In this document: positions 1 to 64,000 of the stretch, piece after piece
Numbering within the stretch: position 1 is the first letter of the stretch
Layout of the letters: the number at the start of each line of letters is the position of its first letter
Source of the DNA: an uncultured Candidatus Saccharibacteria bacterium
GTDB taxonomy: Bacteria; Patescibacteriota; Minisyncoccia; Minisyncoccales; JANBVM01
DNA length: 64,000 nt
Assembly: GCA_964450805.1 (NCBI GenBank)
Contig: CAYVDD010000001.1
Location: 393,288-457,287, forward strand
Reading direction: 5' to 3'
Made by a program: the position numbers and the translations under genes
The notes under the pieces: generated by a model
Databases searched by the model: none
The model's input: only the letters and a program-made list of their open reading frames with translations
What the model was told of the DNA's origin: nothing

Positions 1-1832
1 TCAGAAATTCCAGCTCTTGCCCTTCTAATAGCGCTGGAAATTGCAATTATAGCCTGTTTCTGGCCAACAACCCGCTTGCTAATAATGTTTTCCATTTTCT
101 CTAACTTTTTAGCTTCTGCTTCAAGTAATCTTGTTAAAGGAATACCAGTCCACCTTGAAACTACTTTTGCAATATCTTCTTCAGTTGCCTCTCCTTTTAA
201 AAGAGGGTTTTTCTTCTGAATTATTACTAACTTTTTTTCAGCATTTTTCAGTTCTTTTAAGAGCTCTGGGATTTTTCCGTATTTTAATTCAGCTACTTTC
301 TGAAGGTCTGCCTCAGAAATTCCTTTTTCAGCCTGAAAACGAGCGCTTTCAATTTTTGATTTAAAGTCTTTGATTTTTGAAATTAAATCTTTTTCTGTCT
401 GCCATTTAATTTTTATTGCCTTTTCTTTTTCTCTTAAATCAGAAAGCTGTCTTGAAATTGCCTTTAATCTGCCTTTACTTCCCTGTTCTTTTTTAATTGC
501 TTGTCTTTCAATTTCTAATTTGTTTATTTCTTTTGTTAAATTCTCAAGCTCTACTGGTTGTGATTCAATCTCCAGTCTTAAAGCGCTCATTGCTTCATCC
601 ATTAAATCAACTGCTTTATCAGGTAAAAACCTATCACTAATATATCTGGCAGATAAGTGAGCGCAGGTAACTAACGCAGAGTCTTTTATTTTTACTCCAT
701 GATGAAGTTCATACTTTTCCTTAATTCCTCTTAAAATCAAAACTGTATCTTCAATTGAAGGCTCTGCAATATAAATAGGCTGAAATCTTCTTTCCAGGGC
801 CTGGTCTTTTTCAATATATTTCTGATATTCTTTTAAAGTTGTGGCTCCAACTGCTTTTAACTCTCCTCGCGCCAAAGCTGGTTTCAACAGATTTGAAGCA
901 TCAATTGCTCCCTCAGCAGCTCCAGCTCCAACCAATGTGTGCAGTTCATCAATAAATAATAAATATCTTCCATCAGCCCTATTAATTTCTTTTAAAAATG
1001 CTTTAATTCTGTCTTCAAACTCACCGCGATATCTTGTTCCAGCAATTAAAGCGCCTAAGTCCATGGCTATAACTTCTTTATCTTTTAAGCTTTCAGGAAC
1101 CTGACCTGCAATAATTCTTTGAGCCAATCCCTCAACAATAGCTGTTTTCCCAACCCCTGCTTCACCAATTAAAACAGGATTGTTTTTTGTTCTTCGGGAT
1201 AAAATCTGCATTAATCTTCTTATTTCACTCTCTCTGCCGATTACTGGATCAAGTTTGCCTTTTCTTGCCAAAGAAGTAAGATTTCTGGCATATTTTTCAA
1301 TTACCTGATATTTGGTTTCAGGTTTTGGGTCAGTAATCCTGTGATTTCCTCTGGCTTTAGATAATTCAGTTGAAAATATCTGATAATTTAATTCTCCGAA
1401 TTCCAAAGAACCGGTTTTTGTTTTAGGCTTTAAAAAACTTGCTTTGTCTAAGATTTCTTTTGCTTTTGTATCAGCATCTAAAAGCCCTAAGAATAAATGT
1501 TCAATAGAAATAAATTCATCTCCCATTCTACTGGCTTCTTTTTTGGCCTTATCTAATATTTTTGCCATATCCTGGGTAAGATAAAGCTGGCCCAAAGTTT
1601 GCGGGGTGATAATTGTAGGAATTTTGCCTAATCTTAATTCTGTTTTCTTTTTCAAGGCCTCTATATCAACTCCAAGCCTTTCAAGAATATTTACAACAAT
1701 GCTTTCTTTTTGGTCAAGCAGAATATAAAGCAAATGTAGAGCATCAATTTGCTGCTGTTCTTTTCTCCTGGCCAATTCCTGAGCATGCATTATTGCCTCC
1801 TGGCTTTTATGAGTAAATTGCCCTCCGTTCAT
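1..1832 (-). CDS. clpB: ClpB-type AAA+ disaggregase, partial (C-terminus beyond window start)
   Basis: The minus-strand frame is open from the window edge to the ATG at 1830-1832. N-terminus [39 protein letters not shown] fits the Clp N-domain pattern. Walker [13 protein letters not shown] is encoded at 1141-1175. Track ORFs 131-1104 (+) are antisense artefacts. Confidence 0.9.
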
Positions 1833-1840
1833 ATAATCAC

Positions 1841-1868
1841 ATTATAAAATAAAATATTAAAAAATCAA
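1841..1868 (-). promoter_or_regulatory. candidate promoter of clpB (TTGATT-16 nt-TATAAT)
   Basis: Read on the minus strand: -35 TTGATT (1863-1868) and -10 TATAAT (1841-1846). Only 8 nt separate the -10 from the ATG and there is no SD, suggesting a leaderless or near-leaderless mRNA. Confidence 0.4.
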
Positions 1869-2016
1869 GTAAAAAAAAGAAAGGTGTCTATTCCATAACG
1901 ACACATAGTTCTTAATATACAAGATAACACCAGTAAAATATTATTAGAAATTTGTATCTTTTATTATTGAAAGCAATATTAACAGTAATTGCGTTTCTGT
2001 CCGGTTTAAAAATCTC

Positions 2017-2055
2017 AGTTCTCCGCTTCTTAAACGTCATTGGAAACGGAGAACT
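2017..2055 (-). terminator. hairpin downstream of the 157-aa secreted protein gene
   Basis: 9-bp stem AGTTCTCCG (2017-2025) / CGGAGAACT (2047-2055). On the minus strand it is followed by GATTTTT. The loop is long (21 nt), so efficiency is uncertain. Confidence 0.4.
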
Positions 2056-2069
2056 CAAACTTCTTAAGA

Positions 2070-2543
2070 TTATTGATTAAACTTGAGCCTGCCCATTTTC
2101 ATTCCCTTATCAAAATTTCCAGGAAAACCATTGTGTCCAAAAACATAATTTAGCTCAATTCCATTCTCTTCAGCCCAGGTTTTCATTTCTTCTCTGTGCT
2201 GCTCCATAGCCTCACGCCTTTCCTCTGGAGACAGCTGTTTCATCTGTTCCATTTTCTGGCACATCTCTTCTTTTTTGGCAATAATAAGCTGTTTCTGCTC
2301 TTCAGTCAGCTTGCCTTGTTCAACGAGCTCGTCCAGTCTGCCGTCAAAATAAACCTGAGCCTGTTCCATTCTCTCTTCATGTATCTCTTCAAAAAACTGC
2401 TCCACTTCCTGACGGTCAAGATTGAACCTTTCAATAAGTTTATCAATAAGGTCAGGATAATTGCCGTTGCGGGCCTGGGCAATACCAAAGCCGAACACAG
2501 CAAGAAGAACACAACCTGTAAGAATATATAATAGTTTGTTCAT
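2070..2543 (-). CDS. secreted helical protein with an LTXXQ-type motif (Spy/CpxP-like, tentative)
   Basis: N-terminal signal peptide MNKLLYILTGCVLLAVFGFGIAQA. The protein is highly charged and helical, with KLTEEQKQL (LTXXQ-like) and LSPEERRE. It lies downstream of the ECF sigma / membrane protein pair. Confidence 0.55.
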   Translation of the reverse strand: MNKLLYILTGCVLLAVFGFGIAQARNGNYPDLIDKLIERFNLDRQEVEQFFEEIHEERMEQAQVYFDGRLDELVEQGKLTEEQKQLIIAKKEEMCQKMEQMKQLSPEERREAMEQHREEMKTWAEENGIELNYVFGHNGFPGNFDKGMKMGRLKFNQ

Positions 2544-2607
2544 GATAGATAAAGATTATTCTAAGTAAACGACCTTTACTGCTTATTACTACAATCAAAC
2601 CAGGATT

Positions 2608-3357
2608 TTATTTCATCATAAAAGGCTTGAAAGGAGGTTTCTGGAAAACCTTGATTTCATTGTTGATTTTGCGAACTCCAAAGGCCCTGACGGTCATGTC
2701 ATCCTTTTTTCCGAAAATGACAACAACATTGTCTTTCTCAATTCCGTTTTTGAAGGGGAAATAGGTATTAGTATCAACAATGACTCTGAGCTTTTCGTCC
2801 TGGGCTGTCATTATTTCAAAACCATCATCAGTCATGTCAGAAATAACCCCCTGATGAACATCACGGCCAGGAATAGAAGTATTGACATAACGATAAAACC
2901 TGCCTGCAAAAGGAAGACTGCCTTGTTTCGCCTTTAAAAACAAATCTGAATGAAACCTTGTTCCACTGATAGCAAAGCTACTAATAACCACAACACCAAT
3001 GATAATTAAAAGCGAGAATAAAGCAGATTTGCGGTATGCAAATGTGAAATGCTTAGCAAAGAATTCCAATAGAACAATTGAAAGCAGGGCTACAATAATA
3101 AGAAGCCATGGAAGAGAACGAAACAACACTGCAACTCCAGGGAAACCAAATGCAGGCATAAACCATACTCCGCTCAACTGCAAGGAAAACATAATAAAGC
3201 TGACCAGATACAGAACAAAGAAAACAACAACAACGATAGCCAGCGCTATTAAAACAGCTCTTAAAATGAAATACATTCTGGGTTTCATCTTGACCTTCCT
3301 TTTTTTAATCTTATCAATCACTGCCTGACTTATTGACTTTTTATTTTCATTATTCAT
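2608..3357 (-). CDS. polytopic membrane protein, candidate anti-sigma factor
   Basis: The ORF directly follows the ECF sigma gene. The likely start is the ATG at 3355-3357, an ATGAATAA overlap with the sigma stop; the track start at 3378 is less likely. It has a basic N-terminus, several TM segments and a soluble C-terminal domain. Function is inferred from position only. Confidence 0.5.
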   Translation of the reverse strand: MNNENKKSISQAVIDKIKKRKVKMKPRMYFILRAVLIALAIVVVVFFVLYLVSFIMFSLQLSGVWFMPAFGFPGVAVLFRSLPWLLIIVALLSIVLLEFFAKHFTFAYRKSALFSLLIIIGVVVISSFAISGTRFHSDLFLKAKQGSLPFAGRFYRYVNTSIPGRDVHQGVISDMTDDGFEIMTAQDEKLRVIVDTNTYFPFKNGIEKDNVVVIFGKKDDMTVRAFGVRKINNEIKVFQKPPFKPFMMK

Positions 3358-3907
3358 GTCCCTTTTCCTTATAAACACTATTTAAAATATCCCTGCCCCT
3401 TTTAAGCCTCACTCCAACTGTTGAGACAGGTATCCTCATAATCTCTGAAATCTCCTGATAATTCATTTCTTCAAAATAATAAAGGACCAAAGGCTCCCTG
3501 TACTTTACATCTAAACTACTGATGCATTTATTAAGAAGCTCATGCAGTTCCTTATCTAAAACATTCTGATGGATGTCGTCCTGAATCAGTTTCTGGGGCA
3601 GAAACGTGTCAAACTCAAATAAAGACAAAGGAGACCTTTTCTTTTTTTTCATAACATTAATGAATTCATTGTGAGCAATACGGTAAAGCCAGGTTGAGAA
3701 CTTCCTTTTAACATCAAAGCTTTGTATGTTCTCATAAGCTTTAAGAAATATGTTCTGGACAGTATCTTCAATATCTTCATGCTCAGAGATGAATTTTCTT
3801 CCATACCTTGTAATCTTCTTTTCATAGCGCACCACCAAGATTTCAAAAAAATCAGCCTTGCCTGCTTGAACCAAACCAGCTATTTGTTCATCTGATTGTT
3901 GCTCCAT
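3350..3907 (-). CDS. ECF-type sigma-70 family RNA polymerase sigma factor
   Basis: 185 aa. The region 2 pattern is FSTWLYRIAHNEFINVMKKK. The region 4 HTH is MNYQEISEIMRIPVSTVGVRLKRGRDIL. Confidence 0.85.
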   Translation of the reverse strand: MEQQSDEQIAGLVQAGKADFFEILVVRYEKKITRYGRKFISEHEDIEDTVQNIFLKAYENIQSFDVKRKFSTWLYRIAHNEFINVMKKKKRSPLSLFEFDTFLPQKLIQDDIHQNVLDKELHELLNKCISSLDVKYREPLVLYYFEEMNYQEISEIMRIPVSTVGVRLKRGRDILNSVYKEKGHE

Positions 3908-4010
3908 TTTATTACTACAATAAATATTTAATTTCTATTTCACTCTTCTTATATATATTTGAATACAAAATCAACCCAAGCAATGCTTGGCATGTTAAAG
4001 TAAGTATAGC

Positions 4011-4200
4011 TCAAGAATCTCTTAAACCAACGACCACAATTCTGTATATTTTCTCCCTGTGAGGCCTCAATCCATGACTTGCACCTTCAATAATGATTTT
4101 TCGCTTTGTTTTGTCTGCAGCTTTAAGACATTCCTCTATTTCAGAGACAAGAGATGTATCATCATTGCCACCACGAATAAAAAGCATTGGGCAATGAATC
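4011..4200 (-). pseudogene. C-terminal remnant of an alpha/beta-hydrolase (dienelactone hydrolase/S9-like) gene
   Basis: Minus-strand translation gives IHCPMLFIRGGNDDTSLVSEIEECLKAADKTKRKIIIEGASHGLRPH...*. This is the typical C-terminal Asp/His region of alpha/beta hydrolases. An in-frame TAA lies immediately upstream, and no nucleophile-elbow region is present. Confidence 0.5.
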
Positions 4201-4267
4201 TTTTAAATAGATTCCAAGAAATTATACTTGAAAGATAAAATTAATCCTTCCCATTTAAAAATCCCGC

Positions 4268-6358
4268 TTATTCGTTTCTTTCCCCTAAAACTATCTTAAT
4301 TTCTTTTTCTATTTCTCCACTTAAGATTTTCAAGGTTATTTCCTCTCCTGGAGAATGCCTCATAATGATTTTTGCTAAACTGTTTTGAGCAGTTATTTTT
4401 TCATTATTAAATTCCAAGATAATATCTCCTTCTTTTAAACCAGCTTTTTCTGCAGCAGAATCAGGAAATATGGCTGATTCTCCTTGAGGGCCTTTAGTAA
4501 CCCATGCGCCGTAATCAACTGGCAAATCATTTTTTTGCTGAATATCCTCAGTTATTAAAGCATATCTTACGCCTAAAAAAGGATAAACAATCTTTCCTAT
4601 GGTTCTAACCTGTTCAACGTCTCTTTTTGCTGGGTTAATAGGAATAGCAAAACCAACACTCTGTCCTTCAAGATCAATGGCAGTATTTATACCTATAGCT
4701 TCACCTTTTGAATTTAAAAGAGGACCTCCAGAGTTTCCTTTATTAATAGCTGTATCTGTTTGAATTACGTCTTCTAAAATCTCAACAAAATCCCCTCCTG
4801 AAGCTGAAATGGTTCTGCCTAGACCAGAAATAATACCAACTGAAACTGTGTTTTGATATCTTCCTAAAGCATAACCAATTGCAATCGCAGTCTGGCCAAT
4901 TTGTATTTTATCTGAGTCACCAAGCTCTAATTTAGGAAAAGTTTTAAAATCAATTTCTCCATTACTGGTTATTGTTTTTTCCTGGTCAATTTTCAGTATT
5001 GCTATATCCTGCAATGAGTCTTTTGCCAGCACCTTGGCTGGAAACTGCCTGTTATCTGAAACAATAACAGTGTAATCAGCTTCATCATCTAAAACAACGT
5101 GTTTGTTAGTTAAAATCATTCCATCTTCAGAAACAATAAACCCTGTTCCTCCGCCTATTTCCTGCTTCTCAGTTCCTTTTTGTCTGTATTGAGGAACCTG
5201 AAAATCAAAAAATGGTTCAAAGAAAAATTCTTCAAATGGAGATATGTAGTATTCTTCATAAACCGGCAAATCTTTGGTAACCACAATACTCACCACTGCT
5301 GGTGAAGCTTTTTCAACAGCATTAATAATTGTTTGTTCCTGAAAAGTATAAAGAGATGTTTCTTCTTCATTTTTTTTAGGAGTTTCAATTTCAATATTCA
5401 ATCTGCCAAAAAAATCCTTTATTTCCCAGTAAAAATAACTTCCAGACATTGCGCCCGCTAGAAATCCGAAGATAGAAGAAACAATAATCACTAAAACTAA
5501 AGAACCAAGAGCTCGTTTTTTGGAAAACTGGGCAACTTTTGACTTAGCAGGCTTTAAAAGATTTAACTTTCCTGTTTTTAGTTTTGGAAATTTAATTGTT
5601 GGAAATTTTAATTTCGGTAACTTATACATAACAGCTCTATTATAACTTATTTTATTTTTAATTTTCAATGAATAATTAAATCTGTATTTAAAAATGTCTG
5701 ATTTTATTGAACCAAAAACCAGCATCCAAAACCCGGCCAAAACATATCTTAAATAAGTTATAAATCTTCCGTCTCTTTCAAACCTTCGGGCAGAAACCAA
5801 AACAGATTTGATATTAATAAAACCGAACTTGCCGTATTTTTTAGCTCTTCTTACATAATCATGGTCTTCAGCTAACATCACTCTTTCATTAAAACCATTA
5901 ATTGCCTGATGAATTCCTTTTTTAACCAAAATAACGTTTGTAGCATGAGGTAAGAAACCTTGACTCAATCCTGCCCAAAAATTGTATAGAGTATAAAAAA
6001 TTCTATCAACTATATTTCCTTGAGGATAAATTGAAAAAGAGGCTACATCTAAATTTCTGCTTTTAAATTTTTCAACGAGTTTATTTAAGAAACCAGTTGG
6101 CAAAGAAAGAACATCAGCGTCAATAAATAAAAACAAATCTCCGGAAGCGATTTTAGCACCATTATTTCTTCCTTTTGCCGGCAAACCTCCTTCTGTTATT
6201 TTACAGCCAAAGCTTTCAGCTATTTCAACTGTATCATCTGAAGAATTAGCATCAGCAACAATTATTTCATAATCTTCAAAATCCTGCTTTTTAATTTCTG
6301 TTAAAAGCAGAGGGAGATAATCTTGTTCATTTAAGGTTGGAATAATAATGCTTAACAT
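4268..6358 (-). CDS. fusion protein: N-terminal GT2 glycosyltransferase + TM segments + C-terminal HtrA/DegP-type serine protease with PDZ
   Basis: The GT2 part shows IIIPTLNEQDYLP, VADANSSDDT and FIDADV. TM segments are YVLAGFWMLVFGSI and LGSLVLVIIVSSIFGFLAGAM. The protease triad contexts are TNKHVV, DIAILKI and GNSGGPLL. The PDZ shows GLKEGDIILEFNNEKI. It is one uninterrupted 696-aa ORF. Confidence 0.8.
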   Translation of the reverse strand: MLSIIIPTLNEQDYLPLLLTEIKKQDFEDYEIIVADANSSDDTVEIAESFGCKITEGGLPAKGRNNGAKIASGDLFLFIDADVLSLPTGFLNKLVEKFKSRNLDVASFSIYPQGNIVDRIFYTLYNFWAGLSQGFLPHATNVILVKKGIHQAINGFNERVMLAEDHDYVRRAKKYGKFGFINIKSVLVSARRFERDGRFITYLRYVLAGFWMLVFGSIKSDIFKYRFNYSLKIKNKISYNRAVMYKLPKLKFPTIKFPKLKTGKLNLLKPAKSKVAQFSKKRALGSLVLVIIVSSIFGFLAGAMSGSYFYWEIKDFFGRLNIEIETPKKNEEETSLYTFQEQTIINAVEKASPAVVSIVVTKDLPVYEEYYISPFEEFFFEPFFDFQVPQYRQKGTEKQEIGGGTGFIVSEDGMILTNKHVVLDDEADYTVIVSDNRQFPAKVLAKDSLQDIAILKIDQEKTITSNGEIDFKTFPKLELGDSDKIQIGQTAIAIGYALGRYQNTVSVGIISGLGRTISASGGDFVEILEDVIQTDTAINKGNSGGPLLNSKGEAIGINTAIDLEGQSVGFAIPINPAKRDVEQVRTIGKIVYPFLGVRYALITEDIQQKNDLPVDYGAWVTKGPQGESAIFPDSAAEKAGLKEGDIILEFNNEKITAQNSLAKIIMRHSPGEEITLKILSGEIEKEIKIVLGERNE

Positions 6359-6364
6359 ATAATC

Positions 6365-7348
6365 CTAAAATAATTTTCTTGCTTGTTCCCAAATTTCAAT
6401 ATCTTGATGTTTTTCTTTTAACCAGAACCACCATTCACTTCCCCATAAATAAAACTTGCTAAGCCCGGTACTCTTGGCAAACTCAATGTTTTTGTTGAAC
6501 AATTCTAAATTCATTGTTTTATCTTGCTCTTCAAAAGAGCAATTATATAATCTATTAGGACACCAGGGTTCTGCCTGAAGTTCAACGCAAACTATATCTT
6601 TATGAAAAATTCTTTTAATGATTTGTGATTTTCTCCAATAGAAAACAGAAGGAAAACTATAATTTATATAATTATTAATCTCTTTCAGCCAGGCTTTTTT
6701 ATAGAGAGTTGTTCCAACAATATCGCCTAATTTGGCAGCTTCAATCCAAAAAGACCATTCGCCTGTGTCTGAAATCAAAACTGGTCTGTCAGGGTCAAGC
6801 GATTTTACAAACTCAACTTCCTGCTTTAAGAAACTTTTATCAATCCAGGGACATTCGCCAAAATGAAAAAGCGGCTCATTTTCCACCATCCAGACAGTGA
6901 TTACAGACTTTTCTTTATACCTTAAAATAATTTTCTCAATTAAATTTAAAATTCTTTGCTGCTGCTCTTTTTTGTTTAAAGTTTCTGCCCAGTGAGGAAC
7001 ATGACATTCTGGCCAGGAGCCGGTTTTCATCCCAATAACTAAAATGACTTGTACATTTTTAATTTCTGCCTGTTCAATCTGCCAGTCTAAATCCTTAAAA
7101 TTAAATTCGTCCTGGTTTTTTTCAATCAAATCCCAAAAGGTAATTAATTTTATATTTTTTACATTTAAGTCAGAAAGAAGCCCTTCATAAGCTTTTTTCC
7201 AATTCAAACCAAAATTCTGGGCATGTTTTTGAGAAAAATTAACTCCAAAAGTAATCTTTTCTGCTTCTGGTGCAGTGCCAATAAAAAAATAACTTATTAT
7301 AATCAAAAGAATAACCAATAAAAAAAATATCGTTTTCTTGTATCTCAT
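6365..7348 (-). CDS. membrane-anchored glycoside-hydrolase-like TIM-barrel protein (family unassigned)
   Basis: N-terminal anchor IFFLLVILLIIISYFFIG. Motifs WMVENEP (acid/base Glu context) and VCVELQAEPW are present. Assignment rests on motif resemblance only. Confidence 0.45.
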   Translation of the reverse strand: MRYKKTIFFLLVILLIIISYFFIGTAPEAEKITFGVNFSQKHAQNFGLNWKKAYEGLLSDLNVKNIKLITFWDLIEKNQDEFNFKDLDWQIEQAEIKNVQVILVIGMKTGSWPECHVPHWAETLNKKEQQQRILNLIEKIILRYKEKSVITVWMVENEPLFHFGECPWIDKSFLKQEVEFVKSLDPDRPVLISDTGEWSFWIEAAKLGDIVGTTLYKKAWLKEINNYINYSFPSVFYWRKSQIIKRIFHKDIVCVELQAEPWCPNRLYNCSFEEQDKTMNLELFNKNIEFAKSTGLSKFYLWGSEWWFWLKEKHQDIEIWEQARKLF

Positions 7349-7352
7349 TTTA

Positions 7353-8651
7353 TTAACGAAAATCAGGAGGGCTAGAAATTATTTTTTTAATATTAAAAAC
7401 CCCTCTTTTCTCAGCTTCAACAAAGCCCTGCATTGCTGCCTCAGCAAACCACCCGCTTTCCAATAAATCAAAAACCCATTCATCAGTATGTTCAGGACTA
7501 TTCTGCAAAATACCAGAACCAAGCTCCAAAAGCCATCTACGATTATAATCTTCTTGCGAACCAATTAAAGGAGCAATAATAATAGGCAGGCCTAATCCAG
7601 TATAAAACGAAAGTTCGCTTGGTTTTGTCCATAAAATATCAATTTTTCTTAAAGCTGAATTAAAGTCTTTAAAATAACCATTAATTTCATTATTGAAAAT
7701 TATTTCCACCCCCTTTTTTAAACCTAATCTTTCAACGCAATCCAGAAAATAATTTTTAACGCGTTCTCTTATTCCAGCAACTAAAATAACTTTGATTTTT
7801 TCGTCCTGGATCTTACTTTTCAGGCTTTTTAGAATTTTCCAACTAATTTCTTTTTGAGCTCCTGCTCCTCCAACAGCAAACATAACTGTAAAAATATGGT
7901 CTGATTTTTCAGGCAAATCCCCTATATATCTATCAATTAAAATCTTGTATTGTTTGAAATATCTTTTTTTAGGGTCAAGATTTAAAAGTCTGTAAGCTAA
8001 ATCATGTTTTAAAATCTCTAAATCCTGGCTGCCAATGTTTTCCAAAGGCAAAGGATAACCTGATAAGAAAATGTTCTTTGGTTTTACCCCATAAAGCTTT
8101 AATCTTTCAACAACCCTTTCAGTTGGTGCAAGATACTTGATTCTGCTTGATTGTGGCTTTAAAGCAGCCCAGGGCCTGGCAACGTCAGCATCGCAGACTA
8201 CGCAATATATATCGTTTGGATAATTAAAAAACTCTGCCATAAAAGCTGGGGTAAAAAACGTTGAAATAATTGGACGCGGCTTTTCTTTCAGTTTTTCAAT
8301 TAAATGTCTTCCCCAGCCATTTTTAAATAAAGCATAAATTTTTCCCAAAGAAAAATTAGGTTTTGATAAATCTCTTTTAGGATAAAAAGTAAGAATTCTC
8401 TGAAATCTATCAAAAAGAGAAAAAGAAAATTCTCCAATTAAAGGAACTCTTTTAAATCTTGAAATAGCCTCGTAAAACTTTCTTGTTGATTGCCAGATGT
8501 TTTTGTCTTTTTTTGGAATGCCTTCATAGTTATTGGCATTAATAACTTTATTTTCAAAAGCTAAATACCTTAAAGGATAAGCAGTTCTTTGGTGACCATA
8601 ACCCATGTTAACGCTTACAACCCAAACTTTTTGTTTGTCAGAGTAATTCAT
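7353..8651 (-). CDS. glycosyltransferase, MGDG-synthase/UgtP-like (GT28-type), tentative
   Basis: N-terminal VSVNMGYGHQRTA resembles the G-x-G-H loop of UgtP/MGDG synthases. A central MFAVGGAGAQKE is present. It is clustered with the GT2 and hydrolase genes. Confidence 0.45.
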   Translation of the reverse strand: MNYSDKQKVWVVSVNMGYGHQRTAYPLRYLAFENKVINANNYEGIPKKDKNIWQSTRKFYEAISRFKRVPLIGEFSFSLFDRFQRILTFYPKRDLSKPNFSLGKIYALFKNGWGRHLIEKLKEKPRPIISTFFTPAFMAEFFNYPNDIYCVVCDADVARPWAALKPQSSRIKYLAPTERVVERLKLYGVKPKNIFLSGYPLPLENIGSQDLEILKHDLAYRLLNLDPKKRYFKQYKILIDRYIGDLPEKSDHIFTVMFAVGGAGAQKEISWKILKSLKSKIQDEKIKVILVAGIRERVKNYFLDCVERLGLKKGVEIIFNNEINGYFKDFNSALRKIDILWTKPSELSFYTGLGLPIIIAPLIGSQEDYNRRWLLELGSGILQNSPEHTDEWVFDLLESGWFAEAAMQGFVEAEKRGVFNIKKIISSPPDFR

Positions 8652-8732
8652 TGAATTATTTTATCAAAAATTTATTAGTTCTGTAAGTTTTAAAAATCCT
8701 TAAAGTCTTTTTTATTCCTGTTTTATTATTTT

Positions 8733-10199
8733 TTATTCTAGAAATCTTGGTTTTTGTTTTTTCTCTAATTGGCAAACTAAAAGTCCTAAAATTAAATATG
8801 AAACTAAAACCCAAATCCAAGAAACATTTTCAAATATTAAAGTTGTATGGGAAATTTTTGCAGAAAAATCAATTATTTTAAGGATATAGGTTAATATTAA
8901 CCAAACAGGAAAAGAAAAAATCAGCCCTAATCCTTGAGAAAAAATCGCTAAGAAAGAAATTGCAAATCCTAAAATAGTAATTATGGGTAAAAGCGGAATA
9001 ATCAAGATATTAATCAAAGGACTTATTAAAGAAATTTGTCCAAAATTATAAATCAAAACAGGAAAAGTAAAGATTTGAGCGCTTAAAGTGGAAGCTAAAC
9101 TGTATCTTAATTCAAAAATCTCTGGAGCTTTTTTTAATAAATTCATAAAAAATGGTTGTAAATACACCAAGCCCATTACTGCTAAAAAAGATAATTGAAA
9201 TCCTATGTCTGTTATTAGAAAAGGATTAAAAAACAACATTAAAACTGCTGAAAATATTATTAGCCTTGAAGCATTGGAAGCTCTTCCAAAATACTGGGCT
9301 GTTAAAAATATAATTGCCATTATACCAGCCCTTATACCTGAAGCTGGAAGACCAATCATTAAAATATAGAAAACAATTAAAATTATTGATAAATAAAATG
9401 CCTGATGTCTCCAGAAACCAAAAGCTAAAAGAAAATTCAAAACCAAAGCGCTTAAAATTGTAATATTCATTCCAGAAACTGCTGTAATGTGGCGGGTGCC
9501 AGTAAGATTAAACTTTTCCCTCCATTCTTTTGAAAAACTTTCTTCATCACCAAACAACAATCCTTCTAAAAGTGCGGACTGGGGCAGAGTAATTATTTTG
9601 TTTAATCCTTGTTTTAATTCATTTTTTAAAAAAACAAGGATTTTTATTACAGGATTACCAAACCCTTTGTCCAACAATTCTATTTCTGGAAAAGACATAA
9701 CAGCATAAACTCCTTGTTTTTCTAAATATTTCTCATAATCAAAATCATTAAAAGATAAAGGTTTTTCTAATTTTCCACTAATCTTCAGCTTATCTCCATA
9801 TTTATATTCTGGATATTTAAAAGTGGTGATTAAAATCCTTCCTTTAACTTTTTGTGGTTGAACTTCAAATTTAGTGGTATTTTCTTTTTTAACTGGCTGA
9901 CCATCAATAATTCCAATAAATGCAATTTCTTGATTTATATAATTCTTAAGTTCGTTGTTTTTAATCTTTGACTGAAATGATTGATAATGCCAAGCCCCTA
10001 AAACTAAAAACAATAAACAAAAACTAAGAACTGTCATTTTTTTGTATTTCCAAAAAACTGAAATTAAAATCAAGTTGAAAATTAAAAATCCCAGTATTAA
10101 TAACTGGGAAATTTGGCAAAACACAGCAAAAGAGATACCAATAATAAAGGAAAGGCAAAAATACAATAAGATTTTTGATTTTGTCATCTCACCTGACAA
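8733..10199 (-). CDS. comEC: ComEC/Rec2-family DNA uptake channel (short form without metallo-beta-lactamase domain)
   Basis: Polytopic membrane protein. It has an OB/DUF4131-like N-region (IIDGQPVKKENTTKFEV...GRILITT) and the competence-domain motif LTGTRHITAVSGMNITIL. It ends at 488 aa. Confidence 0.75.
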   Translation of the reverse strand: MSGEMTKSKILLYFCLSFIIGISFAVFCQISQLLILGFLIFNLILISVFWKYKKMTVLSFCLLFLVLGAWHYQSFQSKIKNNELKNYINQEIAFIGIIDGQPVKKENTTKFEVQPQKVKGRILITTFKYPEYKYGDKLKISGKLEKPLSFNDFDYEKYLEKQGVYAVMSFPEIELLDKGFGNPVIKILVFLKNELKQGLNKIITLPQSALLEGLLFGDEESFSKEWREKFNLTGTRHITAVSGMNITILSALVLNFLLAFGFWRHQAFYLSIILIVFYILMIGLPASGIRAGIMAIIFLTAQYFGRASNASRLIIFSAVLMLFFNPFLITDIGFQLSFLAVMGLVYLQPFFMNLLKKAPEIFELRYSLASTLSAQIFTFPVLIYNFGQISLISPLINILIIPLLPIITILGFAISFLAIFSQGLGLIFSFPVWLILTYILKIIDFSAKISHTTLIFENVSWIWVLVSYLILGLLVCQLEKKQKPRFLE

Positions 10200-10894
10200 A
10201 TATCAAAAAATGGGGAAATTGCCTGCTGTATTTCCAAAAGATAATCTCTGGAATAAGGCCTTAAGCTTTCAAATGCTGGATTAATTGTTTTTTCTCCCTT
10301 GAAATTTTGAAGATAATATCTTTTTGCTGGCTTTATCCAATCAACAATTTTTAAAATATCTTTTTTTCCATGAAGACTTGGAACCACTGTTGTACGGAAT
10401 TCATAATCAATTTTAGATTTTTTCAAAACATTGATGCTTTTTTCAATGTTTTTCATAATGTTGCTTTTTAAAACCCCTGATACTCCAATAATCTGAAGAT
10501 ATTTTTCTTTTGGAGCTTTAATATCCATGGCCACATAATTTATTAATTTTTTATCAATCAAATACTTAAGCATCTTAGGATTTGAACCATTGGTATCAAG
10601 TTTTACTAAAAATCCCAGTTTCTTAAGATGTTTAATAAAAGAAGGCAGGCTGTTGTTAATAGTTGGTTCTCCTCCGCATATAACCACTCCTTCCAATAAT
10701 TCTTTTCTTTGTTTTAAAAAAGAAAAAAGTTCTTTTTTTGAAAAAACCGGCTGGTTTTTAATTTTTTCCGGCAAAACAAGTTCTGAGGAATAACAAAAAC
10801 CACAACGAAAATTGCAGCCAATTAAAAAAACCGTGGCTGCTAAATGGCCAGGGTAATCAATAAGAGTAAGTTTTTGAAGACCGCCAATCTTCAT
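10184..10894 (-). CDS. nrdG: anaerobic ribonucleoside-triphosphate reductase activating protein (radical SAM)
   Basis: Cluster motif CNFRCGFCY, followed by GVVICGGEPT. It lies immediately downstream of nrdD. Confidence 0.85.
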   Translation of the reverse strand: MKIGGLQKLTLIDYPGHLAATVFLIGCNFRCGFCYSSELVLPEKIKNQPVFSKKELFSFLKQRKELLEGVVICGGEPTINNSLPSFIKHLKKLGFLVKLDTNGSNPKMLKYLIDKKLINYVAMDIKAPKEKYLQIIGVSGVLKSNIMKNIEKSINVLKKSKIDYEFRTTVVPSLHGKKDILKIVDWIKPAKRYYLQNFKGEKTINPAFESLRPYSRDYLLEIQQAISPFFDICQVR

Positions 10895-10897
10895 AAA

Positions 10898-13036
10898 TTA
10901 AGTATTGGTTAATGATTTCTTTTTTAATTTAAATTCTTTTCTGTCTTTCCATTCAGCTTTTTTGCCATCATTCCATTGTGAAACAGGACGAATATAACCA
11001 ACTATCCTAGAATAAACCTCGCATGGCTGTTTGATAGTGCATTTTGGACACTGAAAATGTTCTCCTGATAAATAACCATGAGTAGGACAGATTGAAAAAG
11101 TAGGAGTTAAAGTAATATATGGAAGATGGAATTTTTCAAATACTTTTTTAACTAAAGCTTTTACAGTTAATATTTCAGAAATATTTTCACCTAGAAATAA
11201 ATGTAAAACAGTGCCACCTGTATACTTGCATTGAATTTCATCTTGAAGTTTTAAAGCTTCAAAAGCATCTGTTGTAGAGTTAACTGGCAATTGACTTGAA
11301 TTCGTATAATATGGTGTTTTTTTAGTCCCAGCAGTAATAATATCAGGATACTGCTTTTTATCTTTTAAAGCCAAACGAAAAGCAGTGCTTTCAGCTGGCG
11401 TGGCTTCTAGATTATAAATATTGCCTGTTTTGTCCTGATATTCCACTAGTTTCTTTCTCATAAAGTCCATAATTTCTAGAGAAAACCTTCTTCCTTTTCG
11501 TGAAGCAATGTCTGAACCAATAAAATTAAGAAGAGCTTCGTTCATTCCAACTATTCCTATAGTTGAAAAATGGTTAGCATAATAAGCATTTCTCATTTTT
11601 TTAATACCCTCAAGATAATATTTGGAATAAGGGTAAAGGCCTTTTGTAATATAATTTTCCAAAATCTTTCTTTTAATTTCCAGACTTTCCTGAGCTAAAT
11701 CCATCATTCTTGCTAATTGTTTGAAAAAATCTTTCTTGGTTTTTGATAAATAGCCAATTCTTGGAAGATTAATTGTCACCACTCCAATACTTCCAGTGAG
11801 CGCTCCTGCACCAAACAGACCTCCTCCGCCACGATTGTGAAGCTGTTTTAGGTCAAGACGAAGCCTGCAACACATTGAACGAACGTCTTCTGGCTTCATT
11901 TCTGAATTAATATAATTGGCAAAATAATTAGTTCCGTATTTTCCTGAAGCCTGAAAAATCAAATCAAAAGCAGGATCATCCCAGGAAAAATCTTTTGTAA
12001 TATTTATTGTTGGAATAGGAAAATGAAATGGTTTTCCAGTCTTGTCTCCTTCAAGGATTATTTCATAGAATGCTTTATTGAAAATTTTCATTTCCTCTTC
12101 AAACTCAGCATAAGTTTCTTTTTGAGGCTTACCGCCAATTATAACAGATTGTTTGGCAAAAGAAGGCGAAGGTTTTAAATCTAAAGTAATATTACTGAAA
12201 GGACATTGAAACCCCACTCTTGTTGGAACAGCCATATTATAAAGAAATTCCTGAAGCGCTTGCTTAACCTGCTTATAATTCAAATTGTCATAACGGATAA
12301 GCGGAGCCAGCAGTGTATCAAAATTCGACATAGCAACTGCTCCTGCTACCTCTCCCTGAAGAGTGTATAAAAAGTTTACCACCTGTCCCAGAGCAGGTCT
12401 TAAGTGTTTAGGTGGTTTTGATTCTACCTTGCCTCTTACCCCGCCGAAACCTCTAATTAAAAGGTCATATAAATCCCAGCCACTGCAGTAACATCCTAAA
12501 GTATCTAAATTATGTATATGAAAATCTCCAAATTCATTAGCATCTCTAATTTCTTTGGGATAAACTTTATTTAACCAATATCTTTTAATAATATAAGAAA
12601 CACCATAACGATTTAATCCCTGCAGAGAAAAAGCCATGTTAGCGTTTTCCTGAACCTCCCAGTCAAGCCTTCCTAAATAATCGTCAATTCTATCCACTGC
12701 CTGTTCGCTGACTGCTTCTGATTCTCTTATCCTTCTGCGCTGTTCTCTATAAAGAATATAGGCTTTAGCAGTTTCAATCAAACCATTTAGAATCAAAACT
12801 TCTTCAACAATATCCTGAATCTGCTCAACATGAGGTATTTCATCTTTTTTAAAACGTCTATTCAAAATTTTAATTACTTGTTTAGCAAGTCTTTTTGATT
12901 TTATACCATCACCCTGACCAGTAGCAGTAATAGCTTTAAAAATTGCATTAGAAATCTTCTGCTCGTTAAAACCAACAATAGTACCGTCTCTTTTCTGAAC
13001 TTTGACGGTTTTAACTTGAGTAATCTTTTGAACCAT
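10898..13036 (-). CDS. nrdD: anaerobic ribonucleoside-triphosphate reductase (class III)
   Basis: N-terminal ATP-cone (VQKRDGTIVGFNEQKISNAIFKA). C-terminal Zn site CPTHGYLSGEHFQCPKC. Glycyl-radical motif SRIVGYIRP. Confidence 0.9.
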   Translation of the reverse strand: MVQKITQVKTVKVQKRDGTIVGFNEQKISNAIFKAITATGQGDGIKSKRLAKQVIKILNRRFKKDEIPHVEQIQDIVEEVLILNGLIETAKAYILYREQRRRIRESEAVSEQAVDRIDDYLGRLDWEVQENANMAFSLQGLNRYGVSYIIKRYWLNKVYPKEIRDANEFGDFHIHNLDTLGCYCSGWDLYDLLIRGFGGVRGKVESKPPKHLRPALGQVVNFLYTLQGEVAGAVAMSNFDTLLAPLIRYDNLNYKQVKQALQEFLYNMAVPTRVGFQCPFSNITLDLKPSPSFAKQSVIIGGKPQKETYAEFEEEMKIFNKAFYEIILEGDKTGKPFHFPIPTINITKDFSWDDPAFDLIFQASGKYGTNYFANYINSEMKPEDVRSMCCRLRLDLKQLHNRGGGGLFGAGALTGSIGVVTINLPRIGYLSKTKKDFFKQLARMMDLAQESLEIKRKILENYITKGLYPYSKYYLEGIKKMRNAYYANHFSTIGIVGMNEALLNFIGSDIASRKGRRFSLEIMDFMRKKLVEYQDKTGNIYNLEATPAESTAFRLALKDKKQYPDIITAGTKKTPYYTNSSQLPVNSTTDAFEALKLQDEIQCKYTGGTVLHLFLGENISEILTVKALVKKVFEKFHLPYITLTPTFSICPTHGYLSGEHFQCPKCTIKQPCEVYSRIVGYIRPVSQWNDGKKAEWKDRKEFKLKKKSLTNT

Positions 13037-13045
13037 AATAATTAC

Positions 13046-13074
13046 ATTTTACTCCAATAAAAAAAGACGGTCAA
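13046..13074 (-). promoter_or_regulatory. candidate nrdD promoter (TTGACC-17 nt-TAAAAT)
   Basis: Minus strand: -35 TTGACC (13069-13074) and -10 TAAAAT (13046-13051). The -10 ends 9 nt before the ATG at 13036. A second TTGACC lies one helical turn upstream (13080-13085). Confidence 0.4.
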
Positions 13075-13180
13075 ACTTCGGTCAAGTTGCTTGAAATCTT
13101 GATTTATCCACAGAGATTCGGAAATAATTTTCAAAGGTTTAATTGAATAATTATTAGAATTTAACTTAGAAATAAAAAAA

Positions 13181-13199
13181 CCGAGAATAAAAAACTCGG
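13181..13199 (-). terminator. intrinsic terminator after ftsZ
   Basis: Stem CCGAG (13181-13185) / CTCGG (13195-13199). On the minus strand it is followed by a T7 run. Confidence 0.55.
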
Positions 13200-13224
13200 A
13201 CTGGACATATCTATGCAGTTAAAA

Positions 13225-14169
13225 TCAAAAACCAGTAACAATAACTGTAACTTTTACTTCTCCTTTTTTTAACTGCTCATCTTGAACAGCGCCAAAAACA
13301 ACTCTTGCTTTTGGATTTATTTCTTTTGTAATTAATTTGCCAATTTCTTCAATTTCAAACAAAGATATGTCTTCACCCCCAGAAACATTGAATAAAACTC
13401 CTTTTGCGCCTTTTGGTTTAATATCTAAAAGAGGGGAATTTAAGGCAAGAGTTGTTGCTTCTAAAGCTCTTTTCTCGCCTTTAGACCTTCCCATACCAAA
13501 AAGAACGCTTCCAGAATTTTTAAGAATTGATTTAACATCAGCAAAGTCAATATTTACTATTCCTGGAAGCATGATTAAATCAGAAATTCCTTTTACTGCT
13601 TCTCTTAAAATATCATCGCAAAGCCAGAAAGCATTTGAAAGTGAAGTTGTGGGGTCTAAATAATGCAGCAGTTTGTCATTTTGAATTACTAAAAGCGCAT
13701 CAACTTTCTGCTGCAGCAATTTTCTGCTGGCTTCTGCAACTTTTCTTCTGTAAATTCCTTCAAATGAAAATGGCAGAGTAGTTATTGCAACTGTTAAAGC
13801 GCCTGTTTTTTGGGCAATTTTAGCAACAACAGGACTGGCGCCACTGCCTGTTCCACCACCCAGACCTCCTGTAATAAAAATCATGTCAGCTCCTTTTAAT
13901 GAGTCATAGATTTTATCCTTGCTTTCTATGGCAGCTAATTCACCAATTTGGGGTTTCATTCCAGTACCTAATCCCTGGCTTATTTTCTCACCAATTCTTA
14001 TTTTCACATCAGCTTTAATTTTTTTTAAATCCTGATAATCAGTATTCATAGCAATCAATTCAACTCCTTTAATTTTTGCTTTTTTCATCCTTGATATGGC
14101 ATTACCACCTGAACCGCCAACCCCAACTACTTTAATATCTGCTGTTAATTTTCTAATTGTTCTTTTCAT
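13225..14169 (-). CDS. ftsZ: cell division GTPase FtsZ (314 aa, core only)
   Basis: Tubulin signature [16 protein letters not shown]; N-terminal [15 protein letters not shown]. The protein ends at VTVIVTGF*, which is the end of the globular core, with a TGA stop. Confidence 0.9.
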
Positions 14170-15374
14170 GGAATAAAAATTCTAAACATCTTTTTCATTC
14201 TTAAAGAAAGATTCTTAAAAAATCCAGAGCCTTCTTGTTTTTCTTCTAAATCAGCGCCTAATAAAACCAAACCACAGGCAGTTGCCCAGGCCGGGTCCTT
14301 TTCAATACCCATTACTCCTTTTGGCCTACCTAAAAAACAGGGAAGATGAAATTTATCTTTCGCCAAATTAACAATTTTTGATAATTTAGCCCCGCCACCA
14401 ATCAAAACTATTCCTGCTGGGAGCAATCTTTCTCTTGAGATTTTTTTCAGCTCTTCATTAACTTGTTCAAAAATTTCTGAAACTCTAATCGTGATAATTT
14501 TTGACAAAAATTTCTGTGAAAAAATTAAAGGACCTTCTTCACCCATACTGATTTTCTTTTTAATATCTCTGCCTTTAAAAACACATGAACCATGTTTAAT
14601 TTTAATCCTTTCTGCAGTATCAAGGTCTGTTTTCAAACCAATAGCAATATCTGTTGTAATGTTGCTTGAACCCATAGGCAATACTGCTAAATGAATTAAG
14701 TTTCCTTCTTCAAAGACAGCTAAGTTTGTAATCCCAGCTCCAATATCAACTAAAGCTACGCCAAGTTCTTTTTGTTTTTCGCTTAATATTGCTCTTGCTG
14801 CTGCTATAGGAGAAGGCGTCAGGTCAAGTATTTCTAAATCAGAATTTAAAATTGCCTGTCTTGTATTTTTAAGATAAGGAGAAAATCCTCCCAGAGCCAG
14901 AACTTCTACCTCTAACCTCACTCCTTCAAGCCCAAGAGGTTCTCTTATACCTCTTTCCCCGTCAATAATAAATTCCTTTGGAAAAATATCAAAAATTTCC
15001 TTATTTAAAGGAATGTTTATTGCTTGAGCTGCCTGAAGAACACGCTGGATGTCTTGTTCAGAAATTTTCCTATCAGCCCTGGAAACTGAAACTAATCCCC
15101 GAGAATAAGCAGAGAAAATATGACTTCCAGCCAAACTAATATAGGCTGAATTGACCTGTCTATTTAAACCCTGAGAGACTTTTGAGAAAACATTTTTTAA
15201 AACATTTGATGTTTTTTCTATGCTGACCACTGTTCCTCTTCTTATGCCATCTGATTTTTCTTCAGTCTTTAAAACAGCTTCTATGGAATTTTCTTTTCCA
15301 TTTTTTTTAACAGTTAAAACCTTTACGCTTGATGACCCTATATCCAAACTATTTATAATTTTTTCTCTTGGCAT
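14166..15374 (-). CDS. ftsA: cell division protein FtsA (actin-like ATPase)
   Basis: Motifs LDIGSSSVKV, VDIGAGITNLAVF and IVLIGGGAKL. It overlaps ftsZ by 4 nt. Confidence 0.85.
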   Translation of the reverse strand: MPREKIINSLDIGSSSVKVLTVKKNGKENSIEAVLKTEEKSDGIRRGTVVSIEKTSNVLKNVFSKVSQGLNRQVNSAYISLAGSHIFSAYSRGLVSVSRADRKISEQDIQRVLQAAQAINIPLNKEIFDIFPKEFIIDGERGIREPLGLEGVRLEVEVLALGGFSPYLKNTRQAILNSDLEILDLTPSPIAAARAILSEKQKELGVALVDIGAGITNLAVFEEGNLIHLAVLPMGSSNITTDIAIGLKTDLDTAERIKIKHGSCVFKGRDIKKKISMGEEGPLIFSQKFLSKIITIRVSEIFEQVNEELKKISRERLLPAGIVLIGGGAKLSKIVNLAKDKFHLPCFLGRPKGVMGIEKDPAWATACGLVLLGADLEEKQEGSGFFKNLSLRMKKMFRIFIP

Positions 15375-15378
15375 TTAA

Positions 15379-15828
15379 TTATGAAAAACATAATGATAAA
15401 TAGTAATTTTCTTTTTCCTGCATCTCTTTCAATTTTTTATCTGATTTCTCGTGCTCATAACCTAAAAGATGTAAAATTCCATGAATCAACACCTTTGCCA
15501 TCTCTTTTTTAAAAACAATATTAAAATCTTTACTATTTTTTTTAACAACCTTAGGACAAATAATCACTTCACCTAAAATATTTTCAAATTCTTTTATTTT
15601 TTCTGATATTTTTTCTGAAAAATCTGAGATTTGAGAGAAAGACAGAACATCAGTCGCTTTATCTTTTTTTAAATACTTTTTATTCAAATCCCTTATTTCC
15701 CTTTCTTTTACTAAAGCTATTGAAAGAGTATGTTTTTCTTTATCTTCACCTTTTAAAACGGTTTGGGCAATTTTTTTCAAAAACCTTTCATCTGTTGTAA
15801 AATCTGTCAAATTATTAATCTCAATCAT
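15379..15828 (-). CDS. ybeY: rRNA maturation endoribonuclease YbeY
   Basis: Zinc motif HGILHLLGYEH near the C-terminus; 149 aa. Confidence 0.85.
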   Translation of the reverse strand: MIEINNLTDFTTDERFLKKIAQTVLKGEDKEKHTLSIALVKEREIRDLNKKYLKKDKATDVLSFSQISDFSEKISEKIKEFENILGEVIICPKVVKKNSKDFNIVFKKEMAKVLIHGILHLLGYEHEKSDKKLKEMQEKENYYLSLCFS

Positions 15829-15830
15829 AA

Positions 15831-16325
15831 TCAGGAAAGCAGTTCTTTAACGATTTTTGAAATTAAAGCTCCACTCGCCCTGCCCTTCACTTTTGGCATC
15901 AGTTCTGACATTACTTTTCCCATATCTTTAATGCTTTCTGCTTTTATTTCTTTAACAACCTTTTCTGCTAATTCTTTAATTTCTTTTTCTGAAAACTGCT
16001 GGGGCATGTATTTTTTCAAAATTTCCAGTTCTTGTTTTTCTTTTTTCACCAAATCTGGTCTTTTGCCTTTTTCAAATCCAATAATTGATTCTTCTGATCT
16101 TTTACTCTTTGATAGAATAATGTCTAATATTTCCTCTTCAGTTAAAGCACTTTTCTTTTCCAGTTCTTTATCAGTTAAATCTGGGTTTTCTTTGCTTAAT
16201 TGATATCTTTTTTCTTTTTCTTTGTTCAAAATCTCAGTTTTTAATAATCTTAAAACTGAAACCTCAGCTTCTTTCTTCTCCTTATAAAATTCCTTAAAAT
16301 CTGATTCAATTTTATCTTTAAGCAT
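15831..16325 (-). CDS. GatB/YqeY domain protein
   Basis: 164-aa charged helical protein. N-terminus LKDKIESDFKEFYKEKKEAEVSVLRLLKTEI and C-terminus GKVMSELMPKVKGRASGALISKIVKELL are typical of YqeY. Confidence 0.7.
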   Translation of the reverse strand: MLKDKIESDFKEFYKEKKEAEVSVLRLLKTEILNKEKEKRYQLSKENPDLTDKELEKKSALTEEEILDIILSKSKRSEESIIGFEKGKRPDLVKKEKQELEILKKYMPQQFSEKEIKELAEKVVKEIKAESIKDMGKVMSELMPKVKGRASGALISKIVKELLS

Positions 16326-16346
16326 GTTTATTAATAAAACAAATAA

Positions 16347-16565
16347 TTATTTTATTAGACCAAGCTTCTTTTTTTTCTGGTATTCTTTTCTCTTCTCTTC
16401 CCTTCTCAAAGCAGCTCTGTTTTTTAATTGACGGGACTTTTTTCTATGCTGATACTTTCTTTTTCTTGCCCTCATCAAAAGTCCACTTTTTTTAACTCTT
16501 CTACTAAAGCGTCTTACTAGATTTTGAGATGTTTCCCTTTCTTTTTTTGTTATTTCTAAAGCCAT
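16347..16565 (-). CDS. rpsU: 30S ribosomal protein S21
   Basis: 72-aa, very basic protein. LVRRFSRRVKKSGLLMRARKRKYQHRKKS matches the S21 pattern. Confidence 0.85.
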   Translation of the reverse strand: MALEITKKERETSQNLVRRFSRRVKKSGLLMRARKRKYQHRKKSRQLKNRAALRREEKRKEYQKKKKLGLIK

Positions 16566-16589
16566 ATGTTTATAATTTGTGATTTATTT

Positions 16590-16946
16590 TTATGGTGTTT
16601 TTTGAGTATGCATTTTCTCTTCAGTTTCCCAGCCGCCCATCAGGTGAAGGTGTAAATGATCAATTATCTGCCCTCCTCCTTTTCCAACATTAAATGCTAA
16701 TTTATAGCCATTTTCTTTTATATTGACCTGTTCTGCAACCTTTTTTGCAGTCAAAATCAATTCTCCAACTAATTCTTTATCAGCCTCCTCTAAATGATTT
16801 ATTGAAGTAATGTGTTTTTTAGGGATAATTAAGATATGAACTGGAGCTCTTGGATTTATATCTTTAAAAGCAATGAATTTTTCATCCTTGTAAACTACTT
16901 CTGAATTCATTTCCTTATTTGCAATTTTACAGAATATACAATTCAT
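16590..16946 (-). CDS. HIT-family nucleotide hydrolase/transferase
   Basis: Histidine triad HLHLHLMGG; N-terminal CIFCKI. Confidence 0.85.
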   Translation of the reverse strand: MNCIFCKIANKEMNSEVVYKDEKFIAFKDINPRAPVHILIIPKKHITSINHLEEADKELVGELILTAKKVAEQVNIKENGYKLAFNVGKGGGQIIDHLHLHLMGGWETEEKMHTQKTP

Positions 16947-18235
16947 TATTTTTTAATCTTTTTCTTAATTTCTTCTACTACTTTAGCTAACTGCACTTCT
17001 TTCTGATTCCCTGTTTTCATTTCTCTTATAATAATTGAATTAGCCAGAGCTTCTTTTTGTCCTAAGATTAAGCTATATTCAGCATTAATCTTATCTGCAA
17101 TTTTAAGCTGAGCTCTTAAAGAATCACGTCCCAAAGAAAGGTAAAAAGGAATTTTTGCTTTCCTGAACTCCTCTGCTAATTTTAAAGTCTTTCTTTTCGC
17201 TAAATTACCGAGCTGAGCTAAAAATACGTTTGGCCCTGGTTTTGGAGCAAGCTTTCGACCATGTTCTTTCATTAAAAGCATTATTCTATCAATACCTCCT
17301 GCTACACCTACAGCTGGTGTTGGCTTACCTCCTAAAAGTTTTACTAAACTATCATACCTTCCTCCACCAGCCAAAGCAATAGTGGTTAATTCTGAAGAGT
17401 CCTGCTTTTTTTCCTTAATAAAAAATTCAAAAACTGTACGAGTATAATAATCTAAACCTCTAACTAAATGAGGATTTAAATTATACGGCAGTTCAAGTTC
17501 ATCCAAAAACTCAAGAACTTCCTTAAAATGCTTATGGCAATCCTCACAAAGATGGTCAATTGTCTGAGGAGATTCTAAAATTATCTTTTGACATTTTTCC
17601 TGTTTACAGTCTAAAACCCTTAAAGGATTTTCTTTTACTCTTTTTTTACAATTAGCACATAAACTGCTGGTTCTTGATCTAAGATAACTCGCTAAAAGCT
17701 TTTTATAATAAGGCCTGCAGCAACTACCACCAATACTATTAACTTCAATAGCTACATTTTTAATCTTAAGATTTTTTAAAATACCGTATGTTATCTGAAT
17801 AATCTCAGCATCAATAGCTGAGCTTTCTTCACCAAAAACCTCTAAACCAAACTGCCAGAACTGGCGATATCTTCCAGCCTGAGGCTTTTCATGACGGAAA
17901 TAAGGACCAAAATACCAAAGCTTAACCGGTTTGGGCAGGTTCTTCATGCCATGCTCAATATAGGCCCTAACAACAGGAGCAGTTCCTTCAGGCCTTAAAG
18001 TCAGATAATCCCCTCCTTTTGTTCTCAGGGTAAACATTTCTTTTTTAACAATGTCAGTGGAAAGACCTATTCCTTTTGAAAAAAGTTCTTGCTGTTCCAG
18101 GATAGGGGTTTCTATTCTTTTAAAATTATAAAAACCTGCAATATTTTCAACAGTGTCTCTTATTTTTTCATAATATCTGTAATCTTCTTCTAAAATATCG
18201 TGCATTCCGGTTGGGGATTGGAATTTTAGTTTCAT
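16946..18235 (-). CDS. hisS: histidine--tRNA ligase
   Basis: Class II motifs FRHEKPQAGRYRQFWQFG and GGGRYD, with a C-terminal anticodon-binding domain. Confidence 0.9.
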   Translation of the reverse strand: MKLKFQSPTGMHDILEEDYRYYEKIRDTVENIAGFYNFKRIETPILEQQELFSKGIGLSTDIVKKEMFTLRTKGGDYLTLRPEGTAPVVRAYIEHGMKNLPKPVKLWYFGPYFRHEKPQAGRYRQFWQFGLEVFGEESSAIDAEIIQITYGILKNLKIKNVAIEVNSIGGSCCRPYYKKLLASYLRSRTSSLCANCKKRVKENPLRVLDCKQEKCQKIILESPQTIDHLCEDCHKHFKEVLEFLDELELPYNLNPHLVRGLDYYTRTVFEFFIKEKKQDSSELTTIALAGGGRYDSLVKLLGGKPTPAVGVAGGIDRIMLLMKEHGRKLAPKPGPNVFLAQLGNLAKRKTLKLAEEFRKAKIPFYLSLGRDSLRAQLKIADKINAEYSLILGQKEALANSIIIREMKTGNQKEVQLAKVVEEIKKKIKK

Positions 18236-18249
18236 AAATCAGTAGAAAT

Positions 18250-18792
18250 TTAATAATCCGGGGATTCTATTTTAGCTAAAGCTGTAAATGGCCAAGCTCT
18301 TAAATAAACTTTGCCAATAATAAATTCTCTTGATAATGGACCCCAGCGCCTTGAATCAGAAGAAAAAGCCCTATTGTCTCCCAATACAAAATATTCATTT
18401 TCTGACAATGAAACTTTTATCTCTCCAGCAGTATATATGTCAGATAGATAATTTGTTTCATCTAAAATCCATTTTTCATTCTTATTTATAATACTTATCT
18501 GACCATTTTTAATAATTATTGTTTCCCCTGGAATTCCGATAATTCTTTTGATATAACGCTGAGCAGGACTCTGAGGATATTTAAAAACAATCACCTCTCC
18601 TCTTTGAGGATTTCCGAACCTATAACTTATTTCATCAACAATTAAATAGTCTCCATCAAAAAAACTTGGCTCCATTGATATGCCTTGAACAAAAAAAGGC
18701 TGAAAAATGAAATAACGGACAGGAAATACTATAATAATCGCCAAAAACACTATTTTGACGATTTCAAATAAAAAAGAGAAAAAGTTCTTCAT
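18250..18792 (-). CDS. lepB: signal peptidase I
   Basis: N-terminal TM segment. Ser box GISMEPSF, Lys box YIKRIIGIPGE, and GDNRAFSSDSR. Confidence 0.9.
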   Translation of the reverse strand: MKNFFSFLFEIVKIVFLAIIIVFPVRYFIFQPFFVQGISMEPSFFDGDYLIVDEISYRFGNPQRGEVIVFKYPQSPAQRYIKRIIGIPGETIIIKNGQISIINKNEKWILDETNYLSDIYTAGEIKVSLSENEYFVLGDNRAFSSDSRRWGPLSREFIIGKVYLRAWPFTALAKIESPDY

Positions 18793-18871
18793 AATACGCT
18801 TATTTTAGATGAGTTTTCCCTTTTTGACAAGCCTAGCTTCTTGAGTATATTTAAAATTTATTAAATAATAT

Positions 18872-19444
18872 ATGAATATGAAAATCGTAATTGGCTTGGG
18901 AAATCCAGGAAAAGAATACGAATTAACAAGACACAATCTTGGCAGATTGATTATTAAAAATTTTCAAAAAGAAATTAAATTTCCTAATTTCAAATTAAAG
19001 AAAAAATTTCAGGCTTTAATTTCAGAAGGTAAGACAGGTAAAGAGAAAATTATATTGGCGCTCCCTGAAATATTTATGAATTCATCGGGCAGAGCAGTAA
19101 AATCATTAACTGCTAACTATAAACTATCAATCAAAGACGTCTGGATTATTCATGATGATTTTGATATTGAATTGGGAAAATTAAGAATTTCTAAAAACAG
19201 AAGTTCTGGAGGGCACAAGGGAATTCAATCAATAATTAACCAATTAAAAACAAAAGATTTTATCCGTTTTCGCATCGGAATAAAGCCAAAACGTCTGCCT
19301 AAAAACTTAGATAAATTTGTTCTTAAAAAATTTACAAAACAAGAAAAAGAAACTATTAAAAAAGCTCTTAAAAAGTGTGTTAAAGCGCTTGAATTTGCAT
19401 TAGAACAGGGATTAGAAAAAGCAATGAACGAGTATAATAAATAA
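18872..19444 (+). CDS. pth: peptidyl-tRNA hydrolase
   Basis: Motifs GLGNPGKEYELTRHNLG and HDDFD. The second ATG at 18878 gives the canonical MKIVIGLGNPG N-terminus. It sits about 7 nt after a -10-like ATAATA (18865-18870; -35 TTGAGT at 18841-18846, 18-nt spacer). Confidence 0.9.
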   Translation: MNMKIVIGLGNPGKEYELTRHNLGRLIIKNFQKEIKFPNFKLKKKFQALISEGKTGKEKIILALPEIFMNSSGRAVKSLTANYKLSIKDVWIIHDDFDIELGKLRISKNRSSGGHKGIQSIINQLKTKDFIRFRIGIKPKRLPKNLDKFVLKKFTKQEKETIKKALKKCVKALEFALEQGLEKAMNEYNK

Positions 19445-19450
19445 AAAAAG

Positions 19451-19473
19451 AAGGTTGTAAAGAACACAACCTT
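19451..19473. terminator. bidirectional hairpin between pth and a convergent small ORF
   Basis: 8-bp perfect stem AAGGTTGT (19451-19458) / ACAACCTT (19466-19473) with a 7-nt loop. It is A-rich upstream and T-poor downstream on the + strand. Confidence 0.45.
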
Positions 19474-19481
19474 AATGTAAA

Positions 19482-19646
19482 TTAATTTTCAAAGACACGC
19501 TTAATACTTCTCAATATTAAATATGGTACCCCAATAAACCACGACAATCCTATGAAAGCTATATCTTTTACATCCTCTATCAGAGGATCAAATAATTCCT
19601 CCCAGAAATCTTCACAGCAAACACTACTATCAATATCATTTTCCAT
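19482..19646 (-). CDS. small hypothetical protein (54 aa)
   Basis: Not in the track because it is under 60 aa. The ATG at 19644-19646 is preceded by a strong SD (GGAAGGAGAGATAAATG). The product is MENDIDSSVCCEDFWEELFDPLIEDVKDIAFIGLSWFIGVPYLILRSIKRVFEN, with an acidic N-half and a hydrophobic C-half. Confidence 0.4.
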   Translation of the reverse strand: MENDIDSSVCCEDFWEELFDPLIEDVKDIAFIGLSWFIGVPYLILRSIKRVFEN

Positions 19647-19822
19647 TTATCTCTCCTTCCTACTTCTATTTTAAAACATCTTTTTTTATATCTAACTATA
19701 AAACATATAATTAAAAAGTCAAATATTTTAAAAATTTTAAAATTACTGTTATAGTTTAATAATTATGTTTTCATCTTCTAAAGATTGGACAGAAATGTTT
19801 TTTTATTATTAAATTAAATCCT

Positions 19823-21895
19823 ATGAAATTAGTAATTGTAGAAAGTCCTACGAAATCTAAAACTCTTAAAAAGTTTTTAGGCAAAGATTATAAAGTCGCA
19901 GCAACAATGGGACATGTTCGTGATTTGCCTGTAAAAACTCTTGGCATTGACACAGAACATGATTTTGCTCCTGAATATAAAATTATTGAAAAAAGAAAAG
20001 ACACAATAAAAGAACTAAAAAAAATAATCAGTAAAGTTAAAAAAATATATTTAGCAATGGATCCTGATAGAGAAGGAGAAGCTATTGCCTGGCATTTAAG
20101 TGAATTATTAAAACTCAAAGATGCCAAACGCATTGTTTTCCATGAAATTACAAAACAAGCAGTTGTTAAAGCAACAAAAAATCCAAGAGATATTGACATG
20201 CAATTAGTTGATGCTCAGCAAGCAAGAAGAATTTTGGACAGACTTGTTGGTTACAAATTATCACCTCTTTTATGGAAAAAAATAGCAAGAAGATTATCTG
20301 CTGGAAGAGTTCAATCAGTAGCTGTCCGATTGGTTGTTGAAAGAGAAAAAGAAATTGAAGATTTCAAACCCCAGGAATATTGGAGCATTGAAGCTCTTTT
20401 TGAAAAAGAAAAAAAAGAATTTAAAGCAATACTTATTAAAAAAGACAATGAAACAATTCCTAAACTAGGAATTAAGAATAAAAAGGAAGCAAATAAAATT
20501 GTAAAGGATTTAAAGAAAGCTGAGTATAAAGTTGTTGATATTGAAAAGAAAGAAAGAAAGAAAAATCCCCTTCCTCCTTTTACCACTTCAACTCTTCAGC
20601 AAACAGCATGGAAAAGATTCCGTTTTTCAGCAAAAAAAACAATGTTATTTGCTCAAAAACTATATGAAAATGGTCTTATTACTTATCACAGAACAGATTC
20701 TTTAAATCTTTCCCAGCAATCTCTGTCCCAAGCCAAAGAATTCATTATTAATACTTATGGACAAAACTACTGGCCAGGATTCTTCAGAAAGTATAAGGCA
20801 AAAGGGAAAGTTCAAGAAGCTCATGAAGCAATAAGGCCAACTTATCCAGAAAAAACTCCTCAAAGTTTAAAATTAGATAAAAATACCTTAAAGCTCTATG
20901 AATTAATCTGGAGCAGATTTATTGCTTCTCAGATGAGTGCAGCTTTGTTTGATTCATTAAAAATTGATATTGCTGCTGAAAATTATCTGTTCAGGACCAG
21001 CGGACAAACCTTAAAGTTTGATGGTTTTTTAAAAGTTTATCCTTTGAAATTTGAAGAAGCTATTCTTCCAGCTCTTGTTGTTAAAGAATTGTTGAGATTT
21101 AAAAAACTGCTTTCTTTGCAGCATTTTACCCAACCACCACCAAGATATACTGAAGCCAGCTTAATTAAAACTCTGGAAGAAAATGGAATTGGAAGGCCTT
21201 CAACATATGCCCCAATACTTTCTACAATTCAATTAAGAAACTATATTGAAAAAGATGAACAAAAACGTTTCAGGCCAACTGAGATTGGAATCAGAGTTAA
21301 TGATTTGCTGGTAAATCATTTTCCAAAGATTGTTGATATTGGCTTTACAAAGGGAATGGAAGAAAGCTTAGATAAAATAGCAAAAGGTGAGAAAAAATGG
21401 GTTCCAGTTATTAAAGATTTTTATACTGATTTTGAAAAAACTTTAAAACAAAAAGAAAAAGAAATCCCTTATAAAAAATTAACTTATGAAAAAACAAGGC
21501 AGAAATGCCCTAAATGCGGAAGCCCTGTTGTGGTAAAGCTAGGAAAATACGGGAAATTCTATGCCTGCAGTAATTTTCCAAAATGCAAATACACAAAATC
21601 GCTCAAAAAAAATACATTAAAAATAAGATGCCCCAAATGCAAAAAAGGAGAAATTATAGAAAAAAGAACTAAAACAAAAAAAATATTCTATGGCTGTTCA
21701 AACTGGCCTGAATGCGATTTTGCTACTTGGGACAAACCTCACAGTAAAAAAAGATTATTATTGAATTTAGGCAAAAAAACTGTAGAACAATGCCCGGAAT
21801 GTAAATCTCCTTTAGTTGAAACAAAAAGAGGTCTCATTAAGTGCTCAAATAAAGAGTGTAGATATATTAAACAACCCAAGCAGAAAAAAGAATAA
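19823..21895 (+). CDS. topA: DNA topoisomerase I
   Basis: TOPRIM N-terminus KLVIVESPTKSKTLKKFLG. Active-site Tyr region ITYHRTDS. Three C-terminal Zn ribbons (CPKCGSPV..CSNFPKC, CPKCKKGE..CSNWPEC, CPECKSPL..CSNKEC). Confidence 0.92.
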   Translation: MKLVIVESPTKSKTLKKFLGKDYKVAATMGHVRDLPVKTLGIDTEHDFAPEYKIIEKRKDTIKELKKIISKVKKIYLAMDPDREGEAIAWHLSELLKLKDAKRIVFHEITKQAVVKATKNPRDIDMQLVDAQQARRILDRLVGYKLSPLLWKKIARRLSAGRVQSVAVRLVVEREKEIEDFKPQEYWSIEALFEKEKKEFKAILIKKDNETIPKLGIKNKKEANKIVKDLKKAEYKVVDIEKKERKKNPLPPFTTSTLQQTAWKRFRFSAKKTMLFAQKLYENGLITYHRTDSLNLSQQSLSQAKEFIINTYGQNYWPGFFRKYKAKGKVQEAHEAIRPTYPEKTPQSLKLDKNTLKLYELIWSRFIASQMSAALFDSLKIDIAAENYLFRTSGQTLKFDGFLKVYPLKFEEAILPALVVKELLRFKKLLSLQHFTQPPPRYTEASLIKTLEENGIGRPSTYAPILSTIQLRNYIEKDEQKRFRPTEIGIRVNDLLVNHFPKIVDIGFTKGMEESLDKIAKGEKKWVPVIKDFYTDFEKTLKQKEKEIPYKKLTYEKTRQKCPKCGSPVVVKLGKYGKFYACSNFPKCKYTKSLKKNTLKIRCPKCKKGEIIEKRTKTKKIFYGCSNWPECDFATWDKPHSKKRLLLNLGKKTVEQCPECKSPLVETKRGLIKCSNKECRYIKQPKQKKE

Positions 21896-21944
21896 AAGAG
21901 AATTGACAAAGAAGAAATAGTAATGAAGAATTAAGTTGAGTATT

Positions 21945-22029
21945 GGGCAAGTGGCGGAACTGGTTTACGCGTAGCACTCAAAATGCTATGGGCTTTAAGC
22001 CCGTGTGGGTTCGAGTCCCACCTTGCCCA
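21945..22029 (+). tRNA. tRNA-Leu (anticodon CAA)
   Basis: Hand-folded cloverleaf. Acceptor stem GGGCAAG/CTTGCCC plus discriminator A. Anticodon stem TAGCA/TGCTA with loop CTCAAAA. Long variable arm GGGCTTTAAGCCC (class II). T-arm GTGGG-TTCGAGT-CCCAC. No encoded CCA. Confidence 0.9.
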
Positions 22030-22033
22030 CATA

Positions 22034-22057
22034 AAAACCGCTAAAATAGGCGGTTTT
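22034..22057. terminator. bidirectional intrinsic terminator
   Basis: AAAACCGC (22034-22041) / GCGGTTTT (22050-22057) with an 8-nt loop. It sits between the tRNA (+) and the convergent GlmU-like gene (-). Confidence 0.6.
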
Positions 22058-22072
22058 GCTCATATCTGCGAT

Positions 22073-23338
22073 TTATTTCTTTTTGTTCTTTATTAGTCCC
22101 TTAAATTTAGTATAAAACAACTTATCATCTTTAAGGTTTTTTATTACAACAGAGCTTGGACCAATAACACAATTAGAACCAACTAAAACACCAGGCATAA
22201 AAGAACAGTTAATTCCTGTTTTTGTGTTATCGCCCATAACGCAGCCAAATCTTGTCAAACCAGTTTCTATTCTTTTGTCTTTAATAATGCTTTTAATTAT
22301 TCCTCTATCAATTCTTACATTGGCAGTAATGGCATTAGCTCCTAATCTGCAATTTTCCCCAATTATTGAGTCACCAATATATCCTGAATGCATATGACTA
22401 TCTTTATTAAAAACTGCACCTTTAACTTCTGCGTTAGTACCAACCAAGCTTCCATCTTCCAGGTTAGTATGATCCCTTATCAAAGCGTTATTTCCTACAA
22501 CACAGTTATCACCAATATATACTGGACCTTTAATAACGGCATTTTCAAACACTTTTGTTTTTTTACCAATATATACCTTTCCTTTAATAACCGCCTTTTT
22601 TGAAATTTGGGCTGATTTTTCAATTCTTTCCTCTAAGAATTTATCAAATAAATAATTTTTCATTTCAAACAAGTGCCAGGGATATTTTAAAGTAGGAATC
22701 TTATGCTTTTGTTTTAAAATTACTGCTTGAATATCATTTTCTTTAGCATATTCACCCAAAGCATCTTCAAAATCATACATATGCTTTTTAACTTTTCTAT
22801 AGGTTTTAAAAAAACTGGGCTCTAGAATATATGCTCCTACTACTTTTATTTTTAATGTCTCTCTTCCTTTTTTTGGCTTTTCAATAATATTTAAAACTTT
22901 ACTGCCTTTCAATTTCATTATACCGAAAAGCTCAGGGTTTTTTGTCTTTTGTCCAAAAAGAAGATTTCTGTTTTTTTCTATCTTTGATTCTGTGTCTTTA
23001 ATTATCTCACCAATATTGACTTTTTCTGCATTAATAACTAAAAACTTTTCCTTTAGTAAGTTTCTCACCTGCCAGAGAGTATTACCCATTCCTTTTGGCC
23101 TGGCAAAATTAAAATATTTAATCCCAGCCCCTAACTTATATTTCTTGAGTTCTTTTTGAACTTCTTTTGTTTTTGACTGAATTATTGTTATTTTTGGAAT
23201 CCCTGCCTGTTTTAATCCTTTTAACGTATAAAAAATCAAAGGCCTGCCCATAACCTTTGTTAAGCATTTGTTTTTTTTATTCAACGGCCAGTAACGGCTT
23301 GAATGTCCTGCTGCCAATACCACGGCTTGTTTTATCAC
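22073..23338 (-). CDS. bifunctional sugar-1-phosphate nucleotidyltransferase / left-handed beta-helix acyltransferase (GlmU-like)
   Basis: N-terminus [21 protein letters not shown] (NTP-transferase G-loop). The C-terminal half has hexapeptide repeats ([22 protein letters not shown]...[15 protein letters not shown]...). Confidence 0.75.
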
Positions 23339-24309
23339 ATTAAAAAAGACAAAATTATTTTTACTACTTTATCAGAATCATGAACAATTTCTCCTGTTGA
23401 TGTTATCAGGTCTTTTCCAATGAATTTCTTTTTCCCTGCTAAATCTTTATCAAAACCAACTAAATTCAAAAATTCAGAATGTTTTTTCTTATTCAACCTC
23501 AATCTTTTAACAGTAGGTTTATTTGTATTGTAAATCACATAGTCCAGCTTACCCTTAAGGTATTTCTCTATTTCATTGCTAAAATCCAAAACACTAAAAT
23601 CATTAGTTTCACCGTGCTTTGTCATTAAATTAGCTATATATATTGTTTTAGCCCTGCTTTTTTTAATTGCCTCAGACATACCTTCTGTTAATAGAATTTG
23701 AAGTAAAGATGAATACAAGTCACCTGGTCCAATTACAATTAAATCAGCTTTTTTAATTGCCTCAATTGCTTTTGGATAAGCCTTTGCTTTTGGTTTTAAG
23801 AAAACTTTTTTAATCTTTAATTTCCCATCATGCTTGGGAATATCAATGTTGGTTTCGCCAGATATTGTCTTGCCGTTTTCCAGCTCTGCATGAAGGACTG
23901 AATTATCCAGGGTTGCTGGTAAAACTTCGTGCTTAATATTTAAAATCCTGCACATTTCATCACAGATTTTCCCATAATCGTTTTTTGTAGAAAGCTCTAA
24001 GGCAGTAATTAAAAGATTGGCAAAATTATGCCCTTTTAAACCACCCGTTTCAAATCTATAATTTAAAAGGTTTTCTATTACAGGAGAAGTATCAGCCAAA
24101 GCAATAAATGCTCTTCTGATATCTCCAGGAGAGACAATTCTATAGTCTTTTCTCAAGCGTCCGGCTGAACCTCCGGAATCAAGCATTGCGCAAATAACAG
24201 AGATTTCAACTGGATATTTTTTTAAACCAGCTAACACTGCTTTTGGCATAGCATTGCCGCCTCCAAGACAAACTATTTTTTTATTTCTATAATTTAGCTT
24301 CATGCGCAA
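23335..24309 (-). CDS. YvcK/CofD-family (UPF0052) protein
   Basis: Motifs [18 protein letters not shown] and [14 protein letters not shown] are characteristic of the family. Confidence 0.75.
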
Positions 24310-24928
24310 TTTTTAAAATTTCTTTTTTAGAAATCTGACCTTTTCTTAAAATTTTAAGGCTCTCAATATCAATTACAGTAGAAGGCAAGGATTTTTTTAA
24401 ATTTCCAGCATCTAAAATCAAATCAGGCTGGTGTCTTTTATTTTTAAATTGTTTTATTACTTCTTTGATTTTTCCTGATGCTTTTTGTCCTGTAGTATTA
24501 GCTGACGTTGCTACTAAAGGAACGTTTGTTTTTTTAATTATAACATTTAAAACTTTATAATCAGGAATTCTTAAACCTATTTTTTTGTCTTTACTAATAA
24601 TAGCTTCAGGAAGATTTAAAGGTTTTGCCTTTAAGACTGCTGTTAATTTTCCAGGCCAGAATTTTTTTAAAAACTTTTCTTGAGCCTGACTAATAAAAGC
24701 TAAGGTTTTTGCGGCTTTAATATCTTTTATAAATACAGGGAAAGGCTTACTGGGTTTTCTTTTTTTAATTCTAAAAACTTTTTTAACTGCAGAATAATTT
24801 TCAACATCAGCTATTAAACCATAAACTGTATCAGTAGGGCAAATCACAACCCCTCCTTTTTTAATAATTAAAACAGCTTGTTTTAAAGCTGATTTTTGGT
24901 TTTCAGAACTGATTTTTAAAGTTTCCAT
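24287..24928 (-). CDS. tsaC: L-threonylcarbamoyladenylate synthase (TsaC/YwlC/Sua5 family)
   Basis: Motifs VVICPTDTVYGLIADVEN and VATSANTTGQ. Confidence 0.8.
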   Translation of the reverse strand: METLKISSENQKSALKQAVLIIKKGGVVICPTDTVYGLIADVENYSAVKKVFRIKKRKPSKPFPVFIKDIKAAKTLAFISQAQEKFLKKFWPGKLTAVLKAKPLNLPEAIISKDKKIGLRIPDYKVLNVIIKKTNVPLVATSANTTGQKASGKIKEVIKQFKNKRHQPDLILDAGNLKKSLPSTVIDIESLKILRKGQISKKEILKIAHEAKL

Positions 24929-25631
24929 TTTTTAAAAATTTAGAAACCCTCATAATATCTGCTGGGTTGCTTAAATCAAGCCAATAATCCTTAATTTGTT
25001 TTACTTTTACTTTTTTATCTTTTGCCAAAAGATTAATAGCATCAGTTAATTCGTATTCTCCTCTTTTTGAAAGCTTAACATCTTTTAATTTATTGAAGAT
25101 CTCTGGAGTGAATCTATATAAGCCAATATTTATTAAATTACCAATAAATTCCTTTGGTTTTTCAATTATATTCTTTAAAAATCCATCCTCAATATTCAAC
25201 ACTCCGTATTTTTCTGGATTTTTATGATTTAAACAAGCCATGTAATTATAATCATCATCAATATTGAAAGATTTAAAGTCTCTGGGAGAAAAAAGATGGT
25301 CTCCATAAACCATTATAAAGTTTTCATCCTTTATAAAATCTTTTACACATTCTAAAGCACAAGCTGTACCATACTTTTCTTTCCCTAAAACCTCAAACTG
25401 ATCCACAACACGAACATTATATTTCTCTTTAATTAAAAACTCTTTTATCTTTTCTTTTTTATATCCTACTACTAAAATCAGCTCTTTGTACCCTGCTTTT
25501 AAAAGATTGTCTAAAAGATAACTTAAAAAAGGAATATCACAAGTATTAATCAGCTGTTTTGGCTTGTTTTTAGTTAAATGAAGCATGCGAGTTCCTTTTC
25601 CCGCAGCTGCAATGATGACTTTTTTAATCAT
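24903..25631 (-). CDS. sugar-phosphate nucleotidyltransferase
   Basis: G-loop IIAAAGKGTRMLHLTKNKPKQLI; 242 aa; sugar specificity unknown. Confidence 0.75.
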   Translation of the reverse strand: MIKKVIIAAAGKGTRMLHLTKNKPKQLINTCDIPFLSYLLDNLLKAGYKELILVVGYKKEKIKEFLIKEKYNVRVVDQFEVLGKEKYGTACALECVKDFIKDENFIMVYGDHLFSPRDFKSFNIDDDYNYMACLNHKNPEKYGVLNIEDGFLKNIIEKPKEFIGNLINIGLYRFTPEIFNKLKDVKLSKRGEYELTDAINLLAKDKKVKVKQIKDYWLDLSNPADIMRVSKFLKNGNFKNQF

Positions 25632-25817
25632 ATACTTTTAAAACTCCGTCTAATACTCTCATTTTTATATTATAAATCCAAATAAATCAAGAAAATATCT
25701 GCAATAATTTGACAAAAATTAAAAGAGGTATTATTTTATCATTACGAAGAGAGGATTAGTCAAAAACTAATTCAATGATCTTTAAAAATTGAAAATTAAT
25801 AAAAAAGGTGAAAAAGT

Positions 25818-26339
25818 TTGGAATTTGATATAAAAGAATTTTTAAGAAAATTTAAAGAGAATTTAGATAAAGGACGAGCAGGAGCTTCTGGAATAGGCGT
25901 ATTCTGGGCAGTGTATAATGAAGAAGGAAAAATTCTTCTTATCGTAAGAAAAGAAATAGGCTCAATTTATGGTAAAGACCTTACTGGAAAATGGGAACTC
26001 CCTGGCGGCGGTGTAGAACTGTCGGATTTTGGAGATGATTACCAGGGAGTAATTTTCAACTCCGCAAGAGAATTAAAAGAAGAAACAGGATTACGATTAA
26101 ATAAATTGAAAAATATAGTTATGTTGCCAGCCTGGTTGGCAAAGAAAAACATAATTGACCTTGCTTTCGTGATTCCAGTGCCTTATGAGTCTGTAGAAAA
26201 AACAGAAGAATTTCAGAAATTATATGATAACAAGGAAGCCAAGTTTCTAGGTTTAGAAGAAATAGGAAAAATGGAAATAACTTCAGGTAGAATGGAGTTT
26301 ATGATTTCAGAAGCCTTCAAATATATTACATTGATTTAA
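25818..26339 (+). CDS. NUDIX hydrolase
   Basis: TTG start preceded by AAGGTG. The NUDIX box context is GKWELPGGGVELSD...ARELKEETGL. Confidence 0.75.
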   Translation: MEFDIKEFLRKFKENLDKGRAGASGIGVFWAVYNEEGKILLIVRKEIGSIYGKDLTGKWELPGGGVELSDFGDDYQGVIFNSARELKEETGLRLNKLKNIVMLPAWLAKKNIIDLAFVIPVPYESVEKTEEFQKLYDNKEAKFLGLEEIGKMEITSGRMEFMISEAFKYITLI

Positions 26340-26427
26340 ATTTAAAATTAATATTAAACGCTTCGTTTTTTTTAAAGAAGTGTTTTTTATTTGCCAAAAA
26401 TCAAGATTCAACGTATAATAAGCAATT

Positions 26428-27696
26428 ATGAAAAAAGCGTATGTGATAAAAGGAAGTAAAAAGCCTCTAAAAGGAGAGGTTAAAATTCAAGGCCATAAAA
26501 ACGCTGCTGGCCCTATTTTAGCAGCAACAGTTTTAACAAAAGAACCATGCATAATTGATAATATACCAAGAATAAGTGATATTTTAAATTTCATTAAAAT
26601 AATAGAGCAGATTGGAGCTGAAGTTAAATGGCTTAATCCTCATAAAATCAAAATAAGCACAAAAAATATTGATGTGAGGAAAATACCAGCAGACTTATTC
26701 AAAAAGATAAGGATGTCAGTGCTTTTAATTGGTCCCTTGCTTTCAAGATTTAAAATATTTAAAGTCCCTCATCCTGGAGGCGATAAAATAGGGTTAAGAC
26801 CAATTTATGCTCACTTAGATGCTTTAAAAGAATTTGGAGTACAAATCAAAGAACAATCTGGCTATTATATCTTTGAAGCACCAGCTAAAAAAACAGGAAA
26901 AAGAGTAGTTTTAAGAGAATTCTCTGTTACAGCCACTGAAAACATGATGATGTTGGCCAGCGGAATACAAGGAGAAAGTAGAATTGAAACAGCTGCCTGT
27001 GAACCGCATGTTCAGGATTTAGGAAGGTTCTTGAAAAAAATGGGGGTTAAGATCAAAGGTGCTGGCACTCACACCATTGAAATAAAAGGAAAAGAAAATT
27101 TAAATGGAGTAAAACATTCAATATGTCCTGATTTTACAGAGGCTGGTACATTTTTCTTGGCTTTTGCTTTAACTGGCGGTGAAGGCAGAATCAAGAATAT
27201 TGACCCAAGCGCTTTAACATTTTTCTTGGAGAAAATGAAGGATATTGGAGTGAATTTTGAAGTTAAAAAAAATGAAATCATAGTGAAAAAATCAAAAGAT
27301 TTTAAAGCTGTAAAGATTCAATCACTTCCATTCCCAGGATTTCCTACTGACCTCCAGCCACAGGCAACAGTTCTATTAACTCAAGCAAAAGGAAAATCAT
27401 TAATCCATGACCCTTTATATGAAAACAGGTTTAACCACTTGCAGGAATTAAGAATAATGGGAGCTGATATTGAAATTACTGACCCTCATAGAGCTTTAAT
27501 ATTTGGAAAAACTAAATTAGTTGCAAGCAACATTACTGCCAGTGATATCAGAGCAGGAGCAACTTTGATTTTAGCAGCATTAATTGCAAAAGGAACTACT
27601 AAAATTCATAATGTTCATCAGATCGAAAGAGGATATGAAAGATTTGATGAAAAATTAAGAAAAATAGGAGCTAATATTAAAATTAAAAATCTCTAA
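26428..27696 (+). CDS. murA: UDP-N-acetylglucosamine 1-carboxyvinyltransferase
   Basis: Motif KNAAGPILAATVLT. The active-site loop HPGGDKIGLRPI carries Asp (codon 26782-26784) where E. coli MurA has Cys115. Confidence 0.9.
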   Translation: MKKAYVIKGSKKPLKGEVKIQGHKNAAGPILAATVLTKEPCIIDNIPRISDILNFIKIIEQIGAEVKWLNPHKIKISTKNIDVRKIPADLFKKIRMSVLLIGPLLSRFKIFKVPHPGGDKIGLRPIYAHLDALKEFGVQIKEQSGYYIFEAPAKKTGKRVVLREFSVTATENMMMLASGIQGESRIETAACEPHVQDLGRFLKKMGVKIKGAGTHTIEIKGKENLNGVKHSICPDFTEAGTFFLAFALTGGEGRIKNIDPSALTFFLEKMKDIGVNFEVKKNEIIVKKSKDFKAVKIQSLPFPGFPTDLQPQATVLLTQAKGKSLIHDPLYENRFNHLQELRIMGADIEITDPHRALIFGKTKLVASNITASDIRAGATLILAALIAKGTTKIHNVHQIERGYERFDEKLRKIGANIKIKNL

Positions 27697-27714
27697 AAAT
27701 ATTTTTTCAAATAC

Positions 27715-27737
27715 AAAACCCGCTAGAAGCGGGTTTT
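27715..27737. terminator. bidirectional intrinsic terminator
   Basis: AAAACCCGC (27715-27723) / GCGGGTTTT (27729-27737) with a 5-nt loop and a T-run on the + strand. It sits between convergent murA and the oxidoreductase genes. Confidence 0.7.
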
Positions 27738-27754
27738 TATGTTTAAAAATTACT

Positions 27755-28621
27755 TTACTGAAATTTCTTTATCATTTTTTCCCAATCAACTTCTCTTTTA
27801 ACTTTATACCAAGGTTGTTTTAATGTTTCTCTTTTTTCTTCAAAGCTTGACTTGTTTACTTTATAAAAAACACCAATCGGGATTTTAGCACTCTCATCCA
27901 AAGAATAATTCCATTGATGAGCCTTTTTCAAAGCCTGCTCATAATTAGAACTGTCATGATTATCTAATTTATATATCCTCTCTTCTAAGTATTCTTTTTG
28001 ATTATTGTAAATCAAACAAGGCTGAAGTACATCAACTAAAGCAAATCCTTTATGCATTACTGCTTTTTTAAACAACTCTTTTAAATGATCTTTTTCATTA
28101 GTATAGCCACGAGCCACAAAAGTAGCTCCACTCACCAGAGCCAAAGCAATTGGATTTATCGGCTCTTCTGGTTTACCAAATGGAGTTGATCCACCAATAA
28201 ACCCTTTTTCTGAAGTAGGAGTAGCTTGTCCTGTTGTTAAAGCAAAGACCTTATTGTTATGAACAACCATTGTAAAATCAGTGTTGTAGCGGCAAGCATG
28301 AATAAAATGAGCCATTCCTTCAGCATAAGTATCACCATCTCCCCCAAAACCAATTACAGTTAATTCTGGATTACCTAATTTCATTCCAATACAGGGAGGA
28401 ATAACCCTGCCATGCAGGCTGTAAAATCCATTAATATTAATGTAATCAAAAATCTTAGCATGACATCCGATACCAGATGCCATTGCAATATTTCTTTTCT
28501 CAATCTTATTCTCATTCACTAAATCTACTAAAGCATTCTGCATAGCATGCAAAAGCATAAAATTATTGCATCCAGGACACCAGGTATTTATTTCTTTTGT
28601 TTGAAAATCTTGTATTTTCAT
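27755..28621 (-). CDS. 2-oxoacid:ferredoxin oxidoreductase, beta (TPP-binding) subunit
   Basis: N-terminus WCPGCNNF. TPP motif GFGGDGDTYAEG. It is adjacent to the alpha subunit. Confidence 0.85.
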   Translation of the reverse strand: MKIQDFQTKEINTWCPGCNNFMLLHAMQNALVDLVNENKIEKRNIAMASGIGCHAKIFDYININGFYSLHGRVIPPCIGMKLGNPELTVIGFGGDGDTYAEGMAHFIHACRYNTDFTMVVHNNKVFALTTGQATPTSEKGFIGGSTPFGKPEEPINPIALALVSGATFVARGYTNEKDHLKELFKKAVMHKGFALVDVLQPCLIYNNQKEYLEERIYKLDNHDSSNYEQALKKAHQWNYSLDESAKIPIGVFYKVNKSSFEEKRETLKQPWYKVKREVDWEKMIKKFQ

Positions 28622-28623
28622 AA

Positions 28624-30267
28624 TTAGAATTGTTTAACTTTATTAATTATTGTTTCAGGAATAAAGGGACGAGCATCATACTGCAGCACCTTGTTTTTAA
28701 TAATATGACCAGTTTTCTCAGCAACAATATCACCTAGCTGGGCTGTAGCATTGTTCTCAACCAAAACCACTTTATCAGATTTTTCAAGTTCTTTTTTAAC
28801 CACATCAGTTGGAAATGGATTAATGTAGGAAATCTGCATAAATCTGTAGTTATCTAAATCTTTTAAAGCATCAAGAATTGCTCCTTTAGTTGAGCCCCAG
28901 CCAACTATTAAATTCTTTCCCTGGCCAAAGACACTTATTGGATTCAGTTTTTTAATCTCATCAGTAATGGTTTTTTCTTTTTTTAATCTTTTATCAGTCA
29001 TTTTATTCATCCACTCACCTTCTTCTGTAGTATTTCCATATTCATCATGCTCATAGCTTGTAACTTTAACAACAGGCCCCTGTCCTGGAACAGCACGAGG
29101 GGAATTACCATCTTCTGTAATCTTATACCCTTTATGGTCGTCAGAAGGGTTCCCCACAATAAACCTGTCAGAACTCACAGAAGATTTCTTCAATTTATCA
29201 AAAGTATAATCACTTTCTGCTAAGTGCTTATCAGAAATTAATATCACTAAACTTCTGTATTTATTAGCCAAATAAAATGCCTCTTGGGTCCTTATAATTG
29301 TTTCTTGAGGGTCACCAGGAGCAACAACAATTCTGGTAAATTCACCATGCCCAACATTAACTGCAAATTTTAAATCAGCTTGAGCAGTATATGTTGGAAC
29401 ACCGCTGGCAGGACCAGTTCTCTGAGCCAAATATACAACTAAAGGAATTTCAGCCATTCCAGCTAAACTCATTGCCTCGCCCATCAGAGCAAATCCTCCT
29501 CCTGAAGTCCCAACCATAGCCTTGGCACCAGCAAATGAAGCACCAAGTGCAGTATTAATAACTGCAATTTCACTTTCAAGCTGAATAACTAATAAATTGT
29601 GGTCTCTTTCTTTTTCTGCTAAATGGTGAAGTACTGCAGTGGCTGGTGTCATTGGATAAGCAATATAAACATCTATTCCAGATGCTATGGCTCCAGTTGA
29701 AACAGCTTTGCTTCCAGAGATAAAATATTTTTGATCACCTAATTTTTCAAACTTTTCCTGTTCTTTACCTAAATTATAACCAATCTTTGCTGCTTTTTTT
29801 ATTAAATCAATTTTACTGCCACCAAATCTTTCTTCTAATTCCTTCATTAAAGAACTCTCACTCATTCCAAAATATTTAAACAGCCAACCAATGAAAATAT
29901 CATTTTCTATTACTGGCTTAGCGTTTAAATTTTTTAAAATAGGCTGGACATCAATAGAATAAAATGTTTTGTCTGTTTTTAAATCTTTATCACCAACAAT
30001 AAAGCCATTTTCTTTTAAACCTTTAACATGTTTGTCAATTGTGTCCTGATCTAGAGCAACAATTAAATCATATTTATCACTATGGGAATAAACAGGTTTG
30101 TCAGAGATTTTAATTACATTAAAATTATGACCTCCCCTTATTAAAGATGGGTAGTCCCTGTAATTAAATACATAACGACCTGAGGAAGAAAAAACCTCTC
30201 CTATAAAGTATGAGGTTATATTGGTTCCTTGACCTGCTTTTCCTCCAATTAAAATTGTTTTTTCCAT
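28624..30267 (-). CDS. 2-oxoacid:ferredoxin oxidoreductase, fused gamma-alpha subunit
   Basis: N-terminal gamma-like IGGKAGQGTNITSYFIGE, followed by an alpha-domain pattern (AYPMTPAT, GTSGGGFALM). Confidence 0.8.
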   Translation of the reverse strand: MEKTILIGGKAGQGTNITSYFIGEVFSSSGRYVFNYRDYPSLIRGGHNFNVIKISDKPVYSHSDKYDLIVALDQDTIDKHVKGLKENGFIVGDKDLKTDKTFYSIDVQPILKNLNAKPVIENDIFIGWLFKYFGMSESSLMKELEERFGGSKIDLIKKAAKIGYNLGKEQEKFEKLGDQKYFISGSKAVSTGAIASGIDVYIAYPMTPATAVLHHLAEKERDHNLLVIQLESEIAVINTALGASFAGAKAMVGTSGGGFALMGEAMSLAGMAEIPLVVYLAQRTGPASGVPTYTAQADLKFAVNVGHGEFTRIVVAPGDPQETIIRTQEAFYLANKYRSLVILISDKHLAESDYTFDKLKKSSVSSDRFIVGNPSDDHKGYKITEDGNSPRAVPGQGPVVKVTSYEHDEYGNTTEEGEWMNKMTDKRLKKEKTITDEIKKLNPISVFGQGKNLIVGWGSTKGAILDALKDLDNYRFMQISYINPFPTDVVKKELEKSDKVVLVENNATAQLGDIVAEKTGHIIKNKVLQYDARPFIPETIINKVKQF

Positions 30268-30287
30268 AAAGTTTCTTTATTTTTTAA

Positions 30288-32096
30288 TTATTCGACAGTT
30301 ACGCTTTTTGCTAAATTCCTTGGTTTATCAACATCATGACCAAGCATTGTAGCTATATAATAAGCGAAAAGATGAAGAGGAATAACTGATAATATAGGGG
30401 TTAACATTTCCAAGGTCTTTGGTATATAGATTACATCATCAACTAATTCTTTTATCCTTTCATTACCTTCAGTAGCAATTGCAAGAACTGGTCCTTTTCT
30501 TGCCTTTACCTCTTCAACACCTAAGATCATTTTATCGTATACAGAATCAGAAGGACAAATTGCTATTGTTGGAAAATTCTCATCAACTAAAGCCAAAGGA
30601 CCATGCTTTAATTCACCACTAGCCCCTCCTTCAGCATGAAGATAAGAAATCTCTTTTAGTTTCAGAGCTCCTTCCAAAGCAATGGGAAAATTATATTTTC
30701 TTCCAATATAACAGAAATTTTTGAAGTTTTTGTATTTTTCAGCTAGAGATTTAATTTGTTCTGTATTTTCTAAAATCTGTTTAGCTAATGCTGGCAGTTT
30801 TTTTAATTCTGAGGTAATCCTCTGGCCAAAAACAAATGACATATTGCGCTGCCTTCCCAAATAAACTGAAAGCATTGCTAGGGTTGCTAATTGGGCTAAA
30901 AATACTTTAGTTGAGGCAACAGCTGTCTCAGGGCCTGAACGAGTGTAAACTCCGGCATCTGTTTCTCTGGCCTGGGTTGAACCAACAACATTTGTAATAC
31001 CTATTGTTAAAATCCCTTTTTTCTTCATTTCTGTTAAACCTGCTAAAGTATCAGCAGTTTCTCCTGACTGAGAAACAAATACAGCAGCAGTATTTTTATC
31101 AATAATGGGTTTTCTATATCTAAATTCAGAACCAATCTCTGCCTCAGACAAAATACCTGCATATTCTTCCAGCATATATTTACCAATTTTGGAAGCATAA
31201 CCAGCAGTGCCACATGCAACTAAAACAATCCTGTTAATCTTGTTTAATTTATCTCTTACACTATCCAATCCGCCAAGTTTTACTGTTCCTTCTTCAGGAA
31301 TCAACCTGCCTTTAATTGCATTTTCAATTGTTTCTGGTTCTTCCATTATTTCTTTGAGCATAAAATGATCATATCCTTTTTTCTGAGCATCTTCTGGAGT
31401 CCAGTCAATAGAAATCATTGGTTTTTCTTTAAGAATGAAAAAGTCATCAGGCTTTAAAACAGCAACTTCATTGTCGTCTAAAGCAATAACTTGTCTGGTA
31501 TGAGTTATTATTGCTGCTGGATCAGATGCAACCAAAAGCTCATCCTGACCAACACCTAAAAGCATTGGAGAAGATAAACGAGCTGCAACAATTTTTTGAG
31601 GCTCTTTTTTAGACATTAGAACAATCCCATATGTTCCTCTAATATCTTTTAGTATTTTCCTAAGAGCTTCTTCTAAACTGCCGTTATAATTCTCCTCAAC
31701 TAAATGGCACAATACTTCAGTATCAGTTTCGCTTGTAAATTTATGACCTTTGGAAATTAATTTTTCCTTAAGCTCCTGATAGTTTTCAATAATTCCATTG
31801 TGAACCAAAAAAATATTTCTATTACAGTCAAAATGAGGATGAGCATTTTCATCTGTCACACCTCCTGTGGTTGCCCAACGAGTATGACCAAGCCCAGTAA
31901 TCCCCTTAATATTTAAATCAGAAAGGCTTTCTGATCTTGAAATCTTACCCACTTTCTTGTAAATAAATGGTTCTTTTCCTTCATTAAAAACACAAAAACC
32001 GTAACTGTCATAGCCGCGGTATTCCATTCGCTTAAGCCCAGATAATAAAATCGGGAAGGCAGGTTTTTTACCTAAATAACCTATAATGCCGCACAT
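30288..32096 (-). CDS. glmS: glutamine--fructose-6-phosphate aminotransferase
   Basis: N-terminal MCGIIGY nucleophile, two SIS domains, and C-terminal KSVTVE. Confidence 0.92.
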   Translation of the reverse strand: MCGIIGYLGKKPAFPILLSGLKRMEYRGYDSYGFCVFNEGKEPFIYKKVGKISRSESLSDLNIKGITGLGHTRWATTGGVTDENAHPHFDCNRNIFLVHNGIIENYQELKEKLISKGHKFTSETDTEVLCHLVEENYNGSLEEALRKILKDIRGTYGIVLMSKKEPQKIVAARLSSPMLLGVGQDELLVASDPAAIITHTRQVIALDDNEVAVLKPDDFFILKEKPMISIDWTPEDAQKKGYDHFMLKEIMEEPETIENAIKGRLIPEEGTVKLGGLDSVRDKLNKINRIVLVACGTAGYASKIGKYMLEEYAGILSEAEIGSEFRYRKPIIDKNTAAVFVSQSGETADTLAGLTEMKKKGILTIGITNVVGSTQARETDAGVYTRSGPETAVASTKVFLAQLATLAMLSVYLGRQRNMSFVFGQRITSELKKLPALAKQILENTEQIKSLAEKYKNFKNFCYIGRKYNFPIALEGALKLKEISYLHAEGGASGELKHGPLALVDENFPTIAICPSDSVYDKMILGVEEVKARKGPVLAIATEGNERIKELVDDVIYIPKTLEMLTPILSVIPLHLFAYYIATMLGHDVDKPRNLAKSVTVE

Positions 32097-32099
32097 TGT

Positions 32100-34499
32100 T
32101 TAAATGACAATGTTTATTAATTTGCCTGGAACGAAAATTATCTTTTTAATGCTTTTGTTTAATATTCTTTTTTTAACTTTTTCACGATTTAGTGTCAAAT
32201 CACGTGCTTCATCCTCAGAAATATCAATATCCACATCAATTTTATCCCGAACCCTGCCATTAATCTGAATTATTAAGGTAATTGTTTTTTCTTTTGCTAG
32301 TTTTTCATCATATTTTGGCCAGGACTGGTTATGAACTGAGTCTTTGTTGCTAATTTTCTCCCAAAGTTCTTCAGCAATATGAGGTGCAAATGGAGCAAGC
32401 AGCAACAGCATTTTTTTAATTACATCCTTTCCAATACTGTTTTTATTTTCAAAGCCAAAATTAATAAATTCCATAAAAGCAGCTATAGCTGTATTAAATT
32501 TCATTTTCTCCATATCAGTTTCTACTTTTCTGTTAAGTTTGTGAATTTCTTTTATTGTGTCTTCAGAACTTTTTTCATTCTCAAAACAATCTAAAGTCAA
32601 CTGCCAAACTCTATTCAAAAATCTGTGAACGCCTTTTACTCCTTTACTGCTCCAGGAAATTGCCTGTTCAAAAGGACCCATAAACATCTCATAAACCCTT
32701 AGAGTGTCAGCTCCATATTCTTTAACAATATCATCAGGGTTAATAACATTGCCAAATGATTTCGACATTTTCCTGTTATCTTCGGCTAAAACAATTCCAT
32801 GAGAGGTTCTTTTTGCATATGGTTCTGGCTGAGAAACAACTTTAATATCATAAAGAAACTTATATATAAATCTAGAATATAAAAGATGCAAGGTAGTGTG
32901 CTCCATCCCGCCATTATACCAGTCAACTGGCATCCAATAATCTGATTTTTTCTTGTCAGTAATTTGCTTGTCATTATTTGGATCAACATATCTTAAAAAA
33001 TACCAGTTTGAACCAGCCCAGTTAGGCATTGTATCAGTTTCTCTTTTTGCACTGGCCTTGCATTTAGGACATTTGACATTAACCCAATCACTTATTCCAG
33101 CTAAAGGAGACTCTCCAGTGTCAGTCGGCTCATATTTTTCCACATAAGGAAGTTCAACTGGTAAATCTTTTTCAGGAACAGGAACAACACCGCATTTTTC
33201 ACAGTGAATAATAGGAATTGGTTCTCCCCAATAATGCTGACGGGAAAATATCCAGTCTCTTAATTTATAACGGACTTGTTTTGTTCCTAGTTTCTTATTC
33301 TCAAACCATTTAGTTATTTTTTTAATTGCCTCTTCTGATTTTAACCCATTAAATTCTCCTGAATTAATTAAAGTCCCATATTCAACAAAAGCTTGTTTTG
33401 AAATATTTCCTCCCTTTATTACTTCCCTTATCTCAAGATTATACTTTTTAGCAAAATCATAATCACGTTTATCATGAGCAGGAACAATCATTACAGCTCC
33501 TCCACCATAAGTTGCAACTACATAGTCACCAACCCAAACAGGAATCTTTTCATTATTAATTGGATTAATACAATATGAACCAGTAAATACTCCTGTTTTT
33601 TCCTTTTCAAGCTTTGTTCTCTCAAACTCTGTTTTATTCTTTGATTGTTTAATGTATCTCTCAACCGCACTTTTATTTTCATCAGTTATTAGTTTTCCAA
33701 CTAATTCGTGTTCAGGAGCTAAAACAACAGCTGTTACTCCAAAAATAGTATCAGCCCTAGTAGTAAAAACAGAAATAACATCACTAGATCTTTCTATTTT
33801 AAAATCAATATCTATCCCATAGCTTCTGCCAATCCATTCAAGCTGCTGAGCTTTAATTTTTTTCAAAAAATTAACTTTCTCTAAATCTTCAATTAATCTA
33901 TCAGCATATTTTGTAATTTGAAGCATCCATTGCTTTAATTTCTTTTGTGAAACTTTTGCCTTACATCTTTCACATTTTCCATCAATAACCTCTTCATTTG
34001 CCAATCCAATTTTACATGATGGACACCAATTAATAGGCATTTCATCCTGATAAGCAAGATTATTTTCAAAAAGCTTTAAAAATATCCACTGAGTCCATTT
34101 ATAATATTCAGGATCAGTTGTATTGACTTCTCTTGACCAATCAAAAGAAAGACCCAAACTTTTAAGCTGTCTTCTAAAATTAGAAATATTTTTTTTAGTT
34201 GCTTCAATTGGATGAATACCAGTCTTAATTGCATAGTTTTCAGTTGGCAGACCAAAAGCATCCCAGCCAATTGGAAACATTACATTAAACCCTTGCATCC
34301 TGTATTTTCTTGCTACTGAATCAAGTGCTGAATAAGACCTGCAATGGCCAACATGAAGACCAACTCCAGATGGATATGGAAATTCAATTAAAACGTATTT
34401 TTTAGGTTTTTTTGAAAAATCCTGGGCCTTATAAAAATCATGCTTCTCCCAGTATTTTTGCCACTTAGATTCTATTTCCTGAGCATTATAATTCATATG
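32100..34499 (-). CDS. leuS: leucine--tRNA ligase
   Basis: HIGH-type HVGHCRSY and KMSKS motifs. The track start at 34550 adds 17 non-conserved residues. The ATG at 34497-34499 gives the canonical MNYNAQEIESKWQKYW. Confidence 0.9.
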   Translation of the reverse strand, partial: HMNYNAQEIESKWQKYWEKHDFYKAQDFSKKPKKYVLIEFPYPSGVGLHVGHCRSYSALDSVARKYRMQGFNVMFPIGWDAFGLPTENYAIKTGIHPIEATKKNISNFRRQLKSLGLSFDWSREVNTTDPEYYKWTQWIFLKLFENNLAYQDEMPINWCPSCKIGLANEEVIDGKCERCKAKVSQKKLKQWMLQITKYADRLIEDLEKVNFLKKIKAQQLEWIGRSYGIDIDFKIERSSDVISVFTTRADTIFGVTAVVLAPEHELVGKLITDENKSAVERYIKQSKNKTEFERTKLEKEKTGVFTGSYCINPINNEKIPVWVGDYVVATYGGGAVMIVPAHDKRDYDFAKKYNLEIREVIKGGNISKQAFVEYGTLINSGEFNGLKSEEAIKKITKWFENKKLGTKQVRYKLRDWIFSRQHYWGEPIPIIHCEKCGVVPVPEKDLPVELPYVEKYEPTDTGESPLAGISDWVNVKCPKCKASAKRETDTMPNWAGSNWYFLRYVDPNNDKQITDKKKSDYWMPVDWYNGGMEHTTLHLLYSRFIYKFLYDIKVVSQPEPYAKRTSHGIVLAEDNRKMSKSFGNVINPDDIVKEYGADTLRVYEMFMGPFEQAISWSSKGVKGVHRFLNRVWQLTLDCFENEKSSEDTIKEIHKLNRKVETDMEKMKFNTAIAAFMEFINFGFENKNSIGKDVIKKMLLLLAPFAPHIAEELWEKISNKDSVHNQSWPKYDEKLAKEKTITLIIQINGRVRDKIDVDIDISEDEARDLTLNREKVKKRILNKSIKKIIFVPGKLINIVI

Positions 34500-34619
34500 T
34501 TTTATCTTAATTCGAATGCAGTGAAGAATCAAGATTCTTAATTTAAACAAGAAGTTCTCATTAAAAATAAAATTGAATGTAAAAAAAGAGTGGCTCAGAC
34601 ATTATCTTCACCACCTAAT

Positions 34620-34901
34620 TTAAAAGATACGGTGTAACCGATACAAAATATTACGTCTGAACTCATCAAATATTACGTACTCATCTGATGAGAAAAAGAG
34701 ACCAACAACCATTTGATTTATGCGATCTACAATCGCATGAATCAAATTTTGTTCAGGTTTTCCTTTTTGGCCAAAAACAAACACTTTTCGTTTAGAAAAC
34801 AGGATTAAACCTGAGAGCCTCTTTTCAATTTCAATATTTTGTCTGCTGGGCTCTGCCAGCATTTTTTCTAAGGATATAATAAAGTCATTCATTTTAATCA
34901 A
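34620..34901 (-). CDS. hypothetical protein (93 aa)
   Basis: ORF only; no motif recognised. Confidence 0.4.
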   Translation of the reverse strand: MIKMNDFIISLEKMLAEPSRQNIEIEKRLSGLILFSKRKVFVFGQKGKPEQNLIHAIVDRINQMVVGLFFSSDEYVIFDEFRRNILYRLHRIF

Positions 34902-34971
34902 CTCTCCAAACTATATATTATTTCATAAATCTGTCAAATCACATTTTGAAAACTACTAAAAATGATTAAAG

Positions 34972-35808
34972 CTATATATTAAAAAATTCTCTTGCGTTTT
35001 TTGTTGTAGCTTCTACTAGTTGTTCAAAATTTAAATTCTTGATTTTAGCAATCTCCTTAGCAATATATTTTACAAAAATAGGTTCATTGCGTTTTGTTTG
35101 AACTTGAGGTGGTGCTAAATAAGGACAATCTGTTTCAATTAAAATCTTGTCTAAAGGAGTTATTTTGATAACTTTTTCAAAATCAATGTTTTCAATGTTT
35201 TTAAAAATTATTCCATTAAAACCAATGTAATATCCCAAATCCAAATGTTTTTTAATATCATCTACAGTGCCAACAAAACTGTGAGCAACTGCTTTTTTAG
35301 GTCTTAAATCAGGATTATCAGATAAAATCCTGAATAAATCATGATTAGCCATGCGACAATGGAAAATTACTGGTAAATCTAATTCTTTTGCCAATTTTAA
35401 TTGTTGCAACAATAATTCTCTTTGTTTATCTTTAAATAATTCCTTTTTCTTTTTAGTTTTTGGCTTCCAATAATAATCTAAACCAATCTCACCAATTGCT
35501 ACAATTTTTTTTGATTGAGCCAGATTCTTATAAGTTTCGTAATCAAAATCTTCTTCAATACTTTTTTTCTCATTCACATCTGCTCTCATTTTCACTAATC
35601 CTGTTTCTAAATTTATTGGATGAAGACCAATAGAAGCATAAATTCCTTTTTCATATTTTTGAGCAATTTCAATTACTTCTCTTGAAGTTTTTAAATTTGT
35701 TCCAACATTAACAACCCAGACATTATTGTCCAAGCATTTTTTAATCACTTTATCTCTGTCTTTATCAAAAGCAGAAAAATTTAAATGAGCATGTGTATCA
35801 ATTAACAT
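34972..35808 (-). CDS. tatD: TatD-family metal-dependent hydrolase/DNase
   Basis: Motifs LIDTHAHLNF, HCRMANHD and ETDCPYLAP. Confidence 0.85.
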   Translation of the reverse strand: MLIDTHAHLNFSAFDKDRDKVIKKCLDNNVWVVNVGTNLKTSREVIEIAQKYEKGIYASIGLHPINLETGLVKMRADVNEKKSIEEDFDYETYKNLAQSKKIVAIGEIGLDYYWKPKTKKKKELFKDKQRELLLQQLKLAKELDLPVIFHCRMANHDLFRILSDNPDLRPKKAVAHSFVGTVDDIKKHLDLGYYIGFNGIIFKNIENIDFEKVIKITPLDKILIETDCPYLAPPQVQTKRNEPIFVKYIAKEIAKIKNLNFEQLVEATTKNAREFFNI

Positions 35809-35892
35809 AAATCTATTTTATCTCTTTTTTTTAATAAAAAAAATCCCAGAACCAATAATAAGGTAACTGGAAAATTAATAAACTATAATTTA

Positions 35893-36456
35893 TCAAACGG
35901 AATAATATAGCGGCCTTTTTACTCTTATTCCTAACTCACTACCTTCTTCTACGATAAGCTTTCCTTCGTCAGGACTTAATCCTTTAACAACTACATAATC
36001 TAGAAAACCGACACTTTTTCTTGGCACTAAGTAAGCTTCTTGGTCTCCTGCCCTTGTAACACGCAACTCATATCTATTTTTCCCAAGACTTCTTTCATTT
36101 TTAATGACTACCTTCATCTTATTAACAAACTCTTCTGTAGTCTCAAACTGTATCGTGGGTATAGATAAATCATAATCTAAGGGCTCTTCTATTGCTATCT
36201 TCAATCTTTTACCTGCGTTTACTATTTTTTTTGCCTGATCAGGATCCAACCCTTCTAAAATTACGGTTTCACTATTTGCAATATTGATTTGTGGCCTTAA
36301 AAATGCTTTATTGTCCCCAAGAGTTGTTACTATTAATCTGTATCTATCTTTTAAAATGTCTTTTTTATTTTCCGTAGCACTACTCCTTTCTTCTTTTATC
36401 CGATCTTCCATTTCATTTATAAATTCCTTCATGGTTTCAGTTTCATATACTGGCAA
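35893..36456 (-). CDS. hypothetical protein built from two tandem ~90-aa repeats
   Basis: The two halves align: ETETMKEFINEMEDRIKEERS / QFETTEEFVNKMKVVIKNERS; DRYRLIVTTLGDNKAFLRP / NRYELRVTRAGDQEAYLVP; VILEGLDPDQAKKIVNAGKRLKIAIEEPL / VVVKGLSPDEGKLIVEEGSELGIRVKRPL. Confidence 0.55.
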   Translation of the reverse strand: MPVYETETMKEFINEMEDRIKEERSSATENKKDILKDRYRLIVTTLGDNKAFLRPQINIANSETVILEGLDPDQAKKIVNAGKRLKIAIEEPLDYDLSIPTIQFETTEEFVNKMKVVIKNERSLGKNRYELRVTRAGDQEAYLVPRKSVGFLDYVVVKGLSPDEGKLIVEEGSELGIRVKRPLYYSV

Positions 36457-36561
36457 AGTTATTCCTCCATATTTTAAATTTACTATTAAGTAATAAATTT
36501 ACACTATCACACCTTTTTTGAAAGTCAAGCATAAAAAGAAGGTACTTTATATAGTACCTTA

Positions 36562-36903
36562 TTAATTTTCTTTGGGAGTCTGTTCTCTCCACTTAGGGCA
36601 AAAATTGCCTTCCCATCCCTCTATTGTTACTTCACCTTGCTTATCAACACGCAAAGTAGTTTCCCCGTGGAACTTCCGACCATTCTTTAACATTATTGAT
36701 TTAATACGATATCGTTTGCCTTGTAAAAAATCATAGCATTCTATTAGCCTGTTACATTTTTTCTCTAATGACGTCTCTGTTGCTACCAGTTTCTTTTCCT
36801 TTCCGTTTGAAAAAGAAAAGACTTTATTTTGTATTCTTATTCTTTTATTTAGTTTCCCCGTTAGAACTTCAATCTTAACAGTCCTTTTATTTTCCATTCT
36901 CAT
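36562..36903 (-). CDS. hypothetical protein (113 aa)
   Basis: ORF with an upstream GGTGAG SD-like sequence; no motif recognised. Confidence 0.45.
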   Translation of the reverse strand: MRMENKRTVKIEVLTGKLNKRIRIQNKVFSFSNGKEKKLVATETSLEKKCNRLIECYDFLQGKRYRIKSIMLKNGRKFHGETTLRVDKQGEVTIEGWEGNFCPKWREQTPKEN

Positions 36904-36951
36904 CTCACCACTTCTTTATTCTTTATATTTTATTGTTAAATAACTAAAAAA

Positions 36952-36972
36952 CCTCCTAGTTTAGTTAGGAGG
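36952..36972 (-). terminator. hairpin + T-run in the metG-downstream intergenic region
   Basis: CCTCCTA (36952-36958) / TAGGAGG (36966-36972) with a 7-nt loop. The minus strand continues with TTTTTT. Confidence 0.45.
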
Positions 36973-37208
36973 CCTGTAATTAATTTTTATTTTTTGAATT
37001 ATTATTTTTTTTAATAAAAACCTCCTAACAGATAAACTCTCAGGAAAATAATAACATCCCAAGCACGATTAGGTAGAAAATTAATGTTAATCTTATTTTT
37101 TATCTTTGTATTTGACATTTCCCAAAATTAATAATCTTGGTCCTGTTTCTAAAATAACAAAAGAGATAAATGATGTCAAGAACTTATCTACAAGAATAAA
37201 ACAAAAAA

Positions 37209-38696
37209 TTATCTAAAATTTAATCTAGGAAACAATGGTTTTCCTTTTTTAATAGTAAAGACGCATTTTTTCTCATCAGATTCTAATCCAACTTGGAATA
37301 ATATCTTTTCAGAAGTTTCAGGTATAAAAGGTTCTAATATTTTGGCAATATCATAAATAGTATATAGCAAATACAAAATAGAAAGTTTTTGATCTTTGTT
37401 TTCTTCCCAAACCTTATTCTTTTCAACGTATTGATCACAAAAACTAATAAGCTCCCAAATACAAGCCAAAGCATCATTAAATTTAAATTCTTTTAAAGCT
37501 TTTTCATAGTTTTTCTGAGTTTGATCTATTTTCTTTTGGAAATCTGTATTTCTAACTTCCTCAATTTTCAAAACTTCAGTTTTTATCCCTAATTTCTCTG
37601 ACAGACTTAAAACCCTTGACACTAAATTACCAAGTCCTTTTGCTAAATCAGAATTATACCTTTCATCAAATTTTTCATAAGTAAAATCACCGTCTTTAAA
37701 TGGCGAGATTTCACGCAGGAGAAAATATCTAACTGCTTCTGTGCCGTATTTTTCAACCAATTCAAATGGATTAATAACATTTCCTAAAGATTTTGAAATC
37801 TTTTCGCCACTAACAGTTATATACTCATGAATAAAAATTCTATCAGGCACAGACAAACCAGCTGATAAAAGTATCCCTGGCCAGTAAACTGCATGGAATC
37901 TTAAAATCCCTTTTCCAATAACATGAAGCTTATTATTGTTTTCTTGCCACCACTGCTCAAACTTTTCATCATCTTCTGCATAGTTTAAGGCAGTAATATA
38001 GTTTGCAAGTGCGTCAAACCAAACCCAGATAATCTGGTTAGAATCATTGGGTACTGGAATACCCCAGCCATGAGCGCGTTCTTTAGAACGGGAGATACAA
38101 ATATCTTTTAATCCTGAATTAATAAAACTTATTACTTCATTTTTTCTGGTCTCTGGAATAATTTTAATTTTATCTTTTTCAATTAATTCTTTTAATTGAT
38201 TCTGATATTTTGAAAGCTTAAAAAAATAATTCTCTTCTTCAATTAATTCTGGTTTTTTCTTATGCTCTGGACACAAACCATTAACAAGTTCTTTCTCTGT
38301 GTAAAACTCTTCGCAACCAACACAATAAAGCCCTTTATACTTTTTCTTATAAATATCTTTTTTGCAAGCCAGCCACAACTTTTCAACTCCTTTTACATGA
38401 CGCTTCTCAGTTGTTCTAATAAAATCATTAAAACTTAAATTAAGAATTTTTTTAAGGTCTTTAAAGATTTCTGCATTTTTATCAACAAATTCTTTTACTG
38501 AAACATTGGCTTTTTCTGCTGCCTGAGCGTTTTTCAGGCTGTTTTCATCAGTCCCAGTTAAAAACAAAACCTCCTCACCTAAAGCTCTATGATATCTTGC
38601 TAAAACATCTGCCTGAATTTTCTCCAGAGCATGACCAATATGAGGGCTTGCATTTACATAATCTATTGCTGTTGTAATAAAAAACTTGTTTTTCAT
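37209..38696 (-). CDS. metG: methionine--tRNA ligase (short form)
   Basis: HIGH-type ASPHIGHALE, KMSKS-type KISKSLGN, and Zn knuckle CVGCEEF...CPEH. Confidence 0.9.
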   Translation of the reverse strand: MKNKFFITTAIDYVNASPHIGHALEKIQADVLARYHRALGEEVLFLTGTDENSLKNAQAAEKANVSVKEFVDKNAEIFKDLKKILNLSFNDFIRTTEKRHVKGVEKLWLACKKDIYKKKYKGLYCVGCEEFYTEKELVNGLCPEHKKKPELIEEENYFFKLSKYQNQLKELIEKDKIKIIPETRKNEVISFINSGLKDICISRSKERAHGWGIPVPNDSNQIIWVWFDALANYITALNYAEDDEKFEQWWQENNNKLHVIGKGILRFHAVYWPGILLSAGLSVPDRIFIHEYITVSGEKISKSLGNVINPFELVEKYGTEAVRYFLLREISPFKDGDFTYEKFDERYNSDLAKGLGNLVSRVLSLSEKLGIKTEVLKIEEVRNTDFQKKIDQTQKNYEKALKEFKFNDALACIWELISFCDQYVEKNKVWEENKDQKLSILYLLYTIYDIAKILEPFIPETSEKILFQVGLESDEKKCVFTIKKGKPLFPRLNFR

Positions 38697-38775
38697 ATTA
38701 TTCCATTACTTCTTAATCCTTATACAAAAATTAGCCTATTTCAAGGCCTGTTTGCTGTTTAAAAAAAGCATAGCT

Positions 38776-39801
38776 TTAACTAACCAAACCATCCTTTTTT
38801 CTTTCCTGTAGAAAATCTCTTAAAAACTCGTAAATTATGCTTGTTAAAGGAATTGCTAAAATTGCTCCTAAGGACCCTGCTAATCTTCCACCAACAAGTA
38901 CAGCTATTAAAACTAAAATAGCAGGTAATCCAACCAATTTTCTGGTTAAAATTGGAGTGATAATGTTTCCTTCTATTTGCTGAATTAAAACAAAAGCCAG
39001 CAAAACAAACAGGGCTTTAAACCAGGAATCCAGAGCAGCTAAAATAGTTATTATTGTGCCTGCAAAAATAGGGCCAAGTACTGGAATAATATCCATTATT
39101 CCTGCAAACAAACTCAGTATTGAGGCATAATTTACATTTAAAATATTTAAGGTGATGTATGAAACCAATCCAACAAATAAACTGCTTAAAATCCTTGTTC
39201 CAAACCAAGCAGCAGTTTTATTCTGGCATCTCTGCCATAAATCCTGAAAATATTCTTCACTTTTTTTAGGAGCAATGACTTCAATTGCTTTTTTAACCTC
39301 CTTTTCTTCTATTGAAAAAAATATGGCAATAGCAAAAATAGTAACTGTTGAAAAGATTCCTCCAAAAATAGCGATTAAAATCCCGAAAATACTTGAAGAT
39401 GCTTGTATCAACCAGTCCTGCAGGGCCAAGGTAAAGGTTTCAAAACTCTCAAAAGCCTCTAATCCTAATCCTCTTAGAGGAGGTGATAGTTTTCCGAAAT
39501 ACTGAGGAAATAACTGGGCAAACTGCTGTATTTCAAACACAAAAACAGGCACTGTCCAGTATAGAATAAAGCTCAGCAGTGCAAACACACTAACATAAAC
39601 AAAAAGTGTAGCTATAACCCTAGGGATTTTCTTTTTTTCTAAAAAGTCGATTACTGGATTGAATAATATGGAAATAACCAAAGCAAAAATAACTGAGACT
39701 AAAATATCCCTTATTGAATAAAGAGTGTAAAAAACCAAAATAGCAATGCTAATCTTAAGAATTGTTCCCCAGGATATATCTAAAACTCTTTCCTCATCCA
39801 T
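38776..39801 (-). CDS. AI-2E (PerM/UPF0118) family transporter
   Basis: 341-aa polytopic membrane protein with the characteristic C-terminal IIPVLGPIFAG...LIQQIEGNIITP pattern. Confidence 0.75.
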   Translation of the reverse strand: MDEERVLDISWGTILKISIAILVFYTLYSIRDILVSVIFALVISILFNPVIDFLEKKKIPRVIATLFVYVSVFALLSFILYWTVPVFVFEIQQFAQLFPQYFGKLSPPLRGLGLEAFESFETFTLALQDWLIQASSSIFGILIAIFGGIFSTVTIFAIAIFFSIEEKEVKKAIEVIAPKKSEEYFQDLWQRCQNKTAAWFGTRILSSLFVGLVSYITLNILNVNYASILSLFAGIMDIIPVLGPIFAGTIITILAALDSWFKALFVLLAFVLIQQIEGNIITPILTRKLVGLPAILVLIAVLVGGRLAGSLGAILAIPLTSIIYEFLRDFLQERKKDGLVS

Positions 39802-39809
39802 AATTTAAA

Positions 39810-41081
39810 TTAAAATTTTAATATTTTTTTAAATTTCTCTTTATCTTTAAACGGACCAATCAAAGCTAAATTCAATTTCTGGGGCTGAAAAATATCTTTA
39901 GCCACTTTTAAAATATCGTTTGAGTTGACTTTATCAACTTTTTTAAAAATCTCTTTTAAAGTAAGAATCTTTCCCTCTAAGAGCTCTTGATTGGCGAAAA
40001 AAGAAGCCAGAGCATCAGAAGATTCCAATAGAAGCGCTGTTTTTCCTTTGATATAGTCCTTGGCTTTTTTTAATTCCAAGACGGGAACTTTTTGTTTTGA
40101 AATTTTCTTGTATTCTTCTAAAACTGCTGAAATTACTGTTTCTACTTTTCTATTATCAACTCCAACCTGAGTAACTAAATAACCAGAATCAGGGTTTGGT
40201 TCAGAAACGGTGCTGATGTAATAAGCTGCACCCAATCTTTCTCTTATTTTAACAAATAAACGAGAACTCATCATTCCTCCTAAAATAACAGCTAATAGTT
40301 TTTGAGCATGTCTTTGAGCATGAAATAGATTATATGCTCTTACCCCTAGACACAAATGGGTCTGGTCAGTTTTTCTTGTCTGGATAATTATTTCAGGAGC
40401 AGATTGTCTTTCAATAACTGATTGTTTTTTCGTTGGTTCATCTTCTTTTATTTTTGAAAAGTATTTTTTAATTTTTTTAGTCGATAAACCACTATCAATA
40501 TTTCCAGTAACACAAATTATTGTATTTGACGCTACATACTGACTGCTCATATAACTAATCAACTTCTTTCTTGTCATCTTAGAAACGTTCTCTTTTGTTC
40601 CAATAACATCCCAACCAGCAGGCTGATCACCATATAAGAGTTTAGACCAGAGCACATGAACATAAGTCATTGGGTGATCCAAGCGCATATTAATCTCTTC
40701 AGTAATCACTCCTTTCTCTTTTTGAATTTCTTTGTCAGTTAATGTTGAATTTAAAAAAATATCAGAGACCCAATCCAGAGCTGTTTCAAATTCTGTTGCA
40801 ATTGTTTTTGCATAATAACCAGTATACTCTTCAGAAGTAAAAGCATTATATATCCCACCAATTTTATCCAGTGTTTCAGCAATGTCCATTGTTGAAGGTC
40901 TTTTTTTTGTTCCTTTAAAATACATGTGCTCTAAGAAATGAGAAATGCCGTTAACATCTTTTTTCTCGTATTTAGAACCAGTCTTTACTAAAACTAAAAC
41001 TGTGACAGCCTGGGTGCTTTTTTGAGGAACAGCAATAATCCTCAGTCCATTTTTAAGAATTGTTTTTTTAAATATAGCCAT
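39810..41081 (-). CDS. M16-family (insulinase/pitrilysin-like) zinc peptidase
   Basis: Inverted zinc motif HFLEHMYFKG. The likely start is the ATG at 41081 (MAIFKKTILKNGLRI); the track start is 41099. Confidence 0.85.
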   Translation of the reverse strand: MAIFKKTILKNGLRIIAVPQKSTQAVTVLVLVKTGSKYEKKDVNGISHFLEHMYFKGTKKRPSTMDIAETLDKIGGIYNAFTSEEYTGYYAKTIATEFETALDWVSDIFLNSTLTDKEIQKEKGVITEEINMRLDHPMTYVHVLWSKLLYGDQPAGWDVIGTKENVSKMTRKKLISYMSSQYVASNTIICVTGNIDSGLSTKKIKKYFSKIKEDEPTKKQSVIERQSAPEIIIQTRKTDQTHLCLGVRAYNLFHAQRHAQKLLAVILGGMMSSRLFVKIRERLGAAYYISTVSEPNPDSGYLVTQVGVDNRKVETVISAVLEEYKKISKQKVPVLELKKAKDYIKGKTALLLESSDALASFFANQELLEGKILTLKEIFKKVDKVNSNDILKVAKDIFQPQKLNLALIGPFKDKEKFKKILKF

Positions 41082-41101
41082 ATACTTACATTCTATCAAA
41101 A

Positions 41102-41120
41102 AATCGCTTATTAAGCGATT
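41102..41120 (-). terminator. intrinsic terminator ending the lipoprotein operon
   Basis: 8-bp stem AATCGCTT (41102-41109) / AAGCGATT (41113-41120), with T-runs on both strands. Confidence 0.6.
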
Positions 41121-41144
41121 TTTTTATTCGACCAAGGATAAACA

Positions 41145-42245
41145 CTATTCTTCCCAAGAAAAAATAATAATGTTTTGTGCTCCCTCTATTACCTTCTTGA
41201 CAGCTACTATTTTACTGCCAGTCCTATCCCAGACAGGATCCAAGTAATAACACTCGGGAATACCAAGAATATTCCTGGGGACAGCGAACGTGTGCCTAAT
41301 ATTGGTGCCGTCAGAGTTTATGATTCCTATATCCGGAATTTCCACTTCCTGAAGAGGAGATTCTGCGAATAAAATCTCGTTATCCTTATTCCATGCCCTC
41401 TGGAATATCCACTGGTAAGTACCGGTTGGCGCATGTATTCTGTGCTTATTGGAACCGTTACTGTTCATAACCCATATCTCATTCGGCGCTTTTGGCAATT
41501 TATCAATGCTGGCATCCCATATAGGACCCTTGGTGTAAACGATTTCTGAGCCGTCATAACTGAAAGATGCAAAACTGCACTCTCCATCCGCAGAAGCGGT
41601 AAGCCGGGTTTTAGCGCTTCCGTTAGAATTCATTGTCCAAATAGATGGGTTTTCGGTCCCATAGTGGGTATATACGATTTTTGTACCGTCCGGACTCCAC
41701 GCAGGCTGACCATTGAGGTATTCGCTCGTCAACTTGCTGATATTCCCGCCATCGGAACTCATGGTGTAAATCTGCCCATTCAATTCATAAGCTATCTTAT
41801 CTCCTAAGGGACTCCAGGACGGATCAAATCCTGAGCCGATATTTTTAAGCCCGCTCCCGTCAGCATTAATTACATATAGTGTTCTTGTCCCCCCTTGCAT
41901 AACGCAAAAGACAATTCGGCTTCCGTCAGGACTCCAGTCCGGATCAATGGCATTATCCAAAGAAGTAACCTGTATCGGAATTAAAACAGATTCTTTATTT
42001 TCTTCTGATCCCCCATTTTCTGGGACCTCTTCTTTTTCCGGACTTATTCCTTCTTCCTCTTCTGAAATTCCATTATTTCCGCCTGCCTCCTCTTGAACTA
42101 CGGGAGTTTCCTCTCCAAAAACCTGATCTAAAATACCATCTTCATCTAAACCTCCTTTCTCAGACGGTAATTCTCCACATCCTGCCCCAATCAAAGCTAA
42201 AATCGCCAAAAGCAGATAAGGAATAATAATGGTTTTTTTGGCCAT
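41145..42245 (-). CDS. lipoprotein with TolB-like PD40 beta-propeller repeats
   Basis: Signal peptide plus lipobox MAKKTIIIPYLLLAILALIGAGCG, then an acidic linker. Repeats are DPDWSPDGSRIVF, DPSWSPLGDKIAY, QPAWSPDGTKIVY and FSYDGSEIVY. Confidence 0.8.
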   Translation of the reverse strand: MAKKTIIIPYLLLAILALIGAGCGELPSEKGGLDEDGILDQVFGEETPVVQEEAGGNNGISEEEEGISPEKEEVPENGGSEENKESVLIPIQVTSLDNAIDPDWSPDGSRIVFCVMQGGTRTLYVINADGSGLKNIGSGFDPSWSPLGDKIAYELNGQIYTMSSDGGNISKLTSEYLNGQPAWSPDGTKIVYTHYGTENPSIWTMNSNGSAKTRLTASADGECSFASFSYDGSEIVYTKGPIWDASIDKLPKAPNEIWVMNSNGSNKHRIHAPTGTYQWIFQRAWNKDNEILFAESPLQEVEIPDIGIINSDGTNIRHTFAVPRNILGIPECYYLDPVWDRTGSKIVAVKKVIEGAQNIIIFSWEE

Positions 42246-42271
42246 TAAATTTTTAATCAGTAATTTAATTA

Positions 42272-43483
42272 TTACAATTTTTCCTTGAACCAGGTTTTAA
42301 TTTCAGTCAAGCTCTGGGTTCCTATCAGTCCTCTATCTAAATCAGGCGGCGGGTCAAGGGCAAAAAACCCCTGAACTTTTCCTTGCCCTTCTTCAAAAAC
42401 AATCCTGTGGGCCAGCATCTTTTCCTCCTCAGTAAAGCTTAAAGCGCCTCCCCAGGCACCAAATTCAGTAAACATTATTTCTGGGACGCCATCCCTCTGG
42501 GCCCAGCTCTGCATATTTTCCAATATTACCTGCACGGCTGAACGGTATTCGGTCAAAGAATTTGGCCCTCCCCCGGGAGTGGGGTCAGCCCCGATAATGT
42601 CGTATCCCGAATAATCAACCTGCGCGTTTTCAGCTATGGCATAAGCGCTTTTGAAAAGAATCTTGCCTGAGTAATTGGCTGTCACGATGGGCAAAATCTG
42701 CCTGCTCCACGTGTCAGCTCCCGCCACTCCCAATTTCAAATCAGGCTCATTCATGGGCGAGAATATATCCAATTTATACTTTTCAGCCAGCGCTACCAGC
42801 TGCCCCACCAGGGTATTGTAGTCATCAAAAAATCCCGGTGTTTCAGCAGCATTCTCGGGAAAAGGAGGAGGTCCGCCAGCAGGCACTCCCTGACCAAAAC
42901 TCTCCACATACATGATTTCAAGAACCAAGCCCATTCTGATGCCTGCTGTATAGTATGTTTGAGCCATTTGTGCCAACCTGCCTTCAAAAGACAATAAATT
43001 GCTGTAAGGATTCCCCAAGAACACCTCCCCGTCAGTGTTTATCTCTATTGTTGGTCCGAAAAGTACGATATTGGCCCCGGCATCTGCCAAAGCAGCAGTA
43101 CCAGACATTGACTGCATGTTATCTGACATGAAAAGAGTCGGCATCCAAAACCCTTTGTACATGGAAACTGTTCCAGAAGGCGGCTGAGGAATTGTCTCTT
43201 CTTCTTCCGGAATATTGTCTTCCTCATCTTCGGCAGAAGGCGTGGCTTCAGACGAATCTTCTTCTGACGGCTGGGAAGCACTTTCTTCTTCTCCGCCGTT
43301 CAAATCCTCATCTTGGACAACCGCCTCTTCTTCACCGTCCAAGCCTTCATCTGAAGCAATTTCCTCGCCATCCCCTCCGGAAAGAGGTGCGCCTTCCTCA
43401 GCTACTTTCTTTCCGCAGCCCGCCCCAAACAAAATTAAACTTGCCAAAAGCAGAATCGGCAAAGCATGTTTTAATTTAAGCAT
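42272..43483 (-). CDS. lipoprotein with GH5-like glycoside hydrolase domain
   Basis: The likely start is the ATG at 43483, giving MLKLKHALPILLLASLILFGAGCG. A long Asp/Glu/Ser-rich linker follows. Catalytic-Glu contexts are SPMNEPDL and MFTEFGAWGG. Confidence 0.65.
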   Translation of the reverse strand: MLKLKHALPILLLASLILFGAGCGKKVAEEGAPLSGGDGEEIASDEGLDGEEEAVVQDEDLNGGEEESASQPSEEDSSEATPSAEDEEDNIPEEEETIPQPPSGTVSMYKGFWMPTLFMSDNMQSMSGTAALADAGANIVLFGPTIEINTDGEVFLGNPYSNLLSFEGRLAQMAQTYYTAGIRMGLVLEIMYVESFGQGVPAGGPPPFPENAAETPGFFDDYNTLVGQLVALAEKYKLDIFSPMNEPDLKLGVAGADTWSRQILPIVTANYSGKILFKSAYAIAENAQVDYSGYDIIGADPTPGGGPNSLTEYRSAVQVILENMQSWAQRDGVPEIMFTEFGAWGGALSFTEEEKMLAHRIVFEEGQGKVQGFFALDPPPDLDRGLIGTQSLTEIKTWFKEKL

Positions 43484-43578
43484 GATAAAATTTGATAAAT
43501 TTGTTTCCGGCAATGGATTTTATTCCACTGCCGGGTTTCGACTTTTTAAATAATTCATTCCTGTAATATTTTATAAGC

Positions 43579-44133
43579 TCAATCCGTATAATAAAGAATG
43601 CCTATCCAGGTGCGCTGCAATGCTGCATCCGACATTATGTTCACTTCTAGATATTCTGTGGCGGTTATAGAATAAAGGTTTATTTCCTCCCCTGTTCCCG
43701 GAGCCTCCTGCCAGCTCCTCTGCGCCCTGTACCAGTTCAAGACCGTGTCAAAATCGTCTGTGGTTTTGTAGTTGATTTCAGCTGAAAAAGACACGGGCAT
43801 ATCTTCCCAGGCAGGCGAACGATACTTGTACATGACTGATCCAGGATATCTCGTCATGGGCTCCATTCCCGAAGCCTGGTCTGAACCAGGCATCCAATCT
43901 TCCTCTCCTTCCTCCTCTTCCTCTCCTTCCCCTGGAACCAATCCCGCGCTAACGCATTTGTTGTTCTTGCACGCATAACCAGCAGGGCAATCCTTTATTT
44001 CGTACTGCCCGTCAGCGCAGCACTCAAACGGACAATCCGGCAAAGTTGCTCCCTGCTGGCCGCAGCCCGCCCCAATCAAAACCAGAATGCCCAACACCAA
44101 GACCGGAATAACAAATTTGTGCTTGTTGTGCAT
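43579..44133 (-). CDS. lipoprotein, Cys-rich N-module + unknown domain
   Basis: MHNKHKFVIPVLVLGILVLIGAGCG, then CPFECCADGQYEIKDCPAGYACKNNKC, then the poly-Glu linker GEGEEEEEGEED. Confidence 0.7.
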   Translation of the reverse strand: MHNKHKFVIPVLVLGILVLIGAGCGQQGATLPDCPFECCADGQYEIKDCPAGYACKNNKCVSAGLVPGEGEEEEEGEEDWMPGSDQASGMEPMTRYPGSVMYKYRSPAWEDMPVSFSAEINYKTTDDFDTVLNWYRAQRSWQEAPGTGEEINLYSITATEYLEVNIMSDAALQRTWIGILYYTD

Positions 44134-44154
44134 GATAATTTAATTGATTATTGA

Positions 44155-44814
44155 TTAAAACCCGAAAGGTATGTCCATTATCTGAACGCCTGCCGGCAAT
44201 TCAAACATGCTGTCAGCAATATCGCCCACTTGTATGTTGCGCAGTTCAGTGACAATGGATTCTCCTGTGTGAGAGGTAAGCTCTGTCTTGATGGGAATTC
44301 CCCTGCTTGTCCAGAGCCACCATTTAATGACATCTCCCTGGTCAGAAGTGCCCTGCACTACCAAACAGGTTTTGCCGTCCCAAACTTCAGTACCCAATAC
44401 AACTGGATTCTGGTCTGGAATTCCTTGCGTTGCTTCGCTAGGCGACTCTCCCACCGCTCCCCTGGCTGTGGCAAAGCTTTGTTTCATGGCCATGTTTTGA
44501 GACGGCATATAAATATAGGCGGTCTGCTGGGCTGTGTTGAGAATGTAAATCACGTTTTGGCCCTCAACGCTTCCTTCCCAACGCATATTGGCGCCCTCTA
44601 CCCACATCGTGGATTCCATGGTTTGCTGGTTGCTCTGGGTTATAACCATGTCAAAATTATAGCCCCCGATACGCTCGGCATTGGCCAAAACCTCATCTAA
44701 GCTCATTTCCTCTCCGGCAGGCGTGCCGTCGCTAGTTTTATCACCGCAGCCAGCTCCAACCAGAGCTAAAACTGCCAAAAGTGAAATTGGGATGAAAATT
44801 AATTTCTTATTCAT
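44155..44814 (-). CDS. lipoprotein (LolA/DUF4367-like fold suspected)
   Basis: MNKKLIFIPISLLAVLALVGAGCG. The fold guess rests only on the beta-rich MWVEGANMRWEGSVEGQNVIYILNTAQQTAYIYMP pattern. Confidence 0.65.
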   Translation of the reverse strand: MNKKLIFIPISLLAVLALVGAGCGDKTSDGTPAGEEMSLDEVLANAERIGGYNFDMVITQSNQQTMESTMWVEGANMRWEGSVEGQNVIYILNTAQQTAYIYMPSQNMAMKQSFATARGAVGESPSEATQGIPDQNPVVLGTEVWDGKTCLVVQGTSDQGDVIKWWLWTSRGIPIKTELTSHTGESIVTELRNIQVGDIADSMFELPAGVQIMDIPFGF

Positions 44815-44864
44815 GAATTATTTTTTAATTTTTAATTTGAACTATTCCCGACCTTTGCTTTATT

Positions 44865-45569
44865 TTATTCATCACAATGCTTTATCATTGCTCTTCCTGT
44901 TATTATAACAACCATGACTGCCAAAGATAACCACTGGGCTGTGGAAAACATAAGATAGTGCGGGTCTGACAAGGGAGTGTCCGCAGAACGGGTGAAATCC
45001 AGAAAAAAGCGGGAAAAAGAATATAAGAACAAAAAAGCCTGGAAAAGCTGGCCGGGCTTACTTAAACGGGTCTGCAAATGCCTGATGATGAAAAACAAAA
45101 CAAGAGCGCTGATTATCAAATACAAAGCCACTGGGTGACGGACAGTTCCGTCAGGCCAGACTATTCCCCAAGGCAGAGAAGTCTCAGCTCCCTGATGGTC
45201 GTTTATCAAAAAGCAGCCAATCCTGCCCAGAGCAATGGAAACAGGGACAATCAAAGCTGCTGTGTCGGCAATCGGAAAGAACAAATGAAGATTTCCACTT
45301 AATTTCAAACACAGGAATCCGGCAATTAAAACTCCAAACAATCCTCCGAAAGAACTCAATCCTCCCTGGCCCAGCAACATGCTTCCTGCAGCCCCGCCCA
45401 GAAACAGCCAAATGAATAAATTATGGACAATCCCGACATCAACCCCTTTTTCAGGAGCCTTTCTCAGCATGAAAACATAGGCGATTAAAATCCCTGCAGC
45501 AACACAAAGCCCCCAGACCTGAAGATTAATTGAACCTATTGCGATTTCACTGAACGAAAAATAAGGCAT
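44865..45569 (-). CDS. lgt: prolipoprotein diacylglyceryl transferase
   Basis: Motifs ALGRIGCFLINDHQG, RHPVALYLIISA and YSFSRFFLDFTR match Lgt signature regions. It overlaps lspA by 34 nt. Confidence 0.8.
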   Translation of the reverse strand: MPYFSFSEIAIGSINLQVWGLCVAAGILIAYVFMLRKAPEKGVDVGIVHNLFIWLFLGGAAGSMLLGQGGLSSFGGLFGVLIAGFLCLKLSGNLHLFFPIADTAALIVPVSIALGRIGCFLINDHQGAETSLPWGIVWPDGTVRHPVALYLIISALVLFFIIRHLQTRLSKPGQLFQAFLFLYSFSRFFLDFTRSADTPLSDPHYLMFSTAQWLSLAVMVVIITGRAMIKHCDE

Positions 45570-45937
45570 AAGATTCCTCCAATTATCATTATATCAGCGA
45601 TGTTGAAAATGGATATCGGCAGAAAAGCAACTCTTATCCAATCAATAACATAGCCAAAATAAATCCTGTCAAAAAGATTGCTCAATCCTCCAAAAACAAT
45701 CAAAGAAAACCCAGTCATTAAAACAATGTCCTTTTTCTGCAAGCTTTTGAAAAACAAAAAAACAAGCAATAATAATACTGCTCCAATTAAAAAATAAAGC
45801 AGGTTGGAATTTAAGGAAACAAAATACAGCTTGGGATTTTTAAAAAGTAGAGCTGAATCTAATGCCAGCCGTTTTGTCAATCTGTCCAAAATCATCAAGC
45901 CAGAATTAAAAAATATTAAAATGAGCAGAGTGTTCAT
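45536..45937 (-). CDS. lspA: lipoprotein signal peptidase II
   Basis: Motifs GGLSNLFDR, VIDWI and FNIADIMI are the conserved LspA Asn/Asp boxes. Confidence 0.8.
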   Translation of the reverse strand: MNTLLILIFFNSGLMILDRLTKRLALDSALLFKNPKLYFVSLNSNLLYFLIGAVLLLLVFLFFKSLQKKDIVLMTGFSLIVFGGLSNLFDRIYFGYVIDWIRVAFLPISIFNIADIMIIGGILCLIFRSVKSQ

Positions 45938-46010
45938 AAAAATTTATCTTTTATTTTATCATTGGCTGAAAAGAAACCAAAGAATTTTTAAAAAGAATCT
46001 AATAAAAGTA

Positions 46011-46150
46011 AAAAACCGCCCTTAAGGCGATTCTTTGTTAAAAGTTACAAGCTCCCCTTATTGGACGCGTTCAGAACCGTTGATTGGGGAAAGATTAAGG
46101 AAAACCTTAAGGACTTGGAACCTATTTTGGCTGGATTTTGAATAAAAAAA
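46011..46150. repeat. intergenic repeat, copy 1 (hairpin + GCTCCCC + Y-type core)
   Basis: GC hairpin CGCC/GGCG (46017-46029) with T6 on the minus strand. GCTCCCC is at 46051-46057. A 22-nt run at 46060-46081 is identical to 58383-58404. The similarity continues to about 46146. Confidence 0.8.
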
Positions 46151-46158
46151 GATGGTGA

Positions 46159-46311
46159 CTAAAAACCAATCTGGATTCTGCTGTCGTACTCTTCCCTGTT
46201 TGTCTTACTATCCTGAGCTGTAAAATTGGTAATTATATCTTTAGCCATTTCCGGCTTGGCAAAATCAAGTTTGATATAATCTTCTTTTTTCAATTTACTA
46301 TTTCTATTCAT
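46159..46311 (-). CDS. small hypothetical protein (50 aa)
   Basis: ATG at 46309-46311 with only a weak SD (GGAAAG). The product is MNRNSKLKKEDYIKLDFAKPEMAKDIITNFTAQDSKTNREEYDSRIQIGF. It is not in the track because it is under 60 aa. Confidence 0.3.
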   Translation of the reverse strand: MNRNSKLKKEDYIKLDFAKPEMAKDIITNFTAQDSKTNREEYDSRIQIGF

Positions 46312-46328
46312 ACTTTCCAAATAAAAAA

Positions 46329-46346
46329 AGGTAATGATTATTACCT
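46329..46346 (-). terminator. intrinsic terminator ending the radical-SAM operon
   Basis: 7-bp stem AGGTAAT (46329-46335) / ATTACCT (46340-46346) with a 4-nt loop. The minus strand continues with T8. Confidence 0.6.
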
Positions 46347-46366
46347 TTATTCAAGTATTTATTATT

Positions 46367-46534
46367 TTAAAAAATACCTTTATCGCATTTTTCTATTCTT
46401 CCAAAACAGTAAGTACGCTCTTTGCTCTTGGCACGACAAGTATAATGAAATTTTCTATATCTATTAGAAAAGAAAATATAGAAATGTGGACATAAGTCCA
46501 TATCTGCACCCTTATCCTGAATTTTATATACCAA
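46367..46534 (-). CDS. small Cys-rich ORF (44-55 aa; start uncertain)
   Basis: The frame is open from 46713 down to the TAA at 46367-46369, with no ATG/GTG/TTG until the TTG at 46532-46534. That TTG is preceded by GAGGAG with a 9-nt spacer. An ATG lies at 46499-46501. The C-terminus is MDLCPHFYIFFSNRYRKFHYTCRAKSKERTYCFGRIEKCDKGIF (4 Cys). Confidence 0.4.
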   Translation of the reverse strand: MVYKIQDKGADMDLCPHFYIFFSNRYRKFHYTCRAKSKERTYCFGRIEKCDKGIF

Positions 46535-46688
46535 ATATAATTGCTCCTCAGCCGAGAGAAAACTTAAAGATTCTTTAAAAATATTGATCTGTATTAAAAT
46601 TTCATCTAATCTTTTCCACCTTTCATTTACATTAGATAAATTCCTTAATTCTATTATGTGACCTCTAGCTTTTATCTCCTTAAATAAC

Positions 46689-47729
46689 TCATCTATAAAA
46701 TGTATGATCTTCCACCCCCTTTAATTGATTAATTAAATTAAGGTTAAGATGAGAACAAAAAGAATCCAGCTTTAAGGTGGCAACTCGAGAAGCAAATTCT
46801 CCCGCATCCTTTAAAGAATAATTTCTATGGAGAGCACATGTAAAAGCAGCAGCAAAAGCATCACCAATACCTATCTTTGAAATATCATTTTTTGCCCTTA
46901 CAGAACTAGAATTAATTATAATCTTCTCCCTGCCTGAATGAATCAACGCTCCTTTTTCGCCATAAGTTACAATGCATATTTCTACTTTTTTCAATATTTT
47001 TCTAATCGGATTTTCACAATACTTATATTCGTGTTGATTCATAAAAATTATATCTGCTGAATTATTAACAATGTCAAGGATATCTTTTCTGTCTTTAATT
47101 GGGATAGTATCAACGCCCCCAATATTAATTATCACTTTTTTATTCCAACTATTTGCTAATTGAACAAATTCTCTCCAAATAGGCCTGATTTTTTCTGTGT
47201 TTGCTGAAAAAAGGCTACTAAAAAAAATGGTACTCTTTTTCAATTCTTTCTTTAATTTTAAATCACAATCTAAGCAACAAGAAGCACCATAATCAACGAT
47301 TTTAACCCTTTTATAGCTACTAATTTCTTTTTTCTCTGGTATCCAAGCTACTAAAATAGAGCATGTATTATTATTCTCTTTTTCATTAATTATCGCACTC
47401 AGAATTTTTGTTTCTTCCAAACAGATTTTTAGTTTCTCTTTAAATATTAAACTTGCATTATCATCTCCGATAACACCAGCTAAAATAGAAGGTAAACCCA
47501 ATAATGAACAATTTATACCAAAATTAAACTCCACGCCTCCAATTGAAAACAAGAGATCTTCCTTTTTATTTACATTACTTATAATCTCAGAGATACTCAA
47601 TTTACTAATTTCTTCTTTTGGAAGACTAGAAGGGTTAACAGAAAAAATATCTTTAATGCGACTTGAATTATTGATTATTATATTTATATCAAGAATAGGT
47701 CTGCCTAAACAGAAAACTCTGTCTTTCAT
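46689..47729 (-). CDS. PfkB-family sugar/nucleoside kinase
   Basis: N-terminal GG motif region IGGVEFNFGINCSLLG and C-terminal GIGDAFAAAF (the PfkB anion-hole/DxxGAGD-like motif). Confidence 0.6.
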   Translation of the reverse strand: MKDRVFCLGRPILDINIIINNSSRIKDIFSVNPSSLPKEEISKLSISEIISNVNKKEDLLFSIGGVEFNFGINCSLLGLPSILAGVIGDDNASLIFKEKLKICLEETKILSAIINEKENNNTCSILVAWIPEKKEISSYKRVKIVDYGASCCLDCDLKLKKELKKSTIFFSSLFSANTEKIRPIWREFVQLANSWNKKVIINIGGVDTIPIKDRKDILDIVNNSADIIFMNQHEYKYCENPIRKILKKVEICIVTYGEKGALIHSGREKIIINSSSVRAKNDISKIGIGDAFAAAFTCALHRNYSLKDAGEFASRVATLKLDSFCSHLNLNLINQLKGVEDHTFYR

Positions 47730-47788
47730 TTTTTTTCATCTCGATTTTTAAATTTTAAAAAGCTTCTCGTTTATTTTACATAAAAAGT

Positions 47789-48448
47789 TTAATTTTGCAA
47801 ATTAAAATATAAATATTTATCAAGTCTTTTAACAACATCTTTTATGCCTTTTCTAATTTTTAATAGTTCTGGCTGACTGCAATCAAAAAAGGGAAGAGAA
47901 AATGGCTTATCGGTCACGAGAAGTATAGAAATAACAGGGATGTTCTTTTTTCTTCCCCACTCGTAGAGATAATAAGTTTCCATATCTATTATGTCTATTT
48001 TATCATCCTGAAATTTCTTTAGAAATTTTGAACCTAAAATCATCTGTGATGTAGTTGCTATTTTATACTTTATTTCTAATTTAACTAACGAATTTATTTT
48101 TAATTTTTCTAAAACTGCAGTTTTAGGAATGACGACTTCACCTACCTGTAAATTTTGATTCAAAGCACCACAGAAACCAAGAAGAATAATTTTTCTAATT
48201 CTCGAAGGAACGAAAATTTCAAAACAATCTTTTATATGAGAACCAAGGGGAACTTTTAATATTGTTACTGGATTTGAATTGACCTTTATTTTTGTTCTCT
48301 TCCACCAGCCTTTTGTTTCTTCAATTAAAGGATAATGGGCTTTTATTTTCTCATAAATTTTATTTATTGGTGTAAGAATTACATAACCTTTTGGTAATTC
48401 AAAAGCACCAAAGAATGTGAAGAAAATTTTTTCTAAATTGCCTTTCAT
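47789..48448 (-). CDS. nucleoside phosphorylase/nucleosidase superfamily (PNP_UDP_1-like) protein
   Basis: Motifs ILLGFCGALNQNLQVGEVVIP and IIDMETYYLYEW...ISILLVTDKP resemble the MTA/SAH-nucleosidase and futalosine-hydrolase motifs. Confidence 0.55.
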   Translation of the reverse strand: MKGNLEKIFFTFFGAFELPKGYVILTPINKIYEKIKAHYPLIEETKGWWKRTKIKVNSNPVTILKVPLGSHIKDCFEIFVPSRIRKIILLGFCGALNQNLQVGEVVIPKTAVLEKLKINSLVKLEIKYKIATTSQMILGSKFLKKFQDDKIDIIDMETYYLYEWGRKKNIPVISILLVTDKPFSLPFFDCSQPELLKIRKGIKDVVKRLDKYLYFNLQN

Positions 48449-48464
48449 AACTAATTCCTAATAA

Positions 48465-49691
48465 TTAGTCTAAAATTAGAGAACGAAATTTTTCTTTTAA
48501 AGGAATACCCTTCTTCTCTGCCGAATAAATGCTCCATAAAAAATGGTCCAGTAAAGTGTTGTTTAAAATACACTCTCTTTCGTCAACGCTATTTTTATAT
48601 CTCATGATCCCATCCCAAAAACAACCTCCTCCGCAAACCCCTATAGCTGGACATCCTTTACAAAAATCGTTGTTAACAGGAATGTTTTCTTGAAAATATT
48701 TCAAATTATACTTACTAGAATTCTCTAAGCTATCAATTTTCGTACAAAAAGTTTCTCTCCCGCTAGGATAAAATGTCTTTTGTTCTCCGGCTATTTTACA
48801 ACCATAGAACCTAAATTTTTTATTTATCAGTGGTGAAAATCTCTTTGCTAATTGATCAATATAAATTTTTTTCTCTATTGCGAAATCAAATAATTTAATC
48901 ATCTCTTCAGTATATTTTTCCATATCGAAATTAAATTTTTTATCTCTAACAAAATGGGGAAAGCTTACCCCTATATATTTAACTTTTAAGTCTTCACTAA
49001 AAAATTTAACTACTTCTGATAAACGCCCAACATTATCGCCTGAAGCAAGACAGACGATACCTAAACTACAATTATTCTCTTGAAGAGTCTTAATGTTTTT
49101 AATAACTTTTTGGTAAATATTTTCACCATTCTTAAATTTCCTTTGTTTATTGTCTGTTTCTTTCCCATCTAAAGAAATCAAAAGCCTAACATGCTTATTA
49201 TCTTTTAAAACTCTCAAAATATCTTCGTTAATAATAGTGCCATTAGTGAATATTTTAATCGGATCTTTGATATGATTAATAAGAAATTTAACAACTTTCC
49301 AATTTAAAAAAGGTTCTCCCCCTATTATCATACAAGAGCCTTTTTTAATATTTTTCTTATAAAAAGAAATAATTTCCCGGGCCGTCTTTAATCCCATAGA
49401 AGTATTAACTTCCGAGAGTTTGTTTTTATAAACCAAACAATAATCACATGCGCAATTACAAGAAAGAGTTACTTCTATTCGAATCTTTCTTAATAACGGA
49501 GTTTTAAAAACTACATTTGGAGTTTGACCTTCCATTTGCTTCACAATGTGATTTAAACTTGGAAGAAAATCTTGAGCAGAATCTAAATATATTGTCCCAA
49601 AACTCTTTCTATTAAACAGTATAATTTTATCTCTTCTATTAAAACTAAATACATTATCAGAAAGTTGCTTTATACTACTTCTCAAAAACAT
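48465..49691 (-). CDS. radical SAM enzyme with a full SPASM domain and an RRE/PqqD-like N-terminal extension
   Basis: CX3CX2C in SCNCACDYC, then MIIGGEPF. The C-terminus has a complete SPASM pattern: CKIAGEQKTFYPSGRETFC (C-x12-G-x4-C) plus CKGCPAIGVCGGGC (CX2CX5CX3C) plus a downstream Cys. The first ~65 aa (FSFNRRDKIILFNRKSFGTIYLDSAQDFL) resemble a peptide-recognition wHTH/beta-strand element. Confidence 0.8.
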   Translation of the reverse strand: MFLRSSIKQLSDNVFSFNRRDKIILFNRKSFGTIYLDSAQDFLPSLNHIVKQMEGQTPNVVFKTPLLRKIRIEVTLSCNCACDYCLVYKNKLSEVNTSMGLKTAREIISFYKKNIKKGSCMIIGGEPFLNWKVVKFLINHIKDPIKIFTNGTIINEDILRVLKDNKHVRLLISLDGKETDNKQRKFKNGENIYQKVIKNIKTLQENNCSLGIVCLASGDNVGRLSEVVKFFSEDLKVKYIGVSFPHFVRDKKFNFDMEKYTEEMIKLFDFAIEKKIYIDQLAKRFSPLINKKFRFYGCKIAGEQKTFYPSGRETFCTKIDSLENSSKYNLKYFQENIPVNNDFCKGCPAIGVCGGGCFWDGIMRYKNSVDERECILNNTLLDHFLWSIYSAEKKGIPLKEKFRSLILD

Positions 49692-49696
49692 TTTCT

Positions 49697-50713
49697 TTAT
49701 TTTTTATTATAGATAATATTAATACCTTCATCTTTCAGTTCTTTTTTAAAAAAATTCTTAAGAAAAAATTTATAAGCTGAAGATATAAAGTATCCCGTAT
49801 AACTTCTAGGAATCCCTTTCCAATCAGGACACTGAGAACAAGGAAACATAGAAAAATCGCCCTTGAGTTGCCGCTCTCTAAGTTCTATCATCTTTTGGCT
49901 GTTCCAAATTTCTATCAGACTTTTCTCCTTCACATTTCCTACTTTTAAATTTCCTTGTAAATCCTGGCAGCAAACCAATACGTCTCCATTCCACAAAATT
50001 ACTAAAGTTTCCCAAAGGTAAAAACAGGGAAGTCGGTTCTTAATTTTCTGCTTCAGTTTAGAAATTTCCTCAAAGGGTTCTATATTTTTAGCTTCCCAAG
50101 CTCTCGAACAAAAAGATTTTATATTAATATAATTAATATCTGTTCTCTTCCATTTTTCAATAAAAGGCTTAACCTCATCTTCATTAATTTTCATTTTAAT
50201 CATCTGAATTTGTGTTTTTGTTCTAAGCCCTTTTTCTTTCTTAATATCAAGAAATTTAAAAATGTTATTCTCGACGACGTCAAAATCAGCTCCCCTTCTT
50301 ATTTTCTCATAGGTTTCTTTTCTAAATCCATCTACTGAAAAAACAATATAATCTAATCCGGCTTCCATAAGTCTTAGAGAAGTGTCCTTGTCAAGAAGGG
50401 TGGCATTAGTAGAAAGTCTAGTTCTTATTCCATTATTCTTTAAGATTTTAATAATTTCTGGTAATTTGGGGTGAAGAAGCGGTTCGCCAGCGAAATGAAG
50501 CCAAATATACTGATCCCTAAGTATTTCTTTATTTTTATCAATGAGAGATTGTAATAATTCAAGCCCTAAAAATCCTTGTTCTCTAGAGCTTTTATCTATA
50601 CAAATAGGACAGTTTAAATTACAGAAATTGGTTGGTTCTATATTTAAAATTTTAGGATAAGAAGAGATTTTTGATTTCCTCTCTATATATTCTTTAACTT
50701 TAGTAGAGATCAT
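49697..50713 (-). CDS. radical SAM enzyme, SPASM/twitch subfamily
   Basis: Motifs TNFCNLNCPIC and HFAGEPLL. The C-terminus has CFYLWETLVILWNGDVLVC (C-x12-G-x4-C) and CSQC. Confidence 0.8.
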   Translation of the reverse strand: MISTKVKEYIERKSKISSYPKILNIEPTNFCNLNCPICIDKSSREQGFLGLELLQSLIDKNKEILRDQYIWLHFAGEPLLHPKLPEIIKILKNNGIRTRLSTNATLLDKDTSLRLMEAGLDYIVFSVDGFRKETYEKIRRGADFDVVENNIFKFLDIKKEKGLRTKTQIQMIKMKINEDEVKPFIEKWKRTDINYINIKSFCSRAWEAKNIEPFEEISKLKQKIKNRLPCFYLWETLVILWNGDVLVCCQDLQGNLKVGNVKEKSLIEIWNSQKMIELRERQLKGDFSMFPCSQCPDWKGIPRSYTGYFISSAYKFFLKNFFKKELKDEGINIIYNKK

Positions 50714-51309
50714 TTTTCTAAATGAGAAAAATCGTTAATTATAATTGGATCAAAAATTAATTTTTTTTTGTGCTCGAGAACAGTAAGGCCAGTGGTACGA
50801 AAATGAATTTTCTCTATTTCATCAAGAGATAAATTGGTTAAGCTCTTCAAAAGAACCTTTATTACAGTAACATGTGTTACCAATAATACGTCTTTGTTTC
50901 TTTTCACCAGTTCTGAAATAAATGGCAGAATTCTTTGTTCGGCGTCTTTATAACTTTCCCCTTCCGGAATAGTAACATTCCATTTATCTTCTTTTCTTTT
51001 ATGATATATCTCGGGGTAATTTTGTTCAGCTTCCTCTAAAGTCAATCTCTCAAAAATTCCAAAATTCACCTCGTTAAGGGCGGGGGTAATATTAACTTTT
51101 AAAGATAAGTATTCTTCTATAGCATTTGCTGTCTGAATAGCTCTTTTTAACTGGCTTGAGTAAATTTCTTGAATACCCTTATGTTTAAGTCTTTCACCTA
51201 TTTTGTGGGATTGAGAAACACCTTCTTCTGTTAAATCTAAATCTGTAAAGCTCAGAAAACCTATCTTTTTCCATGATATCGATCCATGTCTTGTAACAAA
51301 AATTTTCAT
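50710..51309 (-). CDS. histidine phosphatase (phosphoglycerate-mutase-like) family protein
   Basis: N-terminal catalytic RHG (IFVTRHGSISW) and second His context LLVTHVTVIK. It overlaps the downstream rSAM gene by 4 nt. Confidence 0.75.
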   Translation of the reverse strand: MKIFVTRHGSISWKKIGFLSFTDLDLTEEGVSQSHKIGERLKHKGIQEIYSSQLKRAIQTANAIEEYLSLKVNITPALNEVNFGIFERLTLEEAEQNYPEIYHKRKEDKWNVTIPEGESYKDAEQRILPFISELVKRNKDVLLVTHVTVIKVLLKSLTNLSLDEIEKIHFRTTGLTVLEHKKKLIFDPIIINDFSHLEK

Positions 51310-51338
51310 ATTTTTATTTTAATTTCTTAATTTTAAAT

Positions 51339-52325
51339 TTATTCACTAATTTTAGGAAGAACATCATTTGAATAGTATGACTTATTCTGATATTTTGCCA
51401 TAAAAGGGCACCCTATCATTTTTTCAGCCTTTCTTCTTTCAACCATTTTTCTAAAACTTGAAATTTCTTTTGACTCAGTTAATTCTTTAAAATTTTTTTT
51501 ATGCAAAGATTCTTTTGTGGTAAATGATTGATCTGTTTTATAAACCCAGGAGCATGGAGAAAGATAACCTTCGGGACTCAAAAAAAAGAGGTCTTTTCCT
51601 CCAGGACATAATTCTAAGCCTTTTTTTCCAAATGGATTTCGATGCATACTAATCAGTATTTTATCTTTATATTTTTCCTGAAGTTCTACTACTTCTTTTA
51701 TAATAGAAACATTGTCTCTTTCGGGGGAGAGAGATATATTATCTTTAAATCTACCAACTTTTACAATAGAACCCAGTCTTAACTCTTGAACACCCAAGGA
51801 AATACAAAAATTAACCATTTTTTCAAGATATTTTTCATTTTTCTTCCAAATAATACATCCCAATCTAACTGGAATTCCATACTTTACTAAAATTTTAATA
51901 TTTTCTACTACTTTATCAAAAAAATCTCCTCCGCGAAGATGGTTATAAATTGAAGCTTTATGCCCATCCAAACTCAAGTGCAAAAGATTAATCTTTATTT
52001 CAGATAAATCCTTAATTAATTTCTCGGTGAAAAGATAACCGTTCGTTGCCACATTAACCCTCTTATTGTTCTTTTTCAAATATTTCAGAAAATTCATTAA
52101 GTTCTGCTCTATAAAAGGTTCTCCTCCGCTAATATAAAAATCTTTAATGCCTGAATTCATTATTTCATCTAAAATATCTTCCGATAAATTAAAACTATCG
52201 CAATCAGAAGACAAAGAAGCATTTGAACAACAATGCTTGCATTTCATATTACATCTAGAAGTTACTTCCCATACCAACTTTTTTCCATCTCTTGGGGCAC
52301 TGAATAAACAAAAATTATTATTCAT
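51339..52325 (-). CDS. radical SAM enzyme, twitch/SPASM-like C-terminus
   Basis: Motifs SRCNMKCKHC and FYISGGEPF. The C-terminus has CPGGKDLFFLSPEGYLSPC (C-x12-G-x4-C). The track start (TTG at 52376) falls inside the -35 of the predicted promoter, so the ATG at 52323-52325 (MNNNFCLF) is preferred. Confidence 0.75.
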   Translation of the reverse strand: MNNNFCLFSAPRDGKKLVWEVTSRCNMKCKHCCSNASLSSDCDSFNLSEDILDEIMNSGIKDFYISGGEPFIEQNLMNFLKYLKKNNKRVNVATNGYLFTEKLIKDLSEIKINLLHLSLDGHKASIYNHLRGGDFFDKVVENIKILVKYGIPVRLGCIIWKKNEKYLEKMVNFCISLGVQELRLGSIVKVGRFKDNISLSPERDNVSIIKEVVELQEKYKDKILISMHRNPFGKKGLELCPGGKDLFFLSPEGYLSPCSWVYKTDQSFTTKESLHKKNFKELTESKEISSFRKMVERRKAEKMIGCPFMAKYQNKSYYSNDVLPKISE

Positions 52326-52347
52326 AATATTTATCTTTTCTATCTCC

Positions 52348-52376
52348 AAAATAGACTCTTTTTGGAAAAAATTCAA
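52348..52376 (-). promoter_or_regulatory. candidate promoter TTGAAT-17 nt-TATTTT for the radical-SAM operon
   Basis: Minus strand: -35 TTGAAT (52371-52376) and -10 TATTTT (52348-52353). The same hexamers and spacing recur at 58276-58304, directly after the repeat's terminator hairpin. Confidence 0.4.
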
Positions 52377-52640
52377 GCTAAAATTAAAAACCCGATATCT
52401 CGGGTTTTCGATGCGGATCGGTCTCTCGAACCGAGCACAAGCCTGCTCCCCAGGTCGGTCTCGAACTCAGATTTGAAGGGGAAATTAAGCGATTTTAAGG
52501 AGTCTCAATAATGCCTCTCGGTCGGGGCTATTTTAAGCTAAATGAGACAAATGAGACACTACTTAAGGGCATTTTTTAGTGTCTCATTTTCTTCTAAATT
52601 TTAACGAAAAAATAAATACATTTAAGAATATAACTTGCAA
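52370..52640. repeat. intergenic repeat, copy 2 (hairpin + extra core + GCTCCCC + X-type core + IR/promoter module)
   Basis: Positions 52370-52396 are identical (27 nt) to 58298-58324. Hairpin ACCCGA/TCGGGT at 52390-52405. GCTCCCC at 52445-52451. GGTCGGTCTCGAAC core. Positions 52517-52542 are identical (26 nt) to 58923-58948. ATGAGACA x3 lies at 52542-52587. Confidence 0.85.
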
Positions 52641-52700
52641 ATAATTATAAAAATGGTAAGAATGTAACCTAGAGGGAATTAATACTATTTGAGATTATAA

Positions 52701-53252
52701 ATGATAAAAACTAAGACCCTGAATGATAAAAAGATAATATTCCGTCTTTTTGAAAAATCAGACTTGAATAATCCGAGAAAATTTAAAAATTTTATTAATT
52801 CTTTTATTAAAGAAAACTCACCTATTCGTCTAAATAAGAAGGTTTCATTAAATCAAGAAATTTATTGGCTTGATAAACAATATAGGAAAATTAAAACAAA
52901 AAATGTTGTATGGTTATTAGCAGAACATAATAGTAGATTGGTTGGAATGACTAAAGCGACGCTCAATAGTGGAAGACAGAACCACGTAGCGAAAATTAAT
53001 CTTTTTGTTAAAAAAGGATATAGAAATATAAAAATTGGAACATCTTTATTTAAACTTATAATCAATCTAGCGCAGAAAAAACTTAAACCTAAACCAAAAA
53101 TATTGAGATTGGGAACATATCCTGTGAATAAGCAAGCAATGAAGATATATAAAAAATTTGGGTTTAAAGAAGTTGCAAGAATACCCAAACAGGTTGAATA
53201 TCGTGGCAGATTAATAGATGATATTATAATGTTACGATTCTTTAAAAAATAG
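52701..53252 (+). CDS. GNAT-family N-acetyltransferase
   Basis: 183 aa. The motif A region is VKKGYRNIKIGTSLFKLIINLAQKK. The C-terminus has YKKFGFKEVARIP. Confidence 0.7.
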   Translation: MIKTKTLNDKKIIFRLFEKSDLNNPRKFKNFINSFIKENSPIRLNKKVSLNQEIYWLDKQYRKIKTKNVVWLLAEHNSRLVGMTKATLNSGRQNHVAKINLFVKKGYRNIKIGTSLFKLIINLAQKKLKPKPKILRLGTYPVNKQAMKIYKKFGFKEVARIPKQVEYRGRLIDDIIMLRFFKK

Positions 53253-53281
53253 TACTATAAAATTAAAAGGAGGGAAATAAA

Positions 53282-54016
53282 CTGAAAGCAGTAATTTTAG
53301 CAGCTGGTAAAGGGGATAGATTAAGCCCATTAACAATACCTTTAGGTAAAAGCATGTTGCCAATCTATAATAAACCAATGATAGTATATCTAATAGAGAA
53401 ACTGATTGAAGCTGGCGCTACTAGAATATTATCTATTTTTCATTCCTCAACGGTTGGTTTATATGATGAAATATTAAAACGACAACCCTTTAACAATAGA
53501 CTACAACTAATGGCTGATTCAAGGCTTTTGGGACCAGCAAAAACTCTAGAACTAGCAGAGAGATGGGTAAATGAAGATGACTTTGTTTTGACATTTGGTG
53601 ACAGTGTATTCTTTGAACCACTACCTAGGTTAGATACAAAAACAGCACCACACATGTTTGTAATGAAAATGGACTATACCGAAGACAATCTAAGTAAGTA
53701 TGGACAGGTAAAAGTGTTTAATGGACGAGTTATGAAGAAAAAAGATAAGCCTAAAGTCATATTCAGTGACATTATCCAAGCTACAATTTGGATACTGCCG
53801 TTTAATATTTTTAATGAGGTAAAAAAGTACAAAGTAGCAATACTTGAACCAATGAATTTCAGAATAAGTGCACTAATTGATCGTTTGATTGAAAAAAACC
53901 CAATAGATTGCACGTTTTTACCCCCTAACTCTTACCTAGACTGTGGTGACTTTGAAGCATTATTTAAAGCAAATCAAAAAATGAGAGAAAAAGTATTTTC
54001 TCAAAAAAAACATTAA
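53282..54016 (+). CDS. sugar-1-phosphate nucleotidyltransferase (RmlA/G1P-NTase-like), probable CTG start
   Basis: The frame upstream of the track ATG (53354) encodes the canonical G-loop (L)KAVILAAGKGDRLSPLTIPLGKSMLPI. It opens after the TAA at 53264-53266. The only plausible initiator is the CTG at 53282-53284, about 8 nt after the SD AAGGAGGG (53267-53274). Confidence 0.7.
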   Translation: MKAVILAAGKGDRLSPLTIPLGKSMLPIYNKPMIVYLIEKLIEAGATRILSIFHSSTVGLYDEILKRQPFNNRLQLMADSRLLGPAKTLELAERWVNEDDFVLTFGDSVFFEPLPRLDTKTAPHMFVMKMDYTEDNLSKYGQVKVFNGRVMKKKDKPKVIFSDIIQATIWILPFNIFNEVKKYKVAILEPMNFRISALIDRLIEKNPIDCTFLPPNSYLDCGDFEALFKANQKMREKVFSQKKH

Positions 54017-54091
54017 AATTGCTTTAAAACATCACTTTTTAGGTAAGATTTTTTTTGTATTTTTTAATAGATAATTCTATTATTCAATAAT

Positions 54092-54484
54092 ATGCTTAGA
54101 AGAATATCATTACTTTTATTGCAAGATAAGAATGGTAGGGTTTTAATGCAACATAGAGATAAAGATGCTCCCACAAACCCTGATTTGTGGGGTCTTTTCG
54201 GTGGACACATCAGGGAAAATGAAGAACCGAAAATTGCTGCTATCAGAGAATTAAATGAAGAATTAGGAATACAAATAACAGAACTTAATTTTTTTAAAAG
54301 ATATGATTTTGAGTATATAAATCGAGAGGTCTTTGTCTACACAGGTAGAATGAACATAGATTTAGAGCAATTAAAGAAACAACAAACAGAAGGACAAAAT
54401 ATTGGTTTTTTTACTTATGAGGAGTTAAAGAATATGAAAGTAGTAAAGTATGTTATGGAAGTACTGTATGATTTTTTAAGTTAA
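54092..54484 (+). CDS. NUDIX hydrolase
   Basis: Complete NUDIX box GGHIRENEEPKIAAIRELNEELGI. Confidence 0.8.
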   Translation: MLRRISLLLLQDKNGRVLMQHRDKDAPTNPDLWGLFGGHIRENEEPKIAAIRELNEELGIQITELNFFKRYDFEYINREVFVYTGRMNIDLEQLKKQQTEGQNIGFFTYEELKNMKVVKYVMEVLYDFLS

Positions 54485-54600
54485 AATAACTTAAGAAAAT
54501 ATTTAAAAAAAGATTTAGCTTTTCCTGTTAAAACTGTGAAATGGAAATAAATTAAATAAAGTCTTTAATTGCTTAAATTTAATTCGATGGAATTAAAAAA

Positions 54601-54618
54601 AATCGCCAAAAGGCGATT
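54601..54618. terminator. bidirectional intrinsic terminator
   Basis: AATCGCC (54601-54607) / GGCGATT (54612-54618) with a 4-nt loop, an A7 run upstream and T-rich sequence on the minus strand. It sits between the convergent NUDIX (+) and rSAM (-) genes. Confidence 0.65.
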
Positions 54619-54625
54619 AATTAAT

Positions 54626-55693
54626 TTAAACAAAACTTATATTTATATCCAAATCCGAAACTATAGGTAAAGGTATGTCACCAGTTTCAATACAATCGTA
54701 CAGAACAGCATCATACCGATTATGTTTACAACGCTGAGTGCACTTCATAGATTTCATTTTGTCTAACATAAGTTTATGTTTTTCACCCAACCAGACTTTC
54801 ATAAAACCATCCTTTATATTTCCAATGTGTCTTTCTGGATAGTTTCTAAATTTGATACACGACGCCATATCTCCACCAGCAGTTATAACCCCAACGAGAG
54901 GACTACTAATACAACCCGAAGTTTCAGCTGCTACCGGTATCTCTACAGTCATTGCAGTGGTAGTAAGTACAGAAAAATCTTCCGTTTGATAACTCGTAGC
55001 TTTCTCCATGCCTTTATTCACCTGATTAATTATGATTTCAGGAAAAGATACTCCTTTTTCACTATAAGAATACTTGTATTCTATGTATGACAAACCTAAA
55101 TCTTTGATAAGCTTAGCTGCCCCCGGGATATCACTTACATTCTCGGACATTACCCTAAAAGAAATACCTAAAAGTTTAGGATCCACTCCGTTTTCTATAG
55201 ATTCTTTAATGTTTCCAATAACTTTGAGAAAATGGTCGCGCCTATGCACAACTTTGTAGGTTGATCGTTTCGCAGCGTCAAGGCTTATTCTGATAAAGTC
55301 TAAGTCACCACCGAGCATATTTGGTAAAACCTTTTGAAGTAAGACTCCATTAGTAATGATCCCATTATCTAAGCCGTAACTTTTAGAGGTAGATATAAGC
55401 AATGAAATATCAGAATGTACAGTCGGTTCACCGCCACCAACCCAATTAATACCACGGACACAGTTATCTTTCATCTCTTTAAGTACAGGAATTAACACTT
55501 GTGTATCAATGCTTCGAATTTTATTTTTGAAACTCGATTGGAACTCACAATCTATGCAGCTTTGATTACAGAACCCATCCACAGGATCTATTTCAACACA
55601 TATTGGCGTAGGAATTCCACCAGAAAGTAAGGTTTCTACTTTTTCTCTATGAAATAGTATTTTACGAAAATCATATCTATTTTTAATTATCAA
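54626..55693 (-). CDS. radical SAM enzyme, twitch/SPASM-like
   Basis: Motifs DGFCNQSCIDC (CX3CX2C) and NWVGGGEPT. The C-terminus has CISSPLVGVITAGGDMASC (C-x12-G-x4-C), then CTQRC. Confidence 0.75.
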   Translation of the reverse strand: MIIKNRYDFRKILFHREKVETLLSGGIPTPICVEIDPVDGFCNQSCIDCEFQSSFKNKIRSIDTQVLIPVLKEMKDNCVRGINWVGGGEPTVHSDISLLISTSKSYGLDNGIITNGVLLQKVLPNMLGGDLDFIRISLDAAKRSTYKVVHRRDHFLKVIGNIKESIENGVDPKLLGISFRVMSENVSDIPGAAKLIKDLGLSYIEYKYSYSEKGVSFPEIIINQVNKGMEKATSYQTEDFSVLTTTAMTVEIPVAAETSGCISSPLVGVITAGGDMASCIKFRNYPERHIGNIKDGFMKVWLGEKHKLMLDKMKSMKCTQRCKHNRYDAVLYDCIETGDIPLPIVSDLDINISFV

Positions 55694-55778
55694 TCAAATG
55701 CACCAATTTATTTTTTTTATTAGTTGCTATATCCAGCTTAATAATAATAGAATGCTTGTCAATAGTCACCGAAACAGA

Positions 55779-56390
55779 TTAATCTTGTGGAGCAAATGTA
55801 TTTTCTATTACTCCAGGCAATAAATCATATATAGATCTGCCAATAGCTTTTTCTATATCTCGCTTTATCTCAAAAGTTTTCTCTAGCTTTTCTACTAAGA
55901 AAGCTGTTTTTTTATGTCTTAATATGACATCTATCATTCTTTTCTCGAGCATCAAAAAGCCATTTTCGCCTCCTAACACATCGCATAACTGTATCAAACG
56001 GTCGTATTCTGTATATTTAACTTCAGATAAGTACTTAGAAATAAAAAGGGTGTCCTCATTAGAACAATCTTGTTTGCCAGCATAGGAGTCTATTTCTTTA
56101 ATCAAAAAGGGGTGTGTCAAGCATATTCTAGCAACATCTGGATACCCCAAATCATTCATGAATCTATATCCGTCTATAGTATGTTTCATGTAAAAAATAC
56201 CCTCTCTCCTCCCAATATCGTGAAGACAACCCAACACATATGATTTTTCTGGATCAAGTTCTTTATGATACTTTGCTATATTTCGAGCAGCTTCAGCTAC
56301 ATTAAGAGAGTGCTTAATCCATGGTCCAGGATTAAGTTTTTCTGCTTCCATTAATATTTCCTTGGTTTTCTCCAAAGATGGTGTCTTCAT
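55779..56390 (-). CDS. HD-domain metal-dependent phosphohydrolase
   Basis: H...HD motif: HSLNVAEAARNIA ... LGCLHDIGR. Confidence 0.7.
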   Translation of the reverse strand: MKTPSLEKTKEILMEAEKLNPGPWIKHSLNVAEAARNIAKYHKELDPEKSYVLGCLHDIGRREGIFYMKHTIDGYRFMNDLGYPDVARICLTHPFLIKEIDSYAGKQDCSNEDTLFISKYLSEVKYTEYDRLIQLCDVLGGENGFLMLEKRMIDVILRHKKTAFLVEKLEKTFEIKRDIEKAIGRSIYDLLPGVIENTFAPQD

Positions 56391-56480
56391 AATTTTTATT
56401 GCTTCAATAGTAATTAAGCTAGATTATAATATTATAAAAAAAATGACAGATCAGTAAAGTATCAATCTGTCAGATTATGT

Positions 56481-57227
56481 TTAAGGAAAACTACCAAAAT
56501 GCTTAGTAATCAAGTACTGATTGTTTAATAAGTATTCTAATCTTTTGGGTTCACCATAGTCTATATATAAACTTTCACTCCAAAGAACCCAAACTTTTGG
56601 AATAAGACAAGAAATAGATTCTCGTTCGAAAGTTCTATCTTTCTTTATATTTAAACTTGCCAGAAACTTCTGGGTTCTCACTATATATAATCCCATAGCA
56701 CTACCCTTAATATCGTATTGGATATTTCTTGATTTCGAGGATTCGTACATACTAACTACTTGACCAGTGTTCAGTGTTTTGACTAATCCAAAATTAGAAA
56801 CAGATTTTCTCCTTGTAGCCAGAACAATAGCATCTGCCATTTTAGCTAATCTGAGGTTATAAAGATCTAACAGACCAACATCCCAAACAGTATCAGCTAC
56901 CATAACAAAAGCATAGGGCGTATAAATCTTAGAAACACCATGGTATGCACTCGCTACAGTACTAACCAATTCATCTTCTAGTACGACAGAAACATTATCC
57001 CAGTATTTCTCAACCTCTCTCACTATCTGTTCTCCGTGAAAATGGGCTGTGATGACTATGTTGTATATCCCTGACTTAATTATCCAATTTATCAAATAAT
57101 GTATAAACGGAACACCGTTGAATTTTATTAAACATTTTGGTTTATCTTCGCAGTAGCTACCTAACCTACTTCCTTTACCAGAGGCTAAGATTACCGCACT
57201 ACAATCATTTAATTTCCTAAGTCGCAA
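56481..57227 (-). CDS. sugar-phosphate nucleotidyltransferase
   Basis: G-loop AVILASGKGSRLGSYCEDKPKCLIKFNGVPFIHYLI. Confidence 0.7.
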   Translation of the reverse strand: MRLRKLNDCSAVILASGKGSRLGSYCEDKPKCLIKFNGVPFIHYLINWIIKSGIYNIVITAHFHGEQIVREVEKYWDNVSVVLEDELVSTVASAYHGVSKIYTPYAFVMVADTVWDVGLLDLYNLRLAKMADAIVLATRRKSVSNFGLVKTLNTGQVVSMYESSKSRNIQYDIKGSAMGLYIVRTQKFLASLNIKKDRTFERESISCLIPKVWVLWSESLYIDYGEPKRLEYLLNNQYLITKHFGSFP

Positions 57228-57241
57228 AACAATCCCTCTTA

Positions 57242-57658
57242 TTAATTCTGTATGTTTTTAGAATTTAAATCTTTTATAAATTTGGAAAGAATTTTATTAT
57301 GGTCGAAAGCAAGATCAAGTCTATTAGCTTCGTCTAGTAATAACCATCTATACTCTTTAACATATTTGGGGGTTACTTCAGGTATCCCTTTTATAGGCCC
57401 AAAAAAGAAAAGGCTTACCGTACGAATACTATTAAATATTCCGTAATTATAGGTGAAGAAAGTCGGCTCATATTCACATCTCAAATCTGTCTGTACCTCG
57501 TACTTTACTGCTTTAGATGGATCGCTAAATTTACTAAAAGCTCCATAGCCCCCAACAAAGCCCCAATAATCTTTAAACGGCTCTCTAGCTCTCTTAATCA
57601 ACAATGTCTTTTGATGATTTAAGATCATCGCCACCGTAACAAGTAATGGTTGGTCCAT
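57242..57658 (-). CDS. NUDIX-fold protein with a degenerate NUDIX box
   Basis: LLIKRAREPFKDYWGFVGGYGAF...AVKYEVQTDL. The fold-typical G-G context is present, but the REUXEE glutamates are only partly conserved. An SD GGAG lies 9 nt upstream of the ATG. Confidence 0.5.
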   Translation of the reverse strand: MDQPLLVTVAMILNHQKTLLIKRAREPFKDYWGFVGGYGAFSKFSDPSKAVKYEVQTDLRCEYEPTFFTYNYGIFNSIRTVSLFFFGPIKGIPEVTPKYVKEYRWLLLDEANRLDLAFDHNKILSKFIKDLNSKNIQN

Positions 57659-57697
57659 TTACATCAACTCCATTTTATTTTTTTAAATACTAGACTC

Positions 57698-57726
57698 CTA
57701 ATATCAAATACTCTATTTATTGTCAA
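57698..57726 (-). promoter_or_regulatory. candidate promoter TTGACA-17 nt-TATTAG
   Basis: Minus strand: -35 TTGACA (57721-57726) and -10 TATTAG (57698-57703). The -35 is embedded in TTTTAGCTTGACA, the same context as in the repeat copies. Confidence 0.45.
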
Positions 57727-57748
57727 GCTAAAACAAAACAAAAATAAA

Positions 57749-57770
57749 AACTCCATTCATCGGCGGAGTT
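57749..57770 (-). terminator. intrinsic terminator after the histidine-kinase fragment
   Basis: AACTCC (57749-57754) / GGAGTT (57765-57770) with a 10-nt loop. The minus strand continues with a T-rich run. Confidence 0.5.
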
Positions 57771-57799
57771 AATACCTTTCTTTATTAACAAACACATTA

Positions 57800-58207
57800 T
57801 TAAACCCCTACCAAAAAGGGGAAGCTAACAATAAAAGTACTGCCTTTCCCCCTGCCCCTGCTTTCAGCTTTCACCGTAGCCTTATGCGATTCTACAAGGT
57901 TCTTAACGATAAAGAGCCCTAAACCTGATCCATTAGGATGCAAAGAGGTAGCTTTTTCACCCCTGTGGAATAGCTTAAACAGGTTCTTTTTGTCTTTTCT
58001 GTCTAGGCCAATACCAGAATCCTGAACTGAAATCTGGATGAACTTATTATCCTTTTCTTTTATTAAATCAAGGGAAACCTCAACCTTACCTTTGTCTGTA
58101 TAAAGCACAGCATTATCAATAAGACGAGATACTATCCTATTTATTATTTCTTCATCAAGTAGGGCTAAAGGAATTTTATCCTTTGACTTGTTGAACACCA
58201 TTTTCAA
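57800..58207 (-). pseudogene. N-terminally truncated sensor histidine kinase (HATPase_c domain only)
   Basis: N-box DNAVLYT, G1 VQDSGIGL and G2 GSGLGLFIVK are present. There is no DHp/H-box and no sensor or TM region. The frame is open only up to 58267, where it meets an AGGAGG and the repeat-borne promoter. It could still be expressed as a stand-alone ATPase domain. Confidence 0.55.
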
Positions 58208-58275
58208 TCCTTTAGCCTCAGCTATAGACTGCTGGGATAAATAGGGACGTTTCTGAATTAAAATTATCCTCCTTC

Positions 58276-58304
58276 AAAATAGCTCTGTTTCAAGTAAAAT
58301 TCAA
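58276..58304 (-). promoter_or_regulatory. candidate promoter TTGAAT-17 nt-TATTTT
   Basis: Minus strand: -35 TTGAAT (58299-58304) and -10 TATTTT (58276-58281), followed by AGGAGG. It is homologous to 52348-52376. Confidence 0.4.
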
Positions 58305-58472
58305 GCTAAAATTAAAAACCCGATTTAGTCGGTTTTTTGACGGCGATCGGTCTCCAGAACCGCGCCCAATCGGGCTCCCCCTATTGGACGCGTTCAGAAC
58401 CGTTAATTGGGTAGAAATTAGGGAAAATCTTAAAGACTTGGAGTATATTTTAGTGAAGGGTTAAAAAAAAAC
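58298..58472. repeat. intergenic repeat, copy 3 (hairpin + extra core + GCTCCCC + Y-type core)
   Basis: The left 27 nt are identical to copy 2. Degenerate hairpin CCGA/TCGG (58320-58332). GATCGGTCTCCAGAACCG extra core. GCTCCCC at 58374-58380. The Y core shares a 22-nt identical run with copy 1. Confidence 0.85.
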
Positions 58473-58509
58473 CAGATTAAATTGGCTTTTATTTAGCTAT
58501 AATAACTTG

Positions 58510-58773
58510 TTAGTCATAACATATACTGGTTTCGTCAATCTTGTTCTCACGACAAATGTATAGTTTGTCATCTTCACCTTTAATAATGTAACCTATAAGG
58601 TCACAGCTACAGTTACACATTTCAATTATTCTTCCTCCGTGGCCATCTTCATAAGGTTCTGTTCTCACATTATCTTGTTTAAAAACGCTATTACAATTAA
58701 GACAAACTCGGCGATAACCATCATTGTATAGTTCTCTTAGACTTAATCTTGTTATTTTTGTCACCTCTACCAT
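58510..58773 (-). CDS. small Cys-rich hypothetical protein (87 aa)
   Basis: Cys clusters are CLNCNSVF, CNCSCD, ICRENK and SICYD, suggesting a possible zinc-binding fold. It is the only gene between repeat copies 3 and 4. Confidence 0.55.
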   Translation of the reverse strand: MVEVTKITRLSLRELYNDGYRRVCLNCNSVFKQDNVRTEPYEDGHGGRIIEMCNCSCDLIGYIIKGEDDKLYICRENKIDETSICYD

Positions 58774-58794
58774 TATTCTTTTGTTAATATTAGA

Positions 58795-58823
58795 AGTCTA
58801 ACAAGCCACTTTCAAAAAGTCAA
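58795..58823 (-). promoter_or_regulatory. candidate promoter TTGACT-17 nt-TAGACT
   Basis: Minus strand: -35 TTGACT (58818-58823), overlapping the T-run of the copy-4 hairpin, and -10 TAGACT (58795-58800). Confidence 0.4.
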
Positions 58824-59036
58824 AACCCGAACTCTTGGCTCGGGATGACGGCTCCCCCGGTCGGTCTGGAACCAAAATTTGCGGGGAAAATCGGGCGTTT
58901 TTGAGGGTTTCAAATAACGCCCCTCGGTCGGGGCTATTTTAAGCTAAAATGAGACAAATGAGACACTATTTAAAGGTATGTCGAAGTGTCTCATTTTAGC
59001 TTAAATTTTGACAAAAAATTAGATACATTTTATAAC
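58821..59036. repeat. intergenic repeat, copy 4 (hairpin + GCTCCCC + X-type core + IR/promoter module)
   Basis: Hairpin CCCGA/TCGGG (58826-58844). GCTCCCC at 58851-58857. GGTCGGTCTGGAAC core. A 26-nt run at 58923-58948 is identical to copy 2. ATGAGACA x3 lies at 58949-58994. It lacks the ~30-nt extra core of copies 2 and 3. Confidence 0.85.
59008..59036 (+). promoter_or_regulatory. near-consensus promoter TTGACA-17 nt-TATAAC
   Basis: -35 at 59008-59013 and -10 at 59031-59036, reading toward the ORF at 59074. The homologous copy-2 segment (52601-52634) has TTAACG and a 5-nt insertion before TATAAC. Confidence 0.55.
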
Positions 59037-59073
59037 CAAATAGAAAATTCAATTTATTAATAAATTATAAGAA

Positions 59074-59400
59074 GTGATTGAAATATTTGTTACCTGTCCT
59101 AAGTGTGGAGCTAAAATAAGAGATACCGATACTTCTTGTCCTCGGTGTGGCTTACGAGATGCAGGAGTAGGCTCAAGAGAATATAATGAAGAATTAGTTA
59201 AGAAAATTAAGAGATCAATGGGTGGCTACGGAACCTTTCCTAGAAGCGCTTCTTTTACGTGTATTGATGGCTCAGCACATGAAAATTACGGTTCTTTTAT
59301 CGGAGCACGAGTTGTAAAAGAGGGGGATCTTTATGAAACTCTCGTTATTTACAAATGTCCTCGGTGTGGCAAAAAGGTAAAAGCAAAACAACGTTCCTAA
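59074..59400 (+). CDS. double zinc-ribbon protein (108 aa)
   Basis: GTG start. CPKCGAKIRDTDTSCPRCG lies at the N-terminus and CPRCGKKV at the C-terminus. Confidence 0.6.
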   Translation: MIEIFVTCPKCGAKIRDTDTSCPRCGLRDAGVGSREYNEELVKKIKRSMGGYGTFPRSASFTCIDGSAHENYGSFIGARVVKEGDLYETLVIYKCPRCGKKVKAKQRS

Positions 59401-59414
59401 TATTATAAAAACAG

Positions 59415-59433
59415 AAGGTGTTAAAAGCACCTT
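59415..59433 (+). terminator. intrinsic terminator
   Basis: AAGGTG (59415-59420) / CACCTT (59428-59433) with a 7-nt loop, followed by TATTTTTT. Confidence 0.65.
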
Positions 59434-59439
59434 TATTTT

Positions 59440-59468
59440 TTGACAAAAAACAAAATATATTTTAGAAT
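59440..59468 (+). promoter_or_regulatory. promoter TTGACA-17 nt-TAGAAT
   Basis: -35 at 59440-59445 (overlapping the terminator T-run) and -10 at 59463-59468. It lies upstream of the MBL hydrolase gene. Confidence 0.55.
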
Positions 59469-59518
59469 AAAGTAAACAATCTCATTTAAAATTAAATAAT
59501 GAAGGGGTGAGTTTTTAG

Positions 59519-60316
59519 ATGGATTGTAATAATAAAGTAGAACCCTGGTTTACAGTTGAAAAGATTGATAATGAAACCTTTGCAATTAGTGAATATGGAC
59601 ATTGGACAAATGTTCACTCTTACCTATATATCGGCAGTAAAAGGGCGGCTCTCGTAGATTCGGGCCTAGGAATTGGAAATATTAAGTCAGTTATAGATAA
59701 ACTAACTCAACTACCAATAATTGTAATTACAACTCATTGTCATTGGGATCATATTGGAGGACATTTTCATTTTGGAAATATAGCGGTTCATACGTTTGAA
59801 AAAAAAGTAATGGAGAAAGGCCCACCTATTCCTATTAAGATAACTAGGGATCAGCATGTATTAAGGCATCCATTTATCAAACCGCCTCCAAGAAGTTTTG
59901 AAATCGAAAAATATGAACGTTTTACAGGAAAACCAACACTAATCCTACATGACTTTGATGTAATAAATCTTGGTGACCGTAAACTTGAAGTAATTCACAC
60001 TCCTGGTCACTCCCCTGGTCATCTCTGTGTTTATGAAAGAAAAACAGGTTACTTAGCAACGGGTGATATACTTTACGAAGGTGATCTATTCGCTGATTTT
60101 CCAACCAGTAATCCAAAAGAATTTAGAAGATCTATTATAAAATTGATAGAACTTCCGTATGGTTTCTCTAAAATTCTACCTGGACACAATAATCTTAATA
60201 TTCCAATTGAATATTTATACGAAGTCCGAGATGCCTTTAGCTCAATAAAAGAGGAAGGTAATCTGAGACACGGAACAGGTACACATAGTTTTGAGCACGT
60301 TAATATCAAACTTTAG
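59519..60316 (+). CDS. metallo-beta-lactamase-fold hydrolase
   Basis: Motifs HxHxDH (THCHWDHIGG), HTPGHSPGH and a C-terminal PGHN. Confidence 0.8.
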   Translation: MDCNNKVEPWFTVEKIDNETFAISEYGHWTNVHSYLYIGSKRAALVDSGLGIGNIKSVIDKLTQLPIIVITTHCHWDHIGGHFHFGNIAVHTFEKKVMEKGPPIPIKITRDQHVLRHPFIKPPPRSFEIEKYERFTGKPTLILHDFDVINLGDRKLEVIHTPGHSPGHLCVYERKTGYLATGDILYEGDLFADFPTSNPKEFRRSIIKLIELPYGFSKILPGHNNLNIPIEYLYEVRDAFSSIKEEGNLRHGTGTHSFEHVNIKL

Positions 60317-60349
60317 AAACTATAAACCAGAACTAAAATAAATATAAAA

Positions 60350-60371
60350 ACAAGTAAATAATTTTACTTGT
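60350..60371 (+). terminator. intrinsic terminator
   Basis: 9-bp stem ACAAGTAAA (60350-60358) / TTTACTTGT (60363-60371) with a 4-nt loop, then T7. Confidence 0.6.
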
Positions 60372-60416
60372 TTTTTTTAGTTTTTTGTCTTCTTATCTCA
60401 AATTGAAAAAGTCACA

Positions 60417-61370
60417 ATGTTATACTATTATGATAAAGCAATGAGAATAGAAGAAAAAAAGGAGAAATTTCTCAAATCACTAAAACTAAGAGAAGATTCA
60501 ATAAATGAATTCCGTGAGAATTATTATAGTAAATTAGATTTTTTCCAAAACGTAAAAGGTTTATTCAAATACCGCACTAAATATCTAAAATATATAATTT
60601 CTATATACAAGCCTCTTTCTGTTAAAATCCTAACTTTCTGGGGAGAGAATTTTTGGACTACTCTACCCAGAGAAAAGGGTCTTTATTTTTTTGGCTCTTT
60701 GGGTAATTTACAAGAGATTACTCTTACTAAATTTTTTATTCGTAATTTTGAACAAAATTCTATATTTTATGATGTTGGTGCTCATTCAGGATTTTATAGT
60801 ATGTTAGCTCGAGAGTTGATAGGAAGGGGTGAAATACATTCATTTGAACCGGTTCCTAAAATTTTTAAATTACTGCAAAAAAATATGGATTTGAAAAAGG
60901 AGAAAATATTTTTAAATTGTTCTGCTCTCTCTAAGAAAAAAGGGGTTATAGACTTCTACGAAGATTTAGAGGGAGGAGGAAGAAGCACTTCTATTCTTTT
61001 GAATTTAACTTATGACCCTAAATCTCCTCCATATAAAGAAACTAAAGTGCCATCTATAACACTTGACGAATATTGCCAAAAACATACAAAACCAGACTTT
61101 GTAAAAATAGATGTTGAAGGAGGGGAATACAATGTTATTCTCGGAGGAAAAGAATTATTTAGAAACGATAATCCTATTATTGCAGTAGAGATATGTAGGA
61201 AACCATTATATAACATCCCACATAAACAATCCTTGGACTTATTATATAGTCTTGGCTACAAATCCTATAAAATAAATCAGGAAGGAGAACTAGAATTAAT
61301 AGAAAGAATCTATCCAGAAAAAGATATTCCTGAAAATTTAGGATGGGATAATTTTATCTTTAAAAAATAA
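60417..61370 (+). CDS. FkbM-family methyltransferase
   Basis: Motifs FYDVGAHSGFYS, HSFEPVPKIFKLLQKN and DFVKIDVEGGEYNVILGG. Confidence 0.75.
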   Translation: MLYYYDKAMRIEEKKEKFLKSLKLREDSINEFRENYYSKLDFFQNVKGLFKYRTKYLKYIISIYKPLSVKILTFWGENFWTTLPREKGLYFFGSLGNLQEITLTKFFIRNFEQNSIFYDVGAHSGFYSMLARELIGRGEIHSFEPVPKIFKLLQKNMDLKKEKIFLNCSALSKKKGVIDFYEDLEGGGRSTSILLNLTYDPKSPPYKETKVPSITLDEYCQKHTKPDFVKIDVEGGEYNVILGGKELFRNDNPIIAVEICRKPLYNIPHKQSLDLLYSLGYKSYKINQEGELELIERIYPEKDIPENLGWDNFIFKK

Positions 61371-61428
61371 AAATAGATCTTTTTTAATTTATTTTACTTT
61401 AAATAACCGGGATTCATCAACCCCTGTT

Positions 61429-62034
61429 TTAGTAGTTTCCGATTAGTTTAATAAGCTTTTTCTTACATTGAGGAAAAGATTTAAAATGAATTGTTTTCAT
61501 CTTTAACTTCTTAGGATAAAATAAGTTTTTTAAATTATCATCAATTATTATACATTCTTGCGGGCTTACCTTTAACCTCTTAAGAATATAGAGATAGATT
61601 TCTTTTTCTGGTTTTCTCATTCCTACGTCAAAAGAATATATAACAGAATCGAAATTCTTATTTATTACTCTTGTTATTGAACCCTTACGATAAAAAGGAA
61701 TCCTGTTTGACAATAAACAAATATGGTACTTTCTTCTTCTTAAATCTTTTAACAAAGCAATCATTGTTCTGTTAATTTTTGCCCACTTCTTGAATTCACC
61801 TATCCATATTTTCTTTAATTTTTCATAATCAGAAATATTAAGATCTTTTGCCATTTTCTTCCAAAATTTATTCTCTGAGATTTCACTTTTTTCTAGTTGA
61901 AAAATGAACTGTAAAAATTCTTTCTTAATTCTCTTTATATTTTCTCCAAATTTCCCCGAAACGGCTCTATAAATATAGCTACTAGGATTATTTCCAATTA
62001 CCCCACCGTAATCAAAAATTATCACTTTAACCAT
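61429..62034 (-). CDS. HAD-superfamily hydrolase (IA-like)
   Basis: Motif I variant VIIFDYGGVIG, LLSN (motif II) and CIIIDDNLKN (motif IV). Confidence 0.65.
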   Translation of the reverse strand: MVKVIIFDYGGVIGNNPSSYIYRAVSGKFGENIKRIKKEFLQFIFQLEKSEISENKFWKKMAKDLNISDYEKLKKIWIGEFKKWAKINRTMIALLKDLRRRKYHICLLSNRIPFYRKGSITRVINKNFDSVIYSFDVGMRKPEKEIYLYILKRLKVSPQECIIIDDNLKNLFYPKKLKMKTIHFKSFPQCKKKLIKLIGNY

Positions 62035-62040
62035 ATTTCA

Positions 62041-62895
62041 TTAAGCAATATTATTTTTATTTTTATTGATAAAATATAAATCACCGAGATATTTATTCTC
62101 TCCGAATGAAGGTCCAAATTCATTCTCTAATACTAAACTAAAACCAAATTTATTTAAAAATTTCTTTATCTCTCTTCTAATAATATTGCTATGCCACTCT
62201 ACAACTATCTTTTTAACTTTTTTTAATAAATTCTCACCACTTCTAATAACTTCTAGTTCTTTTCCTTGAATATCTAATTTCAGGATATCAACCTTTTCTA
62301 CTTTATAGGTTTTGAATAGATCTTCTAACGTAATACTATTTACAACTTTTTGATTGACCATTTTTTCCTTTAACCAATCTCTTTCTAAAATTCTTATATC
62401 ACTTCCCCCAACAGAATTAACCACTTCTGTGAACTCAAAATGCATTTTACCTTTCTTGCCTGATAATGCTTTATTCACTGATATCACATTCTTTAAATTA
62501 TTTAAGCTTATATTTCTCTTCAACTGATTATAGGCAAGTATATTCGGCTCTACAGCTATAATTTTACAGAAGGGATTATCTTCCTTAATTTTTAAAGTAT
62601 AGTAACCTTCACAAGCCCCAGCATCTATTATCACCTCCGCGTCTGATCCTGAAAATTCAGGTAATAAAAAGTGAAGTTTTTGTCCGAAGATATCGGCATA
62701 TGTATCCATTGAAGAATAAGCACTACATTTTCTCAAACATATTTGATAATTCCGTAATTTAATAACAAATAAGTCTTTGGTCTTTAAAAACTTTCCCTTA
62801 TAGCTATTTACATGCCATTTCTTAATTTTGGAGAGAATAATTTGTTCACTCTTTTTATCTCCTGCTTGTTTTTTTAACCAGCTAAAATTTACCAT
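62041..62895 (-). CDS. FkbM-family methyltransferase
   Basis: Motifs VIIDAGACEGYYT, IIAVEPNILAYNQLKRN and VDILKLDIQGKELEVIRSG. Confidence 0.75.
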   Translation of the reverse strand: MVNFSWLKKQAGDKKSEQIILSKIKKWHVNSYKGKFLKTKDLFVIKLRNYQICLRKCSAYSSMDTYADIFGQKLHFLLPEFSGSDAEVIIDAGACEGYYTLKIKEDNPFCKIIAVEPNILAYNQLKRNISLNNLKNVISVNKALSGKKGKMHFEFTEVVNSVGGSDIRILERDWLKEKMVNQKVVNSITLEDLFKTYKVEKVDILKLDIQGKELEVIRSGENLLKKVKKIVVEWHSNIIRREIKKFLNKFGFSLVLENEFGPSFGENKYLGDLYFINKNKNNIA

Positions 62896-62973
62896 TGCTA
62901 TAATTTAAGTAATTATTTTACTAACTCCACAAATTGTTAAAAATTTAGAATCTTTTTTTTGCTCTTTGGATTA

Positions 62974-64000
62974 TTACTTTTTATTCCTTCCTAAAAAACA
63001 ATAATAATCCTTTTTATCTCTCCATAACTCTATTATTCTAAAATTTTTATAATGCTCCTTTATAGTAACTCTATCATAAACATAATGAGTTACGCCTGCT
63101 TCATTACCAATAGTCGGAACATATGTTCTTGGAGCTATTTTTCTAGCAGTTTTGACTACACAGTATCTAATTTTTCCTTTTGAATATCTACCGCATAAAG
63201 TTATAAAAATTAAACCTCCCGGCTTCAATACTCTCTCGACTTCCTTAATAGCTCTTTTTATTTGATTCAAGTTTCCATGTTGCAAAACCTGTACGCTTAC
63301 CACAGCATCAAAAAAATCTTTTTTGTAAGGAAGTTTCCCAAAAACATCTCCTCTCTTCAAATCTGCTTTCAAGTTCATTTCTTTAAGGTCTTTTTGTATA
63401 AAATTAATACCTTCTCTTGCCATATCAATACCGTATAAATTAAAACCTTCTTTAATCAGGTAGAATAAATTCCTTCCTGCCCCACAACCTAAATCAAGAA
63501 TTCGTTTCACTTTCTCCTTCTTAAATAACTTTGAAACCTCATCTATGTCTTCATGTGGTTCAGTAAAATTATAGTATTTGTAATTTTCTTTACCTCTTTT
63601 ATATATAGCGTCCCAGCTATCTAAAACATGGTATTTACCCTTCTCAAAATAAGAAGAGCTGTGATTACTATCAATAGTACCCACCGCAATAACCCCTTTT
63701 CTATATGATGCAAATTGAGCACTTAGATGTCTCGCACCATGAAGTTCGTTTGGGATAACTTTTATTACAATGGGAACCGCAAGATATTGAGAAATATGAG
63801 TTAGTAAACCCTTCTCATTAAAAAAATGATAGCCATCGTGACAAGGATGAGATCTTTGAGACATATTTGAAAGAAATTCTATTGTTTTTTTCTGTCCAAT
63901 AAACATCCTCTTGGGACACTTAAAAGATGGTTTTAACGGAAAATGGGGAATGCTTGATAAATATCTAGAGTTATACAGAAGTAATCCTAATCCTGAAAAA
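62974..64000 (-). CDS. fusion of a DisA_N (diadenylate-cyclase)-like domain with a class I SAM-dependent methyltransferase; N-terminus may lie beyond the window
   Basis: The C-half has ILDLGCGAGRNLFYL (motif I) and LKPGGLIFI. The N-half HPCHDGYHFFNEKGLL...LHGARHLSAQFASYRKGVIAVGTIDSNHSSSYFEKGKY matches the spacing of the DAC motifs HDGA...GTRHRAA...VSEETG, but with DGY and RHL. The frame stays open upstream of the ATG at 63906 to the window end. Confidence 0.5.
   Translation of the reverse strand, partial: FSGLGLLLYNSRYLSSIPHFPLKPSFKCPKRMFIGQKKTIEFLSNMSQRSHPCHDGYHFFNEKGLLTHISQYLAVPIVIKVIPNELHGARHLSAQFASYRKGVIAVGTIDSNHSSSYFEKGKYHVLDSWDAIYKRGKENYKYYNFTEPHEDIDEVSKLFKKEKVKRILDLGCGAGRNLFYLIKEGFNLYGIDMAREGINFIQKDLKEMNLKADLKRGDVFGKLPYKKDFFDAVVSVQVLQHGNLNQIKRAIKEVERVLKPGGLIFITLCGRYSKGKIRYCVVKTARKIAPRTYVPTIGNEAGVTHYVYDRVTIKEHYKNFRIIELWRDKKDYYCFLGRNKK

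Follow-up and report, generated by a model that had tools for sequence, protein, structure and literature searches.

Do a pair of lipoprotein maturation genes and the lipoprotein genes that follow them form a dedicated surface-display system, or can their adjacency and their shared signal peptide be explained otherwise? This question is raised by a gene cluster in the window, a stretch of 64 kb from a contig of ~636 kb, whose host is a tiny symbiotic bacterium with a Nealsonbacteria-like Patescibacteria (CPR) genome. All six ORFs, lspA, lgt and four lipoprotein genes (LP1 to LP4), are present on the minus strand where an earlier note on this DNA had placed them (Table 1), and the spacers between the cluster ORFs are short (21-95 nt). 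The intrinsic-terminator-like hairpin just 5′ of lspA is the upstream limit of the transcription unit, and the downstream limit is an inverted repeat with A/T runs on its flanks, at the place of the terminator noted earlier at 41102-41120. The lspA-lgt-LP1-LP2-LP3-LP4 cluster is real and is probably one operon. A hairpin in the 95-nt LP2-LP3 spacer is possibly an mRNA processing or stability element. It counts against co-transcription of the whole cluster.

Table 1. Features of the cluster, in window coordinates
Feature	Coordinates	Strand	Basis or detail
Upstream terminator	46010..46036	-	12-pair stem and T-run
lspA, lipoprotein signal peptidase II, 133 aa	45536..45937	-	Pfam PF01252 (Peptidase_A8), 57 bits vs cut-off 25
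lspA/lgt junction	45536..45580	-	GGAGG 45576-45580; lgt ATG 45567-45569; 34-nt overlap
lgt, prolipoprotein diacylglyceryl transferase, 234 aa	44865..45569	-	Pfam PF01790 (LGT), 122 bits vs cut-off 24.9
LP1, LolA-fold lipoprotein (DUF4412 family)	44155..44814	-	Pfam; AF2; Foldseek
LP2, lipoprotein: 6-Cys module, short acidic linker, C-terminal domain	43579..44133	-	
Hairpin in LP2-LP3 spacer	43507..43534	-	11-bp, without T-run after it; read from sequence
LP3, lipoprotein with GH113-like (clan GH-A) TIM-barrel glycosidase domain	42272..43483	-	AF2; Foldseek
LP4, lipoprotein with PD40 (TolB-like) beta-propeller	41145..42245	-	Pfam
Downstream terminator	41095..41127	-	Inverted repeat, 16-nt arms (repeat search)

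LspA keeps both catalytic-Asp motifs (NLFDR and FNIAD), was aligned with the solved LspA structures 9emz, 5dir and 6ryo, and is 72-79% identical to the lspA products of relatives. As judged by alignment to 5azb and column counts, Lgt keeps the equivalents of E. coli R143, G154, Y235, R239 and R246, has Asp at the E151 and E243 positions, and has Y26, H103 and N146 replaced by W, F and C. It falls in a subclade in which the HGGL motif has lost its His (F74 in the window protein) and Trp takes the Y26 position. Both the HGGL His and Y26 are required for Lgt activity in E. coli (PMC4728403). Since both are replaced here, it is only because the enzyme itself and the lipobox Cys of its neighbors are conserved that Lgt is predicted to be active. 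The overlap of 34 nt between the lspA and lgt reading frames is as noted earlier. The junction is kept in eight relatives, with overlaps of 34 nt in two of them (L002 and L008) and 31 nt in L004, and the 34-nt overlap suggests that lspA and lgt are probably translationally coupled.

The mature parts of the lipoproteins largely agree with their first description. LP1 is LolA-like as proposed: its profile matches are DUF4412 and, weakly, LolA_like, and the best Foldseek matches of its AF2 model (pLDDT 90) are all LolA (E 6e-10). LP2 does carry a Cys-rich module, with six Cys at most 27 residues past the lipid-anchor Cys, and its C-terminal domain is common to lgt-adjacent lipoproteins of three relatives (L004, L008 and L011). 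LP3 starts at the ATG at 43483, rather than as in the ORF list (42272-43513), which gives a 403-aa protein matching the public gene call. Its AF2 model (pLDDT 95.5) matched GH113 mannanases in Foldseek (E 3e-15, TM 0.70); the earlier GH5-like assignment thus named the right clan, GH-A, but GH113-like fits best. In the LP3 family, which occurs across CPR, DPANN archaea and Actinobacteria, the acid/base Glu of NEP is invariant and the nucleophile Glu of TEFG is nearly invariant. Pfam confirmed the PD40 beta-propeller of LP4, a homologue of which, lacking the lipid-anchor Cys, was found upstream of lspA in L008. Long acidic tethers had been assigned to three of the four lipoproteins, but only LP3 (~75 aa, 30 D/E) and LP4 (~63 aa, ~21 D/E) have them; in LP2 the Cys-rich knot is followed by a 12-residue acidic linker, and LP1 has ~20 mildly acidic residues.

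Lipoprotein genes around lspA-lgt in the lineage

The lineage was defined as Nealsonbacteria-like, with loci whose Lgt is at least 50% identical. At 15 of its 16 loci, lspA is directly upstream of, or overlaps, lgt; when lspA was looked for at ~50 more distant Patescibacteria lgt loci (L021-L074), it was found at none. Of 35 lineage-type lipoprotein genes, 26 begin in the -1.5/+3 kb zone around lspA-lgt, which accounts for 26% of the bases sampled (binomial p = 3e-9, a value that overstates independence because many loci come from related MAGs). Lipoprotein density is 0.40 per kb in the zone versus 0.05 outside it (~8-fold), and at the distant Patescibacteria lgt loci it is 0.012 per kb, counted as predicted lipoproteins (the predictor was home-made). 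The LP1 family is beside lgt in the loci of nine relatives and the LP2 family in three, with a further occurrence in L210. These results show that lspA adjoins lgt and that lipoprotein genes are concentrated around the pair as a trait of the lineage, in which the LolA-fold LP1 is a recurrent lgt partner and the usual first neighbor. The linkage of enzyme and substrate genes claimed in the earlier note is therefore kept in relatives.

The locus has also been rearranged in relatives. In L020, lspA-lgt-LP1 is present as a tandem duplicate (2117 bp, 98.6% identity), and one MAG holds two modules (L007 and L008). In L002, two adjacent lipoprotein genes with unrelated mature parts are 100% identical over 118 nt at their 5′ ends. 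The shuffling of signal peptides that had been proposed is thus seen elsewhere in the lineage; in the window, nucleotide alignment of the four signal-peptide coding regions revealed differences at synonymous sites, so they have not recombined recently. LP3 of the window is the sole carrier of the lineage signal peptide and tether among 75 family members. In its nearest homologue (67% identical), which is near dnaG-rpoD and not lgt, a transmembrane anchor is joined directly to the same domain, and all three transmembrane-anchored LP3 homologues that were checked are away from lgt.

The genes flanking lspA-lgt differ in every relative. Transmembrane-anchored acidic-tether proteins, Sec-secreted proteins and small membrane proteins are also found near the pair in relatives.

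These two observations would fit a reading in which the adjacency is functionally meaningless, with lspA-lgt held in a variable surface-protein island and the signal peptide reflecting descent and lineage-wide composition. However, lipoproteins are far denser beside lspA-lgt than away from it, the LolA-fold partner is retained while contexts change, lspA-lgt-LP1 was duplicated as a single 2.1-kb unit, and LP3 has a lipobox solely in the copy located at lgt, which makes a meaningless adjacency unlikely.

The signal peptide in the window and beyond

As described earlier, the four lipoprotein N-termini share the ending ...L-x-L-x-GAGCG, with the Cys at residue 23-24. None of the other ORFs in the 64 kb was found to have such a lipobox. 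A degenerate DNA pattern for L-x-x-L-x-L-x-G-A-G-C-G gave exactly these four matches and 0 in 100 shuffles, and an independent repeat search grouped the segments that encode the four signal peptides into one family of four 55-nt copies with 69-71% identity. The lipobox counts for this genome cover the window alone, and further lipoproteins may be encoded elsewhere in it.

Across the lineage, essentially one signal peptide is present in 34 distinct lipoproteins from 15 genomes, including those of genes 3-7 kb from lgt; Gly occupies -3 in 34/34, and Leu occupies -10, -7 and -5 in 90% or more. In a reverse scan by signal-peptide pattern, the full lineage-type signal peptide was found on four contigs, in all four cases directly after lspA-lgt. 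The L-x-L-x-GAGCG ending was also found in unrelated high-GC metagenome organisms, on 84 N-termini of bona fide lipoproteins, and lgt is in none of these loci. In addition, the transmembrane anchors of non-lipoproteins in the lineage genomes are equally stereotyped, so the low N-terminal diversity looks like a habit of the lineage.

The earlier note had suggested a dedicated surface-display module. In its strong form, this proposal means that the signal peptide is private and co-adapted to this very Lgt/LspA pair, much as a sortase or exosortase has a sorting signal of its own. The uniform Gly and Leu positions are consistent with this proposal, as is the rarity of Gly at -3 in the broad LP1 family (6/97 lipoboxes). 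The lineage Lgt is also divergent, being short, with C at the N146 position and a subclade without the HGGL His, and LspA is short, with an N-terminal third that has no match to the family profile. Against it, the signal peptide is common to all lipoproteins seen in the 15 genomes, its ending recurs on the 84 unrelated N-termini, and the transmembrane anchors are just as stereotyped; furthermore, no second, 'general' lgt/lspA pair was seen that would mark this one as dedicated. Operon specificity or co-adaptation is therefore not borne out, and we regard a dedicated system as improbable. Taken together, these results show that the signal peptide is the generic lipoprotein signal peptide of the lineage, built on a bacteria-wide ending, and not an operon-private code.

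Origin of the window copy and proposed explanation

GC3 is 0.40-0.56 in lgt and the four lipoprotein genes (z-scores 3.2-6.5) and 0.36 in lspA (2.4), compared to 0.243 ± 0.049 in the 47 other ORFs of the window. Since the module so clearly exceeds its host genome in GC3, the window copy was most likely imported recently, as a single unit, from a GC-richer relative. The GC3 of the backbone gene nrdD is 0.23 in the window and 0.44 in the relative L210, where the module does not stand out. At the protein level, backbone (NrdD 78%, NrdG 63%) and module (Lgt 80%, LspA 72%, LP1 69%) are about equally identical to L210.

The high GC3 could also reflect GC-biased gene conversion or selection in an often-recombining locus. 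Gene conversion and tandem duplication are documented at the locus in relatives, and the modules of close relatives show a modest GC3 excess over background as well (+0.05 to +0.2). However, with +0.16 to +0.32 the window far exceeds these relatives, no recent conversion is seen among the four signal-peptide regions of the window, and the GC3 of the L210 module matches that of the L210 genome; we thus consider this origin rather doubtful, though worth keeping in mind. An assembly chimera or contamination, as might be suspected from the jump in GC from ~0.31 to 0.42-0.52 at the cluster edges, is highly improbable: the segment lies between two stretches of host-like DNA and ends at the terminators, the arrangement is the same in two assemblies (an 86-kb Logan contig and the 636-kb NCBI contig), the lspA-lgt-lipoprotein synteny is kept in relatives, and lspA, at the upstream edge, has an intermediate GC3.

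With moderate confidence, we therefore explain the locus as a probably imported copy of a lineage-wide lspA-lgt-substrate cluster that uses a generic signal peptide and grows by duplication, recruitment and exchange. Both steps by which a cell with one membrane matures its lipoproteins are encoded in the cluster, together with four substrates. From the known pathway, the substrates would leave by Sec, the Cys in ...L-[VI]-G-A-G-C-G would receive a diacylglycerol from Lgt, and LspA would cleave before this Cys. After cleavage, LP1 (a predicted lipid binder with the LolA fold), LP2 (small and Cys-rich), LP3 (a GH113-like glycosidase) and LP4 (a TolB-like propeller) would stay anchored on the outside of the cell membrane, LP3 and LP4 through acidic tethers of 60-75 residues. 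Relatives show that the locus grows when the whole unit is duplicated, when genes are recruited from other places and when genes exchange their 5′ module of signal peptide and tether, and the window copy may have been shaped in these ways too. The likely benefit would be a small lipoproteome that is co-expressed and co-inherited with its two processing enzymes.

Comparison with known systems

The cluster uses the same enzyme families (Pfam LGT and Peptidase_A8) and lipobox-Cys signal peptides as the canonical Lgt-LspA pathway of Firmicutes and Mollicutes, with which it also shares a single membrane, so that no Lnt is needed. It differs in its short enzymes (234 and 133 aa), in an Lgt where the HGGL His is missing and E. 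coli Y26 and N146 are replaced by W and C, and in the overlap of lspA with lgt, after which the substrate genes follow. In E. coli, lspA is in the ileS-lspA operon, separate from lgt and from substrate genes. There are papers on lspA, lgt and 'operon', but a Patescibacteria lspA-lgt-substrate operon is described in none of the titles and abstracts listed, and the literature search returned no paper with lipobox and Candidate Phyla Radiation together.

Sortase pilus islands and the exosortase/PEP-CTERM and archaeosortase/PGF-CTERM systems also place a membrane processing enzyme beside substrates with a stereotyped signal and unrelated passenger domains, which was the logic of the earlier note. 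There, the enzyme is a dedicated paralogue and only its clients use the signal, whereas no second general enzyme pair is known here and the signal core is common among bacteria. The Mycoplasma vlp, vsp and vsa families are tandem lipoprotein genes with highly conserved signal-peptide 5′ ends and signs of recombination between copies, and the L002 genes with 118 identical 5′ nt resemble them. In Mycoplasma the genes are paralogues, their mature regions are repetitive and their expression is phase-variable, while the mature domains here are unrelated folds, and no phase-variation tract was noticed on reading the sequence. To our knowledge, linkage to lgt/lspA is not a feature of the Mycoplasma families.

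LP1 shares the fold of LolA, with Foldseek matches to LolA of several species and to M. tuberculosis LprG, at a sequence identity of at most 17%. It resembles LprG and LppX in being a lipoprotein of a cell without the classical Lol pathway, and neither LolCDE nor LolB was seen at the locus; from its fold alone, LP1 may be a lipid or lipoprotein carrier. LP3 is only ~15% identical to the GH113/GH5 (clan GH-A) beta-mannanases, and a Pfam search with the window protein gave no match, but it has their (beta/alpha)8 barrel and the NEP and TEFG glutamates, and its best structural matches are GH113 enzymes.

The lspA-lgt-lipoprotein locus in the window and in relatives

The minus strand of the window carries six genes in succession, from lspA to LP4, the last of the four lipoprotein genes LP1-LP4 (see the table). 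There is a 34-nt overlap between the reading frames of lspA and lgt, with a GGAGG 6 nt ahead of the lgt start codon (ATG); the spacers downstream of lgt are, in gene order, 50, 21, 95 and 26 nt. The start of LP3 was taken as the ATG at 43483, based on the public gene call and on signal-peptide logic; the mechanical ORF list gives TTG 43513. The 750 bp between the PfkB gene and lspA (45938-46688) hold the upstream terminator, no ORF longer than 55 aa and no Rfam match. The hairpin in the LP2-LP3 spacer (11 bp, 6-nt loop) has no T-run behind it and may serve in RNA processing or stability within the operon. As the earlier note stated, lspA-lgt is followed by four ORFs with stereotyped lipobox N-termini, and our reading of the ORFs and N-termini agrees with it. 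A simple lipoprotein predictor found no further ORF with such a lipobox in the 64-kb window, and a degenerate DNA pattern for the shared motif matched at the four lipoprotein sites, with 0 matches in 100 shuffles. In tblastn, relatives appear to have 'conserved' a 156-aa antisense ORF inside LP1, which is in all likelihood no real gene but the shadow ORF of a GC-rich one.

Features of the cluster, of other parts of the window and of related lgt loci (L-numbers; L001 is the window's own locus)
Feature	Position	Strand	Description
lspA	45536-45937	-	133 aa, signal peptidase II, Peptidase_A8
lgt	44865-45569	-	234 aa, Pfam LGT
LP1	44155-44814	-	lipoprotein gene, LolA fold
LP2	43579-44133	-	lipoprotein gene, Cys-rich module
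LP3	42272-43483	-	lipoprotein gene, GH113-like
LP4	41145-42245	-	lipoprotein gene, PD40 propeller
Terminator-like hairpin	46010-46036	-	just upstream of lspA
Terminator	41095-41127	-	inverted repeat, 16-nt arms, A/T runs at the sides; just after LP4
Hairpin in LP2-LP3 spacer	43507-43534	-	11 bp, 6-nt loop, no T-run behind
Antisense ORF	44230-44700	+	156 aa, inside LP1
Upstream gene run	46689-52349	-	PfkB-family kinase, PNP/UDP-phosphorylase-like, three radical-SAM (one SPASM), histidine phosphatase
ECF-type sigma factor	3350-3907	-	in the compositional outlier 2070-3907
Membrane protein	2608-3378	-	possible anti-sigma factor, in the outlier 2070-3907
Secreted coiled-coil protein	2070-2543	-	in the outlier 2070-3907
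MamF/MmsF protein (PF09685)	L007 8722-9057; L008 8753-9085; L004 11871-12188		small membrane protein
Transmembrane-anchored surface proteins	L087 10001-12137; L008 6623-7639; L002 6737-7927		M-x-T-K-I-L-I-A-L-I-V-L-I-G-L-G-A-G-G-F-F-x-Y-Q-N

The same Lgt is present on a 636-kb NCBI contig and on an 86-kb Logan contig (SRR14802572). Its relatives are from Patescibacteria MAGs, the closest of which are labelled Candidatus Nealsonbacteria, and many bulk-labelled 'Saccharibacteria' MAGs belong to the same Lgt clade. We sampled 80 loci around Lgt homologues in species-representative genomes, together with the contexts of the closest homologues, and scanned all of them with a simple home-made lipoprotein predictor. 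Where Lgt is at least 50% identical to that of the window (hereafter, the lineage), lspA lies directly upstream of or overlaps lgt in 15 of 16 loci, and almost all loci carry one to seven same-strand lipoprotein genes beside lspA-lgt; the sequence of the lspA-lgt junction is conserved in relatives. The start of the lineage-type lipoprotein genes falls at most 1.5 kb upstream or 3 kb downstream of lspA-lgt in 26 of 35 cases, a zone that makes up 26% of the sampled bases (binomial p = 3e-9, which overstates independence because the genomes are related), and lipoprotein gene density is 0.40 per kb inside this zone compared to 0.05 outside. In 54 more distant Patescibacteria loci, no lspA was detectable beside lgt, and predicted lipoproteins occur at 0.012 per kb. 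The linkage of lspA-lgt to lipoprotein genes that the earlier note had proposed is thus conserved in relatives.

The commonest partner of lgt is the LolA-fold LP1 family, found in nine relatives' loci and in L210, the locus of the closest relative; members of the LP2 family recur in three relatives. L008 has an LP4 homologue immediately before lspA that reads 'GLGAGG' where the lipobox would be, and this homologue is therefore transmembrane-anchored. The genes flanking the lspA-lgt module are different in every relative. In L020 (7400-12400), lspA-lgt-LP1 is present as a tandem duplicate (2117 bp, 98.6% identical), and the MAG CSMAG_1304 has two separate lspA-lgt modules, L007 and L008, with an lspA in L007 that looks frameshifted. 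In three relatives, a gene for a MamF/MmsF-family small membrane protein follows lgt directly or is interspersed with the lipoprotein genes; the window's cluster has no such gene. Taken together, these results show that the lspA-lgt-lipoprotein arrangement is real, conserved and lineage-specific, with signs of modular growth. Enzymes and substrates appear to be co-inherited, duplicated and possibly transferred together, and transfer of the module as a unit is probable. Among the papers listed, our literature search found general Lgt/LspA papers only and no description of an overlapping lspA-lgt pair followed by its substrates; it also found no paper joining the lipobox with the Candidate Phyla Radiation (CPR), and the Nealsonbacteria paper makes no mention of lipoproteins.

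The shared signal peptide and its exchange between genes

We compared LP1-LP4 with the features of bacterial lipoproteins, namely K/R in the n-region, an uncharged h-region, the lipobox [LVI][ASTVI][GAS]C and a Cys placed around residue 15-35. LP1-LP4 agree with these features in the n-region, in the h-region, in where the Cys lies and at -2/-1, and the residue at -3 from the lipobox Cys is Gly, not L/V/I, in all four. The 34 distinct signal peptides collected from 15 genomes of the lineage read K-x-x-F-I-P-I-L-L-L-x-x-L-V-L-[VI]-G-[AG]-[GS]-C-G-E, with Gly at -3 in 34 of 34 and Leu at -10, -7 and -5 in at least 90%; in the broad LP1 family, Gly at -3 is found in 6 of 97 lipoboxes. Genes 3-7 kb from lgt carry this signal peptide as well. 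Since it is common to 15 genomes, including such distant genes, the stereotypy is lineage-wide and not private to the operon.

In metagenome contigs, a degenerate signal-peptide pattern gave at least 120 matches, at least 96 of which are bona fide lipoprotein N-termini. Among the 96 listed, 84 come from loci with a GC content of 45% or more, in most cases above 60%, and no lgt was found in the locus of any of these 84 high-GC lipoproteins. The GAGC box is common on metagenomic lipoprotein-like N-termini, and the pattern matches indicate that bacterial lipoprotein signal peptides commonly end in '...LALVGAGCG'. The idea of a lipobox unique to the lineage by its Gly at -3 was dropped, as the same ending is present on unrelated high-GC lipoproteins. 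The full lineage-type signal peptide was found only four times among the matches listed, each time directly after lspA-lgt and in two already-known lineages. An alignment of 42 aa covering signal peptide and tether had no match at E <= 10 in a database of 5.8 billion proteins.

Lineage genomes also have a stereotyped transmembrane anchor, 'MKTKILIALIVLIGLGAGGFF.YQN', on unrelated neighbouring proteins. This anchor resembles the lipoprotein signal peptide without its Cys, and a single base change, GGN to TGY, would make it a GAGC lipobox. Other N-terminal classes are equally stereotyped, which argues against a special co-adaptation of the signal peptide to the lspA/lgt pair. The earlier note had suggested a dedicated module and strong co-adaptation to this enzyme pair; a private, co-adapted signal peptide is not supported, since the same signal peptide occurs in 15 genomes and unrelated organisms have its core with no linkage to lgt. 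More generally, a stereotyped signal peptide inside one operon is by itself no evidence of a private sorting code.

The possibility of signal-peptide exchange between genes had also been raised. Within the window, the four signal-peptide coding segments share 69-71% nt identity and differ at synonymous sites; this identity is what the shared amino acids require, and recent recombination among the four was therefore rejected. Shuffling does occur in the lineage, as proposed. Two adjacent lipoprotein genes of a relative (L002 10731-10900 and 11446-11620) are 100% identical over 118 nt, a stretch that comprises the h-region, the lipobox and a 24-residue acidic tether, and their mature parts are unrelated, one being DUF4412-like and the other beta-propeller-like. 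This identity indicates a recent gene conversion of the 5' module. A second case is the LP3 family (n=75), in which the lineage-type signal peptide with a long tether is found in the window's copy only. The closest homologue (67% identical) has a transmembrane anchor joined directly to the same 'IPQPPSG...' domain, and its gene neighbours include dnaG-rpoD but, within 10 kb, no lgt; two more transmembrane-anchored homologues have no lgt nearby, and archaeal and other bacterial members have ordinary lipoboxes. These anchors and locations suggest that LP3 acquired a new N-terminal module when it joined the lgt locus.

Enzymes and mature domains

The window's Lgt scored 122.3 bits against PF01790 (cut-off 24.9; profile positions 4-235 of 240) and 85.3 against the NCBIfam equivalog TIGR00544 (cut-off 118.9), which makes it a member of the family but not a typical equivalog. 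The catalytic-centre residues of E. coli Lgt are R143, E151, G154, Y235, R239, E243 and R246, and all tested substitutions of H103 and Y26 abolish complementation (PMC4728403). In the alignment to 5azb, R116, G127, Y183, R187 and R194 of the window's Lgt correspond to R143, G154, Y235, R239 and R246, and Asp (D124, D191) is found at the positions of E151 and E243; across 44 relatives, these seven positions vary little or not at all. F74 takes the place of the HGGL-motif His (H103) and W19 that of Y26, and the N146 position is Cys in all 44 aligned CPR relatives (C119 in the window). The subclade at least 61% identical to the window's Lgt has F, L or V at the HGGL His position and Trp at that of Y26, and the group of 53-59% identity retains the 'HGG' His, with one exception (homologue P0036) that has Phe. 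Either the mechanism tolerates the changes at W19, F74 and C119, or the enzyme works differently. An Lgt variant without a His that is indispensable in E. coli is a natural test of Lgt chemistry.

LspA scored 57.4 bits against PF01252 (cut-off 25) and 47.7 against TIGR00077 (cut-off 73.95). The protein is short, and its N-terminal ~45 residues, about a third, lie outside the family profile match; in the alignment with 9emz and 5dir, its 'NLFDR' and 'FNIAD' fall on the catalytic-Asp motifs. As judged from sequence, both enzyme assignments are solid at the family level. Both enzymes are conserved, as is the Cys encoded in neighbouring genes, and from this we infer that Lgt and LspA are active. 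The maturation pathway is the ordinary Lgt/LspA route.

LP1 matches DUF4412 (32 bits, cut-off 21.6) and, weakly, LolA_like. An AF2 model from 61 homologues has a pLDDT of 90, and its best 30 Foldseek PDB matches are all LolA or LolA-superfamily proteins (E down to 6e-10); M. tuberculosis LprG is also among the matches. The profile match and the predicted structure place LP1 in the LolA/LolB superfamily, whose fold is an unclosed beta-barrel with a helical lid. LP2 has six Cys in 27 residues, followed by an acidic linker and a C-terminal domain that recurs in lgt-adjacent lipoproteins of three relatives. As a single sequence, LP3 gave no Pfam match and no PDB sequence match, and a family profile and structure prediction were needed. 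A search with the family profile reached GH113 mannanases, and a weak match to PF22612 (Pfam GH113) was obtained for 51 of 56 homologues. The model (pLDDT 95.5) matched GH113 structures in Foldseek (E 3e-15, TM 0.70), and after these came GH5, GH2 and further enzymes of clan GH-A, a clan in which the acid/base Glu follows strand 4 and the nucleophile Glu strand 7. In the family alignment, the glutamate of the NEP motif (E151, acid/base) is invariant and that of TEFG (E245, nucleophile) is nearly so. LP3 is thus predicted to be a GH113-like (beta/alpha)8 barrel of clan GH-A, an assignment made at that level and not to GH113 proper because LP3 itself has no Pfam match; 'GH5-like', the earlier description, is right at the clan level, and GH113-like is more precise. 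The LP3 family (members P0126 and P0144) occurs in CPR bacteria, in DPANN archaea (Ca. Burarchaeum australiense, 49% identical) and in one Actinobacteria MAG, a cross-domain distribution among small symbionts. LP4 has PD40 repeats and a propeller of the TolB type; its identification as TolB was rejected, as it scored 88.6 against TIGR02800 (cut-off 343) with only the propeller part matching and none of the N-terminal TolA-binding domain, and it is described as a PD40 propeller. Long Asp/Glu-rich tethers, previously ascribed to three of the four proteins, are present in LP3 (~75 aa) and LP4 (~63 aa), and LP1 and LP2 have short acidic linkers only. A reading of LP1-LP4 as diverged paralogues was rejected, since the mature parts have no pairwise similarity and different folds. 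By coupling the two processing enzymes to a compact group of tethered surface proteins, the locus offers a testable short list of candidates for host interaction or scavenging, namely the glycosidase, the propeller and the LolA-like lipid binder.

Origin of the module and comparison with known systems

The cluster is a GC island, with a GC content of 0.42-0.52 compared to about 0.31 in the rest of the window. GC3 is 0.36 for lspA, 0.45 for lgt, 0.52 for LP1, 0.56 for LP2, 0.47 for LP3 and 0.40 for LP4, compared to 0.243 +/- 0.049 for 47 other window ORFs of at least 150 aa (z-scores of 3.2-6.5 for lgt and LP1-LP4 and 2.4 for lspA). The genome of L210, the closest relative, whose Lgt is 80% identical, has a GC3 of about 0.4, from which its module does not stand out. 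For the backbone gene nrdD, GC3 is 0.44 in L210 compared to 0.23 in the window. Most simply read, these values mean that the host is a member of the same lineage and acquired the module recently, as one piece, from a GC-richer relative. Backbone and module have diverged similarly from L210 (NrdD 78% and NrdG 63% identical; Lgt 80%, LspA 72% and LP1 69%), a comparison with one relative that is not decisive. Searches of the window found no direct repeats flanking the cluster as integration scars, no tRNA near it (the sole window tRNA is at 21945) and no Rfam match in the region. Alternatively, the GC3 excess may stem from biased gene conversion at a locus that recombines, and close relatives do show an excess of the same sign, albeit smaller. 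An assembly chimera is unlikely, since the segment is internal, is present in two assemblies and has conserved synteny in relatives. A second compositional outlier, with a GC3 of 0.38-0.42 compared to 0.24, lies at 2070-3907 (-), and an uncharacterised same-strand gene run is located directly upstream of the cluster (L001 gene list).

CPR/Patescibacteria are ultra-small symbionts that are unable to make their own lipids. It is a speculative and rather improbable proposal that lspA-lgt and the LolA-fold lipoprotein form, in this lineage, a self-contained and horizontally mobile 'lipoprotein cassette' holding essentially the whole lipoproteome of the cell. Such a cassette would gain new surface proteins through a swap that brings in the signal-peptide and acidic-tether module, or alternatively through a one-base Gly-to-Cys change that would turn a 'GLGAGG' anchor into a 'GAGC' lipobox. 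The His-less Lgt would then have a modified mechanism or use a different (host-derived) lipid donor, and the LolA-fold partner might carry acylated cargo across the wall or to and from the host.

Among known systems, sortase and exosortase clusters are alike in that a processing enzyme lies beside its clients. However, those clusters are defined by a private client signal, whereas the signal described here is shared across the lineage and its core is present in unrelated organisms without lgt, so that the window's system is not a private-signal system. Mycoplasma variable lipoprotein families have conserved 5' ends. The locus resembles them in this respect, but here the conserved 5' ends are joined to mature domains of unrelated folds.

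Follow-up and report, generated by a model that had tools for sequence, protein, structure and literature searches.

What are the repeated intergenic segments that separate the gene blocks of this accessory region, and how did they come to lie there? The window analysed here, i.e. the whole stretch of 64,000 nucleotides, contains four copies in one orientation: 46011-46150 (c1), 52370-52640 (c2), 58298-58472 (c3) and 58821-59036 (c4). These copies and the identical runs quoted for them in a preliminary description were all found in the sequence. Comparisons between copies by nhmmer gave E = 1e-13 to 1e-32 and revealed no fifth copy in the window; all four lie within 13 kb and none in the remaining 51 kb. 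The similarity between c2 and c4 extends over about 190 nt (80-81%) and that between c1 and c3 over 78 nt (86%), while the left modules of c2 and c3 are alike over 72 nt (71%). The heptamer GCTCCCC starts at 46051, 52445, 58374 and 58851. Pattern scans of the window gave exactly two matches for each of four sequences, namely the X core GCTCCCCNGGTCGGTCTNGAAC (52445, 58851), the Y core TTGGACGCGTTCAGAACCGTT (46061, 58384), the insert GATCGGTCTCNNGAACCG (52416, 58345) and ATGAGACAAATGAGACACTA (52542, 58949); about zero matches are expected for each in shuffled sequence. The copy boundaries are unequal, and module loss is confined to the outer end. The anatomy described earlier (modules, mosaicism, minus-strand terminators, flanking promoters and block boundaries) was correct. 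The features are as follows.

46010-46036, minus strand: c1 terminator hairpin and T-run between the core and lspA, the B′-side flank of the junction (terminator scan, sequence reading).
46051-46081, minus strand: c1 Y-type core, AACGGTTCTGAACGCGTCCAATAAGGGGAGC on the minus strand, with a tRNA-Asn-like terminal GGAGC.
46082-46150, minus strand: c1 element-side arm, truncated and without inverted repeat, homologous to 58405-58472 (alignment).
52326-52376, minus strand: outward promoter-like TTGAAT-17-TATTTT and 5′ UTR of a radical-SAM operon, common to c2 and c3 (sequence reading, c2-c3 similarity).
52386-52409, minus strand: c2 terminator hairpin (terminator scan).
52410-52444, minus strand: c2 "insert" or P′-type module, AGGCTTGTGCTCGGTTCGAGAGACCGATCCGCATC on the minus strand, a hairpin with a GACCGA motif.
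52445-52470, minus strand: c2 X-type core, CTGAGTTCGAGACCGACCTGGGGAGC on the minus strand, resembling the tRNA-Asn 3′ end at 18/26.
52471-52539, minus strand: c2 arm interior, a degenerate -35/-10-like stretch and box1 GCCCCGACCGAGAGGC at 52513-52528 (alignment).
52540-52589, minus strand: c2 inverted repeat containing tandem 9-mers (GAGACAC..GTGTCTCATTTGTCTCATTT), presumably an operator bound by a protein (pattern scan).
52594-52640, plus strand: c2 divergent promoter region for a plus-strand GNAT gene (copy similarity, sequence reading).
57723-57770, minus strand: incomplete and weakly matching copy, limited to the hairpin/promoter junction (24 nt at 75%, terminator scan).
58298-58338, minus strand: c3 outward promoter junction and hairpin, with a 27-nt run in common with c2 (sequence reading, terminator scan).
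58339-58373, minus strand: c3 P′-type module, the Y core in inverted form (dyad score).
58374-58404, minus strand: c3 Y-type core (pattern scan).
58405-58472, minus strand: c3 element-side arm, truncated (similarity to c1).
58826-58844, minus strand: c4 terminator hairpin (terminator scan).
58851-58876, minus strand: c4 X-type core, TTTGGTTCCAGACCGACCGGGGGAGC on the minus strand, 19/26 against the tRNA-Asn 3′ end.
58877-58946, minus strand: c4 arm interior, a TTGAAA -35-like stretch and box1 at 58919-58934 (alignment, scan).
58947-58996, minus strand: c4 inverted repeat with tandem 9-mers (pattern scan).
59001-59036, plus strand: c4 divergent promoter TTGACA-17-TATAAC for a plus-strand zinc-ribbon gene (sequence reading, copy similarity).

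Each copy sits upstream of a minus-strand gene, with the terminator 50-75 nt before that gene. Minus-strand terminator hairpins were located at left ends (46036-46010, 52409-52386 and 58844-58826) and also at 57770-57749; terminator-like sites in the region number 18, against 6.0 +/- 2.5 in shuffles. The minus-strand TTGAAT-17-TATTTT promoter reported on the left side of c2 and c3 is indeed seen in both. Of the partial copy proposed at 57723-57770, the hairpin is real, whereas the match to the junction is weak. The P′-type module of c2 recurs after cores in the loci L008, L010 and L013, and similar motifs follow tRNAs adjoining serine recombinases. The P′-type module of c3 is the inverted Y core, which makes c3 a quasi-palindrome of about 50 bp, with a dyad score of 24 against 12.6 +/- 2.4 in shuffles (reached by 0/200). 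The dyad symmetry expected for a serine-integrase site is significant in c3 alone.

The elements had at first been matched to no tRNA, a statement that needs revision: over the terminal 26 nt of a relative's tRNA-Asn, the heptamer plus X core agrees at 18-19 positions, and no shuffled sequence does so. The core mimics the last ~26 nt of tRNA-Asn, ending in GGAGC; on the minus strand it follows the T-loop, T-stem, acceptor strand, G73 and C of that tRNA. The real tRNA-Asn 3′ end in relatives is GTAGGTTCGAGTCCTACCGCCGGAGC. When the window was scanned with a relative's terminal 26-mer, allowing up to 8 mismatches, only the cores of c4 (7 mismatches) and c2 (8) were matched, with none in shuffled windows. 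The c4 terminator resembles, on direct reading, those after the real tRNA-Asn of the closest relative, L011, and after copy b of L008. Identity between core and genuine tRNA-Asn is limited to GGAGC and the T-loop, and the tRNA resemblance of the Y cores is weak.

We favour, at a probability of about 0.65, the reading that c1-c4 are junction scars of serial site-specific integration of islands or cassettes at the tRNA-Asn 3′ end. Gene order agrees with this. L011 has the order tRNA-Asn, lspA, lgt with a gap of 40 nt between tRNA and lspA, and its proteins are 80% (Lgt) and 71% (LspA) identical to those of the window; c1 occupies the slot of this intact tRNA-Asn, upstream of lspA-lgt. Among the relatives, this synteny was seen in L011 only, the others having a beta-propeller gene upstream of lspA. 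The interval from GlyRS to lspA spans 20.8 kb and holds six putative scars, with housekeeping genes on either side. The same genome has two related fragments shortly beyond the window's right edge (L195 6113-6136 and 6355-6402), and a fragment immediately 3′ of the stop codon of GlyRS agrees with the end of tRNA-Asn at 22/22 positions. At the GlyRS end, tRNA-Asn survives as these 22 nt only. Neither an intact tRNA-Asn nor a recombinase gene was found in 44-64 kb of the window or the next 9 kb.

Whether copies occur elsewhere had been put forward as a check on the cassette-junction idea, and further ones were found. Relatives L008 and L010 carry family copies at different intergenic sites, and the inverted-repeat 20-mer GTGTCTCATTTGTCTCATTT is present in at least 120 metagenome contigs (GC 0.30-0.58) and in two viral contigs. 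Without exception among family loci, the inverted repeat is followed by a T-arm/acceptor-like core, and box1 co-varies with the core throughout the family. The core endings are those of particular tRNA types: GCTCCGCCA for Ser, GCCAGCC for Gln, GGCTCAC for Lys and GGGGAGCC for Asn. Same-orientation arrays with a spacing of 0.6-3 kb occur in L129 (4 copies) and L057 (3), and further arrays in L044, L110, L111, L118, L090 and L008. The genes near family copies have diverse accessory functions, including methylases, restriction enzymes, Fic, radical SAM and glycosyltransferases.

In two related contigs, tRNA and core form direct repeats that bracket cargo. The tRNA-Ser of L044 and a core 7.5 kb away have CCGCCAGGACAAT[T/G]TTGTATCG in common, with two serine recombinases in between, and the tRNA-Ser and core of L119, 6 kb apart, have CTCCGCCATGATC in common; in both contigs, the 3′ end of the upstream tRNA-Ser recurs, together with its flank, at the core. 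The Y-type core of c1 also has CTGAACGCGT in common with the core beside the L044 serine recombinase. Same-strand tRNA-Lys genes lie upstream of GGCTCAC cores in L030 and L094. Among about 15 tRNA/element pairs, a shared run of at least 13 nt was seen in only 2.

A large serine recombinase was the sole recurrent neighbour gene, at 9 of the 66 loci with enough upstream sequence; in four loci its distance to the inverted repeat is 100-320 nt, and the other 57 inverted-repeat loci have no serine recombinase within 6 kb. Tyrosine integrases were absent from the 25 most frequent (i.e. all recurrent) Pfam families, tallied from the 150 nearest mid-size ORFs around family loci. Of 56 homologues of this recombinase in viral contigs, 13 are accompanied by a tRNA in convergent orientation (7 Ser, 3 Gln, Asp, Trp and Arg), and four of these tRNAs lie 120-200 nt beyond the recombinase stop. 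The flanks carry family motifs. In none of the 56 do the 700 nt before the start contain the tandem 9-mer repeat, and the link between recombinase and site is therefore an association and not a proof. The probable enzyme is a large serine recombinase from this clade, whose members often adjoin tRNA genes.

Each scar would read, on the minus strand, as an element-derived arm whose retained length varies by copy (when complete, it has the inverted repeat and its tandem 9-mers, box1 and a promoter-like stretch), then the tRNA-Asn-like core, and downstream of it a P′-type hairpin module or, alternatively, a terminator of the tRNA type with an outward promoter behind it. The inverted repeat is likely an operator between divergent promoters, and both it and box1 presumably have ligands. 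The scars are most likely attR-like and attP-like hybrid sites, made in this genome, we infer, by recombination. Every fresh integration would displace older elements downstream, and such successive displacement would leave the gene blocks separated by a row of scars that all point the same way and combine their modules in mosaic fashion. Of the three readings first offered, the evidence backs the third, in which the elements are recombination sites that serve cassette shuffling; the terminator-promoter module, once considered as a portable unit, is better described as the junction flank.

The copies might instead be a family of regulatory cassettes, i.e. operator, terminator and outward-promoter regions that co-regulate accessory operons through one DNA-binding protein and spread inside the cluster through duplication or homologous recombination of the ordinary kind, with the tRNA-like core as an inherited passenger. 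In c2 and c4 the inverted repeat does have divergent promoters on its two sides; a canonical TTGAAA-17-TATAAT promoter directly precedes the core in many family members, every copy stands upstream of a minus-strand gene, and the clustering within 13 kb would suit local spread. However, no flanking gene in the window was duplicated alongside the copies, the modules adjoin unrelated genes in other genomes and phage contigs, the core endings follow tRNA species and repeat upstream tRNA 3′ ends, and no regulator gene is consistently encoded near family loci. We consider this explanation unlikely. Regulation and recombination are compatible, and the arm may well carry real promoters.

It is highly improbable that the copies encode a structured minus-strand RNA, such as a tRNA-like minihelix sRNA, a 3′-UTR element or a leader/attenuator, that stops at the terminator hairpin and regulates the minus-strand gene beyond it. 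The closing terminators agree with such a role, as do single-sequence folding scores (z = -1.9 to -2.8 on the minus strand versus -1.0 to -1.7 on the plus strand), a -10-like TAAAAT ahead of box1 and, on direct reading, a UUCCCCG/CGGGGGA pairing in c4 that encloses a T-arm-like hairpin. However, a conserved fold is absent: RNAalifold on 30 family members gave -0.43 kcal/mol with 3 pairs and no compensatory changes, the 5′ T-stem and CCCC/GGGG pairing are lost in some members, and TTCCAGA-type T-loops violate the tRNA consensus. ARAGORN found no tRNA or tmRNA in the copies, and the downstream genes are mutually unrelated. Rfam was searched for a family that would explain the element and returned no match at the gathering threshold or at E <= 10. 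A MITE- or REP-like non-autonomous element inserted between genes is hardly tenable, since the copies, short, intergenic and multi-copy in several genomes as they are, have no detectable terminal inverted repeats or target-site duplications, end unequally with modules missing at the outer end only, are clustered in one orientation rather than scattered, have no other copy in the 64 kb and have no recurrent transposase family beside family loci.

Integration at the tRNA-Asn 3′ end, our preferred explanation, has known parallels. The tycheposons of Prochlorococcus are tRNA-linked islands with elements divided by partial tRNA copies and with scattered remnants, and 910 of 937 elements have tyrosine recombinases (Hackl et al., bioRxiv 10.1101/2020.12.28.424599). 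The present locus is similar in its streamlined genome, tRNA-adjacent island and accessory cargo, in the proposed repeated integration at one site that drives older elements inward, and in elements or remnants separated by partial tRNA copies, many blocks being without integrase. It differs in that no recombinase recurs except a large serine recombinase, that the scar comprises a partial tRNA plus a conserved 100-200-nt arm (inverted repeat/tandem 9-mers, box1, promoter), that blocks can be one gene, that the host belongs to the Patescibacteria, and that intact tRNA is absent from the locus.

Staphylococcal SCC elements integrate at the 3′ end of rlmH/orfX through Ccr large serine recombinases and form composite islands, tandem arrays marked by short direct repeats, which include recombinase-less pseudo-elements needing recombinase in trans. 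A large serine recombinase, the 3′ end of a conserved gene, a tandem array and recombinase-less units would be common to both, whereas the SCC target is a protein-coding gene instead of a tRNA, the host lineage differs and the SCC repeats are short, without long conserved arm or promoter. Integron cassette arrays (attI/attC, IntI) likewise consist of single-gene cassettes in one orientation, each bounded by a recombination site; cassette-like examples here are c4, an 87-aa gene and c3, four sites in 4.3 kb in L129 and three in 2 kb in L008. Unlike in integrons, the IntI tyrosine recombinase is absent, the sites are not attC-type folded imperfect palindromes and have promoters of their own as well as a tRNA-like core, and the anchor is a tRNA site, not attI. 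Phages and ICEs that use attP/attR in tRNA genes bring the tRNA 3′ end with them in duplicate; the fragment that they displace marks the far junction, and their integrase gene lies near one end. Such targeting is classically the work of tyrosine integrases with arm-type sites, whereas the enzymes associated here are serine recombinases. To our knowledge, an upstream box that co-varies with the core is known in neither integrase class.

The process is of a type already well known, and the site family, of which we found no published description, is widespread. No recombinase occurs in the ~33 kb read here, and the gene blocks of this genome would therefore be recombinase-less remnants or cassettes mobilised in trans.

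The four same-orientation intergenic segments placed by the preliminary description were all present (c1 to c4), as were the identical runs reported between them and the heptamer GCTCCCC at 46051, 52445, 58374 and 58851, according to sequence reading and repeat comparison. Read on the minus strand, each copy consists of an arm, a core and a downstream flank. There are two core types, X and Y, and two copies carry an additional module (the "insert"). The copies and the features associated with them in the window are:

46011-46150, read on the minus strand, c1, Y core
52370-52640, read on the minus strand, c2, X core, with insert
58298-58472, read on the minus strand, c3, Y core, with insert
58821-59036, read on the minus strand, c4, X core
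52513-52528 and 58919-58934, box1 of c2 and c4, respectively (alignment A4, 30 loci)
57800-58207, minus strand, histidine-kinase fragment (HATPase_c only, 135 aa), downstream of c3

The patterns of the X core, the Y core, the insert and the ATGAGACA repeat were each matched exactly twice in 64 kb, compared with about zero in shuffled sequences. With each of the four copies as an nhmmer query, the other copies were recovered at E = 1e-13 to 1e-32, and no further copy was found in the 64-kb window. The left-end hairpins scored as minus-strand intrinsic terminators in a terminator scan, as had been proposed. The partial copy suggested at 57723-57770 does contain a hairpin, but its similarity is weak (only 24 nt at 75% identity). 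The arms of c1 and c3 lack the inverted repeat, and arm truncation is unequal among the copies. A third plus-strand promoter module (59433-59500, 72% identical to 59001-59068) lies upstream of a metallo-beta-lactamase-fold gene with no core alongside.

The source is a low-GC (~31%) Patescibacteria genome, and the contig that contains the window measures 636 kb. In the blocks that the copies separate there are genes for radical-SAM enzymes, NUDIX hydrolases, nucleotidyl transferases, an HD phosphohydrolase, a PfkB kinase, a phosphorylase and GNAT, together with the truncated histidine-kinase fragment and small unknown proteins. Housekeeping genes border the region on both sides: to the left lie lspA-lgt, and past the right end of the window come IleRS, RecO and GlyRS. 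The histidine-kinase fragment is missing its N-terminal part and has no ATG/GTG/TTG start, and its frame is open upstream to a strong GGAGG ribosome-binding site (sequence to 58275). It looks like, and is consistent with, a gene truncated at the c3 junction. No recombinase was found by Pfam among the main ORFs of 44-64 kb (at least 87 aa, plus two of 53-55 aa) or in the precomputed Pfam hits of genes called in the extension beyond the window. The GC content of 42000-46000 is 0.43-0.46, against ~0.30 in the remaining window; this segment holds lgt, lspA, a DUF4412 protein and two proteins without Pfam domains (42272-43513 and 43579-44133).

The preliminary description had matched the copies to no tRNA. 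This has to be revised for the X cores, which match the 3′ end of tRNA-Asn at 18/26 and 19/26 positions. On the minus strand the heptamer reads GGGGAGC and is preceded by GGTTC(G/C)AGACCGACC; together these correspond to the T-loop, the T-stem 3′ strand, the acceptor 3′ strand, the discriminator G and a C. Genuine tRNA-Asn(GTT) genes end in ...GTAGGTTCGAGTCCTACCGCCGGAGC in L011, the closest relative found (Lgt 80% and LspA 71% identical), and in ...CCTACCCGCGGAGC in another relative, L010. When the L011 26-mer was searched across the whole window with up to eight mismatches, exactly two matches were obtained, c4 (seven mismatches) and c2 (eight mismatches), and shuffled windows gave none. The Y cores are barely tRNA-like, their match being limited to GGAGC and a GGTTC-like motif. 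Two further fragments of tRNA-Asn type lie ~2.7 kb past the right end of the window in the same genome (locus L195):

L195 6113-6136, tRNA-Asn 3′ fragment GTTCGAGTCCTACCGCCGGAGC, adjoining the GlyRS stop codon, 22/22 match to L011
L195 6355-6402, another tRNA-Asn-like fragment (...CCCGCGGAGC) with a 9-bp hairpin before it, ~250 nt past the first

The 5′ two thirds of the tRNA are absent from the first fragment. ARAGORN and Rfam called only a tRNA-Leu at 21945, leaving the copies and the GlyRS-side fragments uncalled as tRNA, and an Rfam tRNA search of the repeat region gave no match at E-values up to 10. No intact tRNA-Asn was found by ARAGORN in the window, in L001 or in L195, and none lies in the 6 kb upstream of the L195 fragments. 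The stretch upstream of GlyRS contained housekeeping genes only.

In L011 the gene order is tRNA-Asn, 40 nt, lspA and lgt, with nothing inserted. Copy c1 takes the place and the orientation of this tRNA-Asn, and the 20.8 kb from the GlyRS fragment to c1 can therefore be read as an accessory insertion zone with six scars. In the genome of the window, 20.8 kb of accessory genes thus separate the GlyRS/tRNA fragment from lspA, against an empty site in L011, the comparison of occupied and empty sites being one between species and not between strains. More distant relatives carry a beta-propeller gene upstream of lspA instead, so that the ancestral arrangement is given by a single genome, L011.

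We propose that the array was built by integration into the 3′ end of a tRNA-Asn gene. Each event would leave an element with a restored tRNA end on one side and, on the other, a displaced junction composed of element arm, core and host flank. Repeated integration at the upstream site would stack elements, and the internal junctions would become arm-core-P′ hybrids, namely c2 and c3, both with the insert. The outermost junction, c1, would retain the host flank, that is, the terminator followed by lspA. Copy c4 does not fit this scheme, being internal to the array without an insert and with a tRNA-type terminator after its core; we read this terminator as contributed by a P′ arm. Arm truncation, the two core lineages and the different junction types would together generate the combinations A+X+B, A+Y, X+B and Y that the preliminary description took as a mosaic of modules, and a terminator with an outward promoter would make each scar look like a "terminator-promoter junction". 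Neither a recombinase nor an intact tRNA-Asn was present in the ~33 kb read.

The family extends well beyond the window. Relatives carry copies at other intergenic sites, three in 2 kb with single genes between them in L008 and three in L010, where the tRNA-Asn is followed by a 5.4-kb block with SNase, GmrSD and Panacea-type genes. The inverted repeat of the X copies reads, on the sense strand, AAATGAGACAC, ~15 nt and TAnAGTGTCTCATTTGTCTCATTT. Two viral contigs contain this exact module, as do at least 120 metagenome contigs; the GC content of these contigs ranges from 0.30 to 0.58 among the matches listed. In most loci with readable downstream sequence, a T-arm-like motif (GGTTC(C/T)AGACC, GGTACTTAACC or a variant) follows the repeat after 3-230 nt and is itself followed by an acceptor-like end, frequently finishing in CCA. 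The core ends fall into classes by tRNA: GCTCCGCCA for Ser, GCCAGCC(A) for Gln, GGCTCAC(A) for Lys and GGGGAGCC for Asn. Many members have a canonical promoter (TTGAAA/CTGGAA-17-TATAAT) between repeat and core, which has degenerated to TAATTT in the arm of the window subfamily. Same-orientation arrays with a spacing of 0.6-3 kb are common, including four copies in 4.3 kb in L129, three in L057 and further arrays in L044, L110, L111, L118, L090 and L008.

In L118 (10085-10131) an intact tRNA-Gln is directly followed by a second tRNA-Gln 3′ fragment (GTTCGAATCCTAGATCCCCAGC), and in L038 several tRNA-end-like fragments succeed one another after the core; these are further cases of stacked scars. 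On two phage-like contigs the element lies immediately upstream of intact tRNA genes (Ser, Arg, Ser and Ser in L019, 1682-4660; Arg, Gly, Arg and His in L035, 3169-3963), and the arm promoter may drive these phage tRNA arrays. In viral contig L015 (IMGVR_UViG_3300020195_001307) a sequence of at least 5.3 kb is directly repeated, the period being 9117 bp, which marks the contig as a concatemer or else as an artefact of assembly. Its gene products include terminase-like proteins, DNA methylases, a ribonucleotide reductase, a PfkB kinase and NUDIX, the last two being the same kinds of cargo as in the window blocks. Against species-representative genomes, the exact X core gave four chance matches only; the two inspected lie in apparent coding sequence of unrelated genomes. 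The GenBank phage collection contained no match to the family. Literature searches with the literal sequence strings gave no match, and no paper on such elements in Patescibacteria was found, both of which are weak evidence of absence.

A second sequence, box1, lies ~75-85 nt upstream of the core and is a direct, co-varying copy of its first 12 nt, with forms such as GACCGAGnn, GACCCACrTGCC and GACTGAG... The identity of box1 and core within an element was 7.67/12, compared with 6.63 ± 0.21 when elements were permuted (reached in 0/5000 permutations); the permutation test is inflated by subfamily structure, and the matching variants are nonetheless visible by eye. This suggests that one specificity determinant reads both box1 and core, perhaps through an accessory binding site. 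The tandem 9-mers of the arm also have variants that differ in the two central bases (GTCGCATTT, GTCCCATTT, GTCAGATTT and GTCACTTTT, each present twice; metagenome loci L027, L037, L117, L128, L132, L032 and L119), some of them stacked within one arm behind a GTCTCATTT pair. These variants may reflect different specificities of one DNA-binding protein. Much of the anatomy would also suit a purely regulatory arm, with an operator between promoters, and such a role may hold in addition to the integration model.

Direct repeats between tRNA ends and cores speak for recombination junctions. In L044 the 3′ end of tRNA-Ser(TGA) with its downstream flank, CCGCCAGGACAATTTTGTATCG, has a same-strand repeat (23/24 positions) at an element core that lies 7.5 kb further downstream, and the interval encodes two large serine recombinases. 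In L119 a tRNA-Ser end and a core have CTCCGCCATGATC in common, with 6 kb of cargo between them (Fic, GTP cyclohydrolase II and HAD), and in L030 and L094 a tRNA-Lys ending in GGCTCAC lies upstream of GGCTCAC cores on the same strand. The intact upstream tRNA is present in all four of these related loci, and long repeats common to tRNA and core were found in two pairs only.

Partner genes were counted in three sets of ORFs: those upstream, all those of 100 aa or more within 6 kb, and those of 45 aa or more within 1.5 kb. Neighbours across ~125 loci were heterogeneous accessory genes. No constant partner emerged other than the large serine recombinase (Resolvase + Recombinase + Zn_ribbon_recom), the sole recurrent neighbour family. 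It was found in 9 of the 66 loci that had 2.5 kb or more of sequence upstream, in four of them within 100-320 nt of the repeat, and was antisense to the element in all cases but one. Several recombinase fragments near elements look like decayed copies. Tyrosine integrase was absent from the 25 most frequent Pfam families (all the recurrent ones) of the 150 nearest mid-size ORFs. On viral contigs, 13 of 56 homologues of the recombinase have a convergent tRNA gene (7 Ser, 3 Gln, Asp, Trp and Arg), four of these at 120-200 nt past the recombinase stop. Such a layout would be expected at an attL. Past the convergent tRNAs, the downstream flanks carry GAC(C/T)GAG-type motifs, and one shares the GGACAATnTTnTATCGG of L044; since the insert resembles these motifs, we read it as a P′-side module. 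The tandem 9-mer repeat occurred in 0/56 of the homologues within 700 nt upstream of the start, and the inverted repeat, absent over the same distance in 56/56, was discarded as a constant feature of the recombinase promoter. The apparent link between recombinase and site is thus of a statistical kind.

An att site of a large serine recombinase would be expected to span ~40-50 bp, with imperfect dyad symmetry around a central dinucleotide. The Y core and the recombinase-adjacent site of L044 have CTGAACGCGT in common. In L044 a recombinase gene at 8071-9441 adjoins a site that extends from inverted repeat to core at ~9550-9760. The dyad score of c3 was 24, compared with 12.6 ± 2.4 in shuffles, and c2 and eight related sites did not exceed shuffles. 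Dyad symmetry, significant in c3 only, was therefore set aside as a general trait of core-plus-insert sites.

Other identities were also considered. An integron attC site would be expected near IntI and to fold as an imperfect palindrome of 57-141 nt; tyrosine recombinases are missing from the recurrent neighbour families, and neither a dyad nor a fold signal was seen. Read on its antisense strand, the inverted repeat is GACACTATA and resembles promoters of SP6/T7-type single-subunit phage RNA polymerases. Two thirds of the upstream genes are codirectional with the element, however, and the product would be mostly antisense RNA, so this identity was rejected. The minus-strand RNA family considered in the preliminary description was not borne out. 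Rfam gave no match to the copies, whether at the gathering threshold or with E-values as high as 10. For 30 X-type members, RNAalifold returned no consensus structure (-0.43 kcal/mol; three GGT/ACC pairs, zero compensatory changes). Single-sequence folds of both strands mildly favoured the minus strand and were not decisive. The T-stem 5′ half and the CCCC/GGGG pairing of the window copies are not kept in other members, and family loops such as TTCCAGA break the T-loop consensus. A tRNA-like minihelix, a split tRNA, a tmRNA 3′ end and a T-box leader were rejected because the 5′ T-stem and the acceptor pairing are unconserved. The MITE-like reading is not supported: a MITE would have terminal inverted repeats and target-site duplications, whereas the inverted repeats here are internal only (operator and hairpins) and the ends differ between copies.

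The closest serine-recombinase analogue of the proposed stacking is the SCC composite islands. The process itself, in which elements build up in tandem at a tRNA gene and leave partial tRNA copies and remnants without an integrase, is well known, and its closest description is that of the tycheposon islands of Prochlorococcus (bioRxiv 10.1101/2020.12.28.424599). Distinct here are the frequent single-gene spacing and the host lineage, as well as the conserved junction, a composite of operator, box1, promoter and tRNA-mimic core, and its association with recombinases of the serine and not the tyrosine type at tRNA 3′ ends. A bolder reading, which we consider unlikely (about one chance in seven), is that the family is the site component of an undescribed integron-like, serine-recombinase-driven cassette system in Patescibacteria and their phages. 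The cassettes of such a system would be small, recombinase-less and often of one gene, each with a ~100-250-bp composite site (operator, accessory box1, promoter and tRNA-3′-mimic core), and their serial capture at tRNA genes would be the work of a large serine recombinase supplied in trans. The co-variation of box1 and core would mark an accessory recognition element setting target specificity. This element could be bound by a protein; a far more speculative idea is that it is read by way of an arm transcript.

If the junctions are fossil scars only, the array is a tidy but otherwise ordinary case of island accretion. The composite site can serve as a searchable marker of island boundaries in metagenome-assembled genomes. 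Association with tRNA 3′ ends is unusual for large serine recombinases, and the family points to a clade of these enzymes with such an association, which may be of interest as programmable landing-pad integrases. It also raises the testable question of what reads the co-varying box1 and core. Patescibacteria genomes are tiny, and gene acquisition in them is poorly understood. The junctions would indicate that, in this one, an accessory metabolic region of 20.8 kb, with radical-SAM, NUDIX, nucleotidyl-transferase and kinase genes, was built block by block at a tRNA-Asn site.
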